Source: Blastocladiella emersonii ATCC 22665 | Taxonomy: Eukaryota; Fungi; Blastocladiomycota | DNA length: 64,000 bases | Direction of reading: 5' to 3' | Assembly: GCA_025594325.1 (NCBI GenBank) | Contig: JANHCV010000002.1 | Span: forward strand, 1,922,001-1,986,000 | Part shown: positions 1 through 64,000 of the stretch, piece by piece | Numbering within the stretch: position 1 is the first letter of the stretch | Layout: every line of letters begins with the position of its first letter | Translations under genes and position numbers: made by a program | Notes under the pieces: model-generated | The model's input: the letters and a program-made list of their open reading frames with translations, nothing else | Databases searched by the model: none | What the model was told of the DNA's origin: nothing

Positions 1-1188
1 TCGAGCGTGGCGGGGATCCGCGCAAAGAAGTGGAACGGGTGCTCGGCCTCGGACCACGACGTTGGCCGGCGCTGCGCGAGCTCGGCGTCGAGCTGCGCCT
101 GCGACTGCGGGCGGCACTCGAGCATCACCGAGTCCTCGATGCCGTGTGCCGGGATGAGGTTGATGACGAGCACGAGCTACGGCGGCGTCGACTGGGATCA
201 GTTTCTCGATCACGCCACGGCACGGACTGATCCCAAGTCGCGTACCTTCCACAGCGCGGCCGCGCGGCTCTCGGGCGTAAAGGCCGTGTTCCACAGCTGG
301 GTGCGGTAGTGCGGCTGGTCGGCGATCCAGCGCAGCGTGTGCAGGATGGACCAGGTGTTCTCGGCGGGCACGGCGACGCGCGGGTACTTTCCGGGCAGGC
401 CGCCGACCCACGTGAAGATTTTCCGCGTGAGCGTGCGGTTGAAGAGGAACTCGTAGCTCCAGTTCTTCTTGAAGCCCTCGATCTGCCCGTCTACGTGGTG
501 ATGCAAGCGAGCACGGCAATCAGCAAATGAACCGCACGCGTGCGCAACTGCGCGTGCAACCGATCGACGTACCCGTGGGCCAAAACGGCGGAATGATGCG
601 CATCGCGACCATGACGACCATGAGCAGGAACTCGGCGCGCAGGTCCGCCGCCACGATGTAGTGCGACGTCTTGAACAGCTCCTTGTACACGCGGTCGTAC
701 AGCGGCCGCACCGCGCACATGGCGCGCACCAGGTCGAGCCCGGCCTGCAGCGCCGTCATGGTCGGTGGCCCGCTGGTCGCTGGCGTGGCCGTGGCCGCCG
801 CAGCCGCCGTGGATCGCAGTGGCGGAAGGGGCGCCGCCAGCGTCGCGTCGGCGTGCGCCGGTGATGGCGCGGCGGCAGCGTTGCCCGACTCGCCCGCGAC
901 GCCGGCCGTTCTACCGCCGCCGCCGCCCAGCCCCGACCGCGCGCGCGACCGCGACCGGCTGCTCGGCGGGACGGGGCCGACGCGCACGGGCGGCGACGTG
1001 GAGAGCGGGACCGAGGCAAGCGACGACGACGAGGAGTGTGCGCTCGGGACGGGCGACACGGCGGCCGAGGGGATCAGCGGGTACATCACGGCCGACGATG
1101 GCAATGGGGCCGTCGAGGGACGCAGCTGCATCGGCGCCGCAGCGGCGGCAGCAGGGGCAGCGGGGGCCAGGTGGTGATGGTGGATCAT
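1..1188 (-). CDS. Hypothetical multi-exon protein, runs off the left edge; Pro/Ala/Ser-rich N-terminus followed by an unrecognised globular region
   Basis: ATG at 1188 (MIHHHHLAP). ORFs 520..1188 and 210..506 are joined by GTACGT...TAG and GTACGC...TAG introns, and the frame continues (LVLVINLIPAHGIEDSVML...) to position 1. Confidence 0.65.
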
Positions 1189-2764
1189 GATGTCGTGGGC
1201 CGGCGTCGAAACGTGTCGAGAGCGAGGGAGGAGAGAGATGGAACACGAGAGGCCCGTCGATGCGCGTGGAAATGGGGCTCAGCGGCGGACGGTCGAAATG
1301 AGCGAGCGACCTTCGCGGGAGAAGTCGCCAAGCCGGATGACGGGCGTGGCGCGGTAATGTTGGGCGCCGAGGTCGAGGTCAGAGTCACGTCGAGCTGTTG
1401 ACGATACTCGGGACGAGCCGGCAAGCGGGGATGGAGGGAGAGAGGGAGGGCCGGAAACCGCGGGAGCCAGGGAGTAGACGGCGAGGACGCCGGCGGCGCG
1501 GACAAGAATAGCGGGCGCGCGAGAGGCGAGCGCGAGGGTCGGGTGGGTACACGGACGACAGCGTGGGGCAGGAGAGAGGAGAGAGGTGCTGCAATGGTTG
1601 AGCAGAGGGGCGAGCGAGTTGAGGGCCGCGGAGAAAAGGGTCGCAGTGCGATCGAATCGGCCGTTGTTCGGAGCAGCGCGGCGCGTGTGCTTGCGGCGCA
1701 GCGCGTCGTCACTCGGTGAGTGCAACCGTGATAGCCTGGACAAGGCGCGGGCCGGAAATGAGCGCTGAGAGGACAAGGCCGTGCTTATGAGCTGTACATA
1801 CGGTGCCAAGGACCACTGTGTGAAGGGTCCAGAGGAGAAGTGTTAAGGTGCCTCAACAACGAGGGCGCAGCGATGCTTATGTAGGCGAGGTCGGCGAGGT
1901 CGGAGGTCGGCGACGAGTCACCACGACGCAGTCGTTCCAGCTGGTTCGAGTTGCGCCCTGTGCGCGGCGCGGCGAGGGAGATTGGGATCGTGGCACTCGG
2001 CGGGCCGTATGATCGCGGAGGGTGCCGACCAGTGGTGCGGCGAAGCGCTGGGAGATGGCCACGCGCGAGACACGCGGCCGCGCCAGCCACGTACGCACTC
2101 GGCCCTTGTCCGAGCACCCCCGAGGACCCCAACCATACGTGGCAAGGCAAAAATACGGCCTTGACCGCTCCGCGCGACCAAGGCGTAGCGCGCAGGCTTG
2201 ATCAACACCGACCGATTCGTCATGGACGCAGGAAGGCAGAAAGTTCGCGGGCTTGCCCGGCGCCCCGGGCGCGCGGAACGCCCTCAGCCTCACTTCCACG
2301 CGTTGCGCCATTCTGCGAGCGATTATTTATAGCCGCGCTTGAGCTACTCCACGAAGACAGCTTGGAGCAGTCCTTCGCGATCGCGAGCGAATCCGGTGGT
2401 CGCGTCGCGAAAACACGTGTGGGTCGCGTGGCACTGCGAGACATGCGAGACGCGCCGCGCGCGCCGGCCCGAGCAAGCGCGCAGGAGGCCGCCGCGGAGG
2501 TGATGGCGTGGTTGCGGGAGACGTCTACATTATTACCCGGCAACGGTTTGGCCCGCGAAATCACGATCCAGAGCCACGACCGCTCCCCCGTTCTGTCAGT
2601 CGATGCAGCAGTCTCGCCGTTGCCGCATGTAACTTTGGGCCTCCCCCTTTGGCCGCGCTCTAGTTCCCTTTCACTCGCTCCGTGGGAGGCGCATGCAACA
2701 CACCTCCACCACCACACAGCACCGATCCTTGTGAATACCATCATCACCCGTCGTCGTCGCCACC

Positions 2765-4049
2765 ATGCCGCTCGAGCTGCTCGGCAAGCTCATGAAGCGC
2801 AAGTCCAAGGTGGCGCTTGGCGTGGACACGGCCTCGACCACACCGAGCTCGACCTTGCAGCGAGGTCCGTCCGCTCCTTGAGTTGTGGGCGAACCCGATC
2901 TCATCCCTGACCGTGCGTGTAGACCGCAGCGACAGCATCGCGAGTCGCACGCTGACGCCGGCGTCGCCGCTCTCGCCGGCCTCGCCAGCCACGGCTCCCG
3001 CGAAACTCAGCACCAGCGGCACGAGCACCACGCTTGCCGCCATCGACCCGGCCGTCCTCGAAGCCATCAGCTCGCTGGGCGACCCGAGCAATGTGACGCT
3101 GCGCGACATCTTCATCGACCCGCGCACGTCGCCCGCGCTGCTCCCGCTCTTCCACGACTGCGCCAACGACTACTTCATGACCGAGACGGTCGCCTTCTAC
3201 GAGGCCTACCTCGACCTGCGCCGCGCCGCGCAGCCCGAGTTCCTGCCGTCGATCCTCCAACCGTCGCTCGCCAACTCGAGCCCGACTACGCTCGACACCG
3301 TGCGCCGCCGCCGCTCGTCCGCGGCCGTGAACACGGGCAAGAGCAACCAGGCCATTGACGCGAGCACGCCGTCCGTGAACGCGGGCGGGGCGGCAGCCGC
3401 ACCAAGCGCGGCGGGCAAGCCCGACTCTGTGCCCGTCGTGGTGCAGGAGGTGTCCGAGACGCCCGTGTTCGTCATCGAACCCGTCGGCGGCGGCAGCGGT
3501 CTCCCCCCGACCAAGTCGAGCGGCGACGAGGAAGGCGGCGCCTCGGCCCTCGCGCACTCGCTCGCGCCCACGTCGTCGATGGTGACGTCGACCTCGATCA
3601 GCATCCTCACGCCCATCGCGTCGCTCGCCTCGTCGGCCGCCACGTCGAGCATCTCCATCTCGACGCAGGCCCTGGGTCCCGTCGACGTCGTCGCGGATCC
3701 GGGCACGCCGGCGCCGACGCCCGTGACGCCCGCCGCGTCGCCCACCGACACGCCCGCGGCGGACGTGGTCCTCGACCGTGCGACCGTGGCACGGCTCGTC
3801 GAGCACTACGTGGACCCCAAGTCGCCGACGTCGCTCAACCTGTCGGGCGCGCTGCGCAAGGCCGTCATGGAGGCCGCGGGCAAGGAGGCGGGCCCGTCGA
3901 CCAAGCAGATGGACATGGTCGGCAAGGAGGTCGGGCGGTCGATCCAGGGCAACCTGCTGCCGCGGTTTCGCGTCTACCTCACGGAGCGGCAGGCCGTGGC
4001 CATGCTCCAGGCCCAGGCCCAGGCGCGGTCGGGCGGGGTGTCTGTATAG
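2765..4049 (+). CDS. RGS-domain protein; RGS domain split by a long S/T/P/A-rich insert; join(2765..2864,2923..4049)
   Basis: ATG 2765 in CCACCATG context; intron 2865-2922 (GT..CTGAC..TAG) keeps frame. N-half is LRDIFIDP..F..ETVAFYEAY; C-half is LVEHYVDPKSPTSLNLS..R..EV..IQGNLLPRF. Confidence 0.75.
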
Positions 4050-4443
4050 TTGTCGGCGTGTCGCTGTTGTCAGAGCAATACATTGAACTTTTCGGCTGCT
4101 GTTGTCTCTCCGCGCTCCGTGGCTCGCGCACGGCAGCTGAGGACCGCCGATCGAGTTCATGCAGTGCATCGCGCGGCATGGGGAAGGTGAGGCGGCGCCA
4201 TGTGGCGCTGGCGCGGAGCTCCGTGGCGCCGTGCGCGCAGCCTGGCTCATATTATTGGGGTTGCATATGATTGGGGTTGCTAGGGAAAAAGAACAACAGA
4301 GCCCTGCCCGCTATCGCGGCACGTGCGAGGTGGATCGTAAGGAAAAACAACGCCGGCGCACCAGCCGCCGTCCTGCCCGCCGTCGCCCGCCATAAGTAGG
4401 CGGGCGGGGCCGCCCAGGTCTGCTCAGTCTCTTCAACTTGAAA

Positions 4444-6103
4444 ATGGCCACTGAGCGTCTCGTCCACCGTCACACCCTCGAGGGTATGCCGTCCGCCTTC
4501 ACCGCGGCGTCCGCGATGCATGCGGGGCTGGGATCACGGCGGCGGCGGCGGTGGTGGTGAGCGTGCGAGCGGATGGCTGGACGTGGCAACTCAAATCCGT
4601 CCGACCAGCCGCCGGCGACTCTCACTCCCTCACCACCACCCGCCGACCGACCGCCCGAAAAACCACCCCCCCCCCCCCCGCCATGCATCGCGACGACGCA
4701 CACGAAAAACCCATGCAATCGACCACTCGACGCTGACGCCGCCACCACGCACCTCTGCGCCGTCGTTTTCTCGCAGGCCACCGCGGCTGGGTCACCGCCG
4801 TCGCCACCTCCCAGGAGGCGCCCGACCTTCTGCTGTCGGCGTCGCGCGACAAGACGCTGCTCATCTGGCAGCTGACCCGCGACTCGCAGCAGTACGCGAT
4901 CGCGCGCCGCGCCCTGACCGGCCACAACCACTTCGTGCAGGAGATCGCCCTGTCGTCGGACGGCCAGTTCGCCCTGTCGGCCTCGTGGGACAAGACCCTG
5001 CGCCTGTGGGACCTCAACACCGGCAAGGCCACGCGCCGTTTCATCGGCCACACCAACGACGTCCTCTCGGTCTCGTTCTCGGCCGACAACCGCCAGATCG
5101 TGTCGGGCTCGCGCGACAAGTCGATCAAGCTCTGGAACACGCTCGGCGAGTGCAAGTACAACATCGAGTCGGCTCACACCGAGTGGGTCTCGGCCGTCCG
5201 CTTCTCGCCCAACCACCAGACCCCGATCATCGTCTCGGCCGGCTGGGACAAGCTCGTCAAGGTACGTTTGCTCTTTGCTCTCGCGTCGAGGAGGAGGACC
5301 GCGTGCGCGAGCCGTGGTAGCAGTAGCAGCAGGAGAGCAGGTAGCAGAAGAGCTCGCCGTCGTCCTCGTTGCGCGTCCCGATGACCGTGTACGCCTCGCG
5401 CGTATGCGGGACCCGGGGCGCGAGCCTGGAAATGATGGTTCTTTGAATATTTGCTACTTCAGATGGAGCAAGAGGCTCTAATGAGACTTGAAAAATCCAC
5501 ATTGCGTCTGATCCAGCCCGATGACCGACCGAACTCGACCTGCTACTTGATCTGCCTGCTGCCGCTGCCGCCTCGCCGTGCCGCGCGTCTACTTCCTCCC
5601 CGTCGACTCGCACTGACTCAAACTCGATCACTCACCCGCCCTCCCCCTCGCCCCCGCCATAGGTTTGGGACCTGACCAAGTTCAAGCTCCGCACCAACCA
5701 CATTGGCCACAAGGGCTACATCAACTCGATCACCATCTCCCCCGATGGCTCGCTCTGCGCCTCGGGCGGCAAGGACGGCATCCCCATGCTCTGGGACCTC
5801 AACGACGGCAAGCACCTGTACTCGCTCGACGCCGGAGAGGAGATCCACGCCCTGACCTTCTCGCCCAACCGCTACTGGCTGTGCGCTGCCACCACCACCG
5901 GCATCCGCATCTGGGACCTCCAGACCAAGACCCTGGTCACCGAGGCCATCGTTGGCGAGGACGACCTCCTCGAGGAGGGCGAGACCAAGAAGGTTGCCCC
6001 CACCCCCCTGTCGCTCACCTGGTCGCCCGATGGCACCACCCTTTTCGCCGGCTACACCGACAACACCATCCGCGTCTGGGAGCTCATCTCCTCGTCGCAG
6101 TAA
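4444..6103 (+). CDS. RACK1: RACK1/Asc1/Cpc2 G-beta-like WD40 ribosomal protein; join(4444..4483,4777..5261,5663..6103)
   Basis: Spliced translation [12 protein letters not shown]...SASRDKTL...[21 protein letters not shown]...[14 protein letters not shown]...[13 protein letters not shown]...[20 protein letters not shown]; splice phases are consistent. Confidence 0.97.
5426..5516 (+). ncRNA. U24: Box C/D snoRNA U24/snR24 in RACK1 intron 2
   Basis: Terminal stem CTGGA(5426-5430)/TCCAG(5512-5516); C box ATGATGG 5432-5438; D' CAGA 5460-5463; C' ATGAGA 5481-5486; D CTGA 5508-5511. D' guide TTTGAATATTTGCTACT is complementary to LSU rRNA AGUAGCAAAUAUUCAAA. U24 is known to be hosted in fungal ASC1/cpcB introns. 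Confidence 0.9.
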
Positions 6104-6678
6104 GGTGTTCTCGTCCGGTCCGGCCCTCGAGGTCACCGTGCGGTACGCGCTCACGCCTTCGCCGTCGAGTCCGTGTTGCTCAAGTAATACAGATTCGTCG
6201 TTGCCTTCCCCATCCCACCCTCGTCTCGTCTCCACTCTGAGGTACCCTTTCGACTTCATGCTGCTTGTGTCCTCGTCGCCCTCGTCCCTGTTCCCCTCGA
6301 TGCCCTTGTCGATGACGACTACTTTCTCATCCTTAATCTGAGCCCCGCGCCGGTCCTTCGGGCCGGGCCACATGAGCGGGGCCTGTATCGATCGTTTCTA
6401 AGCTAATCTTCTCTCTGAGACAACTGGCATCGATGGGACTCGGACATGTTTTGCTACTTTAGGGCCCGTTTGGTTCAGATCAGGTGGATCAGCTGAAAAA
6501 GTTGCCACGTTTCACCTCACCCCCGTTCATCTCAGCGGCCGTGCGAACCAAACGCCCCGCTGGATGAACGCCCCTCCCCCCCCCCGCAATAAAATCTTTC
6601 CCACCTCTTTGCAGCCGCACTTATTGCAACGAATCAACACCTAACCTCACGCATCGTGTTCTCGAGCCCTCAAACAAC

Positions 6679-7996
6679 ATGGGCAAGGGATACAACCGCA
6701 AGCTGCGCGGCCTCATGCTCACGGCCGCCCTCGCTCTCCTGCGACGTCTCGCTGCGCGCAACGAGCGCCGCTCGTGGGAGCCTATCCGCACGTCCACGCT
6801 TTCTGGCGAGTCGTGGGTTCAAGAGCTGCTGACGTGCAACAGCAAAACGCGTTTTTCGGAAATCGCCCGTATGCCCCGCGAGACCTTCAAGGCCATCTGC
6901 CGCCTGTTCCGCGACCGTGGCCTTCTCACCGACGGCCGCGAGCTGTCCGTCGAGGCGCGCTTCATGGTTTTTCTTGTCATGGCCGGCGAGGGCAGCACCA
7001 ACCGCAACCTCAGGGAGCGGTTCCAAATCTCTGGCGAGACCGCGTCCAGGGTTCTGAAGCAGGTGCTCGACGCTCTGTACCGCCTGATGCCCGAGTTCAT
7101 TGTCCAGCCGTCCGATTCTACGCCCGTGCATGAGCGCATCGCCCACGACCCGAAATACGCTCCGTTCCAGAACGCGGTCGGCGCGCTTGACGGAACGCAC
7201 ATCCCGTTTGTTGTGCCCGCCAAGCTTCACGACTCGTTCCGAAACCGCAAGGGGACCATCTCCTCAAATGTCCTCGCTGCCTGCGACTTTGACTTGAACT
7301 TCACCTACGTTCTCGCAGGGTGGGAGGGCAAGGCGCACGACTCGCGCGTGCTCTCGGACGCCTTCGCCCGTGGGTTCAAGATCCCCGCCGGCCGCTTCTA
7401 CCTCGCCGACGGCGGCTACGCAAACCGCACGTCCATCATCGTGCCCTTCAGCGGTACCCGCTATCATCTTCGCGAGTTTGCCCGCGGCAAGGATGGGTAC
7501 GTTCTCACTGCCATGACCATCACGTTGGCGCCATCTCATCTGCTTCACCAACGTACGTAGAGTTGAGAACAGCGAAGAGCTTTTCAATCTGCGTCACGCG
7601 TCGCTCCGCAACTCCATTGAGCATATCTTTGGCGTGCTCAAGAAGCGGTTCCGCGTCCTCTCGATTGGCGCGGCCTACCCAATCAAGACTCAAGTCAAGC
7701 TTGTGTACGCGCTCTGCACGCTGCACAACATGATCAACAAGTGGAACCAAGGCGGCGACGCCTTCTTTCGCGACGCCGAGACGGAGCTCCGGCGCGCGCG
7801 GGACGCGGCGCATGAGGCGCCAGTACGTGGGCGCGAGCCCCTGGACGACGAGAACGAGGAGGACGACGAGGCCGCTGTCCTCGAGGCCTCGCTGGACGGA
7901 GCTCGTCAGCGCGGTATCTCGCTTCGGAACCGCGTCGCAAATGTTCTTTGGACCGAGTACAGGCGCGTCATGGCCGCTCGTGGGACCCGTCTTTGA
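6679..7996 (+). CDS. Harbinger DDE transposase (DDE_Tnp_4/HARBI1-like), 417 aa; join(6679..7496,7561..7996)
   Basis: Catalytic motifs GALDGTHI, YLADGGY and RNSIEHIFGVLKKRF; the third motif is restored by splicing the 64-nt GTACGT...TAG intron. Confidence 0.93.
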
Positions 7997-8309
7997 AGGC
8001 GCGAAATAATTGTTGTACCCGCATGCATGCTGTAATATACTGATTTGTCAAGTACTATAATGTTATATAAGCGATTCTAGATGATTTGACGCGTCGCTGA
8101 GGTCAGAACGCATCGGTGGGGACGCGTCGATCAATCACGTGACGTGCGAGACACTTTGAGAACCACGCGTTTCTCAACGAGTCGCGTCATTTTCGAGCGA
8201 AGGGTAACGATTGAAGATACGATGGACACAAAGCCAGATGTATTGGACACAAATGGGCGAGAACAAGGCCAGGAAGCAACGCGAGGGGAGGGGGACATGT
8301 GCGAGAGAG

Positions 8310-9439
8310 CTACTGAATGAAAAACTCGAGGACGCGCTTGCGCTTCGATTCGGACACGGCCATGACGCGAAGCGTTTGATCCTCGGTCAGGCGGGTGGCG
8401 ACGTCGATCTGGTACTCTTCATTGTCATTGTACGCGTCCTGGACCCATTCAAGTGCGGCGGTCAGAACGGGCTTGGAGTCGGCGGTCGCGACGCTCTGGA
8501 ACACCTCCTTGATGCCCATGAGGAATTCCGAGTCCGAGAGGCGACGCGAGCTGCTGTCCGAAGTGCGGCTGCGCTTGCTGGCGGGGGCCGCGTCGTCTTG
8601 ACCATCAACACCTTCCACGGCACCAGACTCCTTGCCGTCCTGCTCGAGGTGCGAGTACTCGCCGGTGGCGGTCGAGCTGCCCCACAGCATGTTGGCCTTC
8701 TTGTAGTACGGGAAGGGCTTGCAGCCCGCAGTCAGCTCCTCCTTGAGCTCTGCCTACAATTGAAGCAGGCCAGGCGCTGTTAGCTCGCCGCGAGTTGACG
8801 CGTAACGATATTGAACAAACGTACCGAGAGATCGTTCCAGAACTCCTCTGGCACGTCGACCGTGCACTCACCCTCATTCCAGGTGCAGCCGTTGCCCGAG
8901 TACGACAGAAGCCGTTTTACGGCGCGAAAACAAGTGCGAAGCTGGAGCCGAACGCTGACGTTGTTAGCGCTACGGTTGACGCGTGTCCGCAAGACAAAGC
9001 GTACGTATGTCACGCGGTTCTTGACCTGCTCCGCCGTAAACTGCATGTTGAACTCGTCCGACAGGGCCTGGGCAATCGACACACGGTGCTGGGCCTTGAG
9101 CGTGTTGCTGTCGCCGAGCACGCCGTCGTCAGCGAGGTTGCAGAAGTGGTCGAGGAGGAAGTTGGTCGACGCGGAGCAGAAGGTGGCCTTGCCGCCGCTG
9201 GCCTTGCCGCTGCTGGCCTTGCTGCCACTGGCCTTGCGCTTGCTTGGCTTGGCGATGGTCACGGGCGGCAGCGGGTTGGTCGGCGTGACAGCAGCGTTGC
9301 CGTCGCTCCCAGCAGCGTCGTCATCTGCATCCTCGTCGCTATCGGCGGGCGGCGGCGGGATTTCGGGCACGTTCTTGACGATCTCCTCGATGGACATGGC
9401 CGTACGGCCAGCGCGCTTTTTGCTTGACGGGGGAGCCAT
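8310..9439 (-). CDS. Harbinger Myb/SANT-like DNA-binding protein, 331 aa; complement join(8310..8753,8825..8941,9005..9439)
   Basis: Lies inside the TIRs. Trihelix-like segment FLLDHF...AQALSDEF..FTAEQVKNRV..LRTCFRAVKRLL..SGNGCTWNE..VDVPEEFW..KPFPYY; two GT-AG introns keep the frame. Confidence 0.85.
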
Positions 9440-9500
9440 TCTTTTCGGCTTTGAGGGAGGACGGGGGAGAGAGAGCGAGTTACTTTGGAGGAAAACGGCG

Positions 9501-9508
9501 TTTATATA
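9501..9508 (-). promoter_or_regulatory. Putative TATA box (TATATAAA) of the Myb/SANT gene
   Basis: TATATAAA about 60 bp upstream of ATG 9439 in an otherwise GC-rich context. Confidence 0.45.
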
Positions 9509-9975
9509 GGCCGGGGAGCACAGCCTGAAGGTTTCGGGGGCGAGCAGACGGGCGATTCAGCGACGAGGGTTCCATTCAGCTCACCCGTGGGTTGAACCAA
9601 ACGCCGCGATGAACACGACGGGGTGAAAATGCCACGTTTCAGCTGGGTGAACACCGGACCGTGTAAAATCGATTGATCCACCTGATTCACCCCGGAACCA
9701 AACGGGCCCTTATTTGCTCGTGTTGCTGCCCTTGGTCGCGTCCAGGATGTCTCAACACGAAAAATCCGACCAGCGGCGACGCGTCGTTCATCGCGACGCG
9801 TGCGCGCGGCGGCGTGCGGACACGCATCGTAACTTCACCAACTTCTGGCTGAGACGGGACCGCGGGCAACGCGTGGGAGAAGGAGCGAGGATGAACAATA
9901 TATCTGTGTAAACCAAACAAAAAGGGGAGGGAGAGAGGAAGGGGGCGAGTATCGTCATCATCAAAAGTGAGCCGC

Positions 9976-12900
9976 TCACGAGAACGCCGCGACCTTCTCG
10001 CGCAGCTGGTTGAGGAACTGCGGGAGACTCGGGCCAAACTCGTGGCGGTCCTCGACAAGCATGGCGAGGGTCCACATGCGGAGCGCCGGGTCGCCGTCCT
10101 CCTTGACGACGAAGGCCGTGGGCCACCGCGAGTTGTGGAGGAGCGCGTCGTCGCGGATCTTGGCCACGAGGTTGGCGAGCCGGTCGGCGAACGGGTGGCC
10201 CGTGGCCGGCAGCGACAGCGGGCCCGTCGTCAGGTGGTCGTAGTGGGCAACCCCAAAGAGCGCCTGCAGCATCTGCGGGTCGGCGGCGCGCGACACCCAC
10301 AGGTAGAGGCCGACCGTGTCGTAGACGAGGTACACGCCGTTGCGCTCAAGCCGCTCCGACGTCACGGGCAGCGGGTAGGGCGGCATCACGACGCGGCCCG
10401 ACTTCTCGTCGCGCGTCCCGATGTCGGCCGTCTCGAGGAGCACGCGGTGCAGCGGGTAGAAGACCGGGTGCACGGCGGTGAGCGTCGTGTCAACGGACGC
10501 GACGCGCAGCTGCTCCATGTAGTAGGCGCGGACGTCGGCGGGGATCCCCGGCTGGACGCGCAGGGCCGGGTGCTTGGACAGGGCGAGCGAGAGGAGCGGG
10601 AGCAGCTTGAGGTTTTCGGGGGCAACGAGCTGCGCGGCGTGGGCCGACGAGCCCAGCACGCCCTTGTAGACGCCGAGCAGGTCGACGGCCTTGTTGACGA
10701 TGGCGTCGCGGGCGTCCTCGAACTTGGCCTCGAGCACGCGCTCGACGGCCTTGCGGGCGAGCAGGTTGATGACGGCGCCCGTGTCGACCGAGTGGAGCAG
10801 GTCGCCGAGGTTGGTGGTGACGGGGAGCGCGAGCGTGAGCACGCGGATCCGACGCTCACCCGTCGCCGTCGTGTGCAAGAGCGCCGTCTGGAAGCACACG
10901 ACCGACGACTGGATGTTCTCGTCGATGGCGAGCTCGATGTTGTACGTGTTGTCCGGGTTCACGTTGGGCAGCGCCAGCAGGTCCGTCGACCGCACGAAAA
11001 AGTTGCCGTGGTACACGGCCATGCGCACGCCGCGCGACGCGCGCACGCGGAGCACCGCCTCGAGCGCGAGCGGGCGGCCCAGCACGTGGGCAAACTCGTT
11101 GGCGAACTTGTCGACGTCGTGCTTGCGCGACGCGTGGAACTGCGGGTACAAGTACGTGTTGCCGGCGGTGAAGCGCGGGGCCGCCGCGAGCGTGGCGAGG
11201 TCGAGGTGGCCCTGCGCGAACAGGAACAGGTCGACCGAGACCTGGTTGCGCGAGCAGTCGACGGCAAAAGTCTTGTAGAAGGGGTCGGCGGGCTGCAGGA
11301 GCGACGGGTCGAGCTTGCCCGCGCCGGCGACGCCGGGCTTGTCGGCGTTGGGCCCCTCGCGCGGCTTGAGTGCGCCGGCCTGCGCGTTCGGGATCGACGA
11401 CTGGCACACGACGATCTTGCCGCCGTAGGGGGCCACGAGCTGGTGCGCGGCGAGCAGGGCGGGGCCGAGCGCGTTGCTCACGTTCTGGGTGGTCTGGTGC
11501 AGCGCGGGGAGGCGCTCGAGCAGGGCCTCGATGACGGGCTTGGACTCGGTCAGGTTGACGAGCAGGTCCTCGGGCAGCGGGAGGAACACGTCGTCGAGGT
11601 CCGACACGACGAGCATCTGCGGCTCGGTCAGGGTGGCGCCGAGGTTGTAGAAGTGCAGCGTCGAGTCGACGGTGATGAACCCGACGAGCGTGCGGTTGTC
11701 GGCGTTGGGCAGCTTGTCGAGCGACTCGCGCAGCGTCTGGGCGACCGTGTGCAGCATGCCGGTCTGGACGGCCGTGTAGCTCACGTCGATGACGAAGATG
11801 AAGACGGGCGGCTGCGGCGGGCGCAGCATGTACTCGGAGGGCGCGATGAACTCGACGACGGCGTGGTTGAGCTCGGGCCGCTGCCAGCGGTCAATGTACG
11901 ACTGCGAGGCCACGTCAAAGTCAAACGCCTCGGGCACGTCGTTGGGGAAGTAGCACATGTTGCACTTCCAGCGCTGGCCGCGGTCGAGGAACTGCACGTA
12001 CGGGTTGATGTAGGTGCGGCACCGGCGGCACCGGACGATGGTGGGCGTGTTGATGACGGGGATCTCCGGGTCGCCCTTCTCGGTGTCGGGGGCGCGGAAC
12101 GGCGCAATGTAGAGGGCGAGCGGGACCTTGGACTTGGCGAGCAGCGCGGCCGTCTGCGGGATCACGTTCATGGTGGCGCGCTTGTAGGTGGGCGAGCAGT
12201 TGCTGTGCGGCGACATGGTGCAGGCGGCCTGCGGGCTGAGGCGGATCGCGGGCGGCGCGTTGTGGACCTCGTGCGGGGTGGGCGGGGCGCCGATCAGGGC
12301 CACGGCCGAGTTGTTGACGGGCTGCATGATCGGGGTGCCGACGCCGAGGTGCGAGAAGGAGTTGGCCAGCCCGTCGACGCTGCCGCCCATGGACATGGTC
12401 GACCCGTACGTCGCCTTGGGGTACAGCGGCATGGGCGTGTTGGGCTGCGGCAGCTGCGTGTAGCTCTGGTCGAGCAGCGAGCTCTGCGACCCCATGGACT
12501 GCCCCAGGTCCTGCTGCTGCTGCTGCTGCTGTTGCTGCTGGTAGCCCGGCGGCGGGGCCTGGTTACCCTGCTGCTGGTACGGCGGCGGCAGCATGCCGGG
12601 CCCCGTGTAGGGACTGTTGGGCACGCCGGCGCTCGGCGGGCCGGGCGCGGGCGGCTGCAGCGGCTGCGTGTAGACCTGGCCCATCTGGTCGGGGTACAGG
12701 CGGCGGCGCGTCGACGCGTTGGCGGCCGCACCGCCCGCGGGCGAGCCCGTGGCCGCGGCGGCGTTGGGCGAGGGCGCGCTGCCATTGGGCTGCTGAGCGG
12801 GCGGCTGCGGCGTGGCGGGCATGCCCATGGGCGGCGCAGCGGGGCCGGCGGCGGGTGGCGGGCCAGCGTAGCCAGCAGCGGCCGAAGGAGGTGGGCCAGC

Positions 12901-13323
12901 GGGCGGCGGACCCTGCTGCTGCTGCGGAGGCTGCTGCTGCTGCTGAGGGTAGCCCGCCTGCGTCGGCGGCGGGACGAAGCCGCGCGGGGCGCCCTGCATC
13001 GGCGGCGGGCCCTGCGGCGGCATGCCGGGTGCGGGGCTCGGGTAGCCTACGCCGAGAAGGGATGCGTGCGTGAGTCGGTACATGTTCAATCAGGACTCTA
13101 CAAGCCGGCAAAGCGTACCCTGGGGCGGCTGCTGGCCGGGGTAGTACTGCGGCTGGCCGTACGGCTGCTGCTGCAGTGGCGGCTGCGCAGGGGGCGGCGC
13201 GCCGCCGGGCGGGCGCGGGGCCGTGGTCGGGAGCGACATGGACGGCGCGGGCGCGGCCGGCATGGTGGGCGGGACGCCCGGGACGGCCGCGCCCGGGAAG
13301 CCGGGGCCGTACATGCGATGCAT
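9976..13323 (-). CDS. SEC24: COPII coat subunit Sec24, about 1091 aa; complement join(9976..13046,13119..13323)
   Basis: Pro/Gln-rich N-terminus; zinc finger VRCRRCRTYINPY...WKCNMC; trunk EYMLRPPQPPVFIFVIDVS; LEAVLRVRASRG; gelsolin-like LERNGVYL. Confidence 0.96.
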
Positions 13324-13736
13324 GGTGGTGGTGGCGTTAAGGGTCGGTGTGGCGAACGACGCGTGCTGCTCGAAGAGGGGGCAGACAGGCGACGCGTGCG
13401 CGGAGAGCGGAGAGCGGATCGGCGGCGGGAGGGCGCTCTCGCAGGGCGTGCCGCTGACTCTCGAGCGTGCTGACGCGAGCGGGGAGGGGAGGGCGGGGAA
13501 GGCGGGCGACGGCGACGGCAGCGCCCTCGGCGTGGCGGAGGCGCGGCGGATGGGCGTCGCCCACCCCACGTGGCTGCGGCGTGCGCACCGACGCGACGTG
13601 GCACCGCGTATCTCCGCTGTCTCGCACGTTCGAGTCGGTCGCTTTCAGAGAACCAGCTGGCAACTGCAGAAAATGTATTTTCAGTGACTATCGACGCCGG
13701 ATCGCGTCCACAGACTCTGGTAGGCTCCACGACGCA

Positions 13737-15255
13737 TCACGGCGTCATGTAGTACGCCACCGCGATGATCGCGTACGCCCCGAGCAGCATGGCGCCCTCG
13801 AGCCAGTTGGACGCGCCATCTACGGATGCGAGCGAGAGCGGTCAGCACGGCGGAGGAGACGTGCGAGCTGGCGAGCGTACCCTGAATAATGTAGTTGACC
13901 ACGAGGACCGAGATGAACAGCATCGCCGTGCCGAACGTCTCGAAGAAGAGCGTCATGGGCTGGCTGATGATCCACCCGACCACCACCATGAGCGGCGTCA
14001 CCAGCAGCGCAATCTGCATCGAGCTGCCCACCGCGATCCCGAGCGCCAGGTCCATCTTGTTCTTCATCGCGAACGTCACGGCACTGACGTGCTCGGCCGC
14101 GTTGCCCACGATCCTACACGTTGAGTGTGAGCGGGCGTCTTCGGACCGGCTGCACGGGTGTGAGAAGCGTACGGGAGGAGGACCAGGCCGACAAACGTCT
14201 CGCTGAGGCCCCACTGCGTCGACAGGCCCTCGATCGAGCCGACGAGGTACTCGGAGTTGAGCTACACGGTGCCGCTCGTGAGTGGCAGCCCGGCAAGCGC
14301 AAGATTGGATCAACGTACAGCAACGCAGAGCGTCGACGCGGTCAACAGCGCGACAGCGAACCACAGCGTGAGCACGGGCACCTCCTCCTCCTCGTCTTCG
14401 GTCTCGTCGCCGCCACCGTTGGACGCGCCCTCGGCGCTCGACCCGTCGTACAGGTACGCGTGCGACGACAGCTGGAAGTACAGGTACAGCCCGTAGATGA
14501 CGAGCAGGATCACCGCCGTGAAGTGCGACAGCGACAGCACGCGCTGCGCCACCTCGGCGGGCGCCTCGTCCTTGCTCGCGCTGCCCACAAACGCCGCCGG
14601 CACCAGCAGCGACATGACCGAGATGGACAGCAGCGACGCCGACGTGTTGGCCGCCGTGGCGTTGAACGTCTGCTGCGAGTACTTGACGCCGCCGCACAGG
14701 AAGCAGAACCCGAGCACCAGCAGCAGGTTCGACAGGATCGACCCGAGCAGCGACGACTGCACCACGTGCACGAGCCCGTTCTGCAGCGCGATCACCGACA
14801 CGAGCACCTCGACCAGGTTGCCGAACGTCGCGTTCAGCAGCCCGCCCACCGTCTGGTTCGTGTACAGCGCCAGCTCCTCGGTCGCGAACCCGAGCAGCTT
14901 GGCCAGCGGGATGATGGCCAGGAAGTTGAGCCAGAACGTCGGCACCGCGTCCCACTGCAGCAGGCCGGCCGCCGCGCCAATGGGCACAAACACGAGCAGC
15001 GCGTTCAGCTTGGACATGCGCACCGTGGCCCGGACCGAGCTGGCCAGCGTCGGCGCCGCGTGCGACGGCTGTTCGCCCGCGTGGCGAGGCAGAATCGGAG
15101 TGCGCTCCGTGACCGTGGCTGCTGCTGGGATGCGAGACACGGGAAGCGTTAGATTTGCATCGAGTGCAGCGGGAGCCAACGGGCCGAGCGTGCGAGGAGC
15201 GCCGACCCCTCCCGCTCGTGTCCATTCGATTCATGGGGTGCAGCGGACCTTGCAT
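13737..15255 (-). CDS. VCX1: Vacuolar Ca2+/H+ exchanger (CAX family), multi-exon; first exon uncertain
   Basis: Signature repeats [55 protein letters not shown] and GESNWLEG; acidic loop EDEEEE; stop at 13737-13739. Confidence 0.92.
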
Positions 15256-15794
15256 GTTGCGAATTCGACCTGATCAAGTCCAAAGGGAGAGCGGGCAATT
15301 GCTTCAAGTAGGAAGCTGCTCAAGTTTTCATGGGAGCCGGGGTGCAGCGGCGAACGGGGAGCGAGGAACCTCGCGCCGACCGTTTTTTGAACTCTGCCGT
15401 GTGAGCGCGCGCCACCACCTTGTCACGCCGCCTCGAGCACCACTGCTCCTGACCTGTGGCACCGCACTGCTCTCTCTCTTGACCAGCGGACGCCCGAATC
15501 AAGCGCCCAAGCCCTTCTTGGGGACCCAGCGCCCCTCTTCCTCGCGATCGAAGGGCTCGCATGAAACTTCCATGGTCACATGATTCTGCAACGCGTCTCT
15601 CGCCACGCGTGAGGCAGTCGCGCGCGACGTGACCGGCGCATCACTGGGCCATCAGATGCGTGCAGCTCGTGCTCGAGGTTGAGGACCACATTGACGCGCT
15701 CATGGGCGCCGTAACGCGCCGGTGACTCGGCGAGGTCGAACTTCACCGCTGCAGACAGCTCACTCACGCAAGGTTCCTCCTATTCATCATCGTG

Positions 15795-17126
15795 TTACTC
15801 TTCCTTCTCAATCGGCTTAGAGATCAGGGCTCGGACCGCGCTGCACAGCAGCTCGTCAAACTCGGCCTCGCCCGTTTGGACCATGAGATGCTTGAGGTCG
15901 GCCCAGTTGGGAAGCCCTGCGTCGCGCCAAAACTCGGTCACAGGCGGGTACATGCGCTCGACCGCTTGTGGGATCCCCGCTCCCGTATATTTGAGCTCGA
16001 GCCCCGACCGGCGCCACCACCAGAGGACCCGGTCGCTCCCGTTGGCCGTGGCATCGTCCATGGCCGCCGCCGTGTACTTGAGCGGGAGGCCCGACGTGCG
16101 CCACCACTCGAGGCGCGCGATGATCTGCTCTTCGCGTTGATGCGGGAGGCACACGTCGATGGCGGCCTCGGTATACGTGAGAATCGCAGGCGGGAGGTTG
16201 CGCTTGAGCCACTCGAGGCTCTGGACCGCGTTTTCCTCGCTCGCCGAGTCAAAAAGCGGAGGCTCGTTCTTGAACCTGTCCATGGCCCACGCCGGACGGT
16301 CAAACGGAACAACCTTGGCGATCCAGTCCAAGCTCGCGGTCTGGTTGTGCTTGACGGCGCCGCGGATACAGCTCGACCACCGCACATTGTTCTTGACGCG
16401 GGCTGGCCAGCGACGCAAACAATGCTCAAGCTTCCCAATGTCGCCCTCGCGGCACGCGCGCTCGATCATCTCGGCAACGGCCGCTGGGGAGCCCAACTTG
16501 GCCACAGCGCCGCGGTTTGCACGGCACCAGTCAAGGATGGTCGAGCTGTGGCGCTGCAGAGCGAGGTACTCCACCTCGTCCACGTCAAACCAGTGGCCCG
16601 CGTCGAGGAGCCACTGCAGCACACTCGTTCGCGAGGTTATAGCGATGCGATCGAGGATTTGGCAAGTAATGTTGATTTCGAGTCCCGACACGTGCCACCA
16701 GCGGAGCACGACCATCTGCCCGCTCGCAATGGTTGCTTCGAGCTCGAGACTGCCAAAGTGCACGGGAAGCTTCGATTTGTGAAGGAGCCAGTCCAGGAGC
16801 TTGACTCGACCCGCCGAAAAGGACGGAATCACGTCGGCGCTGGTGAAGTTGAGGTCCGATCGTTTACAGTATCGGGCGTACGCGCGAGCAAGCTGCAGAT
16901 TGCCTGCCCGCAGCGCGCTGGCGAATGGGAAGCCCTCGATCTGCCTGAGCAGTTGAAGTTTGTAGCTGTGCCGCTGCACGACCTTCTGCAGCACCGTGAG
17001 GCCGGGTTTGACGCGGGTGTAGACTTCTGGCCGCTTGGTCCGCCAGTCGGCCATAAATGCAAGGACCAGGACGTGCTCGACGAGCTCGTGGGCAAGCCGC
17101 GGAAGGGGTTGCGCTTTTGCGTTCAT
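15795..17126 (-). CDS. Array A copy 1: F-box-like N-terminus plus ankyrin-like (V/L)LxWW..SGL repeats, 443 aa, intronless
   Basis: LPRLAHELVEHVL at the N-terminus; repeats LEWWRTSGLPLKYT and VLWWWRRSGLELKYT shared with five neighbours. Confidence 0.8.
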   Translation of the reverse strand: MNAKAQPLPRLAHELVEHVLVLAFMADWRTKRPEVYTRVKPGLTVLQKVVQRHSYKLQLLRQIEGFPFASALRAGNLQLARAYARYCKRSDLNFTSADVIPSFSAGRVKLLDWLLHKSKLPVHFGSLELEATIASGQMVVLRWWHVSGLEINITCQILDRIAITSRTSVLQWLLDAGHWFDVDEVEYLALQRHSSTILDWCRANRGAVAKLGSPAAVAEMIERACREGDIGKLEHCLRRWPARVKNNVRWSSCIRGAVKHNQTASLDWIAKVVPFDRPAWAMDRFKNEPPLFDSASEENAVQSLEWLKRNLPPAILTYTEAAIDVCLPHQREEQIIARLEWWRTSGLPLKYTAAAMDDATANGSDRVLWWWRRSGLELKYTGAGIPQAVERMYPPVTEFWRDAGLPNWADLKHLMVQTGEAEFDELLCSAVRALISKPIEKEE

Positions 17127-17459
17127 CTGAGTGCATCAAGTCACTTTCATTGAAGGGTTTGGGAGGCGGAGAGAATGCATGCGTGCTGCGATCGGGTCTT
17201 CGAGGTCCGCCGCATCCCCCGTGGCGCAAGCACGGTCACATGAAATCGAGTCGCGTCTCTCACCGGTTGCGAGACAGTTTTCGCCCTTGCCGCGACAGGC
17301 TGCAGCAATCCTCATGAAATTAATAAAATAGTTTCTTGTGCCCTACTGCTCAACTCCATTCCGCTCGTTGTCGGTGTGCGTGCACGAAGACTGCAACTCA
17401 CTCCCTCCACTGCAACTCACTCATGCCATCACCGGGACGCCACATCAATTGTTTAATGA

Positions 17460-18767
17460 TTACTCCTCGCTCAATTCGTATCGTAAAGACTGAGCAGCCA
17501 CGAAGCACACTTCGCCAAACTCTTCATCGCACATCCGCGCGAAATCCTCCGGTCGCGCCCATCGCGGTAGTCCCGAGTCGCGCCAGAACTCGACGACGGG
17601 AGCATACCGGCGCTGCACAGCGTCCGCGATTCCCGCTCCCGAGTACTTGAGCTCGAGTCCAGAGTCCCGCCACCACGCGAGAACGCGGTCCCACGCGTTA
17701 GCTGTGGCCGCGTCCATGACCGCCGCCGTGTATTTGAGGGGCAACCCGGACTCGAACCACCAGTTTAGTTTCGCAAGGACCTCGTCCTCGAGATGGAATG
17801 AGACATTCGCGTCGAGCGATGCTTCCGTGTACTCGCGCGCAGCGGGCGGAAGCTCGCGCATGATCCAGTCAAGGCTTCCGAGCGCGTTGTGCTTGCTCGC
17901 GACGTCAATGAGATGCAGCGGCGCCCCGTCCTTGCGCGCGATCCAAGCCGGGTCGCTCACGGGGACCACCTTGGTCAGCCAGCCCGAGACCTTGAGCATG
18001 TTGTCCCTGGCAGCGCCGATCATACACGCAGTCCAGTCCAAGGTGACCAGCTTTTCGCGCCAATCGCGCAACCACACGTCGAGAACACGCGTCTGGCCGT
18101 TCCGACACGCGTTTCCCAGCGTCTCCGTGAAATCAAAGGTCGCGATGTCGTTGGCCTCGCACCAGCGAAGCACTCGGACGTTCATGCGCTCGGTTGCAAG
18201 GCGAGCAACGGGACCGAGGTCGCCCCGCAAGCCCGCGCCAATGAACCAGTTCAAGCAGTCAAACATGTCGCACTTGACCACCACGGACAAGGCCTCGTTC
18301 GTAAGCGTGATCTTGAGCCCGGAATGCTTCCAGAAGTTGAGAACACCAAACTGGCGATGAACGATGGCCGCGTTCAGCGCGCGGCCATCGTAGTGAACGG
18401 GCAGTTTTGACTCGGTGAACAGCCACTGAAGCACATCCAGGCGGCCGCCAGCACACGCTGGAATCAGGTTCACGTCGCTGTACTCGAGATCGGCCAGTCT
18501 GCAGTACTTGACGTAACGCTTCATCAGCTCGAGGTCGCACATCTTGAGCGCCTGATCAAAGGTCATGAACAGCAGCTTCCGACGCGTCTCGAGCTTGTAA
18601 CTCCGCTGGTACACGAGCTTGTGCAGGATCGAGAGACCAGGCGCCACGCGGGTGTACGCGTTGGGCGTCGTGGTCGCCAAGTCGGTCAGGAAGGCGAGCG
18701 CAAGAATGTGCTCGATGATCTCGATCGGAAGCTTCAGTTGCATCAACTTCATGGTGGTTTCCTTCAT
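17460..18767 (-). CDS. Array A copy 2, about 435 aa
   Basis: LKLPIEIIEHILALA; same repeat architecture; open frame. Confidence 0.8.
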   Translation of the reverse strand: MKETTMKLMQLKLPIEIIEHILALAFLTDLATTTPNAYTRVAPGLSILHKLVYQRSYKLETRRKLLFMTFDQALKMCDLELMKRYVKYCRLADLEYSDVNLIPACAGGRLDVLQWLFTESKLPVHYDGRALNAAIVHRQFGVLNFWKHSGLKITLTNEALSVVVKCDMFDCLNWFIGAGLRGDLGPVARLATERMNVRVLRWCEANDIATFDFTETLGNACRNGQTRVLDVWLRDWREKLVTLDWTACMIGAARDNMLKVSGWLTKVVPVSDPAWIARKDGAPLHLIDVASKHNALGSLDWIMRELPPAAREYTEASLDANVSFHLEDEVLAKLNWWFESGLPLKYTAAVMDAATANAWDRVLAWWRDSGLELKYSGAGIADAVQRRYAPVVEFWRDSGLPRWARPEDFARMCDEEFGEVCFVAAQSLRYELSEE

Positions 18768-18887
18768 GGTGTATACATGGTTTGGTGGAGCGAGAGAGCA
18801 AGTGGATCAACTGTTCGATCAGGCCGCCAGCAGCAAATTGTCTCCCGCTCGCGATCACAGCCAACATCAAGCACTTCATCACTCACT

Positions 18888-20249
18888 TTATTCTTCCACA
18901 TCGTCGCTGAGCTGATACGCCAGATTCTGCATAGCGAACAGACACGTATCGCTCAACTCCTCGTCGCTCGTGCGGACCATGTCCTCAGGCCTGCCCCAGC
19001 GCGGTAGCCCCGATCCGTTCCAAAACTCGAGGACCCCTGCGCGCCCGCGGTGGACGGCTTCGGCGACGCCGGCACCGCTGTACTTGAGCTCGAGGCCCGA
19101 GTCGCGCCACCACCGCAGCACGCCGTCCCACCCACACGCCGTCGCCTTGTCCATGGCCTCCGCCGTGTACTTAAGAGGCAGGCCCGACTGCTTCCACCAC
19201 TCGAGCCGGGCAATGATAGGGTCGTCGTACGTGTAGCTTTCTGCATCGTCAAGCGACGCCTCCGTGTACTCGAGCGCAGCGGCGGGCAGGTTGGCCACGA
19301 GCCATGCGAGAACCCCGACCGAGTTCTGCTTGCTGGCCACGTCGACCAGGCGGCGCGGGGTCCCGTCGGCCTTGGCCGACCACGCGGGATGGTCGACGGG
19401 GACCACGCTCTTGGCGATCCAGTCGAGCACCTCGACGCGGTCGGAGTTGACAGCGGCCACGATGCCCTCGGACCAGTCCTTGGCGCGCATCTCGGCGGGG
19501 AACTCGCGGACCAGCAGCTGCAGGCACTCGAGGGCGTTGTTGCTGCACGGGTACTGGAGGCTGATGATGGTTGGGTCGAAACTAATCCCGTTGGCCTTGC
19601 ACCACGTGAGGACGTCGAGCTGCTTATGGTCGGCGGCCTTCTGGACGACGGATCCGGCCTTGTGCGCGAGCCCAGCATCGACAAACCACTGGAGCACGTC
19701 GATGCGGCCCCACGCCGCCGGGTTGCCCATGGCATCGTCCGAGCACCGGAACTCGAGTCCCGAGTTGCGCCACCAGTCGAGCACCGCCATCTGGCGCTCG
19801 TGCGAGGCGCGGTCAACGGCGCGCTCCGTGTACTGCATCTCGAGTCCCGAGTCGCGCCACCACTGCAGCACAGCGACCCGGCCATGCGCACTCGCCTCCT
19901 CGAGCACGCGCTCGTCGTAGTTGAGCCGGACCCCCGAGCCCCGCCACCACTCGAGGATGTCGACGCGGCCGTCGCGCGCGGCTAGGGATATGTCAAAGCA
20001 GGAGCAGTTGAGCTGCATCGGGTCGCGGTACCGCACAAGTCCGCGAAGGAGCGGCAGGTTGCGCTTTCCCATCGCCATGGATAGGCTCAGTGGCATCGAG
20101 TGCTTGAAGACGAACGCTCGCAGGCGATGCAGCCCGGGTGCGACGCGCGTGTAGCGCGCAGGGACCGCGGTCCACTTGTCGACCCAGAAGGCCATGATGA
20201 GGATCTGCTCGATGACCTCGAGCGGCAGTCTTGGTAGTGCAAGCTCCAT
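18888..20249 (-). CDS. Array A copy 3, 453 aa
   Basis: LPRLPLEVIEQILIMA; repeated GRVDILEWWRGSG, VLQWWRDSGLEMQYT and VLDWWRNSGLE. Confidence 0.85.
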   Translation of the reverse strand: MELALPRLPLEVIEQILIMAFWVDKWTAVPARYTRVAPGLHRLRAFVFKHSMPLSLSMAMGKRNLPLLRGLVRYRDPMQLNCSCFDISLAARDGRVDILEWWRGSGVRLNYDERVLEEASAHGRVAVLQWWRDSGLEMQYTERAVDRASHERQMAVLDWWRNSGLEFRCSDDAMGNPAAWGRIDVLQWFVDAGLAHKAGSVVQKAADHKQLDVLTWCKANGISFDPTIISLQYPCSNNALECLQLLVREFPAEMRAKDWSEGIVAAVNSDRVEVLDWIAKSVVPVDHPAWSAKADGTPRRLVDVASKQNSVGVLAWLVANLPAAALEYTEASLDDAESYTYDDPIIARLEWWKQSGLPLKYTAEAMDKATACGWDGVLRWWRDSGLELKYSGAGVAEAVHRGRAGVLEFWNGSGLPRWGRPEDMVRTSDEELSDTCLFAMQNLAYQLSDDVEE

Positions 20250-20660
20250 GGTTGCTGAAATTTACATGCGCGAGGCGGTCGAGGGAGAGAGAAAGGGGCA
20301 GCGGGGTTCTTGTACCCGTGAAGCTGTGACGCACCGACTTGTCTCCAGATTTTTGGCTCCGTCGCCGCCACGTGGTTACGCCACAGTGTCTCACAGCATG
20401 TCGCACACCCACCCGACGCGTCGAATGGTGGCGCGAGAGCCGCCACGTACGGCAGGTCAATCAAAACAGTCGAATTATCGCGGGATTCTGCGGCGCGACT
20501 CGCACGGCGCGTGGGGCGCCTCAGATCACTCCAAGGATCACGTCTGAATGCGATCAAACGATTTGATTCGAGCGCAGGCGATGCTCTTCCTCGTTAGCAT
20601 AACTGAAAATGTTTATTAGGTGTGTGTATATTCTCTTTCAATGCTCGCTTCCGCAACAAG

Positions 20661-21855
20661 TCAGGGCTCCAAACCCTCGAGCTCGAGGCCCGAGTTGAAC
20701 CACCACTTGACGACCTTGGACCACCTGCGCGCCGTGACCATGGCCAGCGCGACCGCCGTGTACCTGAGCAGATGCCCCGACTCGCGCCACCAAGTGAGCC
20801 GTTCCAGCACCATGTCCTTTTGATCGTCATCATCGTAGTCTTCGAGCGCCGCCTCCGTGTAGCCGCGCGACTCGCGTGTGAGGTTCTTGCGGATCCACTC
20901 AAGACTCCGGAACGCGTTGCTCTTGCTCGCCGCGTCCATGAGATACTTGGGCGTCCCGTCCTCGTTCTGGGCCCAGATCGCGACGTCGACGGGAAAGAAC
21001 TCGGTCAAGCAGTCCAGGGTCCTGGTGTTGTTCGACTTGACAGCGATGCGGATGAGATTGTCCCAGTTCATGGTGATGAGCTGTTCGGACCGATTCTTCC
21101 ACCAATCCTTGAGCTTGCTGACGTCGCCGACCTCGCACGCGGTTTCCAAGGACGCGTACAGGAGGTCAAGCGGGGCGCCGTGGTCCATGCACCACCGGTA
21201 AACCTTCATGTCCTCGTACCCGGACGCGAGCAGAGCCCATTCCACAATAAGCGCCTTGATTGAGAGCCCGGCGTCGACGAACCAGTCAAACACGTCCGTG
21301 TTGGAGTGCGCGAGCGCAATATACTGCATCCGCTTTGTAATCTTGATCTTGATGGCGGGGTCCGGCCGAAGCTGCTTCACTCGGAGCCACCATTTGAGCA
21401 CATGGAGCCGGTTGAAGAAGATGGCTTCCTCGACGGCACGTTCGCAGTAGAGTATCGGAAGCTCCGACTCGTCGAGTCGGAAGCTCCGACTCGTCGAGGA
21501 GCCAGTCGAGGACGTCCACCCGACCAGCTTCGCATACAGGGATCAGGGACGCGGCGTCGTACTGGAGATCGCACGGCTTGCAGTACGCCTTGTACTCGTG
21601 CAGCAGCAGCAATCTGTGCTCAGAAAGCGCTCGATCAAATGGCATCCACTCAATCTTCCGGCGAAGCTGCGCCTTCAAGCTGCGCTGGCGTACGAGTTTG
21701 CGGGCGACCAGCAGGCCGGGCGCGACCCGCGTGTATGCGTCCACTGAGGTGCCCCGCAGGTCGGACTTGATGGCAAACACGAGGATGCGCTCGATGAGCT
21801 CGCGCGAGAGCCTCGGAAGCGGTCGAGCCGGCTCGTCGTCCATTTGCTTATGCAT
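20661..21855 (-). pseudogene. Array A copy 4, frameshifted by a 22-bp tandem duplication
   Basis: ORFs 21286..21855 and 20661..21401 are in different frames. Removing one copy of TCGGAAGCTCCGACTCGTCGAG restores LLDESELPILYCERAVEEAIFFNRLHVLKWW. Confidence 0.8.
21455..21498. repeat. Perfect 2 x 22-bp tandem duplication
   Basis: 21455-21476 is identical to 21477-21498. Confidence 0.95.
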
Positions 21856-22036
21856 ATATCCAAGCCGGGCAGCTGGGAGGGAGAGAGGGGATTGGTCCGG
21901 CGGCTGGTCGCACTGAAGCCCGCGCTCGCCACACTCCTTCTGACTCGAACGCGCATGGTAACGTCGAAAAATTTATTCATCGCGATACGGAATCACACAT
22001 CGTAGTGCGGAGAATGCATCCGCTGCGCGCGAGAGT

Positions 22037-23365
22037 TCAGGGCTTGGCGACTCCTGGCTTCTTCACCATGCCCATCAAGTCCTTGGCCTTGGTCCAGAGC
22101 GGCAGCCCCGAGTTGACCCAGAACTCGACCACCTGCGGTCCCTTGGACGTCTCGCGCAAGGCGAGCGGGACGCCGGCGCCCGTGTACTTGAGCGGCAGCC
22201 CAGAGTCGCACCACCACTGGAGCACCTTGACCCACCCGTGCCGCGACGCCGTGTCCATGGCCACGGCCGTGTACTTGAGCGGCAGGCCCGACTGCTTCCA
22301 CCACTCGAGCCGCATCACCACCAAGTCCTCCTCGTTGTTCGAGAAGCTCGAGTCCATGGACGTCTCCGTGTACTCGAGCGCCTCGTCCGGGAGATGCGCC
22401 ACGGCCCACTTGAGAACGCTGATCGCGTCGTACTCGCTTGCCACGTCGAGGAGGCGACGCGGCGTTCCGTCGCTGGCCGTGGTCCACGCGTCGTCGTCGA
22501 CAGGTACGACGCGCGTCGCGATCCAGTTGAGCAGGTTGGCGCGGTTGCGTTCAACCGCGGTCCCGATGGCCGCCGACCAGTCGTGTGTGCGCACCGAGTC
22601 GGGGAACTCGCGGAACCAAAAGTCGAGGCTCGCGATGGCCTCGTTGCCGCACGCGCCGTCGAGCGAGACGGCGGCGGGATCGAGCGGTAGACCGTTCGCC
22701 TTGAACCACTCGAGGATGGCGGCGTGGTTGTTGTCGGTGGCCCGCTGGACGGCAGTACCGAGCTTGAGATCAAGGCCCAACGCGAGGAACCACTGGAACA
22801 CCTCGAGGTTGCCGCGGGCCGCCGCCTCGCCCAGGGCGTCGTCCGAGTACCAGTTCGTGAGCCCCGAGTCGCGCCACCACTGGAGCACAGGGATGTAGCA
22901 CCGAGTCGCGGCGCCGTCGCCCGCACGCTCCGTGTACCGCATCTCGAGTCCCGAAGCGCGCCACCAGTCGAGGACGTGGACGTGGCTGTTCGCGCTCGCC
23001 TCGTCCAGAGCCGATGCATCATACAAATTGTGGCGGCCCGACTCGTGCTGCCACCACTCGTGCAGGTCGATGCTCCCACTCCCCGCAATGCACGCCGTGT
23101 GGGCTTCGATGAACTCAAAGTTCCCGCTCGGCCCGCGGTAGCGCAGCAGCGCACGGAAGAGCGGCACGTTGCAGTTGCGGATCGCGCGAATCGTGGTGAG
23201 CGAGTGCGAGTACAGCATCACGGCGCGCTGCACGCGGTCCAGGCCCGGCGCAACGCGCGTGTACGAGGCCGGATCGCCCCACCGGTCGGCCATGAAGGCG
23301 ATGATCAGGATCTGCTCGGTGAGCTCAAGCGGTAGTTTCGGCAGTGGGCGATCCATGGTTTTCAT
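22037..23365 (-). CDS. Array A copy 5, about 440 aa
   Basis: MKTMDRPLPKLPLELTEQILIIA; same repeats; open frame. Confidence 0.85.
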   Translation of the reverse strand: MKTMDRPLPKLPLELTEQILIIAFMADRWGDPASYTRVAPGLDRVQRAVMLYSHSLTTIRAIRNCNVPLFRALLRYRGPSGNFEFIEAHTACIAGSGSIDLHEWWQHESGRHNLYDASALDEASANSHVHVLDWWRASGLEMRYTERAGDGAATRCYIPVLQWWRDSGLTNWYSDDALGEAAARGNLEVFQWFLALGLDLKLGTAVQRATDNNHAAILEWFKANGLPLDPAAVSLDGACGNEAIASLDFWFREFPDSVRTHDWSAAIGTAVERNRANLLNWIATRVVPVDDDAWTTASDGTPRRLLDVASEYDAISVLKWAVAHLPDEALEYTETSMDSSFSNNEEDLVVMRLEWWKQSGLPLKYTAVAMDTASRHGWVKVLQWWCDSGLPLKYTGAGVPLALRETSKGPQVVEFWVNSGLPLWTKAKDLMGMVKKPGVAKP

Positions 23366-23575
23366 AATTTTTTTTTTCGTGTCAAAAGAGGAGGACTGGT
23401 CAAGGAGTTTTTCCCTCAATCATGTGGGCGACCTGTTCAAGGCCGCGCTGCGCCACAATTCACCTGCACGTGGTGCCTCGCAGCGCACGCGTTCCAAGGT
23501 CGAGTCTGCGCGAAAGGCTTGACCAGTGTCCATGTCAAGAGAATAAGGCTGAGAGCAAAACCGATTCGCCAAAAT

Positions 23576-24943
23576 CTATTCATCGCTGAGCTGGTACTGC
23601 AACCCCATTGCGGCCTTGAAGCACGCTTCCGCGACCTCCTCCTCCTTGGCCCTGCGCATCACGTCCTCGGCCTTGGCCCAGTTCGGGAGCCCCGAATCGA
23701 GCCAGGCGTTGATCGTCTCGGCGCCGCGCCACGTGTCGGTGAGAGCACGCACGACGCCCGCGCCCGTGTACTTGAGCTCGAGGCCCGACTTGAACCACCA
23801 CTCGAGCACGCTGGCCCACCCTTCCGCGGTGGCGCCGTCGATGGCGGCGGCCGTGTACTTGAGCGGGAGCCCCGACGCGCGCCACCACTCGAGCCGCGCA
23901 ACCACCTTCTCCTCGTCACAACGGTTGTTCTCGTCGAGCGACGCCTCCGTGTACTCGAGCGCGGCGGCGGGCAGGTGCGCGACGAGCCAGTCGAGCACCG
24001 CGACGGCATCGTGCTTGCTCGCGAGGTCGAGCAGGCGGCGCGGGGTCCCGTCGTCCTGGATCGACCACGCGGGCTGGTCGACGGGGACCACGTTCTTGGC
24101 GATCCAGTCGAGCACGCCCGCCGAGTCGCGCTCGACGGCGGACCCCATGGCCGAGGCCCAGTCGCGCGCGCGCACCGGGGCGGGGAACTCGCGCAGCCAA
24201 AAGTCGAGCGCCGCGATAGCGTCGCTGCCGCACGCGCCGTCGAGCGAGATGGCGGCGGGGTCGAGCGGGAGGCCCTTGGACTTCATCCACTCGAGGACGG
24301 CGGCCTGGTTGTGGTCGGTAGCCTTCTGCGCGGCGGTCTCGAGCTTGAGCTCGAGGCCCGAGTCGAGGAACCACTGGAACACCTCGAGGTTGCCGCGCTC
24401 GGCCGCCTCGCCGAGCGCGTCCTCCGTGTACAGGACCTCAAGCCCCGAGTCGCGCCACCACTGCATGACGGCGATCCGGCCCTCGCGCGCGGCGCCGTTG
24501 AAGGCCTCGCGCGAGTGGCCGAACGGCAGCCCGGACTTCTTCCACCAGTCGAGGACGGGCACGTGGCCGTTGATGCTGGCGTAGTTAAGCGCCCACCCGT
24601 CGTGCATGTCGGGGCTGCCCGACTCGTGCAGCCACCAGTCGAGCATGTCGACGCGCCCCGCCGCGGCAATGTCGTTCGTGTACCCCGAGTAGTACTCGAT
24701 CTTCTCGCCCGGTTTGCACGCGCGCACCATGGCGCGCAGGAGCGGCAGCTGGCCGTCCCGCACCGCCACGTAGCTCGACATGCGGCGCAGCGCAACGCGG
24801 CGCAGCCGGTTCAGGCCCGGCGCTACGCTCATGTACGCGTACGGGTCCGACGCCCACGACTCCTCGCTCGTCAGCGCGAGGATCAGGATCCGCTCGATCA
24901 GCTCGAGCGGCAGGCGCGGGATCGTCGGGGTGTCTAGTTCCAT
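23576..24943 (-). CDS. Array A copy 6, 455 aa
   Basis: IPRLPLELIERILILA; same repeats; TATATAA at 25010-25016 upstream. Confidence 0.85.
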   Translation of the reverse strand: MELDTPTIPRLPLELIERILILALTSEESWASDPYAYMSVAPGLNRLRRVALRRMSSYVAVRDGQLPLLRAMVRACKPGEKIEYYSGYTNDIAAAGRVDMLDWWLHESGSPDMHDGWALNYASINGHVPVLDWWKKSGLPFGHSREAFNGAAREGRIAVMQWWRDSGLEVLYTEDALGEAAERGNLEVFQWFLDSGLELKLETAAQKATDHNQAAVLEWMKSKGLPLDPAAISLDGACGSDAIAALDFWLREFPAPVRARDWASAMGSAVERDSAGVLDWIAKNVVPVDQPAWSIQDDGTPRRLLDLASKHDAVAVLDWLVAHLPAAALEYTEASLDENNRCDEEKVVARLEWWRASGLPLKYTAAAIDGATAEGWASVLEWWFKSGLELKYTGAGVVRALTDTWRGAETINAWLDSGLPNWAKAEDVMRRAKEEEVAEACFKAAMGLQYQLSDE

Positions 24944-25207
24944 GGGTTTGCTTCGTTGGTTGGTTGGTGGGAGGGCGGACCGCTCGCGCGACGGCGGTGG
25001 CCGCGGCCCTTATATACGCTCGCTGTGGAGAGTGAGCACCAAATCGGGGTTCGCGCTTGACAAGCCTTCCACCGCAGACAACGGACCGGCAACCTGTCTC
25101 CGCCACCCACACGTGATGTCTCGCACCGCAAAAGGACGACGCGTCGGTCATCGCGTCGCGACCTTCGTCGCTGCCGGTCGCACCCCCTCAAAGCCCATGT
25201 ATACGCC

Positions 25208-26490
25208 ATGAGAAGAAATAGCACCCAACCAGCCGCAACGTCCAGCGCACGGCCCGGCTCCGCGGCCTCGACCAACGCCGCGCATGCCGCCGCTGCAGCG
25301 TCCACGTCGTCGTCGGCGCACCACGCGCTCGACCTGCCGCGCGGCGCCGTCGAGAGCGTGGTCGCGATCCTCGAGGATGCCATGGACCAGCTGACGATTC
25401 TCGGCGAAATTTCGGGGCTGCACTACGTACGGCACATACACTCTCGCCCTTTCAGCCCCGCTCACACACCCGCCATGATAGACAACCGACAACCCGAACG
25501 AACGGCGTCGGAGCTCCGCGACGTTCGCGGCGAGTCCGCTCCTCCCGCTCGGCGCGTCGACTTCGGCGCCAGCGACGGGCCGCAGCGCCGCGACCGAGAC
25601 GGCGGTCAAGACGGCCCGCGAGCGCGCGGCGCTGCACCAGCTGCTCGCCACGAGCATCACCGAGCTGCGCCGCGGCCACGTGTCGTCGCTCGTGCGCGCC
25701 GTCGAGGAGGAGAAGTCGAAGCGGAACCTCCTGTTCAACACGCTCGAGCGGTACGCTGCTGACACGTTCCGCCAGCACTCGCAAACACTGACCCGACGAT
25801 AACTGTAGCGAGCGCGAAGCCGCGGCGACACTGCGCGACCTGCAGCGCCAGCTCGCTGACGAGCAGAAAACGCTCGACCGCGAACGGCGCGAGCGCGACG
25901 GCGTGATCCAGCAGCTGCGCGAGGCGATCCAGGAGATCCAGGCGCTGACGGCGTCCGAGCAAAAGTACCTGAAGCGCGAGACGCGCGCGCACGAGGCCGC
26001 GGTGCGGCAAAAGTACCTGCACCAGGAGTCGGCGCTCGTCGACGCGAAACGCCAGCTCGAGCAGGCCGTGGCCATGGAGGACAAGGCCCACGCGACCGCG
26101 GCCGAATACCTGCACCGCCAGCGCGCGGTCCTCGACCGCCAGATCCAGGAGTGGATGGCGCGCCACGAGGAGGATACCGAGACGAAAGCCGCCGAGATCG
26201 ACGCCCTCAAGGCCGCGCGCACCGCCGACGTCGACCGGTACGAGGAGCTCGTCGCGAAATACGAGGAGCTCGAGCGGCTCGTCGACGAGGACCGCGCGCG
26301 CCGCGCCCGCGAGGCCGACGAGCGACGCCAGCTCCGCGCCCTCGAGCGCAAGAACCGCGCCGCGAAACTCATCCAGACGTGGTACCGCGGCATCCTCGCC
26401 GCGCGCAAGCCCGAGCGCAAGGGGACGGGGAAGAAGAGCGGCGGCAAGAAGGCGAGCGCGAAAAAGTCCGCCAAGAAGGGCAAAAAGTAA
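25208..26490 (+). CDS. DRC9: Dynein regulatory complex subunit 9 (IQCG), 389 aa; join(25208..25426,25482..25750,25809..26490)
   Basis: VAILEDAMDQLTILGEIS; coiled coil QEWMARHEEDTETKAAEIDALKAARTAD..EDR; IQ motif AAKLIQTWYRG; Lys-rich tail. The pattern fits IQCG better than IQCD. Confidence 0.8.
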
Positions 26491-26543
26491 CGAGCGAGGT
26501 CATAGACAGAAATGGATTCCATTCAAAACTCACTCTGACTCTC

Positions 26544-29500
26544 TCACGTCTGCACGATATCGACCATGCGCTGCATCAGCGCCGCCGACGCAAACCACTT
26601 ATCGTAGTCGTAGGGCGGTAGCCGCGTGACCATGGCGCGCTCGAGGTCGACGGTCGACTTATCGGCGGGCGGCGGGATGAATGCCGACTGCAGCTGGACC
26701 CCAGGCTCCCACCCCTTCGGGTACCGCGCCATGACCTTGAGCACGGGCCGCGTCTCGTCGCCGTCCACCGCATCATCCTCGTCCGCGCCCTTCTTCTTAG
26801 CCACGGGCTCGTACGCAACGTGCAGCGCCGTGACCTTGCGCTGCGGGACGCGGAGGTCGATCTTGGGCACGGGCGCGTGCCCGAGGTACTTGCGGCCGAC
26901 CGAGTGGATCCACACGCGCGCGCCGAGCGCGAGCATCTCGGTGCCGAGCCGCGCGGTCTCGGACTGCGGCAGGTACTCCCACGACGCGTCGAGCGCCATG
27001 GCCTGCAGCACCGCCGACGTGTACAGCGGCGCGGCGCGGACCGGCGGGTGCTCGACCGTGCGCCACGCGCGCAGCCGGTCGAGCGGGACACGGTGAATGA
27101 ACGGCTGGCAGTGCGGCGGGACGAGCGGCGCGAGCCCTGGGACGTGGCCGGGGACGGGCGGGAGCCACGGCTCGGCGAGGAGCGCGGCCGACGTCGGCCG
27201 CGGGCCCGCGGGCGTCGGGAGCGTCGGCGAGACCGGGGACGTGAGCGGCGTCAGGTCAACGGGCAGCGGCGCGCCGGCGTGCTCGCGCGGGTAGGTGCCC
27301 GGGAACTGCTCGGCCCACGACGTCTCGGCGAGGTCGACGAGGAACCGGAACAGCGTCTCGGTGTCGAGCGGGTCCGTCGCCGACGCCGCGAGCCGCTCGG
27401 CCGTCGACCCGCCGTTCGGCCGCGTCATGAAGTACAGGTGCCGGTAGTACCGCGACAGCGGCAGCTTGAGCACCGTGAACTGGCGCTGCGCGTCGGGCGT
27501 CGTGATCTCCTTGCGCACCGGGTGGCCGGGCTGCGCGGACCGACACGCGTCGCGCACGTCGCGGCCCGTGGACTCGGCCGAGTACGCCGCGAGGACGAGC
27601 ACCGGCCACTCCCGCGTCGCGCGGTGCCGGCGCCGGCCTACGAGGCGGTGCGGCGGATCGGCCGCGCGCGCGGGCCACGCGAGCTCGTCGTCCTCGCCAA
27701 ACTCCGAGTCGGACGAGCTGTTCAGGTCCGCGTCCGGGTTCTGCAGGACCTGCGTGTTCCACGCGGCGCGTTGGCTACACGGAGTCGACGAACGTCAGTT
27801 TCACCCGCGGCCACACCCCGTAACGAAAACCGTACCGCTGCCGCTCATACAAAATCTCAGCATCGATCTGCACCGCCTCGTCGGGCGCCGTGTCGAGCCA
27901 GCACACCTGCATCGAGTGGACCTCGATCGGACCGAAATCCGGCAACGCGAACGCCTGCTCCGGCTCGTTCGCCGATGCGCCGCGCCGGCGCTGCGGGCGG
28001 CGGGACGCGGCCGTCGCCGTGGTCGACCCAGGCGGCCGCCCGCGCCGCCGCGGCTGCGTGCCCGCGGCCTTGGACGACGACAGCGGCACGTGCTGTTTGG
28101 CGAGCTCGCTGTCGCCCGCGTAATCGTCGTCGTCGTCGTCGTCGGTGCTCACCAGCACCAGGTCGCGGTACCGCTGCATCTCGGCGGCCGACTCGGACGA
28201 GAACGCCGTCGCCAGCTTGGCCTTGCGCTGCGGCCGCGTGCGCGCCGCGGGCTCGGGCGCCGCTGCCGCTGCTGCGCCGGCGAGAGACCGGCGGCGCGTC
28301 GTCACGCCCGTCGTTGCCGTGGCATCGACCGCCGTCCCCGTGCGCGGCGCACCCGGCGCGGGCGCGTCCGGCTTGGCGCCCGAGAGCAGGATCCGGCGGC
28401 CCTTGCGAGCCGGCGGCGTAGGCGGATCGGCTGCTAGTGCAGGGGCTGGCGCGGAAGTCGAGCCCGTGGGTGGGCGCTCGGACGTGGGCGAGGGCACCGA
28501 CGGGAGCAGGTTGTGCGGGAACGAGGTCGTGACCCACGACGGCGGGGGTTTCGCGAGCGTGCCCTTACCGGCCTTGGCCGCCGCGGCCTTGCCCTTGGTC
28601 GACTTGCTGCCGGCGGGGACCGAGTCGGTGCTGCTCAGCGACAGCTCGGACGCCTGGCGGCGGACCTGCAGACCACCGAATTTGCCCATGGCGGGCTTAC
28701 CGGCTGTTCCAGCCGCGGCCGCGGCGGCGGCGGCGGCGGCAGGCCCAAGCGCAGGCGTCGAAGAGCTGCTGCCGGCGGCGCTGCCGGCGGCGCTGGTCGG
28801 CTTGATAGCGGACGGCGGGGCGGAGAGCGGGCCGATGAGATCGTCGTCGTCGTGGATTCCGGGTCCCGGGACCGCGGCGGCAGGCCCGGAGAACGAGCCG
28901 ATGAGGCCGTCGTTGATCCCGAGGGCAGCGGGCGCGCGCGCGAGGCGGGAAGGTGCCACCGCGGCCGGCGACGGGATCGCGGCGAGGCCGGGGAGCGAGA
29001 CGGTCGAGTTGGTGCCCGTGCTGAGCATGTTGATCGACGGGTACCCCGACGCGGGCGTCTCGGCGCCGGTGCCGGGCCCGGACTCGGTCGGCGCCTTGTT
29101 GTTGTTGAAGATCCACTTGAGCCAGAGCGGGTCCTGCGCCGATGGCGCGGGCTGGGGCGGCGGCGGTGGTGGTGCAGGTTGAGCGATAGGAGCTGCGGCG
29201 GGCTCCACGGCCGCCGCCGCCGGCGAGGGTCGGGCCGGCCGAAGCGGCGGAGCGATCACCTGCGGCATCGGGCGCGCGGGCGCTGGCGGGTCCTGGAGCG
29301 CTGCGACGAGGGCGGAGACGGGCGCAGGCGAGCCGGGCGGCGACGCGCTCTTGCGCAGGCGAATGAACGGGACGGGAGCGGCGGGGGCGGGCTCGTCGAC
29401 CTTCATCGCCGCGGGCGATCCGGGCGGTGTCGCGCTCTTACGCCGCTGAATGGGTGGGATGGGATTAGGTTCGGGTTCGTCGAGCTGCATCAGCGCGGGC

Positions 29501-31288
29501 GACTCGGCGCGACTCGGTGCCAGATCCACGTCCATGGCGTCGTGCGCGACGGCTTCGCTCGCGTCGGACAGCGAAACAGGTGCAGGGACGGGCGCCGGCG
29601 GCGCGACTGCAGGTACAGGCAGCGGAACCTTCGCGGCCTCGGCGGTCCGCGTGACGACGGGCTTGGGCGGGATCGCGGGCCGCGTCGGGGCCGTCTGCGG
29701 TCTGGGCCGAGGGGGCACCGGCGCAGGGGCCGGGGCCGGCGCGGGTGCAGCGACAGGTTTAGGCTGGGCGGGCGCAGGTGCAGCTGCAGGTTTGGGCGCG
29801 GCGGGCGCAGGTGGGGCGGGCCGGACGACGGGCGGCGCGAAGAATCCGCGAAGGGCGACATTCCCGAAAAACTTCTCACCGAGGGCCGAGGGCGGGCGCA
29901 GCTGCTGGAGGGCGGCCGAGAGGTAGTTGACGGGCACGGCCGGGCGGGCGGCGGTAGCGGCGCGCGAGGGGATGTTGGCCGCGGCGGCGAAGGTCGGGTC
30001 CGAGGCCGGGATGAGCCAGTCGAGCGAGAGGGCGCGGGTCGGGTCGGGGAGCGTTGGGGCGGGAGCAGCACCTAACAGAAGAAGCGGGACAGGTCAACAA
30101 GAAGGTTACTAACAAAAGGATGGGGTATGCTATTCATGAATCATGACGAAGACGGCTCGTACCAGCGGCGGCGGTGGCGGGCGGTGGTGGTGCGCGGTCC
30201 GGCGCAAACCCGACGCTCCGCGGCTGCGACGGCGGAGACTGCTGCTTCTGCGCGTCGGCGGACAAGAGGCTCGCGAACCCGCCGGTAGGTTTGGCGCGCG
30301 TTTTCGGCTTTGGCGCGTCGCCGCCGCGAGCGAGCCCGGTCCCGCTGGCCTTCACCGGCGCAGCGGATGCCGAGGAAGCCGATGGCGAGCCAGGCGGCGA
30401 GACACGGGCGCGCTTCGGTGGTGGGGCCGCCGATGACTCACCGTCGGCGAGGCCGGGCGACGCCCGACGAAGGGCCTTGGCGGATCCAAAGGTCGGTGGT
30501 GGTGGCGAGGACTGTTTCGAGGGTGTGCCGCTGCCGCCGCCGGTGGTGGTGGGCGGGTTGAACTGGGCCGGAGCACGGGCGGGCAACGGGCGGCCCGTCA
30601 CCGCAGGTCGCGCAGGTGCGGTGCCCGAGGGCGGCTTGGCCCAGGCGGGCGTGTTCTCGTTGCCGGACGGCGAGGGCGTCGTGTTGCGGTTGGGCTCGGG
30701 CATGATGACATTGACGAGGGGCGACGACTTTTTCGACGGGCCGGCGCTGCCGTCCCCTGCGTCGCGCGGCCGTTTCGCGGGCGCGAGGGCGGGGGTCGAG
30801 GACGGGCTGCCGACGGACGCGGCGCGCGAGTTGCGGCCGGAGCCCGAGGCGCCCTTGCTGCCGGCGCGGCGCTGGCGGTCGGGCGAGTTGGAGGCCGACT
30901 CGGGCATGGGGCTGAGCGAGAGGCCGCGGGTGCGGCCGCTGCAGACGACGCATGGGCAGCCGGCGTCGTCGGCGGCGACGGGGTCGTCGGACTTGTTGAA
31001 GAGCCACTGCAGGTGCGGGGCAAACTCGTTGGGCGAGCGGAACAGGCGGCCGGACGGGTGGCCGGCGAGGTAGCGGTCCATGCGGGTGCCGCCGCTCGGG
31101 GTGCCGCGCGTGTGGTCAAACGTCTTGTACCCGGCGGGCAGCGCCGTGAGCCGCAGCTTGGTGCGGTACAGCGCGTCGCCGTTGGGCGAGGCCGCGTACC
31201 CGACGGGCGCCGACTCGAGCGGCCACCGCATGTCGGTGCCGTCGCTGTACGTCGGCGGCGCGCGGATCGGGGTGTCGGGGCTGTTCAT
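26544..31288 (-). CDS. Clr2-like (SHREC-type silencing) protein, about 1530 aa; complement join(26544..27774,27836..30071,30163..31288)
   Basis: N-terminal LPAGYKTFDH..R.DRYLAGHPSGRLFRSPNEFAPHLQWL..CPCVVC is the Clr2 transcription-silencing domain pattern. Two GT-AG introns join three ORFs in frame; long disordered middle; globular C-terminus. Confidence 0.7.
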
Positions 31289-31890
31289 GGTGTGCGGTGG
31301 TGGTCGGTGGAGACGAGAGGCGAGCGAAGGACGACGTCGACGGGCGGGTGACTCCCACCGCGCACACGAAAGCAGGGACCGGTCGCGCGGGTCGCGTAAT
31401 TCGGCGCGAATACGGGCGCAGATGGCGATGCAGCGAGTATCGTGGACCGCGCGCGCAGTTACATGGGATCTCGAGCGACCGAGCGGGAGCGGCGACGCAG
31501 TAAGTGATACGCGGCGAGTATGACGGCGGTTTCACGGTTTCGCGCGCACGCCGCGTCACATGGGCGCGCGAAACCACTCATCTCCGCCCCTCCGCCTGGC
31601 CCGCTGTGGCGTCTCCACCCCCTCTCGCCTTCGTGTCCGCCAAAGTCAACAATCGGTCCGCGCTCCCCCTGCTCCGCCGAAGCAACCCACGACGCCGTGG
31701 CTCTGTCCACGCATACGCATCTGACGCATCAACTCTCTCCCGCAGCGCCGCTCCCGCCCCGCCCTCCACTGCCCTGCCGAGTCGCGCTCCACTCGGCGGC
31801 AGGTCTTCTCCATCTCTCGACCGGCCCGCTCGATCTCGCCTGATCGGCCAACGGTCCATTGTCACACCCGCCAACCCCGCCCGCCCTGCC

Positions 31891-34800
31891 ATGCTCCGCG
31901 CCGCGAACCGCGTGGCCCTGAGCGGCGCCCTGGCGCGATCCGCCGCGGTTGCCGCCGCCGGTGCCGCGCGCCCATCTGCCGCCGCGGCCTCGCCCTACGC
32001 GCTGCACGGCTCCGTGGGTGCCGCTGCGCCGTTCCGCCAGCCGCTTCCCGCCGTGTCCGGCCTGGCGCTCGCGACGCTGCGCGGCACCGGCGCGCGGCCC
32101 ATCTCGCTGTGGTCGCGCGTCGGCCCGCTGCGCCGGCTCCCCGTGCTGCTCGGTGGCGGCGCCGCCTCGGCCTACGCCTACGTCCAGTACCAGGTGGCGG
32201 GTACGTGGTCCGTCCACCTTGTGCCCATGCACGCCGCCGCCGCCACCGCTGCTGCCGCATCCGCCGACTTTGGTGGGCTGCCGCCATTGGAGGGCGCCGC
32301 CGCCGACCAGCAGCTCGCCGCCCTCGCATGGACGATCCTCGCGCTCGCCGTCTGTACGTCCCCCAGTTCTCTCAGCTCTCGCTCTCCCCCGCTCGCGGCT
32401 TCAGCTTCGACTCTTTCCGGCAGCGGTAGCGGCGGCAGCGGCTCGACCCATCCCATCTCTGATCCGTGTTCACCACTCGCTCACACCCGTACGCGACCCT
32501 CGTGATGTAGCCACCGCCAACTGGATGAACGACAAGGTCGACTTTGCCAAATCCTCGTTCCTCGACGCCCTCGACTCGGTCTCCGCCAACCTCTCGCCGC
32601 TGCAGGACAGCCTGCGCCAGCGCCTCGACCTGCTGCAGAGCCAGCTCGGCACCTTCTCGCGAGACGCCGGCGCCCGCGGCGGTAGCAACAGCAGTGGAAG
32701 CAATAGCAGCGGCGGGTCGCCCGGTCCATCATCCTCATCCTCCTCCTCGGCCGCCGCCAGCGGCAAGGGCGGCGACGAGGACGACGACGAGGACGACCGC
32801 AAGCACCGCGGGCCCGTCAAACCCGACAACGCCAACGACGACGAGTTCATGGACCTGACCAAGAAGCTGATCGAGGTGCGCAACATCCTCAAGTCGGCCA
32901 AGGTCACGGGCAACCTGGTCCTGCCCAGCATCGTCGTCATCGGCAGCCAGTCGAGCGGCAAGTCGTCGGTCCTCGAGACCATTGTCGGCCGCGAGTTCCT
33001 GCCCAAGGGGTCCAACATGGTCACGCGGCGCCCGCTTGAGCTCACGCTCATCCACACGCCCGACTCGAACGAGGAGTACGGCGAGTTCCCGCAGCTCGGG
33101 CTCGGCCGCGTCACCAACTTCCGCCAGATCCAGCAGACGCTGTACGACCTCAACATGGCCGTCAAGGACGAGTGCGTCAGCGACAACCCCATCGAGCTGC
33201 GCATCTACTCGCCCAACGTGCCCGACCTCACCCTCGTCGACCTCCCCGGGTACATCCAGATCCACTCCAAGAACCAGCCGCGCGACCTCAAGGAGAAGAT
33301 CGCCGCGCTGTGCGAAAAGTACATCCAGGAGCCCAACCTCATCCTCGCCGTGTGCGCCGCCGACGTCGATCTCGCCAACTCGGAGGCGCTCCGCTCGTCG
33401 CGCCGCGTCGACCCGCTCGGCCTGCGCACCATCGGCGTCCTCACCAAGATCGACCTCGTCTCGGTCGAGCAGGGCACCAACCTGCTCCTGCACAACGAGT
33501 ACCCGCTGCACCTCGGCTACGTCGGCGTCGTGTGCTCGTCGCCCAAGGCCGCCAACTCGGCGCTCGCCCCGTACCGGCGCACCGCCGAGGGAACGTCGCA
33601 CGTCGGGATCCCCGTGCTCCGCCAGCTCCTGATGCGCACGCTCGAGGAGCGCATGGGCAGCCGGCTCACGTCGCTGTCGGACGCGGTCGAGCAGGAGCTC
33701 GCCGAGACCAACTACCAGTTCAAGGTGCTGTACAACGACCGGCGCATCACGGCCGAGAGCTACCTCGCCGAGACCATGGACACGCTCAAGCACCGGTTCA
33801 AGGACTTTACGCGGCAGTTTGGCAAGCCGCAGGTCCGCCAGGAGGTGCGCACCATGCTCGAGCAGCGCATCGTCGACATCTGCGAGCAGCTGTACTGGAC
33901 CGACCCCAAGCAGGCCGAAATGAACACGACCGCCGCCAAGACCGACGAGTACTGGGCCCACAAGCTCGCGCTCGCGTCCTCGGCCCTCACCAAGTCGGGC
34001 GTCGGCCGGTCCTCGACCCAGCTCGTCGTCGACTCGCTCATGCAGCACATGGAGAAGCTCGTCGCCAACGAGCCCTTCGCGTCGCACCCGGACACGCGCC
34101 GCAAGGTGCTCATGCTCGCCAACGACATTATCCGGACCAAGTTCCACACCACCGTCGACCAGGTCGAGAACACCATCAAGCCGTACAAGTTCGAGGTCGA
34201 GTGCACCGACCAGGAGTGGGCCGACGCCACCAAGCGCGCGGTCGCGCTGCTCGAGAAGGAGATCAAGGAGTCGCAGAAGGCGTACGACGCCGTCAAGTCG
34301 ACGGTCGGCCGCCGCACGCTCAACGGCGCCCTCAGCTACCTCGACACGGTCGACAAGAAGCAGGTGATGCCGACGGGCAACCTCAAGCCCGCCGAGGACC
34401 CGGCCCGCGACCCGCTGCTCCGCGCGGTGCCGTCGGCCGACGCCGAGGAGTCGTCGCGGCCGTCGGGGTACTCGGACAGCCTGCTCGCCAAGGCGCGCGT
34501 CGCCATGTACCACAACGCGCGCATGCAGTCGCTGTACAACCGCCTGTACCACATCAAGTCGCGCAGCTGCCGGTCGCCCAGCTGCCAGGAGACGTGCCCC
34601 GAGATCTTCCTCACGTGCGTCTCCGAGAAGCTCACGTACACGGCGGTCATGTTCATCTACATCGAGCTGCTCAACGAGTTCTTCTTCCAGTTCCCGCGCG
34701 ACGTCGACGAGCGCCTCTACTACGACCTGTCCAAGCAGCAGATCGCCACGTTTGCTCGCGAGAACACGCACATCCGCAAGCAGCTCGACCTCGCCGAGCG

Positions 34801-34915
34801 CAAGTCCGTTCTCGACCTCGCCCAGCTCAAGCTCCGCGCCCTCGTTCGCCGGCAGGAGGAGATTGCGCGCAAGAAGCGCGAGCAGGAGCGCGACGCCAAC
34901 CGCGGCGGGTACTAG
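31891..34915 (+). CDS. MGM1: Mitochondrial dynamin-like GTPase Mgm1/OPA1, 904 aa; join(31891..32200,32511..34915)
   Basis: Arg/Ala presequence plus hydrophobic LLGGGAASAYAYVQY; LPSIVVIGSQSSGKSSVLE, VTRRPLELTL, DLPG and TKID; C-terminal CPEIFL. Confidence 0.95.
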
Positions 34916-35332
34916 ACGCACCGCTCGCTATCACATTCTTCCCTGTACAACCACCACCACCATCTCGCCGGCGTAGCCGCGCCCCCATTTTACCTTACAT
35001 TTATCTAACGACGGAAAAGAACAGAATTTTGTGTTGCCCCCCCCCCCCCCCCTTGCCCCTCTCGTGACGATCGGCGTGGCCGTGGCCGTGGCCGGTGGTC
35101 GGCGGCCCGGCTCGCGAGGCGTGTGCGTGTGGCGCTGCTCCTGCGCCGCCGCGACTTGGCCGCCGCCGCTTCTTCCTCGCCCGCTCCTCTCACTCTTCAC
35201 CCTTGAGCAACCGGCCTCGCTGCAACGTATCGACACCACGGAACTGGCGCGCGCTACTTGCCGCAACCGCACTCTTGTCTTTATCCCGTGTGTGTGGCTG
35301 GCCGCACATCGTTCTCCTCGTCGCCATTCGCC

Positions 35333-36921
35333 ATGTCGAACAAATCCATGTTCCGGCAGCTCGATGCGTACGCCAAGACGCTCGACGACTTTCGGATCCG
35401 TACCAAGACGGGCGGCATCGGTATCTCTCCTTGGGTTGGTTGTCGGCGCGCTCTCGCGAGTCGCTCACCATGGCGATGGTGTAGTGACGCTCGTGTCGGC
35501 CTTCGTCATCGCGCTGCTGCTCGTGTCCGAGTGGATTGACTACATGACGCCGACCAAGCACACGCGGCTCATGGTCGAGACGGGCCGCAAGGCCAAGATG
35601 GACATTTACTTCAACCTGACCATTCCCAAGGTGCCGTGCGTCAGTACGTTGGCACTGGTGTTCGTGCGAGTGAGTTGGCGGGTGCTGATGACGCTGCCGT
35701 TGTGTGTAGCGCTCTCGCTCGACGTCATGGACGTGTCCGGCGAGCACCACGACTTTGGCGACCTGTCGCACGACATTTACAAGGTCCGGCTCGACCCGAA
35801 CGGTCGCCCGATTGATGCTGCGCCGCAGAAGGGTACGGTCGCCTTGCGGGTTCCGTCACTCGACCAAGCTGACGCGCGCGAGCGGTGTAGGCACCGTCGG
35901 CGACGCGCTCAAGGAAAAGGATATCGATCTCAAAACCGCCGCCTCGGGCAACGCGACCGACGGCAAGCCGTACTGCGGGTCGTGCTACGGCGCGACGCCG
36001 CCGGCGTCCGGGTGCTGCAACTCGTGCAAGGATATCGAGGATGCGGTAAGCTCCACTGCTTCCCCTCTCGCCGTCCCCCACCACTCACCAGCGCGTCCGC
36101 TCGTCGAGTAGTACGGCCGCATGGGCTGGAGCTTTCGCGGGAGCGAGAACATGGAGCAGTGCATCCGCGAGGGCTACGACGAGAAGATGAAGGCCCAGAT
36201 GGCCGAGGGGTGCAACATCTACGGCCACCTCAACATCAACAAGGTCGCCGGCAACTTCCACCTCGCGCCCGGACGCACGTTCCAGCAGGCCCAGGGCCAC
36301 ATCCACGACATGATGGCCCTGCTCGACCGCCAGTTCGACTTTACCCACACGATCCACTACCTCTCGTTCGGGCCCAAGGTCAAGGATATGCATAACCCGC
36401 TCGACGGCGTCACGCTGCAGACGCTCAATGGCCGTACGTTTTGCGGCGCGGTCGTTGGGCTCGAACGGGACTGACGCGGCTGGTTGTGATGCGTGCTTGT
36501 AGATAGCCACCTGATCCAGTACTTCCTCAAGGGTACGCCGCTCGCCACACCCTCCCACCCGCGTCCGCCTCACTCACACCCTCCCTCCCTTTCGCGTGCA
36601 CACCTAGTCGTCGGCACCGAGTACCGCCTGACCAACGGGACGACCGTCGCGACCAACCAGTTCAGCGTGACGGAGCACGCGCGCGACGTGGCGGGCCCCG
36701 GCGGCATCGGCCACCTCGCGCTCCCCGGCATCTTCTTCAACTACGACATCTCGCCCATGCGCGTCATCCACGAGGAGTCGCACCACACCTTCATGTACTT
36801 CTTGACCTCGGTATGCGCCGTCGTCGGCGGCGTCTTCACTGTCGCGGGACTCATTGACGCCGGGCTGTACCGCACGTCGCGCGCGCTCCAGAAGAAGATG
36901 GAGCTGGGTAAGTTGAATTGA
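35333..36921 (+). CDS. ERV46: COPII cargo receptor Erv46/ERGIC3, multi-exon
   Basis: LDAYAKTLDDF; YCGSCYGA..CCNSC; EGCNIYGHLNINKVAGNFHLAPG; LPGIFFNYDISPM; CAVVGGVFTVAGLID; KKMELGKLN di-lysine tail. Confidence 0.93.
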
Positions 36922-37115
36922 GGCGGGCAGAGGTGGGTATGAGAGTAACTGAATCGAGAGTTTTAGCTGGCTTATGTTGGTGCGCGAGCGCTCGGAACGC
37001 GAGGCGAAGCGCAAGACGAATCCTGTTCAGGGCTGACACATCGAGCCGCGGTCTCGACGCTCCTCTCTTCTCCCTTGCCGTCGCGATGAATCGCGAAACT
37101 GTGAATGATAACTTG

Positions 37116-38547
37116 ATGCAATCGAATGAAAATATCTTGGCACGGCTGCCCGTCGAGCTCCTAGGCGCCGTCCTTCAACTCGCGGAGCCGCGGGTCGGCG
37201 TCCCAGCTGCATCGAGCCTGCTTGCCTCTGCAGTCGTCGAAGACTGTGTCACTACTTCTTGGATCATGCCAGCTATCATCCAGCTCGCTGAATCGTTCAA
37301 TTGGTGCCGCACTAAACAGCCTGACCTCTTGACGCGGCTCCTCGAGGCAGGCTACCACGTCGCGACGACGCCGACCAACCGCAGCGCTCTCGTCTTCAAC
37401 GCACTTATTACCAGCTTGGTTTCACTCTTGCGCCGCCGCGTTCGTCCGGGCGCCGTGTCCCCAGCCCACATCCGCGAGTATCTGGACACCATTTACTCCG
37501 GCAATGAATTCCACGTTCTCAGCAACCCTTTGGCGGCGTCGCGCGAATCTGCGAGCGGTACTCGCCCGAGGCGTGGAAGAAGCTGCTCATCGATGGTATG
37601 TTTCAATAACTCGCCACCTGTGCAAAGTTGAGCTAACTCAAAGTAAACCGAGCGTAGCCTATGTCGACGGTCGGCGGGATGATCGAGGGTTCCCAGAGAC
37701 CGCCGTGGCCGTGCTCCACTATGCTCTTGTTCCAGGACCTCACTTCAGCGGGACCGGTCTGACGCTCCATGACTTTGTCCACGCACACTGCTCGGTACAA
37801 GACGATCCGCGCGAGCTAGAGTGGCAGCTCAACGCGCTCTTCGACAAAGAAGACGGTCAATTGATTGTCCCAGTCCAGCTACTCGCATCACCCGCAACGG
37901 ACGCAAATGGCAGCCGCGCGCTCTGGACCGCGGCTGTCGACTTGACGTGGATTCTCGCTTCAGGTGCAGCGGATTCCGCCATCAAGGACGATTTTTTGGA
38001 GGTTATTTCCGAGGACAGGTGTGCGCCCCATCTCCTCTGCGCAGTTATTCGCGCTATCTTTGCACCCGACGGCGTCACCTGCGCACCTGCTCGCCTTGAC
38101 TATTTCCGCGACGCAAAACAGCTTTGCCATCACTGCCCGCTTGTGGCGCAACGACCTTGGCGCCAGCTCGTTGCCAAGCTTTGGGAAGTGTGTGGGCCCA
38201 AATACTGGACCGCACTTGGGGGTCTTGTTGACAAGCCGTGGGCGCGACTCTGCGAGATGGCGGACGCGGCTGGCCGCGACGAGGCGCGCTCGCATTCATG
38301 CGATTGCAGTTTGTTCGAGTCCGCCCGAGTCGCCGCACATGCATTATACAGCGGCGGTTTGGCTTCGTTGCGGGAAGAGATCAAGGCTGGCAGCATCACC
38401 GGTGCTATTTTTCGCCTCGTTCCTCAGGACCTCCCGGCCAAAGACCTCCTTGATCCTCAGCTCATCACGCGGCTTATCTCCGAACCGGTTGCTGGGGCGG
38501 CCTTGGATAGAGATTCAGGCAAAGCTTTAGACGACATTTCCGGCTGA
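37116..38547 (+). pseudogene. Array B copy 1: large internal deletion with frameshift in exon 1
   Basis: MQSNENILARLPVELLGAVLQLA. Near 37535 the sequence jumps, out of frame, to the exon-1 end motif ERYSPEAWKKLLID; intron 37596-37657; exon 2 is open to 38547. Confidence 0.75.
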
Positions 38548-39124
38548 GCCGTCATTTACCTTCCAGCTCACGGATGAGCTTTGATCGCGCTCGACCCGAC
38601 TCCAATTTTGCCAGCATTTTCCTGACCGTCGACTCGCCCGGTTTTTGTTGTTTTACGATTCATGATAGAAAGTTCCACAGTTGCAAACAATCGAACATGT
38701 CAAGCTTCCCGCCCGCGACCATAAAACGCGAAGTCTGCGATGCCTCGCTCACATAGCTGGAGACCATAAAAAGAAATCGCGCAATCAATTACCAGCGAGC
38801 AGCGACCAGTGAGTGAGCAGCGCAATCCTGCTCAGGGGCTCAGGCCGAGCGAGCGGACCATGCCGCCGTGGAGCGCTAGGCCAGGTCAGCGTCAAACGAG
38901 CGTGTAGATCGAGAGTTTAGGAAACGTCAAAGTTTTATTGGGCTTTGCCAACGGCTCTTGTCTCGCTCGCGACGGTGAGCGACACGCGGTGAGACACGCG
39001 GTGAGACGCGTTGCGATATCACGCGGTGTGGCTGCGCCACACACCCGTCTGTGTCCTTCGCCAGGATCAACGCCGCTCCGTCCACAGCTCGCTGCTTATC
39101 ACGCCCGCCATGATGCGCGGAACT

Positions 39125-41334
39125 ATGAGTAACTTAATGCAAACAAATTAATATGCCTTCGGGGTGCTTCCCGTCGAGCTTGTGAGCTTCGTCCTGCAGC
39201 TCGCCGCACCGCGAACTGTCGTCCCGGCCGCTTCGGCCTCGCTCCACGCCGTCGTTGCCGACGATCGCGTATTGTTCTCTTGGATCGTCTCTACGGGCAA
39301 TCGCATCTCCGAATTTGTTTCTCGCACGGGGAGTGACTTCAATTTTTGGCTGGGTCGCATCATGTCAGTGGACCTCAACCATCAAGGTCCGCGCCCGGCG
39401 GGCGAGTCGGAAAATCCGCCTCACGCACCAAGCCCTGTTCCTGCGACCTATTTCGTCAAACTGGCCAGCCTGCTGCGTCGCCGTATCCGCCCAAACGGCA
39501 TAAACCCGGGTACAATCGAGGTGTATGTCGATACTCACTGGAGCACGCGAACGGGCAGCGTTACCATTTTTAAAGACCACCTTGTCTACCTTGTCCGTGT
39601 CATCGTCGGGACCGCCGTGCTGGACCGAGCCGAGGCAATGCAACAGATTCTCGACATGGATGTCGCCAGCGGGCGCCAGATCCTCAATCTGGAACTCAAT
39701 CTTTGGGATTGGGCCGTCTTCCTCAACGAGTTCACCGGGATATTCATCTTAGCCCCAGATTACGATTTTCCCGAACACCCAATCCCGTTCCACGTCGCGC
39801 TCGCCTACTTTTCCGTGTTCTCTTGGGATCACTCGTGCTTTTCGCTCCTCGTTGGAGAGTCTCGCTACGCGGTCGACCAAACAGCCCTCTTCGAACTCCT
39901 TAGCATGGAGGACCCAGCGACTCTCGTGCTTGAAGCCGCAAATCCAAAGACCTCAGTGGGGCGCTCGCTCCCAATTTTCCGCTGGATCTTCGAGCGCGCC
40001 ACGGAACTGGAGGATGCCACGCGTCGTAAGTACGTTCTCAAGGCAGCGCGCATGGGCAGCGGCGTCCTCATTCCGCTCCTCTCGCAATTCCCCGACGTCA
40101 TCACGCCCGGGCTTGCTTTTGACGAACAGTTCAATGACGCGTTTCTTGACGACGCGACGCATGACTTTTTCGGTGATGACGAGATAAACGAACGGCTGCT
40201 TGGAAACCACATCATTGCTTGGGTCGACGGTGACCTTCCGCTCGCAGATCTCGACATGCTCGACGGCCACGGGCTTGTTGCGCAAAAATGCTGGAGCTTC
40301 ATCCTCGGTGCCGTCCTTGCGCGTGAAGAATTTGACTATGTTGCAAAGCTTCGCAAGCGGTACTCGCCCGTGGAGTGGAAGAAGCTGGTCATCGATGGTA
40401 CGACCTAAAATCTAGTACTATTCGGCGCAAAACACATTTTGACCTTTTACGTGCGAGTCTAGCCTATGCCGACGGTCGGCGCGCCACGCGAGGGTCTCTC
40501 GACGCTGCCAAGGCCGTGATGCAATTCGCGTTGGTCCCAGGCCCTCACACCTGCGAATTCGAGTACACGCTTCATGACTTCATCAGCGACTTTTGCTACG
40601 ATGACGACGACGTGTGCAACGACTGGAGGTCCATATTCCTCTTTGACAGCAAGAGCGGGCAACTTGCCATCCCCGCCCAGCTACTTTTGTCAACTGCGAC
40701 GGATGATGCTTCGGAGCTCATGCATTGGGCCGCATCGGTTGATCTGACATGGTTTCTTACCTCGACCATGACGAATCCCGCTCTCAAGGATGGGCTCCTC
40801 AAGCGGATCGCCATGTCCAATTCCGTGTCTCTTCTCCTTCACGCGGTGATCCGGGCTCTGCTCGCGCCTGTCGATACCAGCGACGCGCCGGAGATGCTCG
40901 CGTTTTTGCCCGATCCAAAGTATTGCTCAAAATGTCCCCTCGTGTCGCAGCGGCCCTGGCGCGAACTGGTCTCCGAGCTTTGCTGCATGTGGAATCCAGA
41001 GCATCCAATCTTACTCGTGGATCTCATTGACCAGCCGTGGACGCGACTTTGCAGCATTGCGAATGATGCTGGTCCCCGCGAAGACTCTCAGAAAACGTGC
41101 GATTGTAGCTACTTTAGCTCGGCTCGGATCGCTGCACACGTTATGTTTGTGGGTGGCGTCGCTTCACTGAGGAATGAGTTTCCTGGTTTTGAAAGTACCT
41201 TGGCGCGTCTCCTTCCGATTGAACACGATGCGGAGAACATAGTCAATCCCCGCTTCATGGCGCAGCTCGTTTCGAAGCTCGTTGCTGATGAAGACGGGGC
41301 TCCGGGAAACGCTGCAGAAGCGACTTCGGGTTGA
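39125..41334 (+). pseudogene. Array B copy 2: full length but in-frame TAA at 39149-39151; intron 40398-40462
   Basis: MSNLMQTN*YAFGVLPVELV; paralogs have GAA (Glu) at this codon; both exons are otherwise open and in phase. Confidence 0.75.
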
Positions 41335-41671
41335 GCCACCGTGCAGTTTCGTGGCCTTGAAGATGCGCCTCGACCACGACAGTCTCGCCACCCATGGACA
41401 TGATGTTGCTCCTCGTGTTTTTGACGTTGTTGATTTCATACAATATACGCGTTGTTGACTCGACAGTTTCGAGGAACCCGGCCCCGTCAGGTACCGAGCC
41501 CGCGATGGCTCGCGCACGAGCTCGCACGCGCGTGAGTTGAGACGCGTCGAGATATCACATGGTTTCAAGCGCGACCGATTCCCACCCATCGCGTCGCTCG
41601 CGCGTCGCTTCCTCTCTCCTCGCAGCCGTCCTATAGAGACGTACCACGGATCCCCCTGGCCCAATAGCTCG

Positions 41672-44125
41672 ATGCAAACAGATGAAAATACCCTTGCGCG
41701 TCTCCCCGCGGAGCTGGTCGGCGCCGTTCTAGAGCTCGCGGCCCCTCGCCCCGCGGTCATGGCTGCATCGGCTTCGCTTCGCGCTGCATTTACAGACAAA
41801 CGCGTCTCCGCTTCCTGGACCGTCACCGTTGTCAAGCGGCTTGTCGTGCCGCTGCGTCACCCGTACTATTCGTTTTACCAGAGTCGCCCGCCCCCGCCCC
41901 AGGACGAGCTGACGCGTCTTTTCTCGTCGAAACTCCGCATCGCAACAGTGCAAACTTCGTCCACGGGCAACTTTGCGTCACACAGCTGGATTCCGATGTC
42001 GGCCACCGTGTTCGTCAACCTGAGCGCATGTTTTCGCCGGAAGCTACGTCCCGGCGTTGTCAATACGGCACACTTGCGCGAGTATGCGGCGAGCTCGCAT
42101 CCGGAACGCATCACACCTATCTTTACCGATCCGTTGCTCTCGCTTGTCCGGCTAGTCGTGGCGACCTTGGCACACGGCCGCGTGGATGTTTTGGAGCAAA
42201 TTCTCGATCAAATGGTTGCCGAGCGGCGACCTTTGCTGGACATTCACCTCGAGCTCACGCAGTGGGCCTCACTCGCCCAAGAGTTTGTCACGGTCGACAC
42301 TCCTGCCGGCGAGTTTGGTATGTCGACTGCTCCGGTTCGGTTTCTCGACGCCATGTGCTACCTCGCAGTCCTGACTTGGGATTTCTCGGCTTTCAAGCTT
42401 CTTGTCACCGAGCCCCGCTTCGCGGTGGACCAATCAACCGTCGTCTCGTTGCTTTACGCGGAGGCATCAGCAAACTACGTGGTCCAACGGATGACAGCAG
42501 ACACGTCTCCGTCAAGCACCAAAGCCATTATTTCGTGGATCTTCTCGCGCTGCCCGCCAGGGTCGGAAGCGACGCGCAGTCTCTACGTTTGCGCGGCAGC
42601 GTCCGCCGGCCACACGCATTTCATTCCGCTTCTGCGACAATTTTCAAATATTGTCGTACCGGCCTATGACTTGGATGCCAATCTTCTTGAAGATGCCGCG
42701 CTGGATGATTCGGACTCCGAGCGAGACAGTTCGGACTCCGAGCGAAGCGGTTCAGACTCCGAGCACGACGAGAACGACTATACGCTTTATTTTCAAGGTG
42801 CTGCTGCGCACGCTGGCCCGTTTTCGGAGGATGACGAAGACGAAGACGAAGATGCGCTGGTACCTGGCCGGCTCGAAACTTTTATCGTGTCCTGGTTCAG
42901 TCGCGATCTTCCTGTCAAGCATTTCGAACTACTCGACTCTCACGGTCTTGTTGCGACCAAGTGCTGGAGCTACGTGTTGGGTGCAGCTATTGCTCGGCGA
43001 GAGACGACCTTAATTGATTGTCTCCGCAGTCGCTATTCCAGCGATCAATGGAAGAAGCTCCTGCTGGACGGTACGACTTGCACTTCCTAATCCAGCGACG
43101 AATGAAGCCTGACCTTAACATCACGCGTAGCTCACTATAACGGCAGTCGTACAGCTCGCGCTGGCAGGGCAACCCGCTCGGACGTGATTTTCTATGCTCT
43201 TACTCGATGCCCGCCGAATGGCGATGTCAGCTTTCTGCGGCTTGGCGATTTTATCGATCATCACCTTAAGCGCTCAAAGGGCCACGATTTTCCTTGGCAA
43301 CGGAACTTCCTCTTTGGGCATAATTACGAGCTTGAACTCTCTTGCAGACTCTTCGACCCAGCGAAACACGGTCCCGTCGAGGATCGCGTGGTTGGGGAAA
43401 CGATAGTCGACTTGACTTGGCTTTTATTGTCGGTCATGTCCGACAACATCGCCGAGGAAATGGTTTTCGACCATATGCAAGCTTCCCCTACATTCGTTCA
43501 TGTCGCGATTCGAGCTCTCTTCCAGGTCGAGCACGTTCCAAGACAACCGTTCGAATACTGGACCTATGCCGAACCTTATTGCCCGTCCTGCCCGATTACG
43601 GATCAGTGGGTCTGGCGGCGTCTTGCGGAAGCGCTATGCTATCAGTGCGAGAATCGTGACTTGGCTTCACTCTTTGACGACTTTTGGTCACGGCTTTGCA
43701 GCTATGCATTTGGTGGCAACAACGCCTCCTTGGGTTCGCGTTGCTCTCGCGGTTGTGACTCGGTCGAATCTGTCCTACTTGTTGCGCGGCTTCTATTCGA
43801 AAGCGATCCGCATGAGGCGTTCGACACTCTGCGGAACGAGGTGTACTCGGGATGCGTCTCGCATAACGTCTTGCGCTTGGTGCCGGATGGCGCCCTGGAC
43901 GGTCTCGCTGGTGCTCAGTCACTCGCTGCTCTCGTTCAACAGGCGGTCGCGAACTTGCCCGAGGACGTTGGTAACGATCTCGCCGCAGCCGAGTTTGCGC
44001 GGATCGCGCCGGAGGCAGCTGAGCAGTTCCCACTTGATTCATTAGGCTCGAGTAGCTCCTCGAGTGGCTCCTCAAGCAGCTCTTCGAGTAGCCGGTCCGT
44101 CGGTTCGTCTGGTACAACTGCTTAA
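41672..44125 (+). CDS. Array B copy 3, the only intact copy, 797 aa; join(41672..43070,43131..44125); F-box-like start, Cys/His-rich C-terminal domain
   Basis: MQTDENTLARLPAELVGAVLELA; conserved phase-1 intron after LLDG; exon 2 is in frame. Confidence 0.8.
42710..42772 (+). repeat. Three imperfect 21-bp tandem units encoding SDSERDS/SDSERSG/SDSEHDE
   Basis: TC(G/A)GACTCCGAGC repeated with a 21-bp period. Confidence 0.75.
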
Positions 44126-44468
44126 ATCGTTCCGCTAACGGTCTATTCGACTCGGGCAGCACGACGCGAGGCGCCCCTTGCAATAGCTCGGAGCAATACA
44201 ACGCGTTTCGTGAAAGCGGAAATGTGGATTCCATACGGTGCGAGAAATAAGCAAAACGTATTTTGAGTACAGCTAGCGACGGGGAAGCTCGTCACGCAAG
44301 CCGCCGCGGCTGTGAGACAGGATGCGAGACGCGTCGGGATAAAACGTGATGCGCCTGCCTCGTTCTGAAACTGCTTGATCGCCGGCGCATGCCCAGCGCC
44401 ACACCGTCCTCGCTCCCCGTTGAGTTGCAATGAAGCACACTGTAAAGCCTACATGCAACAATAACCTG

Positions 44469-46568
44469 ATGCAAACTGATGGACGCATCCTGTCAACGCT
44501 TCCCACGGAGCTGGTGAGCGTTGTGCTGCAATTCGCGATCCCGCGTGCCCTCGTCCCGGCCGCATCGAGGTTTCTTCTGCCTCGGTCGCCGACGAACCCC
44601 TGACATCTTCTTGGACCTTCTCCGCCGTACTCAAAAGTCTGAAATATTGCTCCTACGAGGACCTTGATCCCCTCTACGTGGTGACGTGGTTTGACGTCGA
44701 GTACCAAAAGCGCACTAATACTGGTTCCGCCTCGACGTCGGGTCAGGACGATAGCCATCTCACTCCGCTCTATGTCAACTTGGCGGCCGTCTTGCGCCGT
44801 CGCATCCGCGACAGCGACATTGACCCGAAGCGCTTGCACGAGCATCGGAGCAAGCCGCCACCCGAACGCACCGGTTCCACTTTCTTTCAAGTACCCACTC
44901 GTCACGCTAGTTTGGCTTGTGGTCAAATCCATGGTGGATGACCAGACGGACGCGCTGCGGCTGATCCTCGACAGGCTTGTTGCCGAAAAGCCTCAACTGC
45001 TTGACCTGGAGCTCAAGCTTGAAGAACGGATCTTCTTCGTCGAGGACCTTGTCTTTTTGCACGCCCTTGCCGAAGACTGTGGCCTGCCCCAGTCGCCTGT
45101 TCGATTCGGTACCGCTCTTTCTTACTCGGCCACGCTGATCGGAAAATACCCGTGCTTTGATCGGAAAATACCCGTGCTTTGAGCTTCTCCTCCAGGAGCC
45201 ACGGTACGGTGTTGACGAGCCCGCGCTCACCGCTCTGTTGTTCACTCTGGAGCCGGCGGAGTTTATACTTCATCAACCACCGCACTCAGAGCACTTTTTC
45301 ACGTGGTTCCTCGACCGCGGCGCGCAAATGTCGACGGCAGTTCGGAACTTGAACGTCCACACCACCTTGATCGTTGGTCCCAAGCTCTTTTTCCCGCTCT
45401 TGGCCAAGTTCCCTCACCTCGTCATCCCCGCACTCGCAATCGACCCTGGGCGCGAAGATACGCAGCTTGTGTGTTGGGTCCCTCCCTCCCTGCTGCTTGA
45501 GACCTTGGTCCCTCGTTACTTTCAGCTGGATGACACGCAGAAGCAACCCGGTCCTTTGGTTGCAAAATGGGTTGATCGCGGGCTTTCGCTTGACGAAATC
45601 GAAATTCTCGACAGTTATGGCTTCATTGCTCCGCGCCGATAGAGCGACATCGTCGGCGCGCTTGTGGCTCGAGGTGAGCTGGACTTTGTCGCGCAAATCC
45701 GCGAGCAATACTCGGCGCAGGATTGGATGTACCTTCTCCTTGATGGTACGTCTCACGCCGCACTTTTTTTATCATGTGCAACACCGCGAGCCTGAAACGT
45801 CCCCAAGTACATTCGCTGGTCGTGTAGCGTATCGCAATGGCTGTCTGGAAACTATTGGATACATGGAGGTCGCTCTTGCGGTTGTGCTGTTCGCTCTGGT
45901 TCCGGGACCTCACAGCAACGGCGACAACGGGAACCTAATCCTCCATGATTTTCATCTGCGCGTGCTCCATCAACGACGGCGAGTGGCATAAAGATTGGCA
46001 GTTCAACTTTTTGTTCGACTATGACGGAGACCTCGCGCTTCCCGACGGGCTGTTCACCTTGATTCCTTTGAACGCAAACGAGGAGCGCGCAGTTTGGGCC
46101 GCAGCCGTTGACCTCGTGTGGCTTCTCATCTCGACCGCAGGCAATGGACTGAGCGAGGACAGTCTGGACATGATCGATGCGGGCAACACGGCTCCCTTCT
46201 CCCTTCGCGCCATAATCCGGTCTCTCATTATCCCCGACGGTGTCCTTGGCGTGTCGCTGCGACCCGAGTACTTTGTTGGCCAACAAACGCCAGCTCTCTG
46301 CCCCAGCTGTCCGCTCATGCGCCAGCGTGCTTGGCATGGTCTCATCCCGTTGCTGCTGGACAAGTGCGTGAAAGACCAAAAGCAGCTACTCCCGCGTTTG
46401 CCCATGATCAGGCGGTCATGGGGCCGATTGTGCGCGATTGCTTCTTGGGACGACATTCCAGGAGCGGACGCGTCGTGGAGGATGTGCAACTATGGATGCA
46501 GTTGGGAGCAATCAGTTCGAAGCGTCATGGTTTTAGCTGAGACTTCATGGGCCCAGCGAGCGCAGTAA
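44469..46568 (+). pseudogene. Array B copy 4: several frameshifts, a 22-bp duplication and a premature TAG
   Basis: MQTDGRILSTLPTELV is followed by frame breaks; duplication at 45136-45179; TAG at 45640-45642 where paralogs have CWS. Confidence 0.8.
45136..45179. repeat. Perfect 2 x 22-bp tandem duplication
   Basis: TGATCGGAAAATACCCGTGCTT occurs twice (45136-45157 and 45158-45179). Confidence 0.95.
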
Positions 46569-47035
46569 TCGAGTCTTGGGACGAAACAACGACTGTTGGG
46601 CTGGACGTTTGTGGGTAACGTGGAAACGACTCAGCATGAAGGCATGTTCGCCTAGTTTGCACCGCATACAAACTCAGTAGTTGCTCCTTCTATAAACACA
46701 GTTGTCTTTCGTTGAGCTCCCTTCGCGCTTCGTAGTGGATGAACGTGAGCTAGCCCGCTTGGACGGCAGCGACGCGCTGCGCCACATTGCATGGCAGAAA
46801 CACGGGGTTTTGACGACGTGGATCGATTCATTTCGCTGCAAGTCTCCCGCAAGCGAGTCAGGAATTGGCGTTGCAGTGAGAGTGGGAGGTGAAACCCGCG
46901 AGACGCGAGACGCGTTGGGAAATCACGCGGTGCTCGAACGGCAAGTCCTCGCCTTCGCCACCGCCTTCACGCCGGTTCCCACGCTCCTCTCCTCTCGCAA
47001 AGGGCACCACAAACCTCCCGTGCAACAGTAACCCG

Positions 47036-49512
47036 ATGCAATCTGATGAACTCACCTTCGCACGGCTCCCCACCAAGCTGGTGAGCGCCGTGCTCCGGCT
47101 TGCAACCCCGCGTGCTGTCGCCCCAGCTGCATCGGCCCTGCTTGTTTCTGCGATCGCCGACGATTCTGTGACTTTTTCCTGGACTTTCTCCGTTCTACTT
47201 GGGCTCCTGGGTTACCCTCGCAGCGGCCGCCTTGAACCTAAAGCCGTGCTGGGGGTTTTTCGCCCCTGCGCACAACGACCACGTTGGCACCAATACCGAC
47301 CCAGCGTCGGGACAAGCTCCCGAAGATCTCAATCCCTCGATGACGTCTCTGCTTGTCAACTTGGTTGCACTCGTGCGTCGCCGCATCCGCGCTAGCGACT
47401 TTAACTCGGACCACATGCACGAGTACCAAGACCGTACGCTGACAGGGCGACCTGACACCATTTTCAACGATCCCCAGGTTATGTTCATTGAGCTTGTCCT
47501 CGCGACCGTAGCGCGTGGTCAATCAGACGCCCTGTGGCAAATTCTCGATGGAACCGTCGCTGAACGGCCAAAGTTGCTCGACATGGAAACGGAGCTCGAA
47601 CGTTGGATTTCTCTCCTCGAGTACTTTGTCGACTTGCCCTTCTACTCCGGGGAGTTCGACTTGCCCCAACTTTCAATGGACACGTTGCGCAATTCGGGTC
47701 TCCCCCCAAATCCTGAAAGGCTGGGCGCGTCACGCGACGCGCCGAACCGCAACGCAAGCGACCTGCCACGCCTCTCGACGAGCGCTGCACTCGCGACTCC
47801 CTGCAAAGCGAGGGCCGAACTTTCAGGCCTCGCTTCCGCGCGTCGGCCGCGTTCCGCAAGCGGCGAGAGGCATGGCAGGTCGCGGCGGCGCCCGCAAGCT
47901 GGCGGCGGCGCAGGTCGCGTGGACGCGCCAGCCTTTCAAGTTTCGGGGAAAGACCCGAATTGCGCAACGTGTCCAATACGTTTCAGTGCCGCCTTGCCAT
48001 ACTTGGCGCTACTGATGTGGGATCACACGTGCTTCCGGCTGCTCGTAGGCGAGCCGCGGTACGGAGTTGACGAACCAGCGCTTGTCGCCTTACTCTTTAC
48101 AATGGAACCGGCGGATTTTGTACTGCGGGCAGCGACGCCATCGGAGGACTTTTTTACTTGGATCCTCGACCGCGGCGAGCAAATGTCGAAGGCTGTGCGC
48201 AACTTGTACGTGCACACCGCCGCGGTGTTGGGTCCCGAGCTTCTCTTCTCGCTCATCGCCAAGTTTCCCGATCTAGTCATCCCTGCGCTCGCCATCAGCC
48301 CCGATTTCGATGATACTGTGCTCAAATGCTGGGTCCCCGCCTGCGTCATGACTTGTGAGTTGGAAAACAGACAACTCGGGACGTGCATCGCTGAATGGGT
48401 TGACCGCGGTCTTTCACTTGACCGAATCAAGTTCCTCGACAGCCATGGGCTGATTGCTCGAAACTGCTGGAGCTTCATCGTCGGTGCTCTCCTGGCTCGC
48501 GGTGAGCTTGACTTTGTTGTTCAGGTCCGCGAGCGCGACCCGGTCCACGAATGGAAGCAGCACCTCCTCAATGGTACGCGTCACGCTACTATCTCACTAA
48601 ACTGCGCAGCAACGCGAAACTGAGACGTGTCTCGTTGGTTATATAGCGTATTGCAATGGTCGACTGGAGTCCCGTGCGTCGACCAAGGTCGCGGTTGCTG
48701 TCCTACGGTTTGCGTTGATCCCAGGGCCGCGCTTCAGTTGCGACGGCCGCCTGACCCTTCACGACTTTATCCGCGATTATGCCAAACTCGATGGAGAGCC
48801 GCGTGTCAACTGGCAACACGAATTTCTTTTCGACGCGGATGGCGTTCTTGCGCTCCCGAGTGAGCTCTTCACATTTGCGCCCTCGAACCTGGACGAGGAA
48901 CGCGTGATTTGGGCCGCGGCCGTCGACCTCGTGTGGGTTTTCATCTCAAGCGAAGGCGGTCGGCCGAGTTGGGATATCAGAGAGCGAATCAAAGCGTCCA
49001 ACACAACTCATGTGTTCCTGCATGCCGTGGTTCGGACTCTCTTCACCCCAAGCGACGACTTCAACGCCGTGCCGTCGAGGACCGAGTACTTTGCCGAGCA
49101 TTAAGCGCCTGAGCTTTGCTCTGACTGTCCGCTTATGCGACAGAAGGCTTGGTGTGATCTCATTGCTTTGCTGCAGAATGAGTGCGTGCAAGACCGTGAG
49201 CAGCTACGACCACTTGCGTCTCTCATCGACCAGTCTTGGAGCCGCTTGTGCACGATTGCTGCTTGGGAAAAATCTATGCGCACGGCGGCGCCGCCGATGA
49301 CCGCCAAATGCAAGTGCGAGTGCAGCTGGGAAACGTCGGTCCAATACGTTGTGAGCATCTCGTACGTTGTCAATTGGGCAGCCGCTTCGAAAAGGTCGCG
49401 CGAAATGTTGGACGCGGGTGCCGACACTTGGGAGATGATTTGGAAGCTCCCGGACATGGTCATGGACGATATTGACGAACCGCGGATCCTGCGAGCGCTT
49501 GGGCCTTTCTGA
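47036..49512 (+). pseudogene. Array B copy 5: frameshift near 47250, MITE insertion and premature TAA at 49102-49104; intron 48574-48646
   Basis: MQSDELTFARLPTKLV; frame change between ORFs 46889 and 47199; EYFAEH*APELCSDCPL versus paralog VGQQTPALCPSCPL. Confidence 0.8.
47678..47974. mobile_element. MITE, 297 bp, with long TIRs and a 3-bp AAT target duplication
   Basis: GGACACGTTGCGCAATTCGGGTCT at the left and AGACCCGAATTGCGCAACGTGTCC at the right (24-bp perfect), with imperfect pairing further in. AAT at 47675-47677 and 47975-47977; excision restores LPQLSIRFSAAL, matching paralogs. Confidence 0.93.
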
Positions 49513-49852
49513 TTTCGCACTTGCTTGACCCAACCGATGCGGCATTGCTCAAATCAAGCTCGTCCAGCTCGCTCAAGTGGTGCGTTCATCATCGACATCA
49601 GTCTCTTTTGTATTGAAATCGATTCAGTGCCCAGTATCCTTTGAGCTAGCGCTTGCCGGTGTAGTGGGCGGGGACGCGTTGCGCCACATCGCGAGACTGA
49701 AACACGGGACGATCAAAACTTCGATCACGCTCATGCCCAATCGCTATCGAGGTCAGGCAGGAACAGGGAGAGAAGATGGAGACAACATTCGTGTATTTAC
49801 ATGTGCGTCTGTGATACTGGGACAAGGAAGCAAACCGCCGCATCGCGACCGC

Positions 49853-51058
49853 TCAGTTGCGCTGGTTGCGCGTGCTGCGGATACCGTTCGCGTTGTTGAG
49901 GTTCGCACCGGCGCCAGCGCCAGCGTTCGCACCCGCACCCGCACCCGCACCGACGTTGCCGCGCAGGTTCGCGGTGTTGCCGTTGTTACCCGTCGCGACG
50001 TTGCCGTTCGTGCGACCGCCCGCGTTCGCGTTCCCGTTCCCGCGCAGGTTACCGTTGTTCGCACCGGCGCCAGCGCCAACGTTCCCGCGCACGCTCCCGT
50101 TCGCCGCGCCCGCGCCCGCGCCCGCGTTGTTGTTGTTGTTGTTGCGAGCGTTTCCGCGAGCGTTCCCGACGTTGCCGCGCGCGTTCGCGTTGTTGTTACC
50201 CGCGCCAGCGCCCACGTTTCCACGAACGTTGCCGCCCGCACCCGCCCCAGCCCCGACGTTCCCGTTCGACGCGTTGCCGCCCGCACCAACATTGGCGCCC
50301 GCGCCCGTGTTGATATCGCCGCCAGTCGCGTCGTTTCCGCCTGTCGCCGCATCGTTGCCGCCCGTCGCCGCGTCGAGGCCGTTTCCAGCGCCACCCGCAC
50401 CCGCGCCAGTTCCCGCATCCGCCCCAGCCCCGTTGTCGGCCGCGACCGAGGCCATCATGACCGGGATGCAACCGCCGAACGGGCCCGCGTTGGCGGGGTT
50501 GCGGCAGCGGACGATGCACGCGTTGCCGTCGGCGCCGCCCGTGCACTGCGCGTTCTGCGGGATCATGACCATGAGCGGCTGCGGCGTCGTGTTGGTGGCG
50601 CGGTTGCGGCCGCGCGTGCCCGGCAGGTTCTGCATGACCTGCAGCGGCTGGAAGTCGGTGCCCGAGGCGGTCGTCGAGATGTCGCACGTGTAGGGCCCCG
50701 CGCCGTCGGCGTTGATCTGGTGCACCGTCAGCGTCAGGGGCTGGCCGGGCGCGACCATGGGCAGCCCGCCGAGCTCGGCCTTCATCGCCGACATGCCCGT
50801 CTTGATGTCGTTGTTGCCGCCGCCGAGCGTGCGGCCGCAGGGGGACCCGCCCTCGGCGATCTCGCCGTCGCGGATGATGGACGCGTCCTGCTGGAACGGG
50901 TTGCGGCCGGTGCCGTCGCGCGGCGTCGTCATCTTGATGCCGATGGCACGACCTTCGATGTTGTTGATGCCCTTGGCGCCGATGATGGCGCCGTGCGCGT
51001 CGACGGACGTGGCGGCCGCGGCCGCGATGGCGAGGAGGGCAATGACCGAGTACTGCAT
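49853..51058 (-). CDS. Secreted Egh16-like (DUF3129; GAS1/CAS1 family) protein, 401 aa, with a Gly/Ala/Asn repeat tail
   Basis: Signal peptide MQYSVIALLAIAAAAATSVDA then HGAI; TPRDGT..PFQQD, CGRT, TVHQINADGAGPYTC and CTGG..CIVRCRNPANAGPFGGC; TATAAA at 51224-51229. Confidence 0.85.
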   Translation of the reverse strand: MQYSVIALLAIAAAAATSVDAHGAIIGAKGINNIEGRAIGIKMTTPRDGTGRNPFQQDASIIRDGEIAEGGSPCGRTLGGGNNDIKTGMSAMKAELGGLPMVAPGQPLTLTVHQINADGAGPYTCDISTTASGTDFQPLQVMQNLPGTRGRNRATNTTPQPLMVMIPQNAQCTGGADGNACIVRCRNPANAGPFGGCIPVMMASVAADNGAGADAGTGAGAGGAGNGLDAATGGNDAATGGNDATGGDINTGAGANVGAGGNASNGNVGAGAGAGGNVRGNVGAGAGNNNANARGNVGNARGNARNNNNNNAGAGAGAANGSVRGNVGAGAGANNGNLRGNGNANAGGRTNGNVATGNNGNTANLRGNVGAGAGAGANAGAGAGANLNNANGIRSTRNQRN

Positions 51059-51868
51059 GTTGGCGTTTTGGGTGAGGTTGAGGGTATGAACGACGACCAG
51101 CGAAGTTGTGAGGGTAGGGAGATGAGTGGTTGATGGAGGGTTGGTGATCGAACGGCCAGCGTTGATCGGGGGTGGAGGGGGATGTTGAACTGAGAAGAGG
51201 AGGAGCGAGGGACGCGCGGGACCTTTATACTCGGTCCCTCGCCATGGCCGCCGACTCGGCCGACGGCTCGCGCACTCGCTCAACAAGGCCGAGAAATGTG
51301 AGCGACGCGGCGCAGACTTCAGTGCTTGTGTACTGATCGCGCCCCCGCCGAAATACTGGCGCGGAGCGTGCGCCGCTCTGGGAAAGATGAACGCGAGGCT
51401 CGCGCGCGGGGGAAGCGGCCATGGTGCTTCCGAAAGTATAGCCGAGCACAGCGAAGCGCAAGTTGCAACTGTGGCTGTTGCGGGGACCCAGCCCGCGGCG
51501 TCGGCTCGTGCGTGGGCTGAGCCCAGGTGCGCAGCCACGAGTCACGGGGGACCGAGTGGCTGCGGCGACCCGATGCTGCGCCACCACAACCTCAGCCTCA
51601 GCCACAACTCGACGTCATCGCGCGCGCGCGTTGACGACGCGACGAACGTCAGGCCGCTACTCTCCGTAACGCGTCAAATTCGTTGGAAACGGTGGTGAAA
51701 GGGACATGAATCGAAAATGCATTATGACGCACGCGGTGTCGCCATCCATGGGCACACCACACATCTGGCATTGAGCTGGCGCGCGAGTGATGGCCGCGCT
51801 CGTTCCTGTCGCTCAGCTCTGCTACTCCGCGGCAAAAGACACGACAGGGTCTCTCGTGGCCGGCACGA

Positions 51869-52639
51869 TCAAGTTCGAGTGATCGGCGTGGGTCTGCGGC
51901 CGCGCCGACTCGCCATGCTCAGGCCTCGCGCTTGCTGCCATGGCCTCGATCCCCGCCGCTGAAAGCTGCTCGACTGGAGCGGAAAAGCGCCGACAGAGCG
52001 CGACTCGATTGCCGAGTGGACGAGCGAGCGGCACAGCCCGGTAGTTGGCTCAGTAACAGCGAGATTGACTTTCAAAATAGGGCTACTGCTGCTGCGAGTG
52101 TAGTCGAGTGTGTGCAGCATCGCGACGTCCCCGCGCATGGCGGTGATGTGCAAGGCGATTCCCGTGCGCGGGTCGGCCTCCTTGCAGACCCTAGTGAACC
52201 GACCAGGCTTCGCGCCCGCCTCGACAAGGATGCGCGCTGCTTCGACGTGGCCGCCGCGAACCGCGTGGATCAAGGCGGGCATCGAGTGGGCGTCGTCAAC
52301 ACCGCTCGGTCAAACATTGGGCGAGGGAACAAGAGCGAGCATTGTGTAGAGCAGCGGCACATTACCCGTCCCCGCGAAGCCGCACAGCGCACGCGCGCGG
52401 TCGTTCGCCGACAGGATGAGCTTGTCCAGCGGGAGGGCGCCGATGGCATCACACGCAGTCCGTGATACGGTCCGAAGGGTAGCGCAATCCTTGGGATCGA
52501 GGTACCGCAAGCACAACGGGCGCCAAACGAGACCGACGTGGGCGAGGTCGACGAGCGAAGGGCCTGACGGCGCGGTGGATGGTGGCAGCGGCTCCTGCAG
52601 CAAGTCAGCATCGGAATCCATTCTTTGCATCAAGTCCAT
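51869..52639 (-). pseudogene. Array C copy 1: 5' fragment (F-box-like plus first ankyrin repeats) with TGA at 52310-52312, truncated near 51990
   Basis: SLVDLAHVGLVWRPLCLRYLDPKDCATLRTVSR; PNV*PSG versus paralog PNVRP; homology ends after IESRS. Confidence 0.8.
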
Positions 52640-52823
52640 GAGGATGTCGGGGTGCTGAAGAGCAGCAGGGAGAGCGGGAGATGAAGGGCGCGGGCGCGCT
52701 CGACGATACTCGCGTGTGGCGCAACGCGTCCTTTGAGCTGTCGGCCGCTCGGCGGCGAGTTCGCGGTAAGTGGAGTTAAACGTGGATAAAACACTTGATT
52801 GCATTCAGTACTTCTAAGGTTCA

Positions 52824-55768
52824 TCACTCGGCTGCTTCGTCATCGCCAGACATGCCCGACGCGACCCATCCGACGCCGCTAAACGGCCATTGGGACGCCT
52901 TGCTACCCGTCCCGGTCATAGGGAAGGAGAAGTCAAAGGCAGGGGGTTCGGCGAACGGCGAGCCCGTAAACGCGATCGACGGTCTGAAGCTAGGTTGTGG
53001 CATTGGTTGGTACGTGAGATCCCCACAGGCGTTGTGACACGGCGTGGTTGATACGAGCGGGGCACCGTGCGAGTTGAGCGTGGCGATGATGGTGTTGAGC
53101 GCCGTAACAGAAAGGCCAGGATAACGCTCAAATTCGCGCGCAAGTCGCGGCTGGAGGTGCGAGGGAGGGATCTGCGAGACGCTTGCGACGAAAAGTGATG
53201 GAGCAGGCTGTGAAGCAGACAAGAACGAGGCGGGCCTCTCACGCGAGGAGGTCGCTGACGGTGACCCCGGAGTCAAAGCGAGAGAGGCAAAGTCAAAGTC
53301 GAAGCTGAGCGCGGCGGTTGCTGGCAAGGAATGCGAATTCCGTGATCCACAATCGTTGAGGCTAATCTCAGCAATAGACCTGTCGATACCGCCCGCAGTC
53401 TTCTCGCGCTCTTGCAGCATCCAGCGAAGGTAGAAGGCGAGTTGCAAGGGCGTGAGCTGGCACTGCTTACCATTCGCGGATCTGGCGCGGGAGCGGCGAG
53501 ACGCATTCGAAGACCGCGTTGAAAGGGAAGAGACGCTGCAGTAACGAACGTCATGCTCGCCAATCGATGGGCTAGCGCCACCTTCGTCAAGTAGCAACGC
53601 GACCATTTCCGAGTCGGCGTTCAGGATCGCCTGAGCGAGCGGGGAGCGCTCCACAAACGACCGCCGCGGCATGAAGTTAACGGTGATCACAACCGAGTGA
53701 TCAAGACCAAGATCGGGCAATGCGCCGTGGCGCAGTAGAAGCCGGACGATTTCGTAGTCGCGGCGCGCGACGGCGCGGAAAAGCGGGTTTGAAAGCTGCG
53801 CAAACAAGCGGTCCGTCAAGTCAATCTCGCCGTTGAGCTCAAGCTGCTCGGTGGTAAACGGGACTGAAAGAGGGGACTTGGTGTTGAGAACGAGATAATC
53901 GCTGTCCAGGAAGCCCTGTAGATTCATTGACACGGCCTAGTCATGCGACACGTTGGATTAGTTACCCGCGTTCAGAGGAAATGCGTTTAACGTACGTTGA
54001 GCGAAACATCAATGGCCGTGCCGCGCAGTCCAGCGGGACGGTCTATCTTGGACGCACGCGCGACGTGCGGGATCAAGGCCTCGAAGTGGGCTGCGTCGTC
54101 GCGCGTCATAAGTGTCGAAATGACAAGGGTGGCCATGATCGCAAACGGCGTGTGCATTCCACGAGTGAGGAGATCCACAATAGCGGGATGGTCGGTTCCA
54201 ATCGTCAGCAAGGCGAGATGGACCGGACACACCCCATCCACGTCGTACACGTCAGATCGCGCACCACCTGCAAGCATCTCGCCAAGTAGTGGGTCCCAAT
54301 AGTCGGAAGTTTCGTCGCGAGCGAGTAAAATGTGAAGCGGTGATCGGTACTCGAGTTCAGCCTGTACGGCAGTTGAAAGTTGAGCGGTTGCGTTCCACGG
54401 GATCACAACATCGGCTCCGTACCGCGCCCGCAGCACGTCAAGAATCGTCACAGCAATTTCGTCCCCGCGCGAAACAGCACAACAAAGTGCGTAGTAGGCA
54501 CCGTCGCTTGACTCGTCAGCGTCCGTAGCATCGTTCGAGATTGGGCACCCAAGGACTGGCGCGTGAGAGAACCCAGGAATTGTAAGCGGGGCACCGAATT
54601 CGACGGCGAGTACACGGGCGAGATCGGATTGACCGCGCTCGACAGCGCACAGAAAGTAGGAGCGGTGCGGCGCGCCCTCTGGAAAGTGGCGCCAGCAGTT
54701 GTGAGCGATTACAAGGTTCCGCGAGCGAAAAGCTGGGACAAGAAGGCGCACGAGTTCGATCCAGTTGTCATCAATTGCGATGTCAAGTGCAGTGGTCGGA
54801 CGAGTTTTGGTGCTGGTGCTGGTGCTGGTGCTGGTGCTGGTACTGGTCGGGCGCACGAGCGGGATACCCGCGCCGAGCAAGCGCTGCACCATGTCGAGGT
54901 TGCGGTAGCGAATGGCAAACGTGAGAAGGTCGCCCTGACTATACGAATCCGAGAGGTACTCGTCAGGCAGCAGGGCATTCGCCGTTGGCAAGGCACAGTC
55001 CGTCAGAAGCCAGTCGAGAATATCGCGCACATCGTAACGGATGGCGAAAAACATGAGGACGGCTACAGCAGCACCGTGGCGTGCGGGGTCAGCAGGTAGT
55101 AGCCGCGCGCCCATCTCGTCGACGAGGATGCGCAAGATTTCGAGCGATCGCGACTCCATGGCCGAGGCGATAAGCGAGGGTACAAGCTTAGACTCGAGCG
55201 GACCGTTGACAAGAGACGCGGCGTGGCAAGCGTGGCGGGTGTAGACGAGCACGCGCAGCATGTCCACGTTCCCGCGCGTGACGGCGATGCGTAGCGCGCT
55301 GGTTGGCCAACGGTCGTAAGATCCCGGGACTCGAAATGTGTGCGTAGGCTTCGCTCCAGCCGCAACGAGGATACGCGCAGTTTCAAGCTGGTTGGCGCGC
55401 ACAGCATGGATCAAGGGCGGAGCTGCGTCTTCGACGTAATGCGGCCGAACGTTGGGTGAAGGTACCGCGTCCAGCAGCTTGCGAACCATGGACACGTTGC
55501 CCGACGCGGCGAAGCAGCAGAGAGCGCTTGTGCGATCGTTGCACGTCGGGTAGAGCACTTTGAGAGGCAGCGCATCGTCGATAGCGGCGCGCGCTCCACG
55601 CGATACGGAGCGCAGAGTAGAGCGGTCCTCTGTCGCAAGGAAGCGGATGCACAGCAGTTGCCACACGGGATCGACGTGGGCGAGGTCGAGGAGGGTCAGT
55701 GCATTTGGAGCGACTAGCGACGGCGGTTCCGTGCTCGAGTTGTCTTCATTAGTTTGCATCAAGTTCAT
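52824..55768 (-). CDS. Array C copy 2, intact, 961 aa: F-box-like + ankyrin repeats + FxF-motif disordered tail; complement join(52824..53936,53996..55768)
   Basis: LLDLAHVDPVWQLLCIRFLATEDRSTLRSVSR; ankyrin motifs PPLIHAVRANQLETARILVAAGA, TALDIAIDDNWIELVRLL and PLFRAVARRDYEIVRLLLRHGA; phase-0 GTACGT..CTAAT..TAG intron. Confidence 0.85.
54810..54846. repeat. (TGCTGG)n microsatellite encoding STSTSTST in C2
   Basis: About six hexamer units visible. Confidence 0.8.
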
Positions 55769-56019
55769 TGAGTTGATTGTGCCGATATGTTCGAGGGGGG
55801 GGGGGCGCGGGGGAGGGAGAGAGGAGACCAGTCCGCCGACGCAGCGGGCGACGTCGCATGCTCCGAGCAGACACCTCACGTGTAAGTCTTTTCTCGACGC
55901 GTTGCTCATCGATCTGCGGAGCAGACCTCCCCTCTCACCTCGTTGAAGTGTCCTTGAGAAAAATTCAATATCAATTCATTTAGAACGAGCTACACGCCCT
56001 TCTCTGACGCAACCGATGC

Positions 56020-57559
56020 CTACAACGCTGCCGCGTCACCAAACACAGCCGCCGTCCCCGCGTCACCAACCGTCGGCCACTGGAACGCCCCAGCAAACGA
56101 GGTCGAGGCGTCGCCCGAGCGGCCACCTGCTGTTGCGCGAGCAGTTGCAGCTGAGAACTCGGATGCTGCCGCCGCCATATTCGACAAGCGCGCGCGCTTG
56201 GCCCCGTTGGGCCTGCTGCTGGCCTCGGGTCCAGCGACTGCTGCCGGCAGTCGAGTTGCTGCGGCCGAGTATTTGCCGATTGGAGTTACAGCGATGCGAA
56301 TCGGCTGGTTCGGATCACGGCGCGACCACAGCAGGTCCATAACTCGGCTGGTAAACGGTGCCCCGGGGATCGTGAGCGGCGCGTCGAACTCGGTGAAAAG
56401 CGTGTGGATGAGATCAGTCGAACCATTTTCGACGGCGCATTCGATGTAAGGATGAATCACACGTTTCTTCGTCGTCCTACCACGAGGGCAGGTGTGGCGG
56501 AGCGTGTGACTGCGTGAGCGAAAAGCGGGAACGAGAAGCCGCACCAGGTCAACGCGATTCGTGTCGACAGCAATATCAAGTGGCGACGGGACTTGCTTGC
56601 TGAGTTCCGAGTCAAGCGGACGCGTAAGTGGTAGATCGGTTGCAAGAAGGCGGCGGACGATGCCGGTGTTGCCGCGGCGGGCGGCCAGTGTGAAGATTTC
56701 GTCCCCACCGAACCAAGCGTATGATAGTCCGCTGGAAGCTGGAGACCGGCCGTCGGAAGCGCACACTTGGAGATCAGCCAGTCCAGAACGGCGAGTGCGT
56801 CGCGTTGAACAGCAAGTGCAATGAGAATGGCGGCCGCGTCGCAACGCTCGGCGCGCTTGAGAGGGAGAATGTGCAGCGCCCATTTGAACGAGCTGGCGCA
56901 AAGTGTCGACGGAGCGCGACTCGATGACTGAGTGGACAAGCGAGCGGCGTAACTTGGTTTTGGGTTTAATGACGGGACTATTGACAAGGCTCGAAGCATC
57001 TTCGGTGTGGCGAGTGAAGAGGAGCACGCGCAGCATGTCAACGTTTCCGCGCATGGCGGCAACGTGCAAGGGAACCATCGAGCGTGTGTCGATAAGCTCG
57101 CGACTTCCCGCCCTGTTTCCCGTCGACCTGGTAGGCCGTGCGCCGGCGGCGACGAGGACGCGCGCCGCCTCGACATGGTCGCCACGAACAGCGCGAAGCA
57201 GCGCCGAAGTTGGGTCGAAAGGCTTACGAATCTCCGTATCAGCTGAAGTCCCCGTAGAGAGCAGCTCACGAAGCTTGGGAGCGTCGCCCGATGCTGCGAA
57301 GCCGTGGAGCGCGCGTGCGGGCAGCTCCCGAATGATACGGTTTGGTGATCGGGAGGGCGTCGATGGCGGCATGCGTGAATCGCGAGGCAGAGCGAAGTGC
57401 GGTGCACTCCTTGGGTCTGAGGTAGCGCATGCACATCGGCCGCCAGACGGGAGCAAGTTGCGCAAGATCAAGCAGGGTCGGCGCTCTCGGAACCAACAGC
57501 GCCGGCGGCGGCGGCGCTGCTAGTGCCGGATCGGCTTCATTAGATTGCATCAAGTCCAT
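56020..57559 (-). pseudogene. Array C copy 3: frameshift near 57320 and an internal deletion removing the intron and middle of the gene
   Basis: MDLMQSNEAD..LLDLAQLAPVW then a frame change; APLTIPGAPFTS is fused directly to the exon-2 tail RVMDLLWSRR. Confidence 0.75.
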
Positions 57560-58018
57560 GGCGGGAACAGTGAGAGGAGTCCCTTCGAGTGAGCATGTTG
57601 AAGGAGAAAAAGCGGTCGCCAGCCAGGGCGGCGGCGGTGCTCATCGCCTGCCCCGCTAGCGCCGGCTGCCTTTCTCCTGCAATGAAACTCGATGCAGATG
57701 CATCCAAACTGTCTCTATGCTGTCAGCTTCGCGATGAGTGGAGAGGAAGCGAACGGGGCGACGCCGCGGCCACGACTCGTCTGTGGGTTCCTCACCCGCT
57801 TCATCGCCTCGTCGAACGGCGCTACCGCGTCGGCCTCAAGCAGGGGTGCCCCGAGCGGGAACCGACGGGGATGCCCTGCGTGAACGAGTCGATCGGCGAG
57901 GCCCCATGTCGCATGTGTGAAGGTGCCGTCTGATGAGCGCGACGCCCAAGGGCCTCAGGAGGCACCTTGCTGAGAAGCCATATAGCGATGAAGATGTGAG
58001 CTATGTATTCGCGCTATC

Positions 58019-61000
58019 CTACTCGGTCGACGGCGACGCGACGGACATGCTCAATTCGGCCGCTTCGCCCAACATCGCCGCTTTCTCCTCGCTCTTGGCC
58101 GCAGTAGGCCACTGAAATGCGCCAGCGAACGACGCACCAGCAGCCGTCGTCGTCGATCGAGATGCCGCGGCCGGCGGAGCCATGGCGGAGAAGTTGAAGG
58201 TGAACGAGGGACGGGCAGGCGGTGCACGCTCGGGCTCGCGTGACGCGGGCTCAGCGTCAGCTGCTGCCGCCGCGGACCCGCCTACTGAGCTGCTTGAGGT
58301 AATAGTATGGTCCGGGGCCGCCTTGCGCGACTCGTGGCGAGACCACATGAGATCCATGGCCTGCTTGCTCACAAGGTGGCACGGCAGCGCAGTCCAGGTG
58401 AGCGGCGCGCTGTGTGCGTTAAGCGCAGCGATGATGGAGTCGAGAACGTCGAGAGTGAGCTGCGGGTAACGGTCGAGCTCGCGAGCGAGACGCGGTTGGA
58501 GGTGCGCGGGCGGGACCACAGCAGGGATCGATGGGGTCAAGGCGGACGCGCTGCGCGGTGCGCCGCTAGGCGATGAAGTCGCCAAAGGCGGTGTCGGAGC
58601 AGAAGCAGAGAAGTCAAAGCTGAACGAAGGAGCCATCGCCGCCGGCGGGATGAGAGTAGCCGGAGCGACGGGTCCCTTGATCGCGAAGGGGACCGCGGAC
58701 GGGGTCGTCAGCGCGTTGCCGCCGGCCGCCTTGTCCCGCTGCTCCAACGCCCAGCGCAGATAAACGGCAAGCTGCAGCGGCGTGATCCGGCACTCGCGTG
58801 CCTGCTTTCCATTTGTGCGGTGGGTGCGGCGATGTGAAAGCGACGACGAATGAGTTGAAGACGCATGACCGTCACACCAGCGCGAATCGTGTTCGCCAAT
58901 GAACGAGCTCGCGCCGCCCTCATCAAGAAGCAACGTAACCATTTCCAGATCGCCGTTGAAGATGGCCTGCGCAAGCGGCGACCGTTGAACAAACGACCGG
59001 TAGTTGAAGCGTACAGGTGCAGGGTGCGAGAGGAAGGTTGAGCACGATGCACGGAAGGCTGAGGAGATGACGGAGACGGTGATGGACACGGCGAAGGAGG
59101 TAGACGCAGAAGGGAGGAAAGGGTGTATAATGACGGCTAATAGTAGCAGCGATCTAGAACAAAACCAGAGGGAGCGGAGATGCTCGCTTGAGGTGAGCGT
59201 GCGACCCTGCGGCGAGGCAGTCCGCCGGCGGTGACTGGAAGTGTGGCGCCGCCGGCGCGTGCCACTCGCGTGATTGCCCGACGCGTCTCTCGCGGTCGGG
59301 CCAGCGTGCGCGTGTGTACTTGAACTCCGGTGAGGCTTCGCGTCATGGACATGGTTGTTGAGTCCGACGTTCGGCAGCGCGGCGTGGTCAAGCAGAAGCC
59401 GCACGGTCGCGTACTCACGGCGCGCAACAGCGCGGAAAAGCGGGGTCGCAAGCTGCGTGAAGTAAGGGTCGGTCAGGTCCACCTCGCCGTTGCTCTGAAG
59501 TTGTTCAATGGTGGCAGGCGCGCGTGCTTCCAGTGCGCGGGCGTCAAGGATCGGGTACTCGCCAGCTGGGAGAACGCGGAGCCAGCCAGGGACGGCCTAC
59601 CAACCCACGAATATCAACGTTAGTGCGCATCATGAAACGTATAGAAGCGAACCGTACCAGGAGCGGTACATCCACAGCCGTGCCGCGCCGCCCAGCAGGC
59701 CGATTGACCTCGGACGCGGTTGGGACGTGTGGAAGCAGCGCCTCAAGTTGTGCGGTGTTGCCCTTGACCGCCGCGGCTGTGACGAGCGCTCCCATGGTGG
59801 TGAAGGAAGTGCACATACCACGCGTAACGAGCTCCGTAATTGCTGGATGGTCAATCCCGATCGACTCTGCCACTAAATCAAGCGGGTAGAGGCCTTCCAA
59901 GTCGCGCACATCGGAACGCGCGCCCTCGACCAACATCTCGTCGAGCAGTGGGCTCCAGTTATTGTAAGCTTCGTGGTAGCGAGAGAATAAGAGGTGGTGG
60001 AGCGGCGTGCGATCGTACAGCCGCACCCGTAACGTCCCCGAGAGCGTGGGAGACGCGTTCCATGGAATTTGCACGTCGGCGCCGTGTCGCGCCCGTAGTG
60101 CGTCAAGGATGGGCGTGACAAAAGAGCGGCCCTGGGACACGGCACGGTACAGCAGGTAGTAGGCGCCGTCATGAGACGCATCGGCAATCGTTGTGTCGTT
60201 GGAGACAGGACAGCCGAGCACTGGAGTAAATGTAGTTCCACGGATCGTAAGCGGGGCATCGAATTCAAAGGCGAGCGCGCGAATGAGATTGGGCGAGCCA
60301 AAGTCGATGGCGCACGTCGCGTACGAGGGACATGGCTGCTTGGGCTGAGGGCACGTGTGTCGGACGGCGAGACCGCGGGCACGGAAAGCTGGAACAAGTA
60401 GGCGCACAAGATCGATACGGTCCCTGTGGATTGCGACGTCGAGTGGCGACAAGGCGTATTTAGTGGAGACATCAGGAATCCAGCGAACGAGCGGGAGGTC
60501 GGTCTCGAGCAAGCGGCGGAGTATGTCCTTGCGGTTGCTGCTGCGAGCGGCGAAGGTAAGAATGTCGTCGCCATCGAACTAGGCGGTGCAGTGCTTTTCC
60601 GGGAGGTAAACATCTGTCGTCGGCAGCGCGCACTTGGTCAAAAGCCAGTTGAGAATGGCGGACGCGTCGTGTTTGACCGCAAGCGCAATGAGAATGGCGG
60701 CGGCGTCCTTGTGCTCGGAGCGTTTAGGCGGGAGAAGCCGCGCACCCAGCTGGACGAGAACACGCAAGAGTTCGACGGAGCGCGACTCGATGGCCAAGTG
60801 GACAAGCGAGCGCCGCAGTCCGGTCGCGGGCTCGACAACCACGTGGTTGACCAGGGACGAAGAGTGTGCAACGCCCGCAGCATCGACAAGCGCGCGTAGC
60901 ATGGTTATGTCACCCCGCAGGGCGGCGACGTGCAACGGGACGGCCGAGCGCGGGTCGGCAATCGCAGCGACAGGAGTGCCCCGGCCAGGCCTCGCGCCCG

Positions 61001-61415
61001 CCTGAACGAGCACGCGTGCCGCTTCGACGTGGCCGTTGCGGACCGCATGGATCAGGGCCGGAAGCTCCGTAGTAGTACCAGCAGGGCGGAGGTTGGGCGA
61101 AGGCAATACAGCAAGCAGCTTTCGAAGAAACGCGACGTTGCCCGACGCCGCAGCGCTGCCAAGCGCAAAAGCGCGGTCGGCACGCGACGGAATGACCTTG
61201 TCGAGAGGAAGAGCGTCGATGGCATCGCGAGCGGCGCGCGATAAGAGACGCATCCTAGCGCGGTGCTTGGGCGCAAGGTACCGGAGGCACAAGGGACGCC
61301 ACACGGGGTTGACATGGGCGAGGTCGAAGAGCGAGAGGGCCGGAGCGGCGGCAGACGACAAAGACGGCTCCGGTGCTTCTGCAGCTATACATGGTGATGA
61401 TTGCATCGAGTTCAT
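58019..61415 (-). pseudogene. Array C copy 4: TAG at 60579-60581, intron 59597-59657, and an in-frame insertion of about 320 bp in exon 2
   Basis: HCTA*FDGDDIL versus C3 YAWFGGDEIF; frames on both sides of the stop agree; exon 2 is open. Confidence 0.8.
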
Positions 61416-63041
61416 GGTGATGAGGTGCTCCATATAGCGGATGGGGAGAGGAGCGAAAGAACAGCCCACGTTCCCGCTCAGCTTTCACCAGCCATCACAT
61501 GATCGCACGGTGTGGCGCAGCGCGTTGCTGGCGCATATTGCCAGTACCTCCACCACTCACTCCGTTCGGGTGTCAACTGTGCGGGGCTTTGCCCAAGTGC
61601 CCTCTCGCCGCGATCACAGGGCACTCCAGACGCGTCGTGGACGCGCGATGCAAGGAACTGCATGATTTGTGAACTGAGAGACACGGAACTCGCTTCAGAT
61701 GTAGTGCAGACTGAGATCATGCTTCTGACTCGCATTACTCAAAGGGGCTCGAAAGGAAGAGTCGCGACGCGTCAGAACCACGCGTTGGGGCCTTCGCAAC
61801 ACGCCTTCTTTGCGCTTTTGTGCGTCTCCCTGCTCTTGAGGTGGATCAAGTCGACTACGGACGTGGCGGAGATAGCTGAAGGTCGCTGAACGCATCGTTG
61901 TTCAAGTTGCGGGAGCGACTCCTTGTGCAGCGAGTTGCGATCAAGCGCGCACAAACACGAACTGGCTCTAGTGATGGTGGCTTTGATCGAGCGCTAGCGC
62001 GACTTGATTGTGGGCGCTGATTACTCTCAACATCGCCTCAATGCAGCATACGCGCACGTAGCGCGCATCGCCAGCGCGCTCGAGGCAATTGAGATCGGAT
62101 TTCTGACAGACGCGTCAAGGCGAGCCACTCGCTCACAGCAGCATGCTGATATTCTCAATGAGCCGAAAAGGAAGTAGTCAGCGATTGAGCAACGGAGCGT
62201 ACTATGCACAGCGAATGTGCGCGACGACTCGATCTCGACTAACGCATCGATCTTCCGCCAAGAAAGCACTCAACGATGATGGCGTTCGCGTCGCACGCTA
62301 TGATCCAGCTTGAAAGCTCGAGCGAGCTCGCCTCCTTTGGCGCGGAACAACATATAGCGACGCCTGGCGGGCGCAAAGCGGGTGTAGTAGCGGTAGCAGC
62401 GGCCAAGAAGAGCGAGTGCGCCCACACAAGGGGAAGAACGAGAACACAAATAGCATCGCCCCGAGCTGGGGTCCTTCACAATGGCAGGTACTGCAAGCCG
62501 TGGCGACGTGAAAGCATCCCACAACATGCTACTCCACTCAGCGAGCTCGCCTAAGCAGCACTTGTGCAGTAGCAAGAGCAGAGTGCAAAAGCGGTGCCGG
62601 CGGAACACTCAAGTCAACGGCCGAGTCGAGCACAGCACGTCGCGGTGCGAGCGCCACCCAAAGGCGCCGAGGTGGGATAGGACCGGCGTGTCGTCGATTT
62701 CATGATTTATGGAACCCATTGCATAGAGTAAGTGAGCTTCATTGAGTGGGGGTGCATACGGGAGGGGTGCAGAGCGGAAGCGAGAGCCGAAGCGAAGTGG
62801 CGCAACGCGACACGGGGAGTGATGTCATTGAGAAAAGTTTGACTGTAACGTGACGAGCGTTAGCCAGAAAATCGCGGTCACTATAGCTTGGGCAAAGCCC
62901 CGCACTGTCTCAAGCCTCGCCCAAATCCATGGTTGAAGAAAAACGACGTGTCACTTATTGACTGCCCCCGCAAAGGACCGCTACGCTTTAAAGTTGTTCA
63001 GAAGGTTAAGCAAAGTCATCGTTAATTCATCATCAGCCGAG

Positions 63042-64000
63042 CTACACGCCATCCTTGGATGCAGCCGATGCCGCCACCGTGTCCACCTCATCAACCGCCG
63101 CTGTCGGTTCAGCTCTGTCCTTGGTTGCCGCTGGCTGGTTGGAGGACCCGCCAATGGACGTTGCAAAACCAGAGAGGTTTTCCTGATTCCCGCTCGCCGT
63201 CGCCGATGTGCGAGCCGTCGTGGCAGAAAGGGCAAATGCGGAAAAGTCGAAAGCGGACGGACGAGAAGAGCGATGCGCCATGGGTCTGGGCCTGCGTAGC
63301 GCGGGATTGGTAGCAGATGCCGCAGCGAATGACGCCATGGTCGCGGGCCCAGCACCTCGGGTCGACTTGACGAAGCGACGAGCGGGACGCAGAACCGGCT
63401 TGCGCGGGTCATGCGTGCGCTGGAGCGCCGGAGTGGTGGTGACCTCGGGCTCAGCGGCGACGGCAGTTACCGCAGTGATCGCTGCAACTGACTCGTTCGC
63501 CGCGGAGGAAGTATCGAGAATTGGCTGATTGCTATCGTGGCGCGACCACAGCAGGTCCATAGACTGGCTCGACACGAGGTGGCACGGCAGCGCGTTCCAA
63601 GCAAGCGGCGCGCCGTGCGTGCAAAGGGTAGCGATGATGGTGTCGAGCAAGTCGATGGTCAAGTTCAGATAGCGGTCAAGCTCTTGAGCGAGGCGCAACA
63701 GGATTTACTTGGGCGGCACCACGACAGGTATCGGCTCGGACGGCGTAGAATCGCGAGAAGCAAAGTCAAAGCTGAAAGCAGATGCCGAGGGGGCAGCGGG
63801 CAGGGTCGTCGTCGCGGAACTCTTCTTGGCCATGAACTGAACCGCAGGCGAGCGAGCTGCTTCGTTGCGACTCTGCAGCGCCCAGAGCAAGTATAAGGCA
63901 AGCTGCAAGGGCGTGATCCGGCACTCGTGCATTCCTCCAATACCAGTCGCGGCTTTTTGGACACAAGTTGTTGTGGCTGTAGCCGTAGCCTTGGACTGAT
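63042..64000 (-). pseudogene. Array C copy 5: exon-2 part only (5' end outside the window), with in-frame TAA at 63705-63707
   Basis: ECRITPLQLALYL..AFSFDFAS..VVPPK*ILLRLAQELDRY versus C4 VVPPAHLQPRLARELDRY. Confidence 0.7.

Follow-up and report, generated by a model that had tools for sequence, protein, structure and literature searches.

Non-canonical D guide of the U24 snoRNA in a RACK1 intron of Blastocladiella emersonii, and a U33-like snoRNA matching the ancestral LSU site

The RACK1/cpc2 gene of Blastocladiella emersonii hosts a box C/D snoRNA that is clearly the orthologue of U24/snR24. Its D' arm is the canonical U24 guide, while its D arm does not pair as a guide with the LSU site that the canonical D guide recognizes, and this site is matched in the same genome by the D' guide of a second, U33/snR55-like snoRNA. 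Because of this second match, our best reading, which we hold to be probable, is that another snoRNA came to cover LSU C1600, which made the U24 D guide dispensable, and that this guide then drifted, its present complementarity to 5.8S rRNA being fortuitous. The initial annotation had proposed that the D arm was retargeted from LSU to 5.8S, a claim that fares poorly for reasons developed below: the match is not clearly beyond chance, the duplex is weak and the guide is not conserved in relatives.

The host gene, the parts of the snoRNA and the D guides compared are listed in Table 1, with coordinates given for the window (the whole stretch of 64,000 nucleotides that was analysed). The WD40 gene was identified through its exon 2 only, used as query over 4779-5381 with open read-through into the intron; over the scored residues 1-161 this exon is 100% identical to the cpc2/RACK1 protein of B. 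emersonii ATCC 22665 (P0001). Synteny of the RACK1 neighbourhood is not conserved in the relatives.

Table 1. Host gene, snoRNA elements and D guides. D guides are given with the D box that follows them.
Feature	Coordinates	Strand	Sequence	Basis
RACK1/cpc2 host gene	4444..6103	+		GT..AG boundaries, reading frames
RACK1/cpc2 exons 1-3	4444-4483, 4777-5261, 5663-6103	+
RACK1/cpc2 intron 1	4484-4776	+
RACK1 intron 2, hosts snoRNA	5262..5662	+	GTACGT...CCATAG
U24/snR24-orthologous box C/D snoRNA, ~91 nt	5426..5516	+		alignment, boxes, stem covariation
Terminal stem, 5' half	5426..5430	+	CTGGA	complementary to TCCAG 5512-5516
C box	5432..5438	+	ATGATGG	GAT core invariant in alignment A1
D' guide, canonical U24 guide to LSU 1609-1625	5442..5458	+	TTTGAATATTTGCTACT	17 Watson-Crick pairs
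D' box, non-consensus, fungal U24 type	5460..5463	+	CAGA	invariant in A1
C' box	5481..5487	+	ATGAGAC	ATGAGA invariant in A1
D guide, non-canonical	5488..5507	+	TTGAAAAATCCACATTGCGT	5494-5507 imperfectly paired with 5.8S 60-73
D box	5508..5511	+	CTGA	TGA invariant in A1
Terminal stem, 3' half	5512..5516	+	TCCAG	5-bp stem, covariation
U33/snR55-like box C/D snoRNA	L009(-)1537-1459 (G000:C16:455469-458483, contig 16)	-		Rfam, boxes, terminal stem
Blastocladiella D guide			ATCCACATTGCGT-CTGA
Allomyces D guide			ATCCACAATTATTTG-CTGA
Catenaria D guide			ATCCCACCGTGGTATGA-CTGA
Sorochytrium D guide			TTCCACCATTGAGGGTGA-CTGA
Paraphysoderma D guide			AACCACCTTTTTGAC-CTGA
Polychytrium D guide			ATCACCAAACCA-CTGA
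Umbelopsis D guides, two copies			ACACCACT-CTGA and ACACCATTT-CTGA
Basidiobolus D guide			TTCACCATATTT-CTGA
Fimicolochytrium D guide			TTTCCACCCATAGAAA-ATGA
Cladochytrium D guide, canonical			ACCACCAAGATCT-CTGA
Trametes D guide, canonical			ATCACCAAGATCT-CTGA

Orthology rests on the host gene, on alignment and on covariation of the terminal stem. At the gathering threshold Rfam gives no match in the window; a permissive search of the intron (431 nt) returns SNORD24 (RF00069) as the best family with 23 bits (E = 0.18), below the SNORD24 gathering score of 41, and the alignment to this family is good except at the D guide. RACK1 genes from ten other fungi each contain a homologous intronic snoRNA: the Blastocladiomycota Catenaria, Allomyces, Sorochytrium and Paraphysoderma, the Chytridiomycota Fimicolochytrium, Polychytrium and Cladochytrium, and in addition Umbelopsis, Basidiobolus and Trametes. 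Together with B. emersonii these form alignment A1 (12 RACK1-intron U24 copies from 11 species, Umbelopsis contributing two), in which the C-box core, ATATTTGCTACTTC of the D' guide, the D' box, ATGAGA and the TGA of the D box are invariant in all 12 copies. The terminal stem shows compensatory changes at 6/6 pairs, with 74.6% of its cells paired compared with 49% in shuffles, and its covariation score is reached by 0/500 shuffles. The B. emersonii snoRNA thus shares with U24/SNORD24/snR24 of the ASC1/RACK1 intron the host gene and intronic position, the C, D', C' and D boxes, the covarying terminal stem and the very same D' guide against the LSU GUAGCAAAUAUUC region. It differs from the family in its sub-threshold Rfam score (23 versus 41 bits) and in a D guide that lacks the canonical U24 CACCAAGAUCU complementarity to LSU AGAUCUUGGUG. 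A check of the genome for further U24 loci found a single copy only, and the snoRNA would be processed from RACK1 intron 2.

The two guide arms behave very differently against the rRNA of B. emersonii itself, for which the rDNA unit on contig 17 was used with LSU, 5.8S and SSU delimited by Rfam. Along its full length the D' guide matches LSU 1609-1625 by 17 contiguous Watson-Crick bp (-22.8 kcal/mol), bearing out the initial description of this arm as the canonical U24 guide; the arm is conserved and predicted to function at the LSU GUAGC site (A1612/G1613). Yeast U24 has an unusual C'/D' motif with two-site methylation (PMC5389607). At positions 5495-5511 the sequence is ATCCACATTGCGTCTGA, that is the D guide ATCCACATTGCGT followed by CTGA, which differs from the canonical CACCAAGATCT-CTGA. 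The B. emersonii LSU retains the canonical sequence AGATCTTGGTGGTAGTAGCAAATATTC, which contains the D-guide site AGATCTTGGTGG, so that the ancestral target is intact; the D guide is indeed non-canonical, as was proposed from the window alone, although the canonical target is still present. Complementarity to LSU AGAUCUUGGUGG with the C of AGAUC at position 5 is not found, and at the canonical site the D guide pairs through CCAC:GUGG only (-6.0 kcal/mol). On the B. emersonii LSU the D guides of Trametes and Cladochytrium, which are canonical, form 13 bp with position 5 on C1600. Two causes of the D-guide loss are ruled out, a changed LSU target because the LSU is canonical and a second U24 paralogue with a canonical guide because U24 is single-copy in the genome.

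Comparison of the D arms across fungi places the B. emersonii guide within a wider pattern. A canonical-type guide (CACCAAGATC-CTGA) is kept by U24 in Cladochytrium and Trametes, and the canonical guide is taken to be ancestral since it is found in a chytrid, a basidiomycete and the Rfam consensus. It is missing in 9/12 of the RACK1-intron copies (8/11 species), and on the sequences in Table 1 it has been lost or rewritten several times in fungi. Of the proposal of guide replacement in a deeply conserved host-gene/snoRNA pair, the U24 orthologue, its RACK1 intron, the canonical D' guide and the non-canonical D guide are supported, but the change is not singular to B. emersonii. The five Blastocladiomycota have five different sequences in the box-proximal bases of the D guide, and the B. 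emersonii guide differs even from that of its closest sampled relative, Catenaria. In Polychytrium, Basidiobolus and both copies of Umbelopsis the D guides are decayed. What persists is a CCAC or CACC core, found in each of the nine non-canonical copies (at least five independent lineages), while all nine have another sequence in place of the neighbouring AAGATCT, suggesting that the D arm's 5' half is under constraint. The two Umbelopsis ramanniana copies lie in one RACK1 gene (L021:1840-1929 and L021:2044-2128) and both have a truncated D arm with a C'-to-D distance of 13-14 nt; copy 1 resembles the canonical guide minus 4 nt (an AGAT deletion).

The D arm of Fimicolochytrium jonesii (U24 at L019:2081-2172) stands apart. 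Its guide matches SSU TTCTATGGGTGG (near position 1315 when numbered as in B. emersonii) by 12 contiguous Watson-Crick bp, which 1/3000 shuffles equal, and a lineage-specific retargeting of this arm to SSU is credible. Since this guide looks truly retargeted, the U24 D arm can apparently gain new targets. The terminal boxes of the same snoRNA are degenerate (C = GGATTA, D = ATGA).

The 5.8S complementarity that gave rise to the retargeting proposal is present in the species' own 5.8S, which contains ACGTAATGTGAAT in the context GATACGTAATGTGAATTGCAG. Positions 1-10 of the D guide are paired (9 Watson-Crick pairs plus one G-U, at position 4), position 11 is an A/C mismatch and pairing resumes at positions 12-14, exactly as had been described, and A64, the leading A of AAUGUG, lies opposite position 5, as had been forecast from the D+5 rule (predicted Am64). 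The antisense element is thus at least 10 bp long, lies next to the D box and has its target at position 5. The compensatory C and G that the initial annotation had hoped to find in this 5.8S are absent, since it reads GATACGTAATGTGAATTGCAG. Among LSU, SSU, 5.8S and the fetched spacers the 5.8S site is the top match of the D guide, and other candidate targets are no better, copy 1 of U2 snRNA offering 9 bp and U6, U5 and 5S nothing.

Nevertheless the match, while real, is not clearly beyond chance, as ~6-8% of shuffled guides or random intron 15-mers do equally well. An equal score on mature rRNA was obtained by 85/1000 shuffled guides (p ~0.085). Scoring instead for runs of 10 or more contiguous bp that include no more than one G-U and start at positions 1-3, 352/5000 (~0.070) and 197/3000 (~0.066) shuffled guides gave a match, as did 18/286 of the 15-mers of the host intron on mature rRNA (p ~0.063). 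The duplex reaches -13.6 kcal/mol compared with -18.5 to -22.8 kcal/mol for bona fide guides of the same genome. When the relatives' D guides were scanned against B. emersonii rRNA, those of Catenaria, Allomyces, Sorochytrium and Paraphysoderma showed no match to 5.8S, nor did any other among the ten fungi. A metagenome scan for ATCCACATTGCGTCTGA returned 24 contigs, which are regarded as chance 17-mers because none has U24 context, and a literature search on B. emersonii and snoRNA returned nothing relevant and no RiboMeth-seq data for the species.

A snoRNA that could have taken over the ancestral LSU site lies on contig 16. The 32.6 Mb genome holds the pattern CACCAAGATCNCTGA in exactly two places. 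At one of them it forms part of a U33/snR55-like box C/D snoRNA, recognized by Rfam as SNORD33 (RF00133; 32.5 bits, E 0.003) and sn1502 (RF01189; 29.6 bits) and located directly 3' of a giant U14 whose 3' end (...ccttccttggatgtCTGAgcga) lies near L009(-)1588. The other exact CACCAAGATCACTGA site (L008) was rejected, being just after an ATG and reading as the start of a coding sequence. The D' guide of the U33-like snoRNA (TTTCACCAAGATCA-CTGA) forms 11 bp on LSU (-18.5 kcal/mol) and places C1600, the very nucleotide addressed by the canonical U24 D guide, at its position 5; because this site was specified beforehand, the match is far more significant than one from a best-of-rRNA search. Its D guide forms 12 bp on the SSU GGUGGUGCAUGG region with position 5 on U1324, which we take to be the U33/snR55 site. 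The snoRNA thus has the SSU-directed D guide, C/D architecture and terminal stem of the U33/snR55 type (SNORD33, sn1502), and differs from this type in bearing on its D' arm the guide that canonical U24 bears on its D arm.

A similar exchange is on record for another fungal snoRNA family, in which an ancestral guide was lost once a redundant guide had been invented (Canzler, Stadler and Schor 2018, PMC5824354). In the CD_5/CD_26 case described there the ancestral function has gone from one family and the site is matched by the antisense element of another, with the switch leading, as in the U24/U33-like pair, from a D to a D' position (PMC5824354). As far as its main text goes, that survey of fungal target switches names neither snR24 nor snR55 (PMC5824354); the B. 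emersonii case concerns the D target of U24 and a snoRNA of U33/snR55-like type.

Coverage of C1600 by the D' guide of the U33-like snoRNA would have made the U24 D guide dispensable, and the U24 D arm no longer pairs with its ancestral AGAUC target. The guide has probably drifted through substitutions and small indels, beginning before the sampled Blastocladiomycota diverged and retaining only the CCAC(C) core, and its present 5.8S complementarity would most likely be a chance product of this drift. Redundancy is the presumed cause of the relaxation, and methylation of the predicted sites by either snoRNA is likewise a prediction from guide pairing. Counted against drift are the facts that the 5.8S site is the single best rRNA complement and adjoins the D box in correct register, that the pairing lies within common minimal guide criteria, and that the Fimicolochytrium D arm is apparently retargeted.

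The first rival reading is a true retargeting, in which the D guide would steer fibrillarin/Nop1 to 2'-O-methylate 5.8S A64. The run of 10 contiguous pairs from position 1, the 3 further pairs beyond the mismatch and the best rank among all rRNA and spacers speak for this reading, the D box and terminal stem of the B. emersonii U24 are perfect, Fimicolochytrium offers a credible precedent, and the 5.8S of human, Arabidopsis and zebrafish is known to bear 2'-O-methyl groups (PMC8393311). We nonetheless consider it unlikely: shuffling gives p ~0.06-0.085, the G-U pair adjoins the target nucleotide and the A/C mismatch follows at position 11, 5.8S holds no compensatory change, no sampled relative conserves the guide, the duplex is much weaker than those of the genome's bona fide guides, and the 5.8S of yeast is without ribose methylation (PMC8393311, PMC6171561). 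The gain of an A64 site after the Blastocladiella and Catenaria lineages split, which retargeting would entail, is correspondingly doubtful. The persistence of the core could instead point to accessory or "extra" base-pairing, the retained CCAC(C) binding LSU GGUGG just 5' of the D' target and aiding docking of the D' arm; the core would then direct no methylation, and variation would be tolerated in the box-proximal bases. Over half of yeast C/D snoRNAs benefit from such pairing near the target, which stimulates methylation (PMC3116282, PMC5389607), the LSU GGTGG adjoins the D' target, and CCAC/CACC is kept in the nine non-canonical copies with AAGATCT replaced in all. In B. emersonii, however, 4 bp (CCAC:GUGG) are left with mismatches on both flanks, and retention of the core could equally reflect snoRNP spacing or slow decay, which makes this explanation improbable, more so than retargeting.

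A non-rRNA target for the D guide, for example A130 of U2 snRNA or an mRNA, is the least plausible reading and would be very surprising. Starting at position 1, the guide pairs with copy 1 of U2 over 9 contiguous Watson-Crick bp (ACGCAATGT, -12.3 kcal/mol), but the second U2 gene (GGCGCAATGCC) has no complement and the site belongs to the 3' half of U2, which is variable. U6, U5 and 5S were tried as targets and yielded nothing. The genome has no further perfect 13-mer complement to the D guide; of 25 one-mismatch 13-mer sites none is in a tRNA, and an Rfam scan covering 20 of these 25 loci (L054-L073 of L054-L078) found no known family. The two U2 copies (L023:1501-1689 and L079) differ in their 3' variable region: copy 1 has TGATGACGCAATGTCTGA, which itself resembles C and D box motifs and within which 9 nt are perfectly complementary to the U24 D guide, and copy 2 has GACGGCGCAATGCCTGA at the corresponding region. 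Relaxation and drift of a guide presumably made redundant by the U33-like snoRNA remains the explanation that we favor.

The finding is modest, as fungal snoRNA guides are already known to be gained, lost and transferred; its added value is that of a clean, datable example in a highly conserved host-gene/snoRNA pair. A more ambitious interpretation, to which we give little credence, is that in early-diverging fungi the U24 D arm turns over its guide unusually often, with the B. emersonii arm recruited to 5.8S A64 in parallel with the independent recruitment of the Fimicolochytrium arm to SSU, both enabled by the takeover of the ancestral LSU site by another snoRNA. Were it true, this would be the first proposed snoRNA-guided ribose methylation of 5.8S in a fungus, and it would be notable because the yeast 5.8S is without ribose methylation (PMC8393311, PMC6171561). 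Three cheaply testable methylation predictions follow: LSU C1600 as methylated via the U33-like snoRNA, 5.8S A64 as probably unmodified, and the SSU site of Fimicolochytrium. With one arm invariant from Basidiomycota to Blastocladiomycota and the other repeatedly lost or rewritten, U24 offers a convenient system for studying the release of guides by redundancy and the origin of new targets.

Follow-up and report, generated by a model that had tools for sequence, protein, structure and literature searches.

Do tandem gene arrays of the early-diverging fungus Blastocladiella emersonii encode a diversified set of F-box adaptors? The question arises from a window of 64,000 nucleotides on contig JANHCV010000002.1 of strain ATCC 22665, in which a 48-kb stretch holds three co-oriented tandem arrays (A, B, and C; Table 1). 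Our reading of the ORFs and genes bears out the three arrays and 16 gene copies described in the first-pass annotation. Taking frameshifts, stops, and deletions copy by copy, we arrive at the same count of disrupted copies (9 of 16); five of the six A copies are intact, as is a single copy in each five-gene array, B and C. The strong divergence among copies that had been described is seen in amino-acid identities of 37-56% in A, about 35-49% in B, and about 50% in C, and the paralogues within arrays are old. The arrays had also been called unrelated. This holds for their N-terminal profiles, which are not alignable, but a DNA element at the start codon is common to all three, and the arrays are thus not entirely unrelated.

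Table 1. Coordinates of the arrays, gene copies, F-box-like segments, and shared DNA elements (window positions).
Feature	Position	Strand	Description
Array A	15795..24943	-	six intronless genes A1-A6, 430-455 aa; ORFs, gene calls, Pfam
A1	15795-17126	-	intact intronless ORF
A2	17460-18767	-	intact intronless ORF
A3	18888-20249	-	intact intronless ORF
A4	about 20664-21840	-	broken: frameshift near 21540, C-terminus lost
A5	22037-23356	-	intact intronless ORF
A6	23576-24943	-	intact intronless ORF
F-box-like segment of A6, residues 8-57	24773..24922	-	alignments; AlphaFold model pLDDT 81
Array B	37116..49512	+	five two-exon genes B1-B5, about 700-800 aa
B1	from 37116	+	exon 1 mostly deleted or frameshifted
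B2	from 39137	+	TAA at codon 5 (39149-39151), rest open; intron 40398-40462
B3	41672-44125	+	intact; exons 41672-43070 and 43131-44125, intron 43071-43130
B4	from 44469	+	several frameshifts
B5	from 47036	+	frameshift; 100-codon insert 47675-47977; stop 49102-49104
F-box-like segment of B3, residues 8-50	41693..41821	+	alignment, language-model neighbours
Array C	51872..64000	-	five two-exon ankyrin genes C1-C5, about 960 aa, disordered tail
C1	52639 down to 51872	-	truncated; stop 52310-52312
C2	55768 down to 52824	-	intact; exons 55768-53996 and 53936-52824, intron 53937-53995
C3	57559 down to 56020	-	frameshifts and deletion
C4	61415 down to 58019	-	stop 60579-60581, plus insert
C5	runs off window, only 3' part inside	-	stop 63705-63707
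F-box-like segment of C2, residues 26-68	55565..55693	-	Pfam PF00646, language-model neighbours
15-nt element ATGCAAWCWRATGRA at start codon (example)	41672..41686	+	eight matches
Further 15-nt element starts	37116, 39137, 44469, 47036	+	
Further 15-nt element starts	55759, 57550, 17136	-	
Upstream two-box motif GACGCGW-N8-CAYRYG (example)	41541..41561	+	
Further two-box copies	39005, 44328, 46909	+	
Further two-box copy	17257	-	
Further two-box copy	59287	-	within C4 insert

Every copy has an N-terminal module within residues 5 to 70, followed in A and C by ankyrin repeats and in B by a large conserved body. The bodies are as the first-pass annotation had described them. In array A, an LP.LP.EL.E.IL segment precedes WW/SGL-type ankyrin (Ank_4) repeats, which exceed the Pfam threshold in A3, A5, and A6 (37-48 bits, cut-off 22.7); A1 and A2 have ankyrin scores below threshold, yet are clearly paralogous to the other A copies. 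The C bodies are true ankyrins (Pfam Ank_2 in C2, C3, and C4 at 53-67 bits, best 66.8, cut-off 27.3), and a word search for C relatives gave one weak ankyrin match among the matches listed. The B body matches no Pfam family, and a word search for its relatives returned no match. Five weak matches were detected among 1.84 billion representatives, all from B. emersonii and located on five other contigs of its genome; within this set, family B has relatives in no other species. No Skp1 gene is found near the two B relatives whose genomic context was inspected. No signal peptide or other secretion signal was seen in the array proteins, as noted before, and an N-terminal module followed by a repeat or interaction body, without a signal peptide, is an architecture that fits the reading as F-box adaptors.

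The best relatives of the A body are proteins of Zopfochytrium, Cladochytrium, and Rhizophlyctis (E 1e-73 to 1e-55), and a Powai lake megavirus protein is matched at E 5e-55. The Ank_4 (WW/SGL) proteins of chytrids and blastoclads have a body homologous to that of A, and many chytrid members carry a matching N-terminal LP.EI...I module, whereas the Megavirinae relatives have a different N-terminal domain without the LP.E module. A viral origin of array A was considered and seems unlikely, given the host-like G+C of its genes (about 0.60-0.65), the chytrid affiliation of its closest relatives, and the missing module in the giant-virus proteins.

The N-terminal motifs reported earlier for the three families were reproduced. 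A segment equivalent to A6 residues 8-57 opens every A copy, the B N-terminus reads L..LP.EL...VL.LA.PR...PAAS ahead of the orphan body, and C1-C4 have in common the motif L.DLA.V..VW..LC.R.L...D...LR.VSR, which is without the LP dipeptide and keeps the helix 2-3 pattern L...D...LR.VSR. In a six-frame translation of the window (128,000 residues), the pattern LP.[EDK][LIV]...[IV][LI] occurs ten times, nine of them at A or B N-termini; it is present in 9 of the 11 A and B copies, A1 and A4 having LA/LS variants of the LP motif. It had been cautioned that only the first F-box helix is evident in A and B. Conservation in fact covers about 40 residues, up to a near-invariant W in B, where the superfamily alignment has near-invariant L, P, V, L, A, P, L, V, and W over 39 residues.

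Comparison of the N-termini with F-box profiles gave matches that stop short of significance. PF00646 is the only Pfam family on the C N-termini, where it is detected in three of four copies (E 4.8e-4 to 0.02) and scores at best 19.7 bits (cut-off 20.5), over profile positions 11-40 of 43. The gathering score of the Pfam F-box families PF00646, PF12937, and PF15966 is reached by no array copy, and none of the window's A or B copies has a Pfam F-box match even at E 10. Among 32 chytrid relatives of A, PF00646 is found in three and PF12937 in three (best E 0.0014), the match spanning profile positions 1-27 only. The B. emersonii relatives of B match F-box at E 0.012, 0.037, and 0.55 and F-box_4 at E 0.15; scores for the A and B relatives are 12-19 bits, below threshold. 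F-box/F-box-like is the only Pfam family recurring on these N-termini and those of their relatives. The earlier proposal that the modules are F-boxes thus stands in that they resemble this family above any other in Pfam, but no copy passes the threshold.

Profile searches of 177,635 solved sequences with the B and C N-termini found no F-box protein, and solved-structure searches with A, B, and C N-terminal alignments and single sequences gave nothing significant, the top matches being Z-alpha, RelA, acyl-CoA dehydrogenase, and muramidase. When the A-type profile was enlarged from 22 to 32 sequences, the F-box of human FBXO22 moved from E 1.3 to 0.13; this best match is not significant, and its alignment is in register across all three helices. 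Comparison of the A, B, and C N-terminal profiles with hhalign revealed no significant link, the best result being the first helix of A and B (E 0.0023, probability 13%). In the same comparison, the B and C N-termini have only an MQ(S/T)(N/D)E leader in common.

For each family, the nearest protein language-model clusters are of the F-box type (C 0.91, B 0.88, A 0.82), at scores no higher than those at which chance matches are common. All ten neighbours of C are F-box clusters, and one identical 74-aa F-box cluster ranks first for each of the three families; these neighbours may simply reflect the LP.E motif from which the F-box idea arose. The AlphaFold model of the A N-terminus is helical, and its last helices are already part of the first ankyrin-like repeat. 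No F-box fold was recovered when it was compared with known structures by Foldseek and by VIA-align (wide search and second look): Foldseek gave E>4, FBXO42 scored Z 2.3, and the top of the wide search (Z 5.3) consisted of unrelated helical chains. The first row of an ESM Atlas shape search is a 'putative F-box domain-containing protein' (TM 0.48). The model of the B N-terminus (pLDDT 58) is unusable.

An F-box identity of the modules is plausible but an inference from these comparisons, as are binding to Skp1 and any part in a ubiquitin ligase. Taken as a whole, the locus is explained best, and with slightly better than even confidence, by diverged F-box adaptor families that would dock on Skp1. 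A true F-box is likely in C, leans towards yes in B, and is an even call in A. The arrays would then comprise three families of cytosolic, adaptor-type proteins that are specific to this lineage and arose by tandem duplication. Their helical N-terminal module (about 40-45 residues) is most likely an F-box that has diverged strongly, and it would bind Skp1 or a Skp1 paralogue. The body behind it would be a variable protein-binding part (WW/SGL ankyrin in A, orphan in B, classical ankyrin plus disordered tail in C), and each intact copy would serve as one of several interchangeable receptors for substrates of SCF ubiquitin ligases.

The N-terminal segments could instead be family-specific helical caps, or docking modules for another partner, that have converged on a likeness to F-boxes; a scaffold or adaptor role would still apply to the proteins, but not that of an SCF receptor. 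The subthreshold F-box scores, the A model without a structural match, and the lack of significant similarity among the three profiles all agree with such caps, and a segment whose last helices belong to the first ankyrin-like repeat could cap the solenoid. We consider this rather unlikely, as it gives no reason for one LP.E(L/I)...(I/V)L first helix to open proteins with unrelated bodies, and the F-box recurs in three independent families and their relatives, always in the same N-terminal place. A mere cap would also have no need of the strong constraint found in A1.

This constraint is seen by comparison with a 4.6-kb inverted duplicate of A1-A3 that lies 55 kb away and whose three ORFs are all intact. 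A1-A3 differ from it by a dS of 0.11-0.45, with a mosaic identity that resembles gene conversion; within array A, dS is 0.56-1.4. The dN/dS ratio, proposed earlier as a check, lies at 0.21-0.27 when A1 and A2 are compared with their duplicates; in A1 it falls to 0.06 at the N-terminus vs. 0.30 for the rest of the gene. In B, the first 60 columns of B2 and B3 are 50-52% identical, against 35% overall. Paralogues are still open although synonymous divergence is saturated. Purifying selection acts on the intact copies and is most pronounced at the N-terminus of A1. With pseudogenes beside intact copies, paralogues of different ages, and a recent duplicate, the region also shows the birth-and-death evolution that had been suggested.

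Lineage-specific F-box superfamilies of plants and Caenorhabditis are SCF substrate receptors that undergo tandem duplication, divergence, and pseudogenisation (PMC3030570, PMC8665587). The B. emersonii arrays are like them in having an N-terminal LP.E module of about 40-45 residues joined to a variable interaction domain, and in their tandem arrangement, divergence, many pseudogenes, and species-restricted members; they would evolve in the same way, through duplication, gene conversion, divergence, and decay. Unlike the plant and nematode proteins, the B. emersonii module passes no F-box profile threshold, the bodies are not of the usual LRR, WD40, kelch, FBA, or FTH types, the organism is an early-diverging fungus, and Skp1 binding is putative. 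We therefore regard the three arrays as a probable further example of fast-turnover F-box-type families and no new kind of system. Should the modules prove to be genuine F-boxes, B. emersonii would be a further lineage, next to plants and nematodes, with large, fast-turnover SCF receptor families. This mode of rapid turnover would then reach into the zoosporic fungi, and the B body would be a substrate-binding domain not recognised before. F-box, ankyrin, and ubiquitin families go unmentioned in the genome paper for ATCC 22665; new here are the purifying selection, the species-only B relatives, the A1-A3 inverted duplicate, and the shared 15-nt element.

Adaptors that combine an F-box with ankyrin repeats and hijack the host SCF include Legionella AnkB and the poxvirus ANK/PRANC proteins. 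They resemble the A and C proteins in joining ankyrin repeats to an F-box-type module, whereas they are pathogen effectors within a host cell, and the F-box-like PRANC of poxviruses is C-terminal while the array modules are N-terminal. Neither AnkB nor ANK/PRANC was matched in our sequence and fold searches, and the Legionella and giant-virus F-box-ankyrin proteins serve as analogies only. Host manipulation, proposed in the first-pass annotation, does not agree with the lifestyle of B. emersonii, a free-living saprotroph, or with the lack of a secretion signal, and we reject it. An intracellular defence role is pure speculation.

Two DNA elements are shared among the arrays. The 15-nt element has eight matches vs. 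0.33 expected, all at array gene starts and in families A, B, and C. The two-box motif has 12 matches vs. 4.4 expected and is common to A1 and B2-B5, upstream of the genes. Together, they point to a common regulation of species-specific gene families. They also bear on whether the region consists mainly of duplicates that drift without a current function, with the promoter boxes, the start element, and the N-terminal motif as remnants of a shared 5' module copied with new bodies. The 15-nt element in families otherwise unrelated in sequence, the promoter-like piece inside the C4 coding region, and the broken majority of copies, with B and C each keeping a single intact one, would be expected from such copying and decay. 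Purifying selection on A1 and A2, the three open duplicate ORFs, and paralogues that stay open at saturated synonymous divergence run against it, and the N-terminal protein motifs cannot be aligned across the three families and were therefore not recently copied from one module; we judge it improbable. A still bolder view, in which the arrays, the dispersed B relatives, and candidate extra SKP1 copies form one co-regulated, fast-evolving SCF recognition system, switched on via a common promoter (ACGCGT box and E-box) and the start-codon element for intracellular surveillance, e.g., against giant viruses with family-A-like ankyrin proteins, is very improbable. Diverged F-box adaptors remain our preferred reading. 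The 15-nt element is out of frame in A1 and conserved in the A1 duplicate, and the two-box motif forms a conserved island between the two.

Three tandem arrays, each with its genes co-oriented, are evident in the ORF lists and three-frame translations of the window (table below). These bear out the count of 16 genes, nine of them disrupted, made in the first-pass annotation, and the N-terminal motifs of A, B and C read as described there; the arrays, their motifs and their decay are confirmed. The array B introns (60-65 nt) have the form GTACGAC...TAG. Conserved genes (Clr2-like, MGM1 dynamin and Egh16-like) lie between the arrays, G+C is 0.56-0.75 throughout the window, and the arrays are not compositionally foreign.

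Features of the three arrays (window positions unless a contig stretch is named)
Feature	Position	Strand	Description
Array A	15795-24943	minus	six intronless genes, 430-455 aa; 5/6 open
A4	near 21540	minus	frameshift, C-terminus lost
Array B	37116-49512	plus	five genes, one short intron each
B1		plus	most of exon 1 lost
B2		plus	TAA at codon 5, remainder open
B3		plus	sole intact array B copy
B4		plus	several frameshifts
B5		plus	frameshift, in-frame 100-codon insert, stop
B5 insert	47675-47977	plus	~100 codons, in frame, missing from other B copies
Array C	51872 to window end	minus	five genes, one 59-nt intron
C1, C4		minus	one in-frame stop apiece
C2		minus	intact, 961 aa
C3		minus	frameshifts and deletion
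C5	cut by window edge	minus	contains stop
C tail motifs	52827-53300, 58022-58500	minus	short, Phe-rich
ATGCAAWCWRATGRA element, B1-B5	37116, 39137, 41672, 44469, 47036	plus	start codons
ATGCAAWCWRATGRA element, C2, C3, A1	55759, 57550, 17136	minus	start codons
Two-box motif	39005, 41541, 44328, 46909, 8121	plus
Two-box motif	17237-17257, 59267-59287, 15577	minus
A1-A3 duplicate	L001 (upstream stretch of the same contig, JANHCV010000002.1) 9908-14494, contig ~1,874,500-1,879,100; window 15787-20334	inverted
P0122 (H9P43_007187)	L004 (another contig) 10001-15104		annotated, 1425 aa

The proposal that these genes encode SCF adaptors is partly supported: no family other than the F-box keeps reappearing, and it does so in each of the three independent families and among their relatives, always at the same position. 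Each single test falls short of the accepted level. A true F-box is likely in C, is slightly favoured in B and is an even call in A. For the C N-termini, PF00646 is the sole family match, found in three of four copies below threshold (best E 4.8e-4 and 19.7 bits, the cut-off being 20.5; positions 11-40 of the 43-position profile), while the A and B window copies have no F-box match in the Pfam search even at E 10. The pattern LP.[EDK][LIV]...[IV][LI] has ten matches in the six-frame translation of the window, nine of which open A or B copies. Relatives of the A and B copies fare slightly better. Many chytrid Ank_4 proteins open with the A-type module (P.LP.EI...I...L followed by R.A..L.R), with a good alignment across ~40 residues; among 32 such relatives, three match PF00646 and three PF12937 (best E 0.0014), the matches reaching the first 27 profile positions only. 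The relatives of B share the module L..LP.EL...VLQLA.PR..V.AAS..L.......V...W and give F-box-like matches at E 0.012, 0.037 and 0.55 and an F-box_4 match at E 0.15.

Searches of the A, B and C profiles against sequences of solved structures gave no significant match. The F-box of FBXO22, aligned through all three helices, is the sole F-box protein to appear with the A-type profile, its E-value moving from 1.3 to 0.13 when the profile was broadened; none was found with the B and C profiles. Compared pairwise, the three N-terminal profiles show no significant similarity, and A and B have only the first helix in common (E 0.0023, probability 13%). Language-model neighbours place F-box clusters first for C (0.91, 10/10), B (0.88, 10/10) and A (0.82, 6/10), scores at a level that serves as a lead only; one 74-aa cluster tops all three lists. 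Of the AlphaFold models, that of the B N-terminus was too poor for use. The model of the A N-terminus is helical and confident (pLDDT 81), and neither Foldseek nor VIA-align found an F-box with it; by shape, the top ESM Atlas match is a 'putative F-box domain-containing protein' (TM 0.48). The sole usable structural test was either negative or insensitive.

Ankyrin repeats in A and C pass Pfam thresholds; those of array A are of the WW/SGL Ank_4 type, which has undergone expansion in chytrids, Catenaria and Megavirinae. The C copies end in a disordered tail with short conserved Phe-rich motifs (SFDFDF, FDFSF and FQWP). The unrecognised B body matched no Pfam family, and a word search likewise returned nothing. 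The B exon 1 profile retrieved five proteins only from 1.84 billion representatives (E 1.6e-12 to 4e-4), all B. emersonii hypothetical proteins on five other contigs. The B genes of the window are missing from this library and are therefore probably unannotated. P0122 comprises two tandem B-like units, each headed by an LP.EL N-terminal module, and is probably two adjacent genes fused by annotation.

The A1-A3 block has an inverted 4.6-kb copy ~55 kb upstream (88% identity), in which all three ORFs are open. By the Nei-Gojobori method, dN/dS between A1 and its duplicate is 0.27 overall and 0.06 in the first 60 codons (3 non-synonymous and 13 synonymous changes); it is 0.21 for A2 and 0.59 for A3, whose 3' half is near-identical. 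Near-identity of the A3 3' half and the A2 5' half between window and duplicate forms a mosaic that suggests gene conversion. Within array A, dS is 0.56-1.4 and dN/dS 0.4-0.7. B2 and B3 are 50-52% identical over the first 60 columns and 35% overall. Given the open duplicate ORFs, the dN/dS values and the B2/B3 identity, the intact copies are constrained genes, and these sequence comparisons indicate that the N-terminal module ranks among their most constrained parts.

Plants and Caenorhabditis offer well-documented cases of F-box superfamilies that are arranged in tandem, turn over fast and include many pseudogenes (PMC3030570, PMC8665587); F-box gene expansions are likewise documented in amoeba-associated Chlamydiae (PMC4209131). 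If the F-box reading is right, the locus would extend this list to another lineage, and its bodies would be unusual. The array families go unmentioned in the B. emersonii genome paper. We found no evidence for either of the two suggested roles, intracellular defence and host manipulation, and the latter is at odds with a free-living saprotroph lifestyle.

The 15-nt element ATGCAAWCWRATGRA has eight matches in the window (0.33 expected), all at array gene starts and usually with (A/G)ACTTG before it; degenerate versions occur at C1, C4 and A2. In B and C it is in frame and codes for a common leader, LMQ(S/T)(N/D)E, whereas in A1 its first ATG lies 10 nt 5' of the ORF ATG and in another frame. 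It occurs in three otherwise unrelated families and, given this difference in frame, is probably a DNA or RNA signal rather than a protein motif. Its identity in the A1 duplicate, where sequence between conserved islands has diverged, suggests that it is constrained as DNA or RNA. TGATGCAA resembles a bZIP composite site. A rigid pair of an MluI-type box and an E-box-like box, GACGCGW-N8-CAYRYG, lies upstream of A1 and B2-B5 (twelve window matches, 4.4 expected). It sits ~110-130 nt before array genes, as it does before two other ORFs, and the C4 exon 2 insert also contains a copy.
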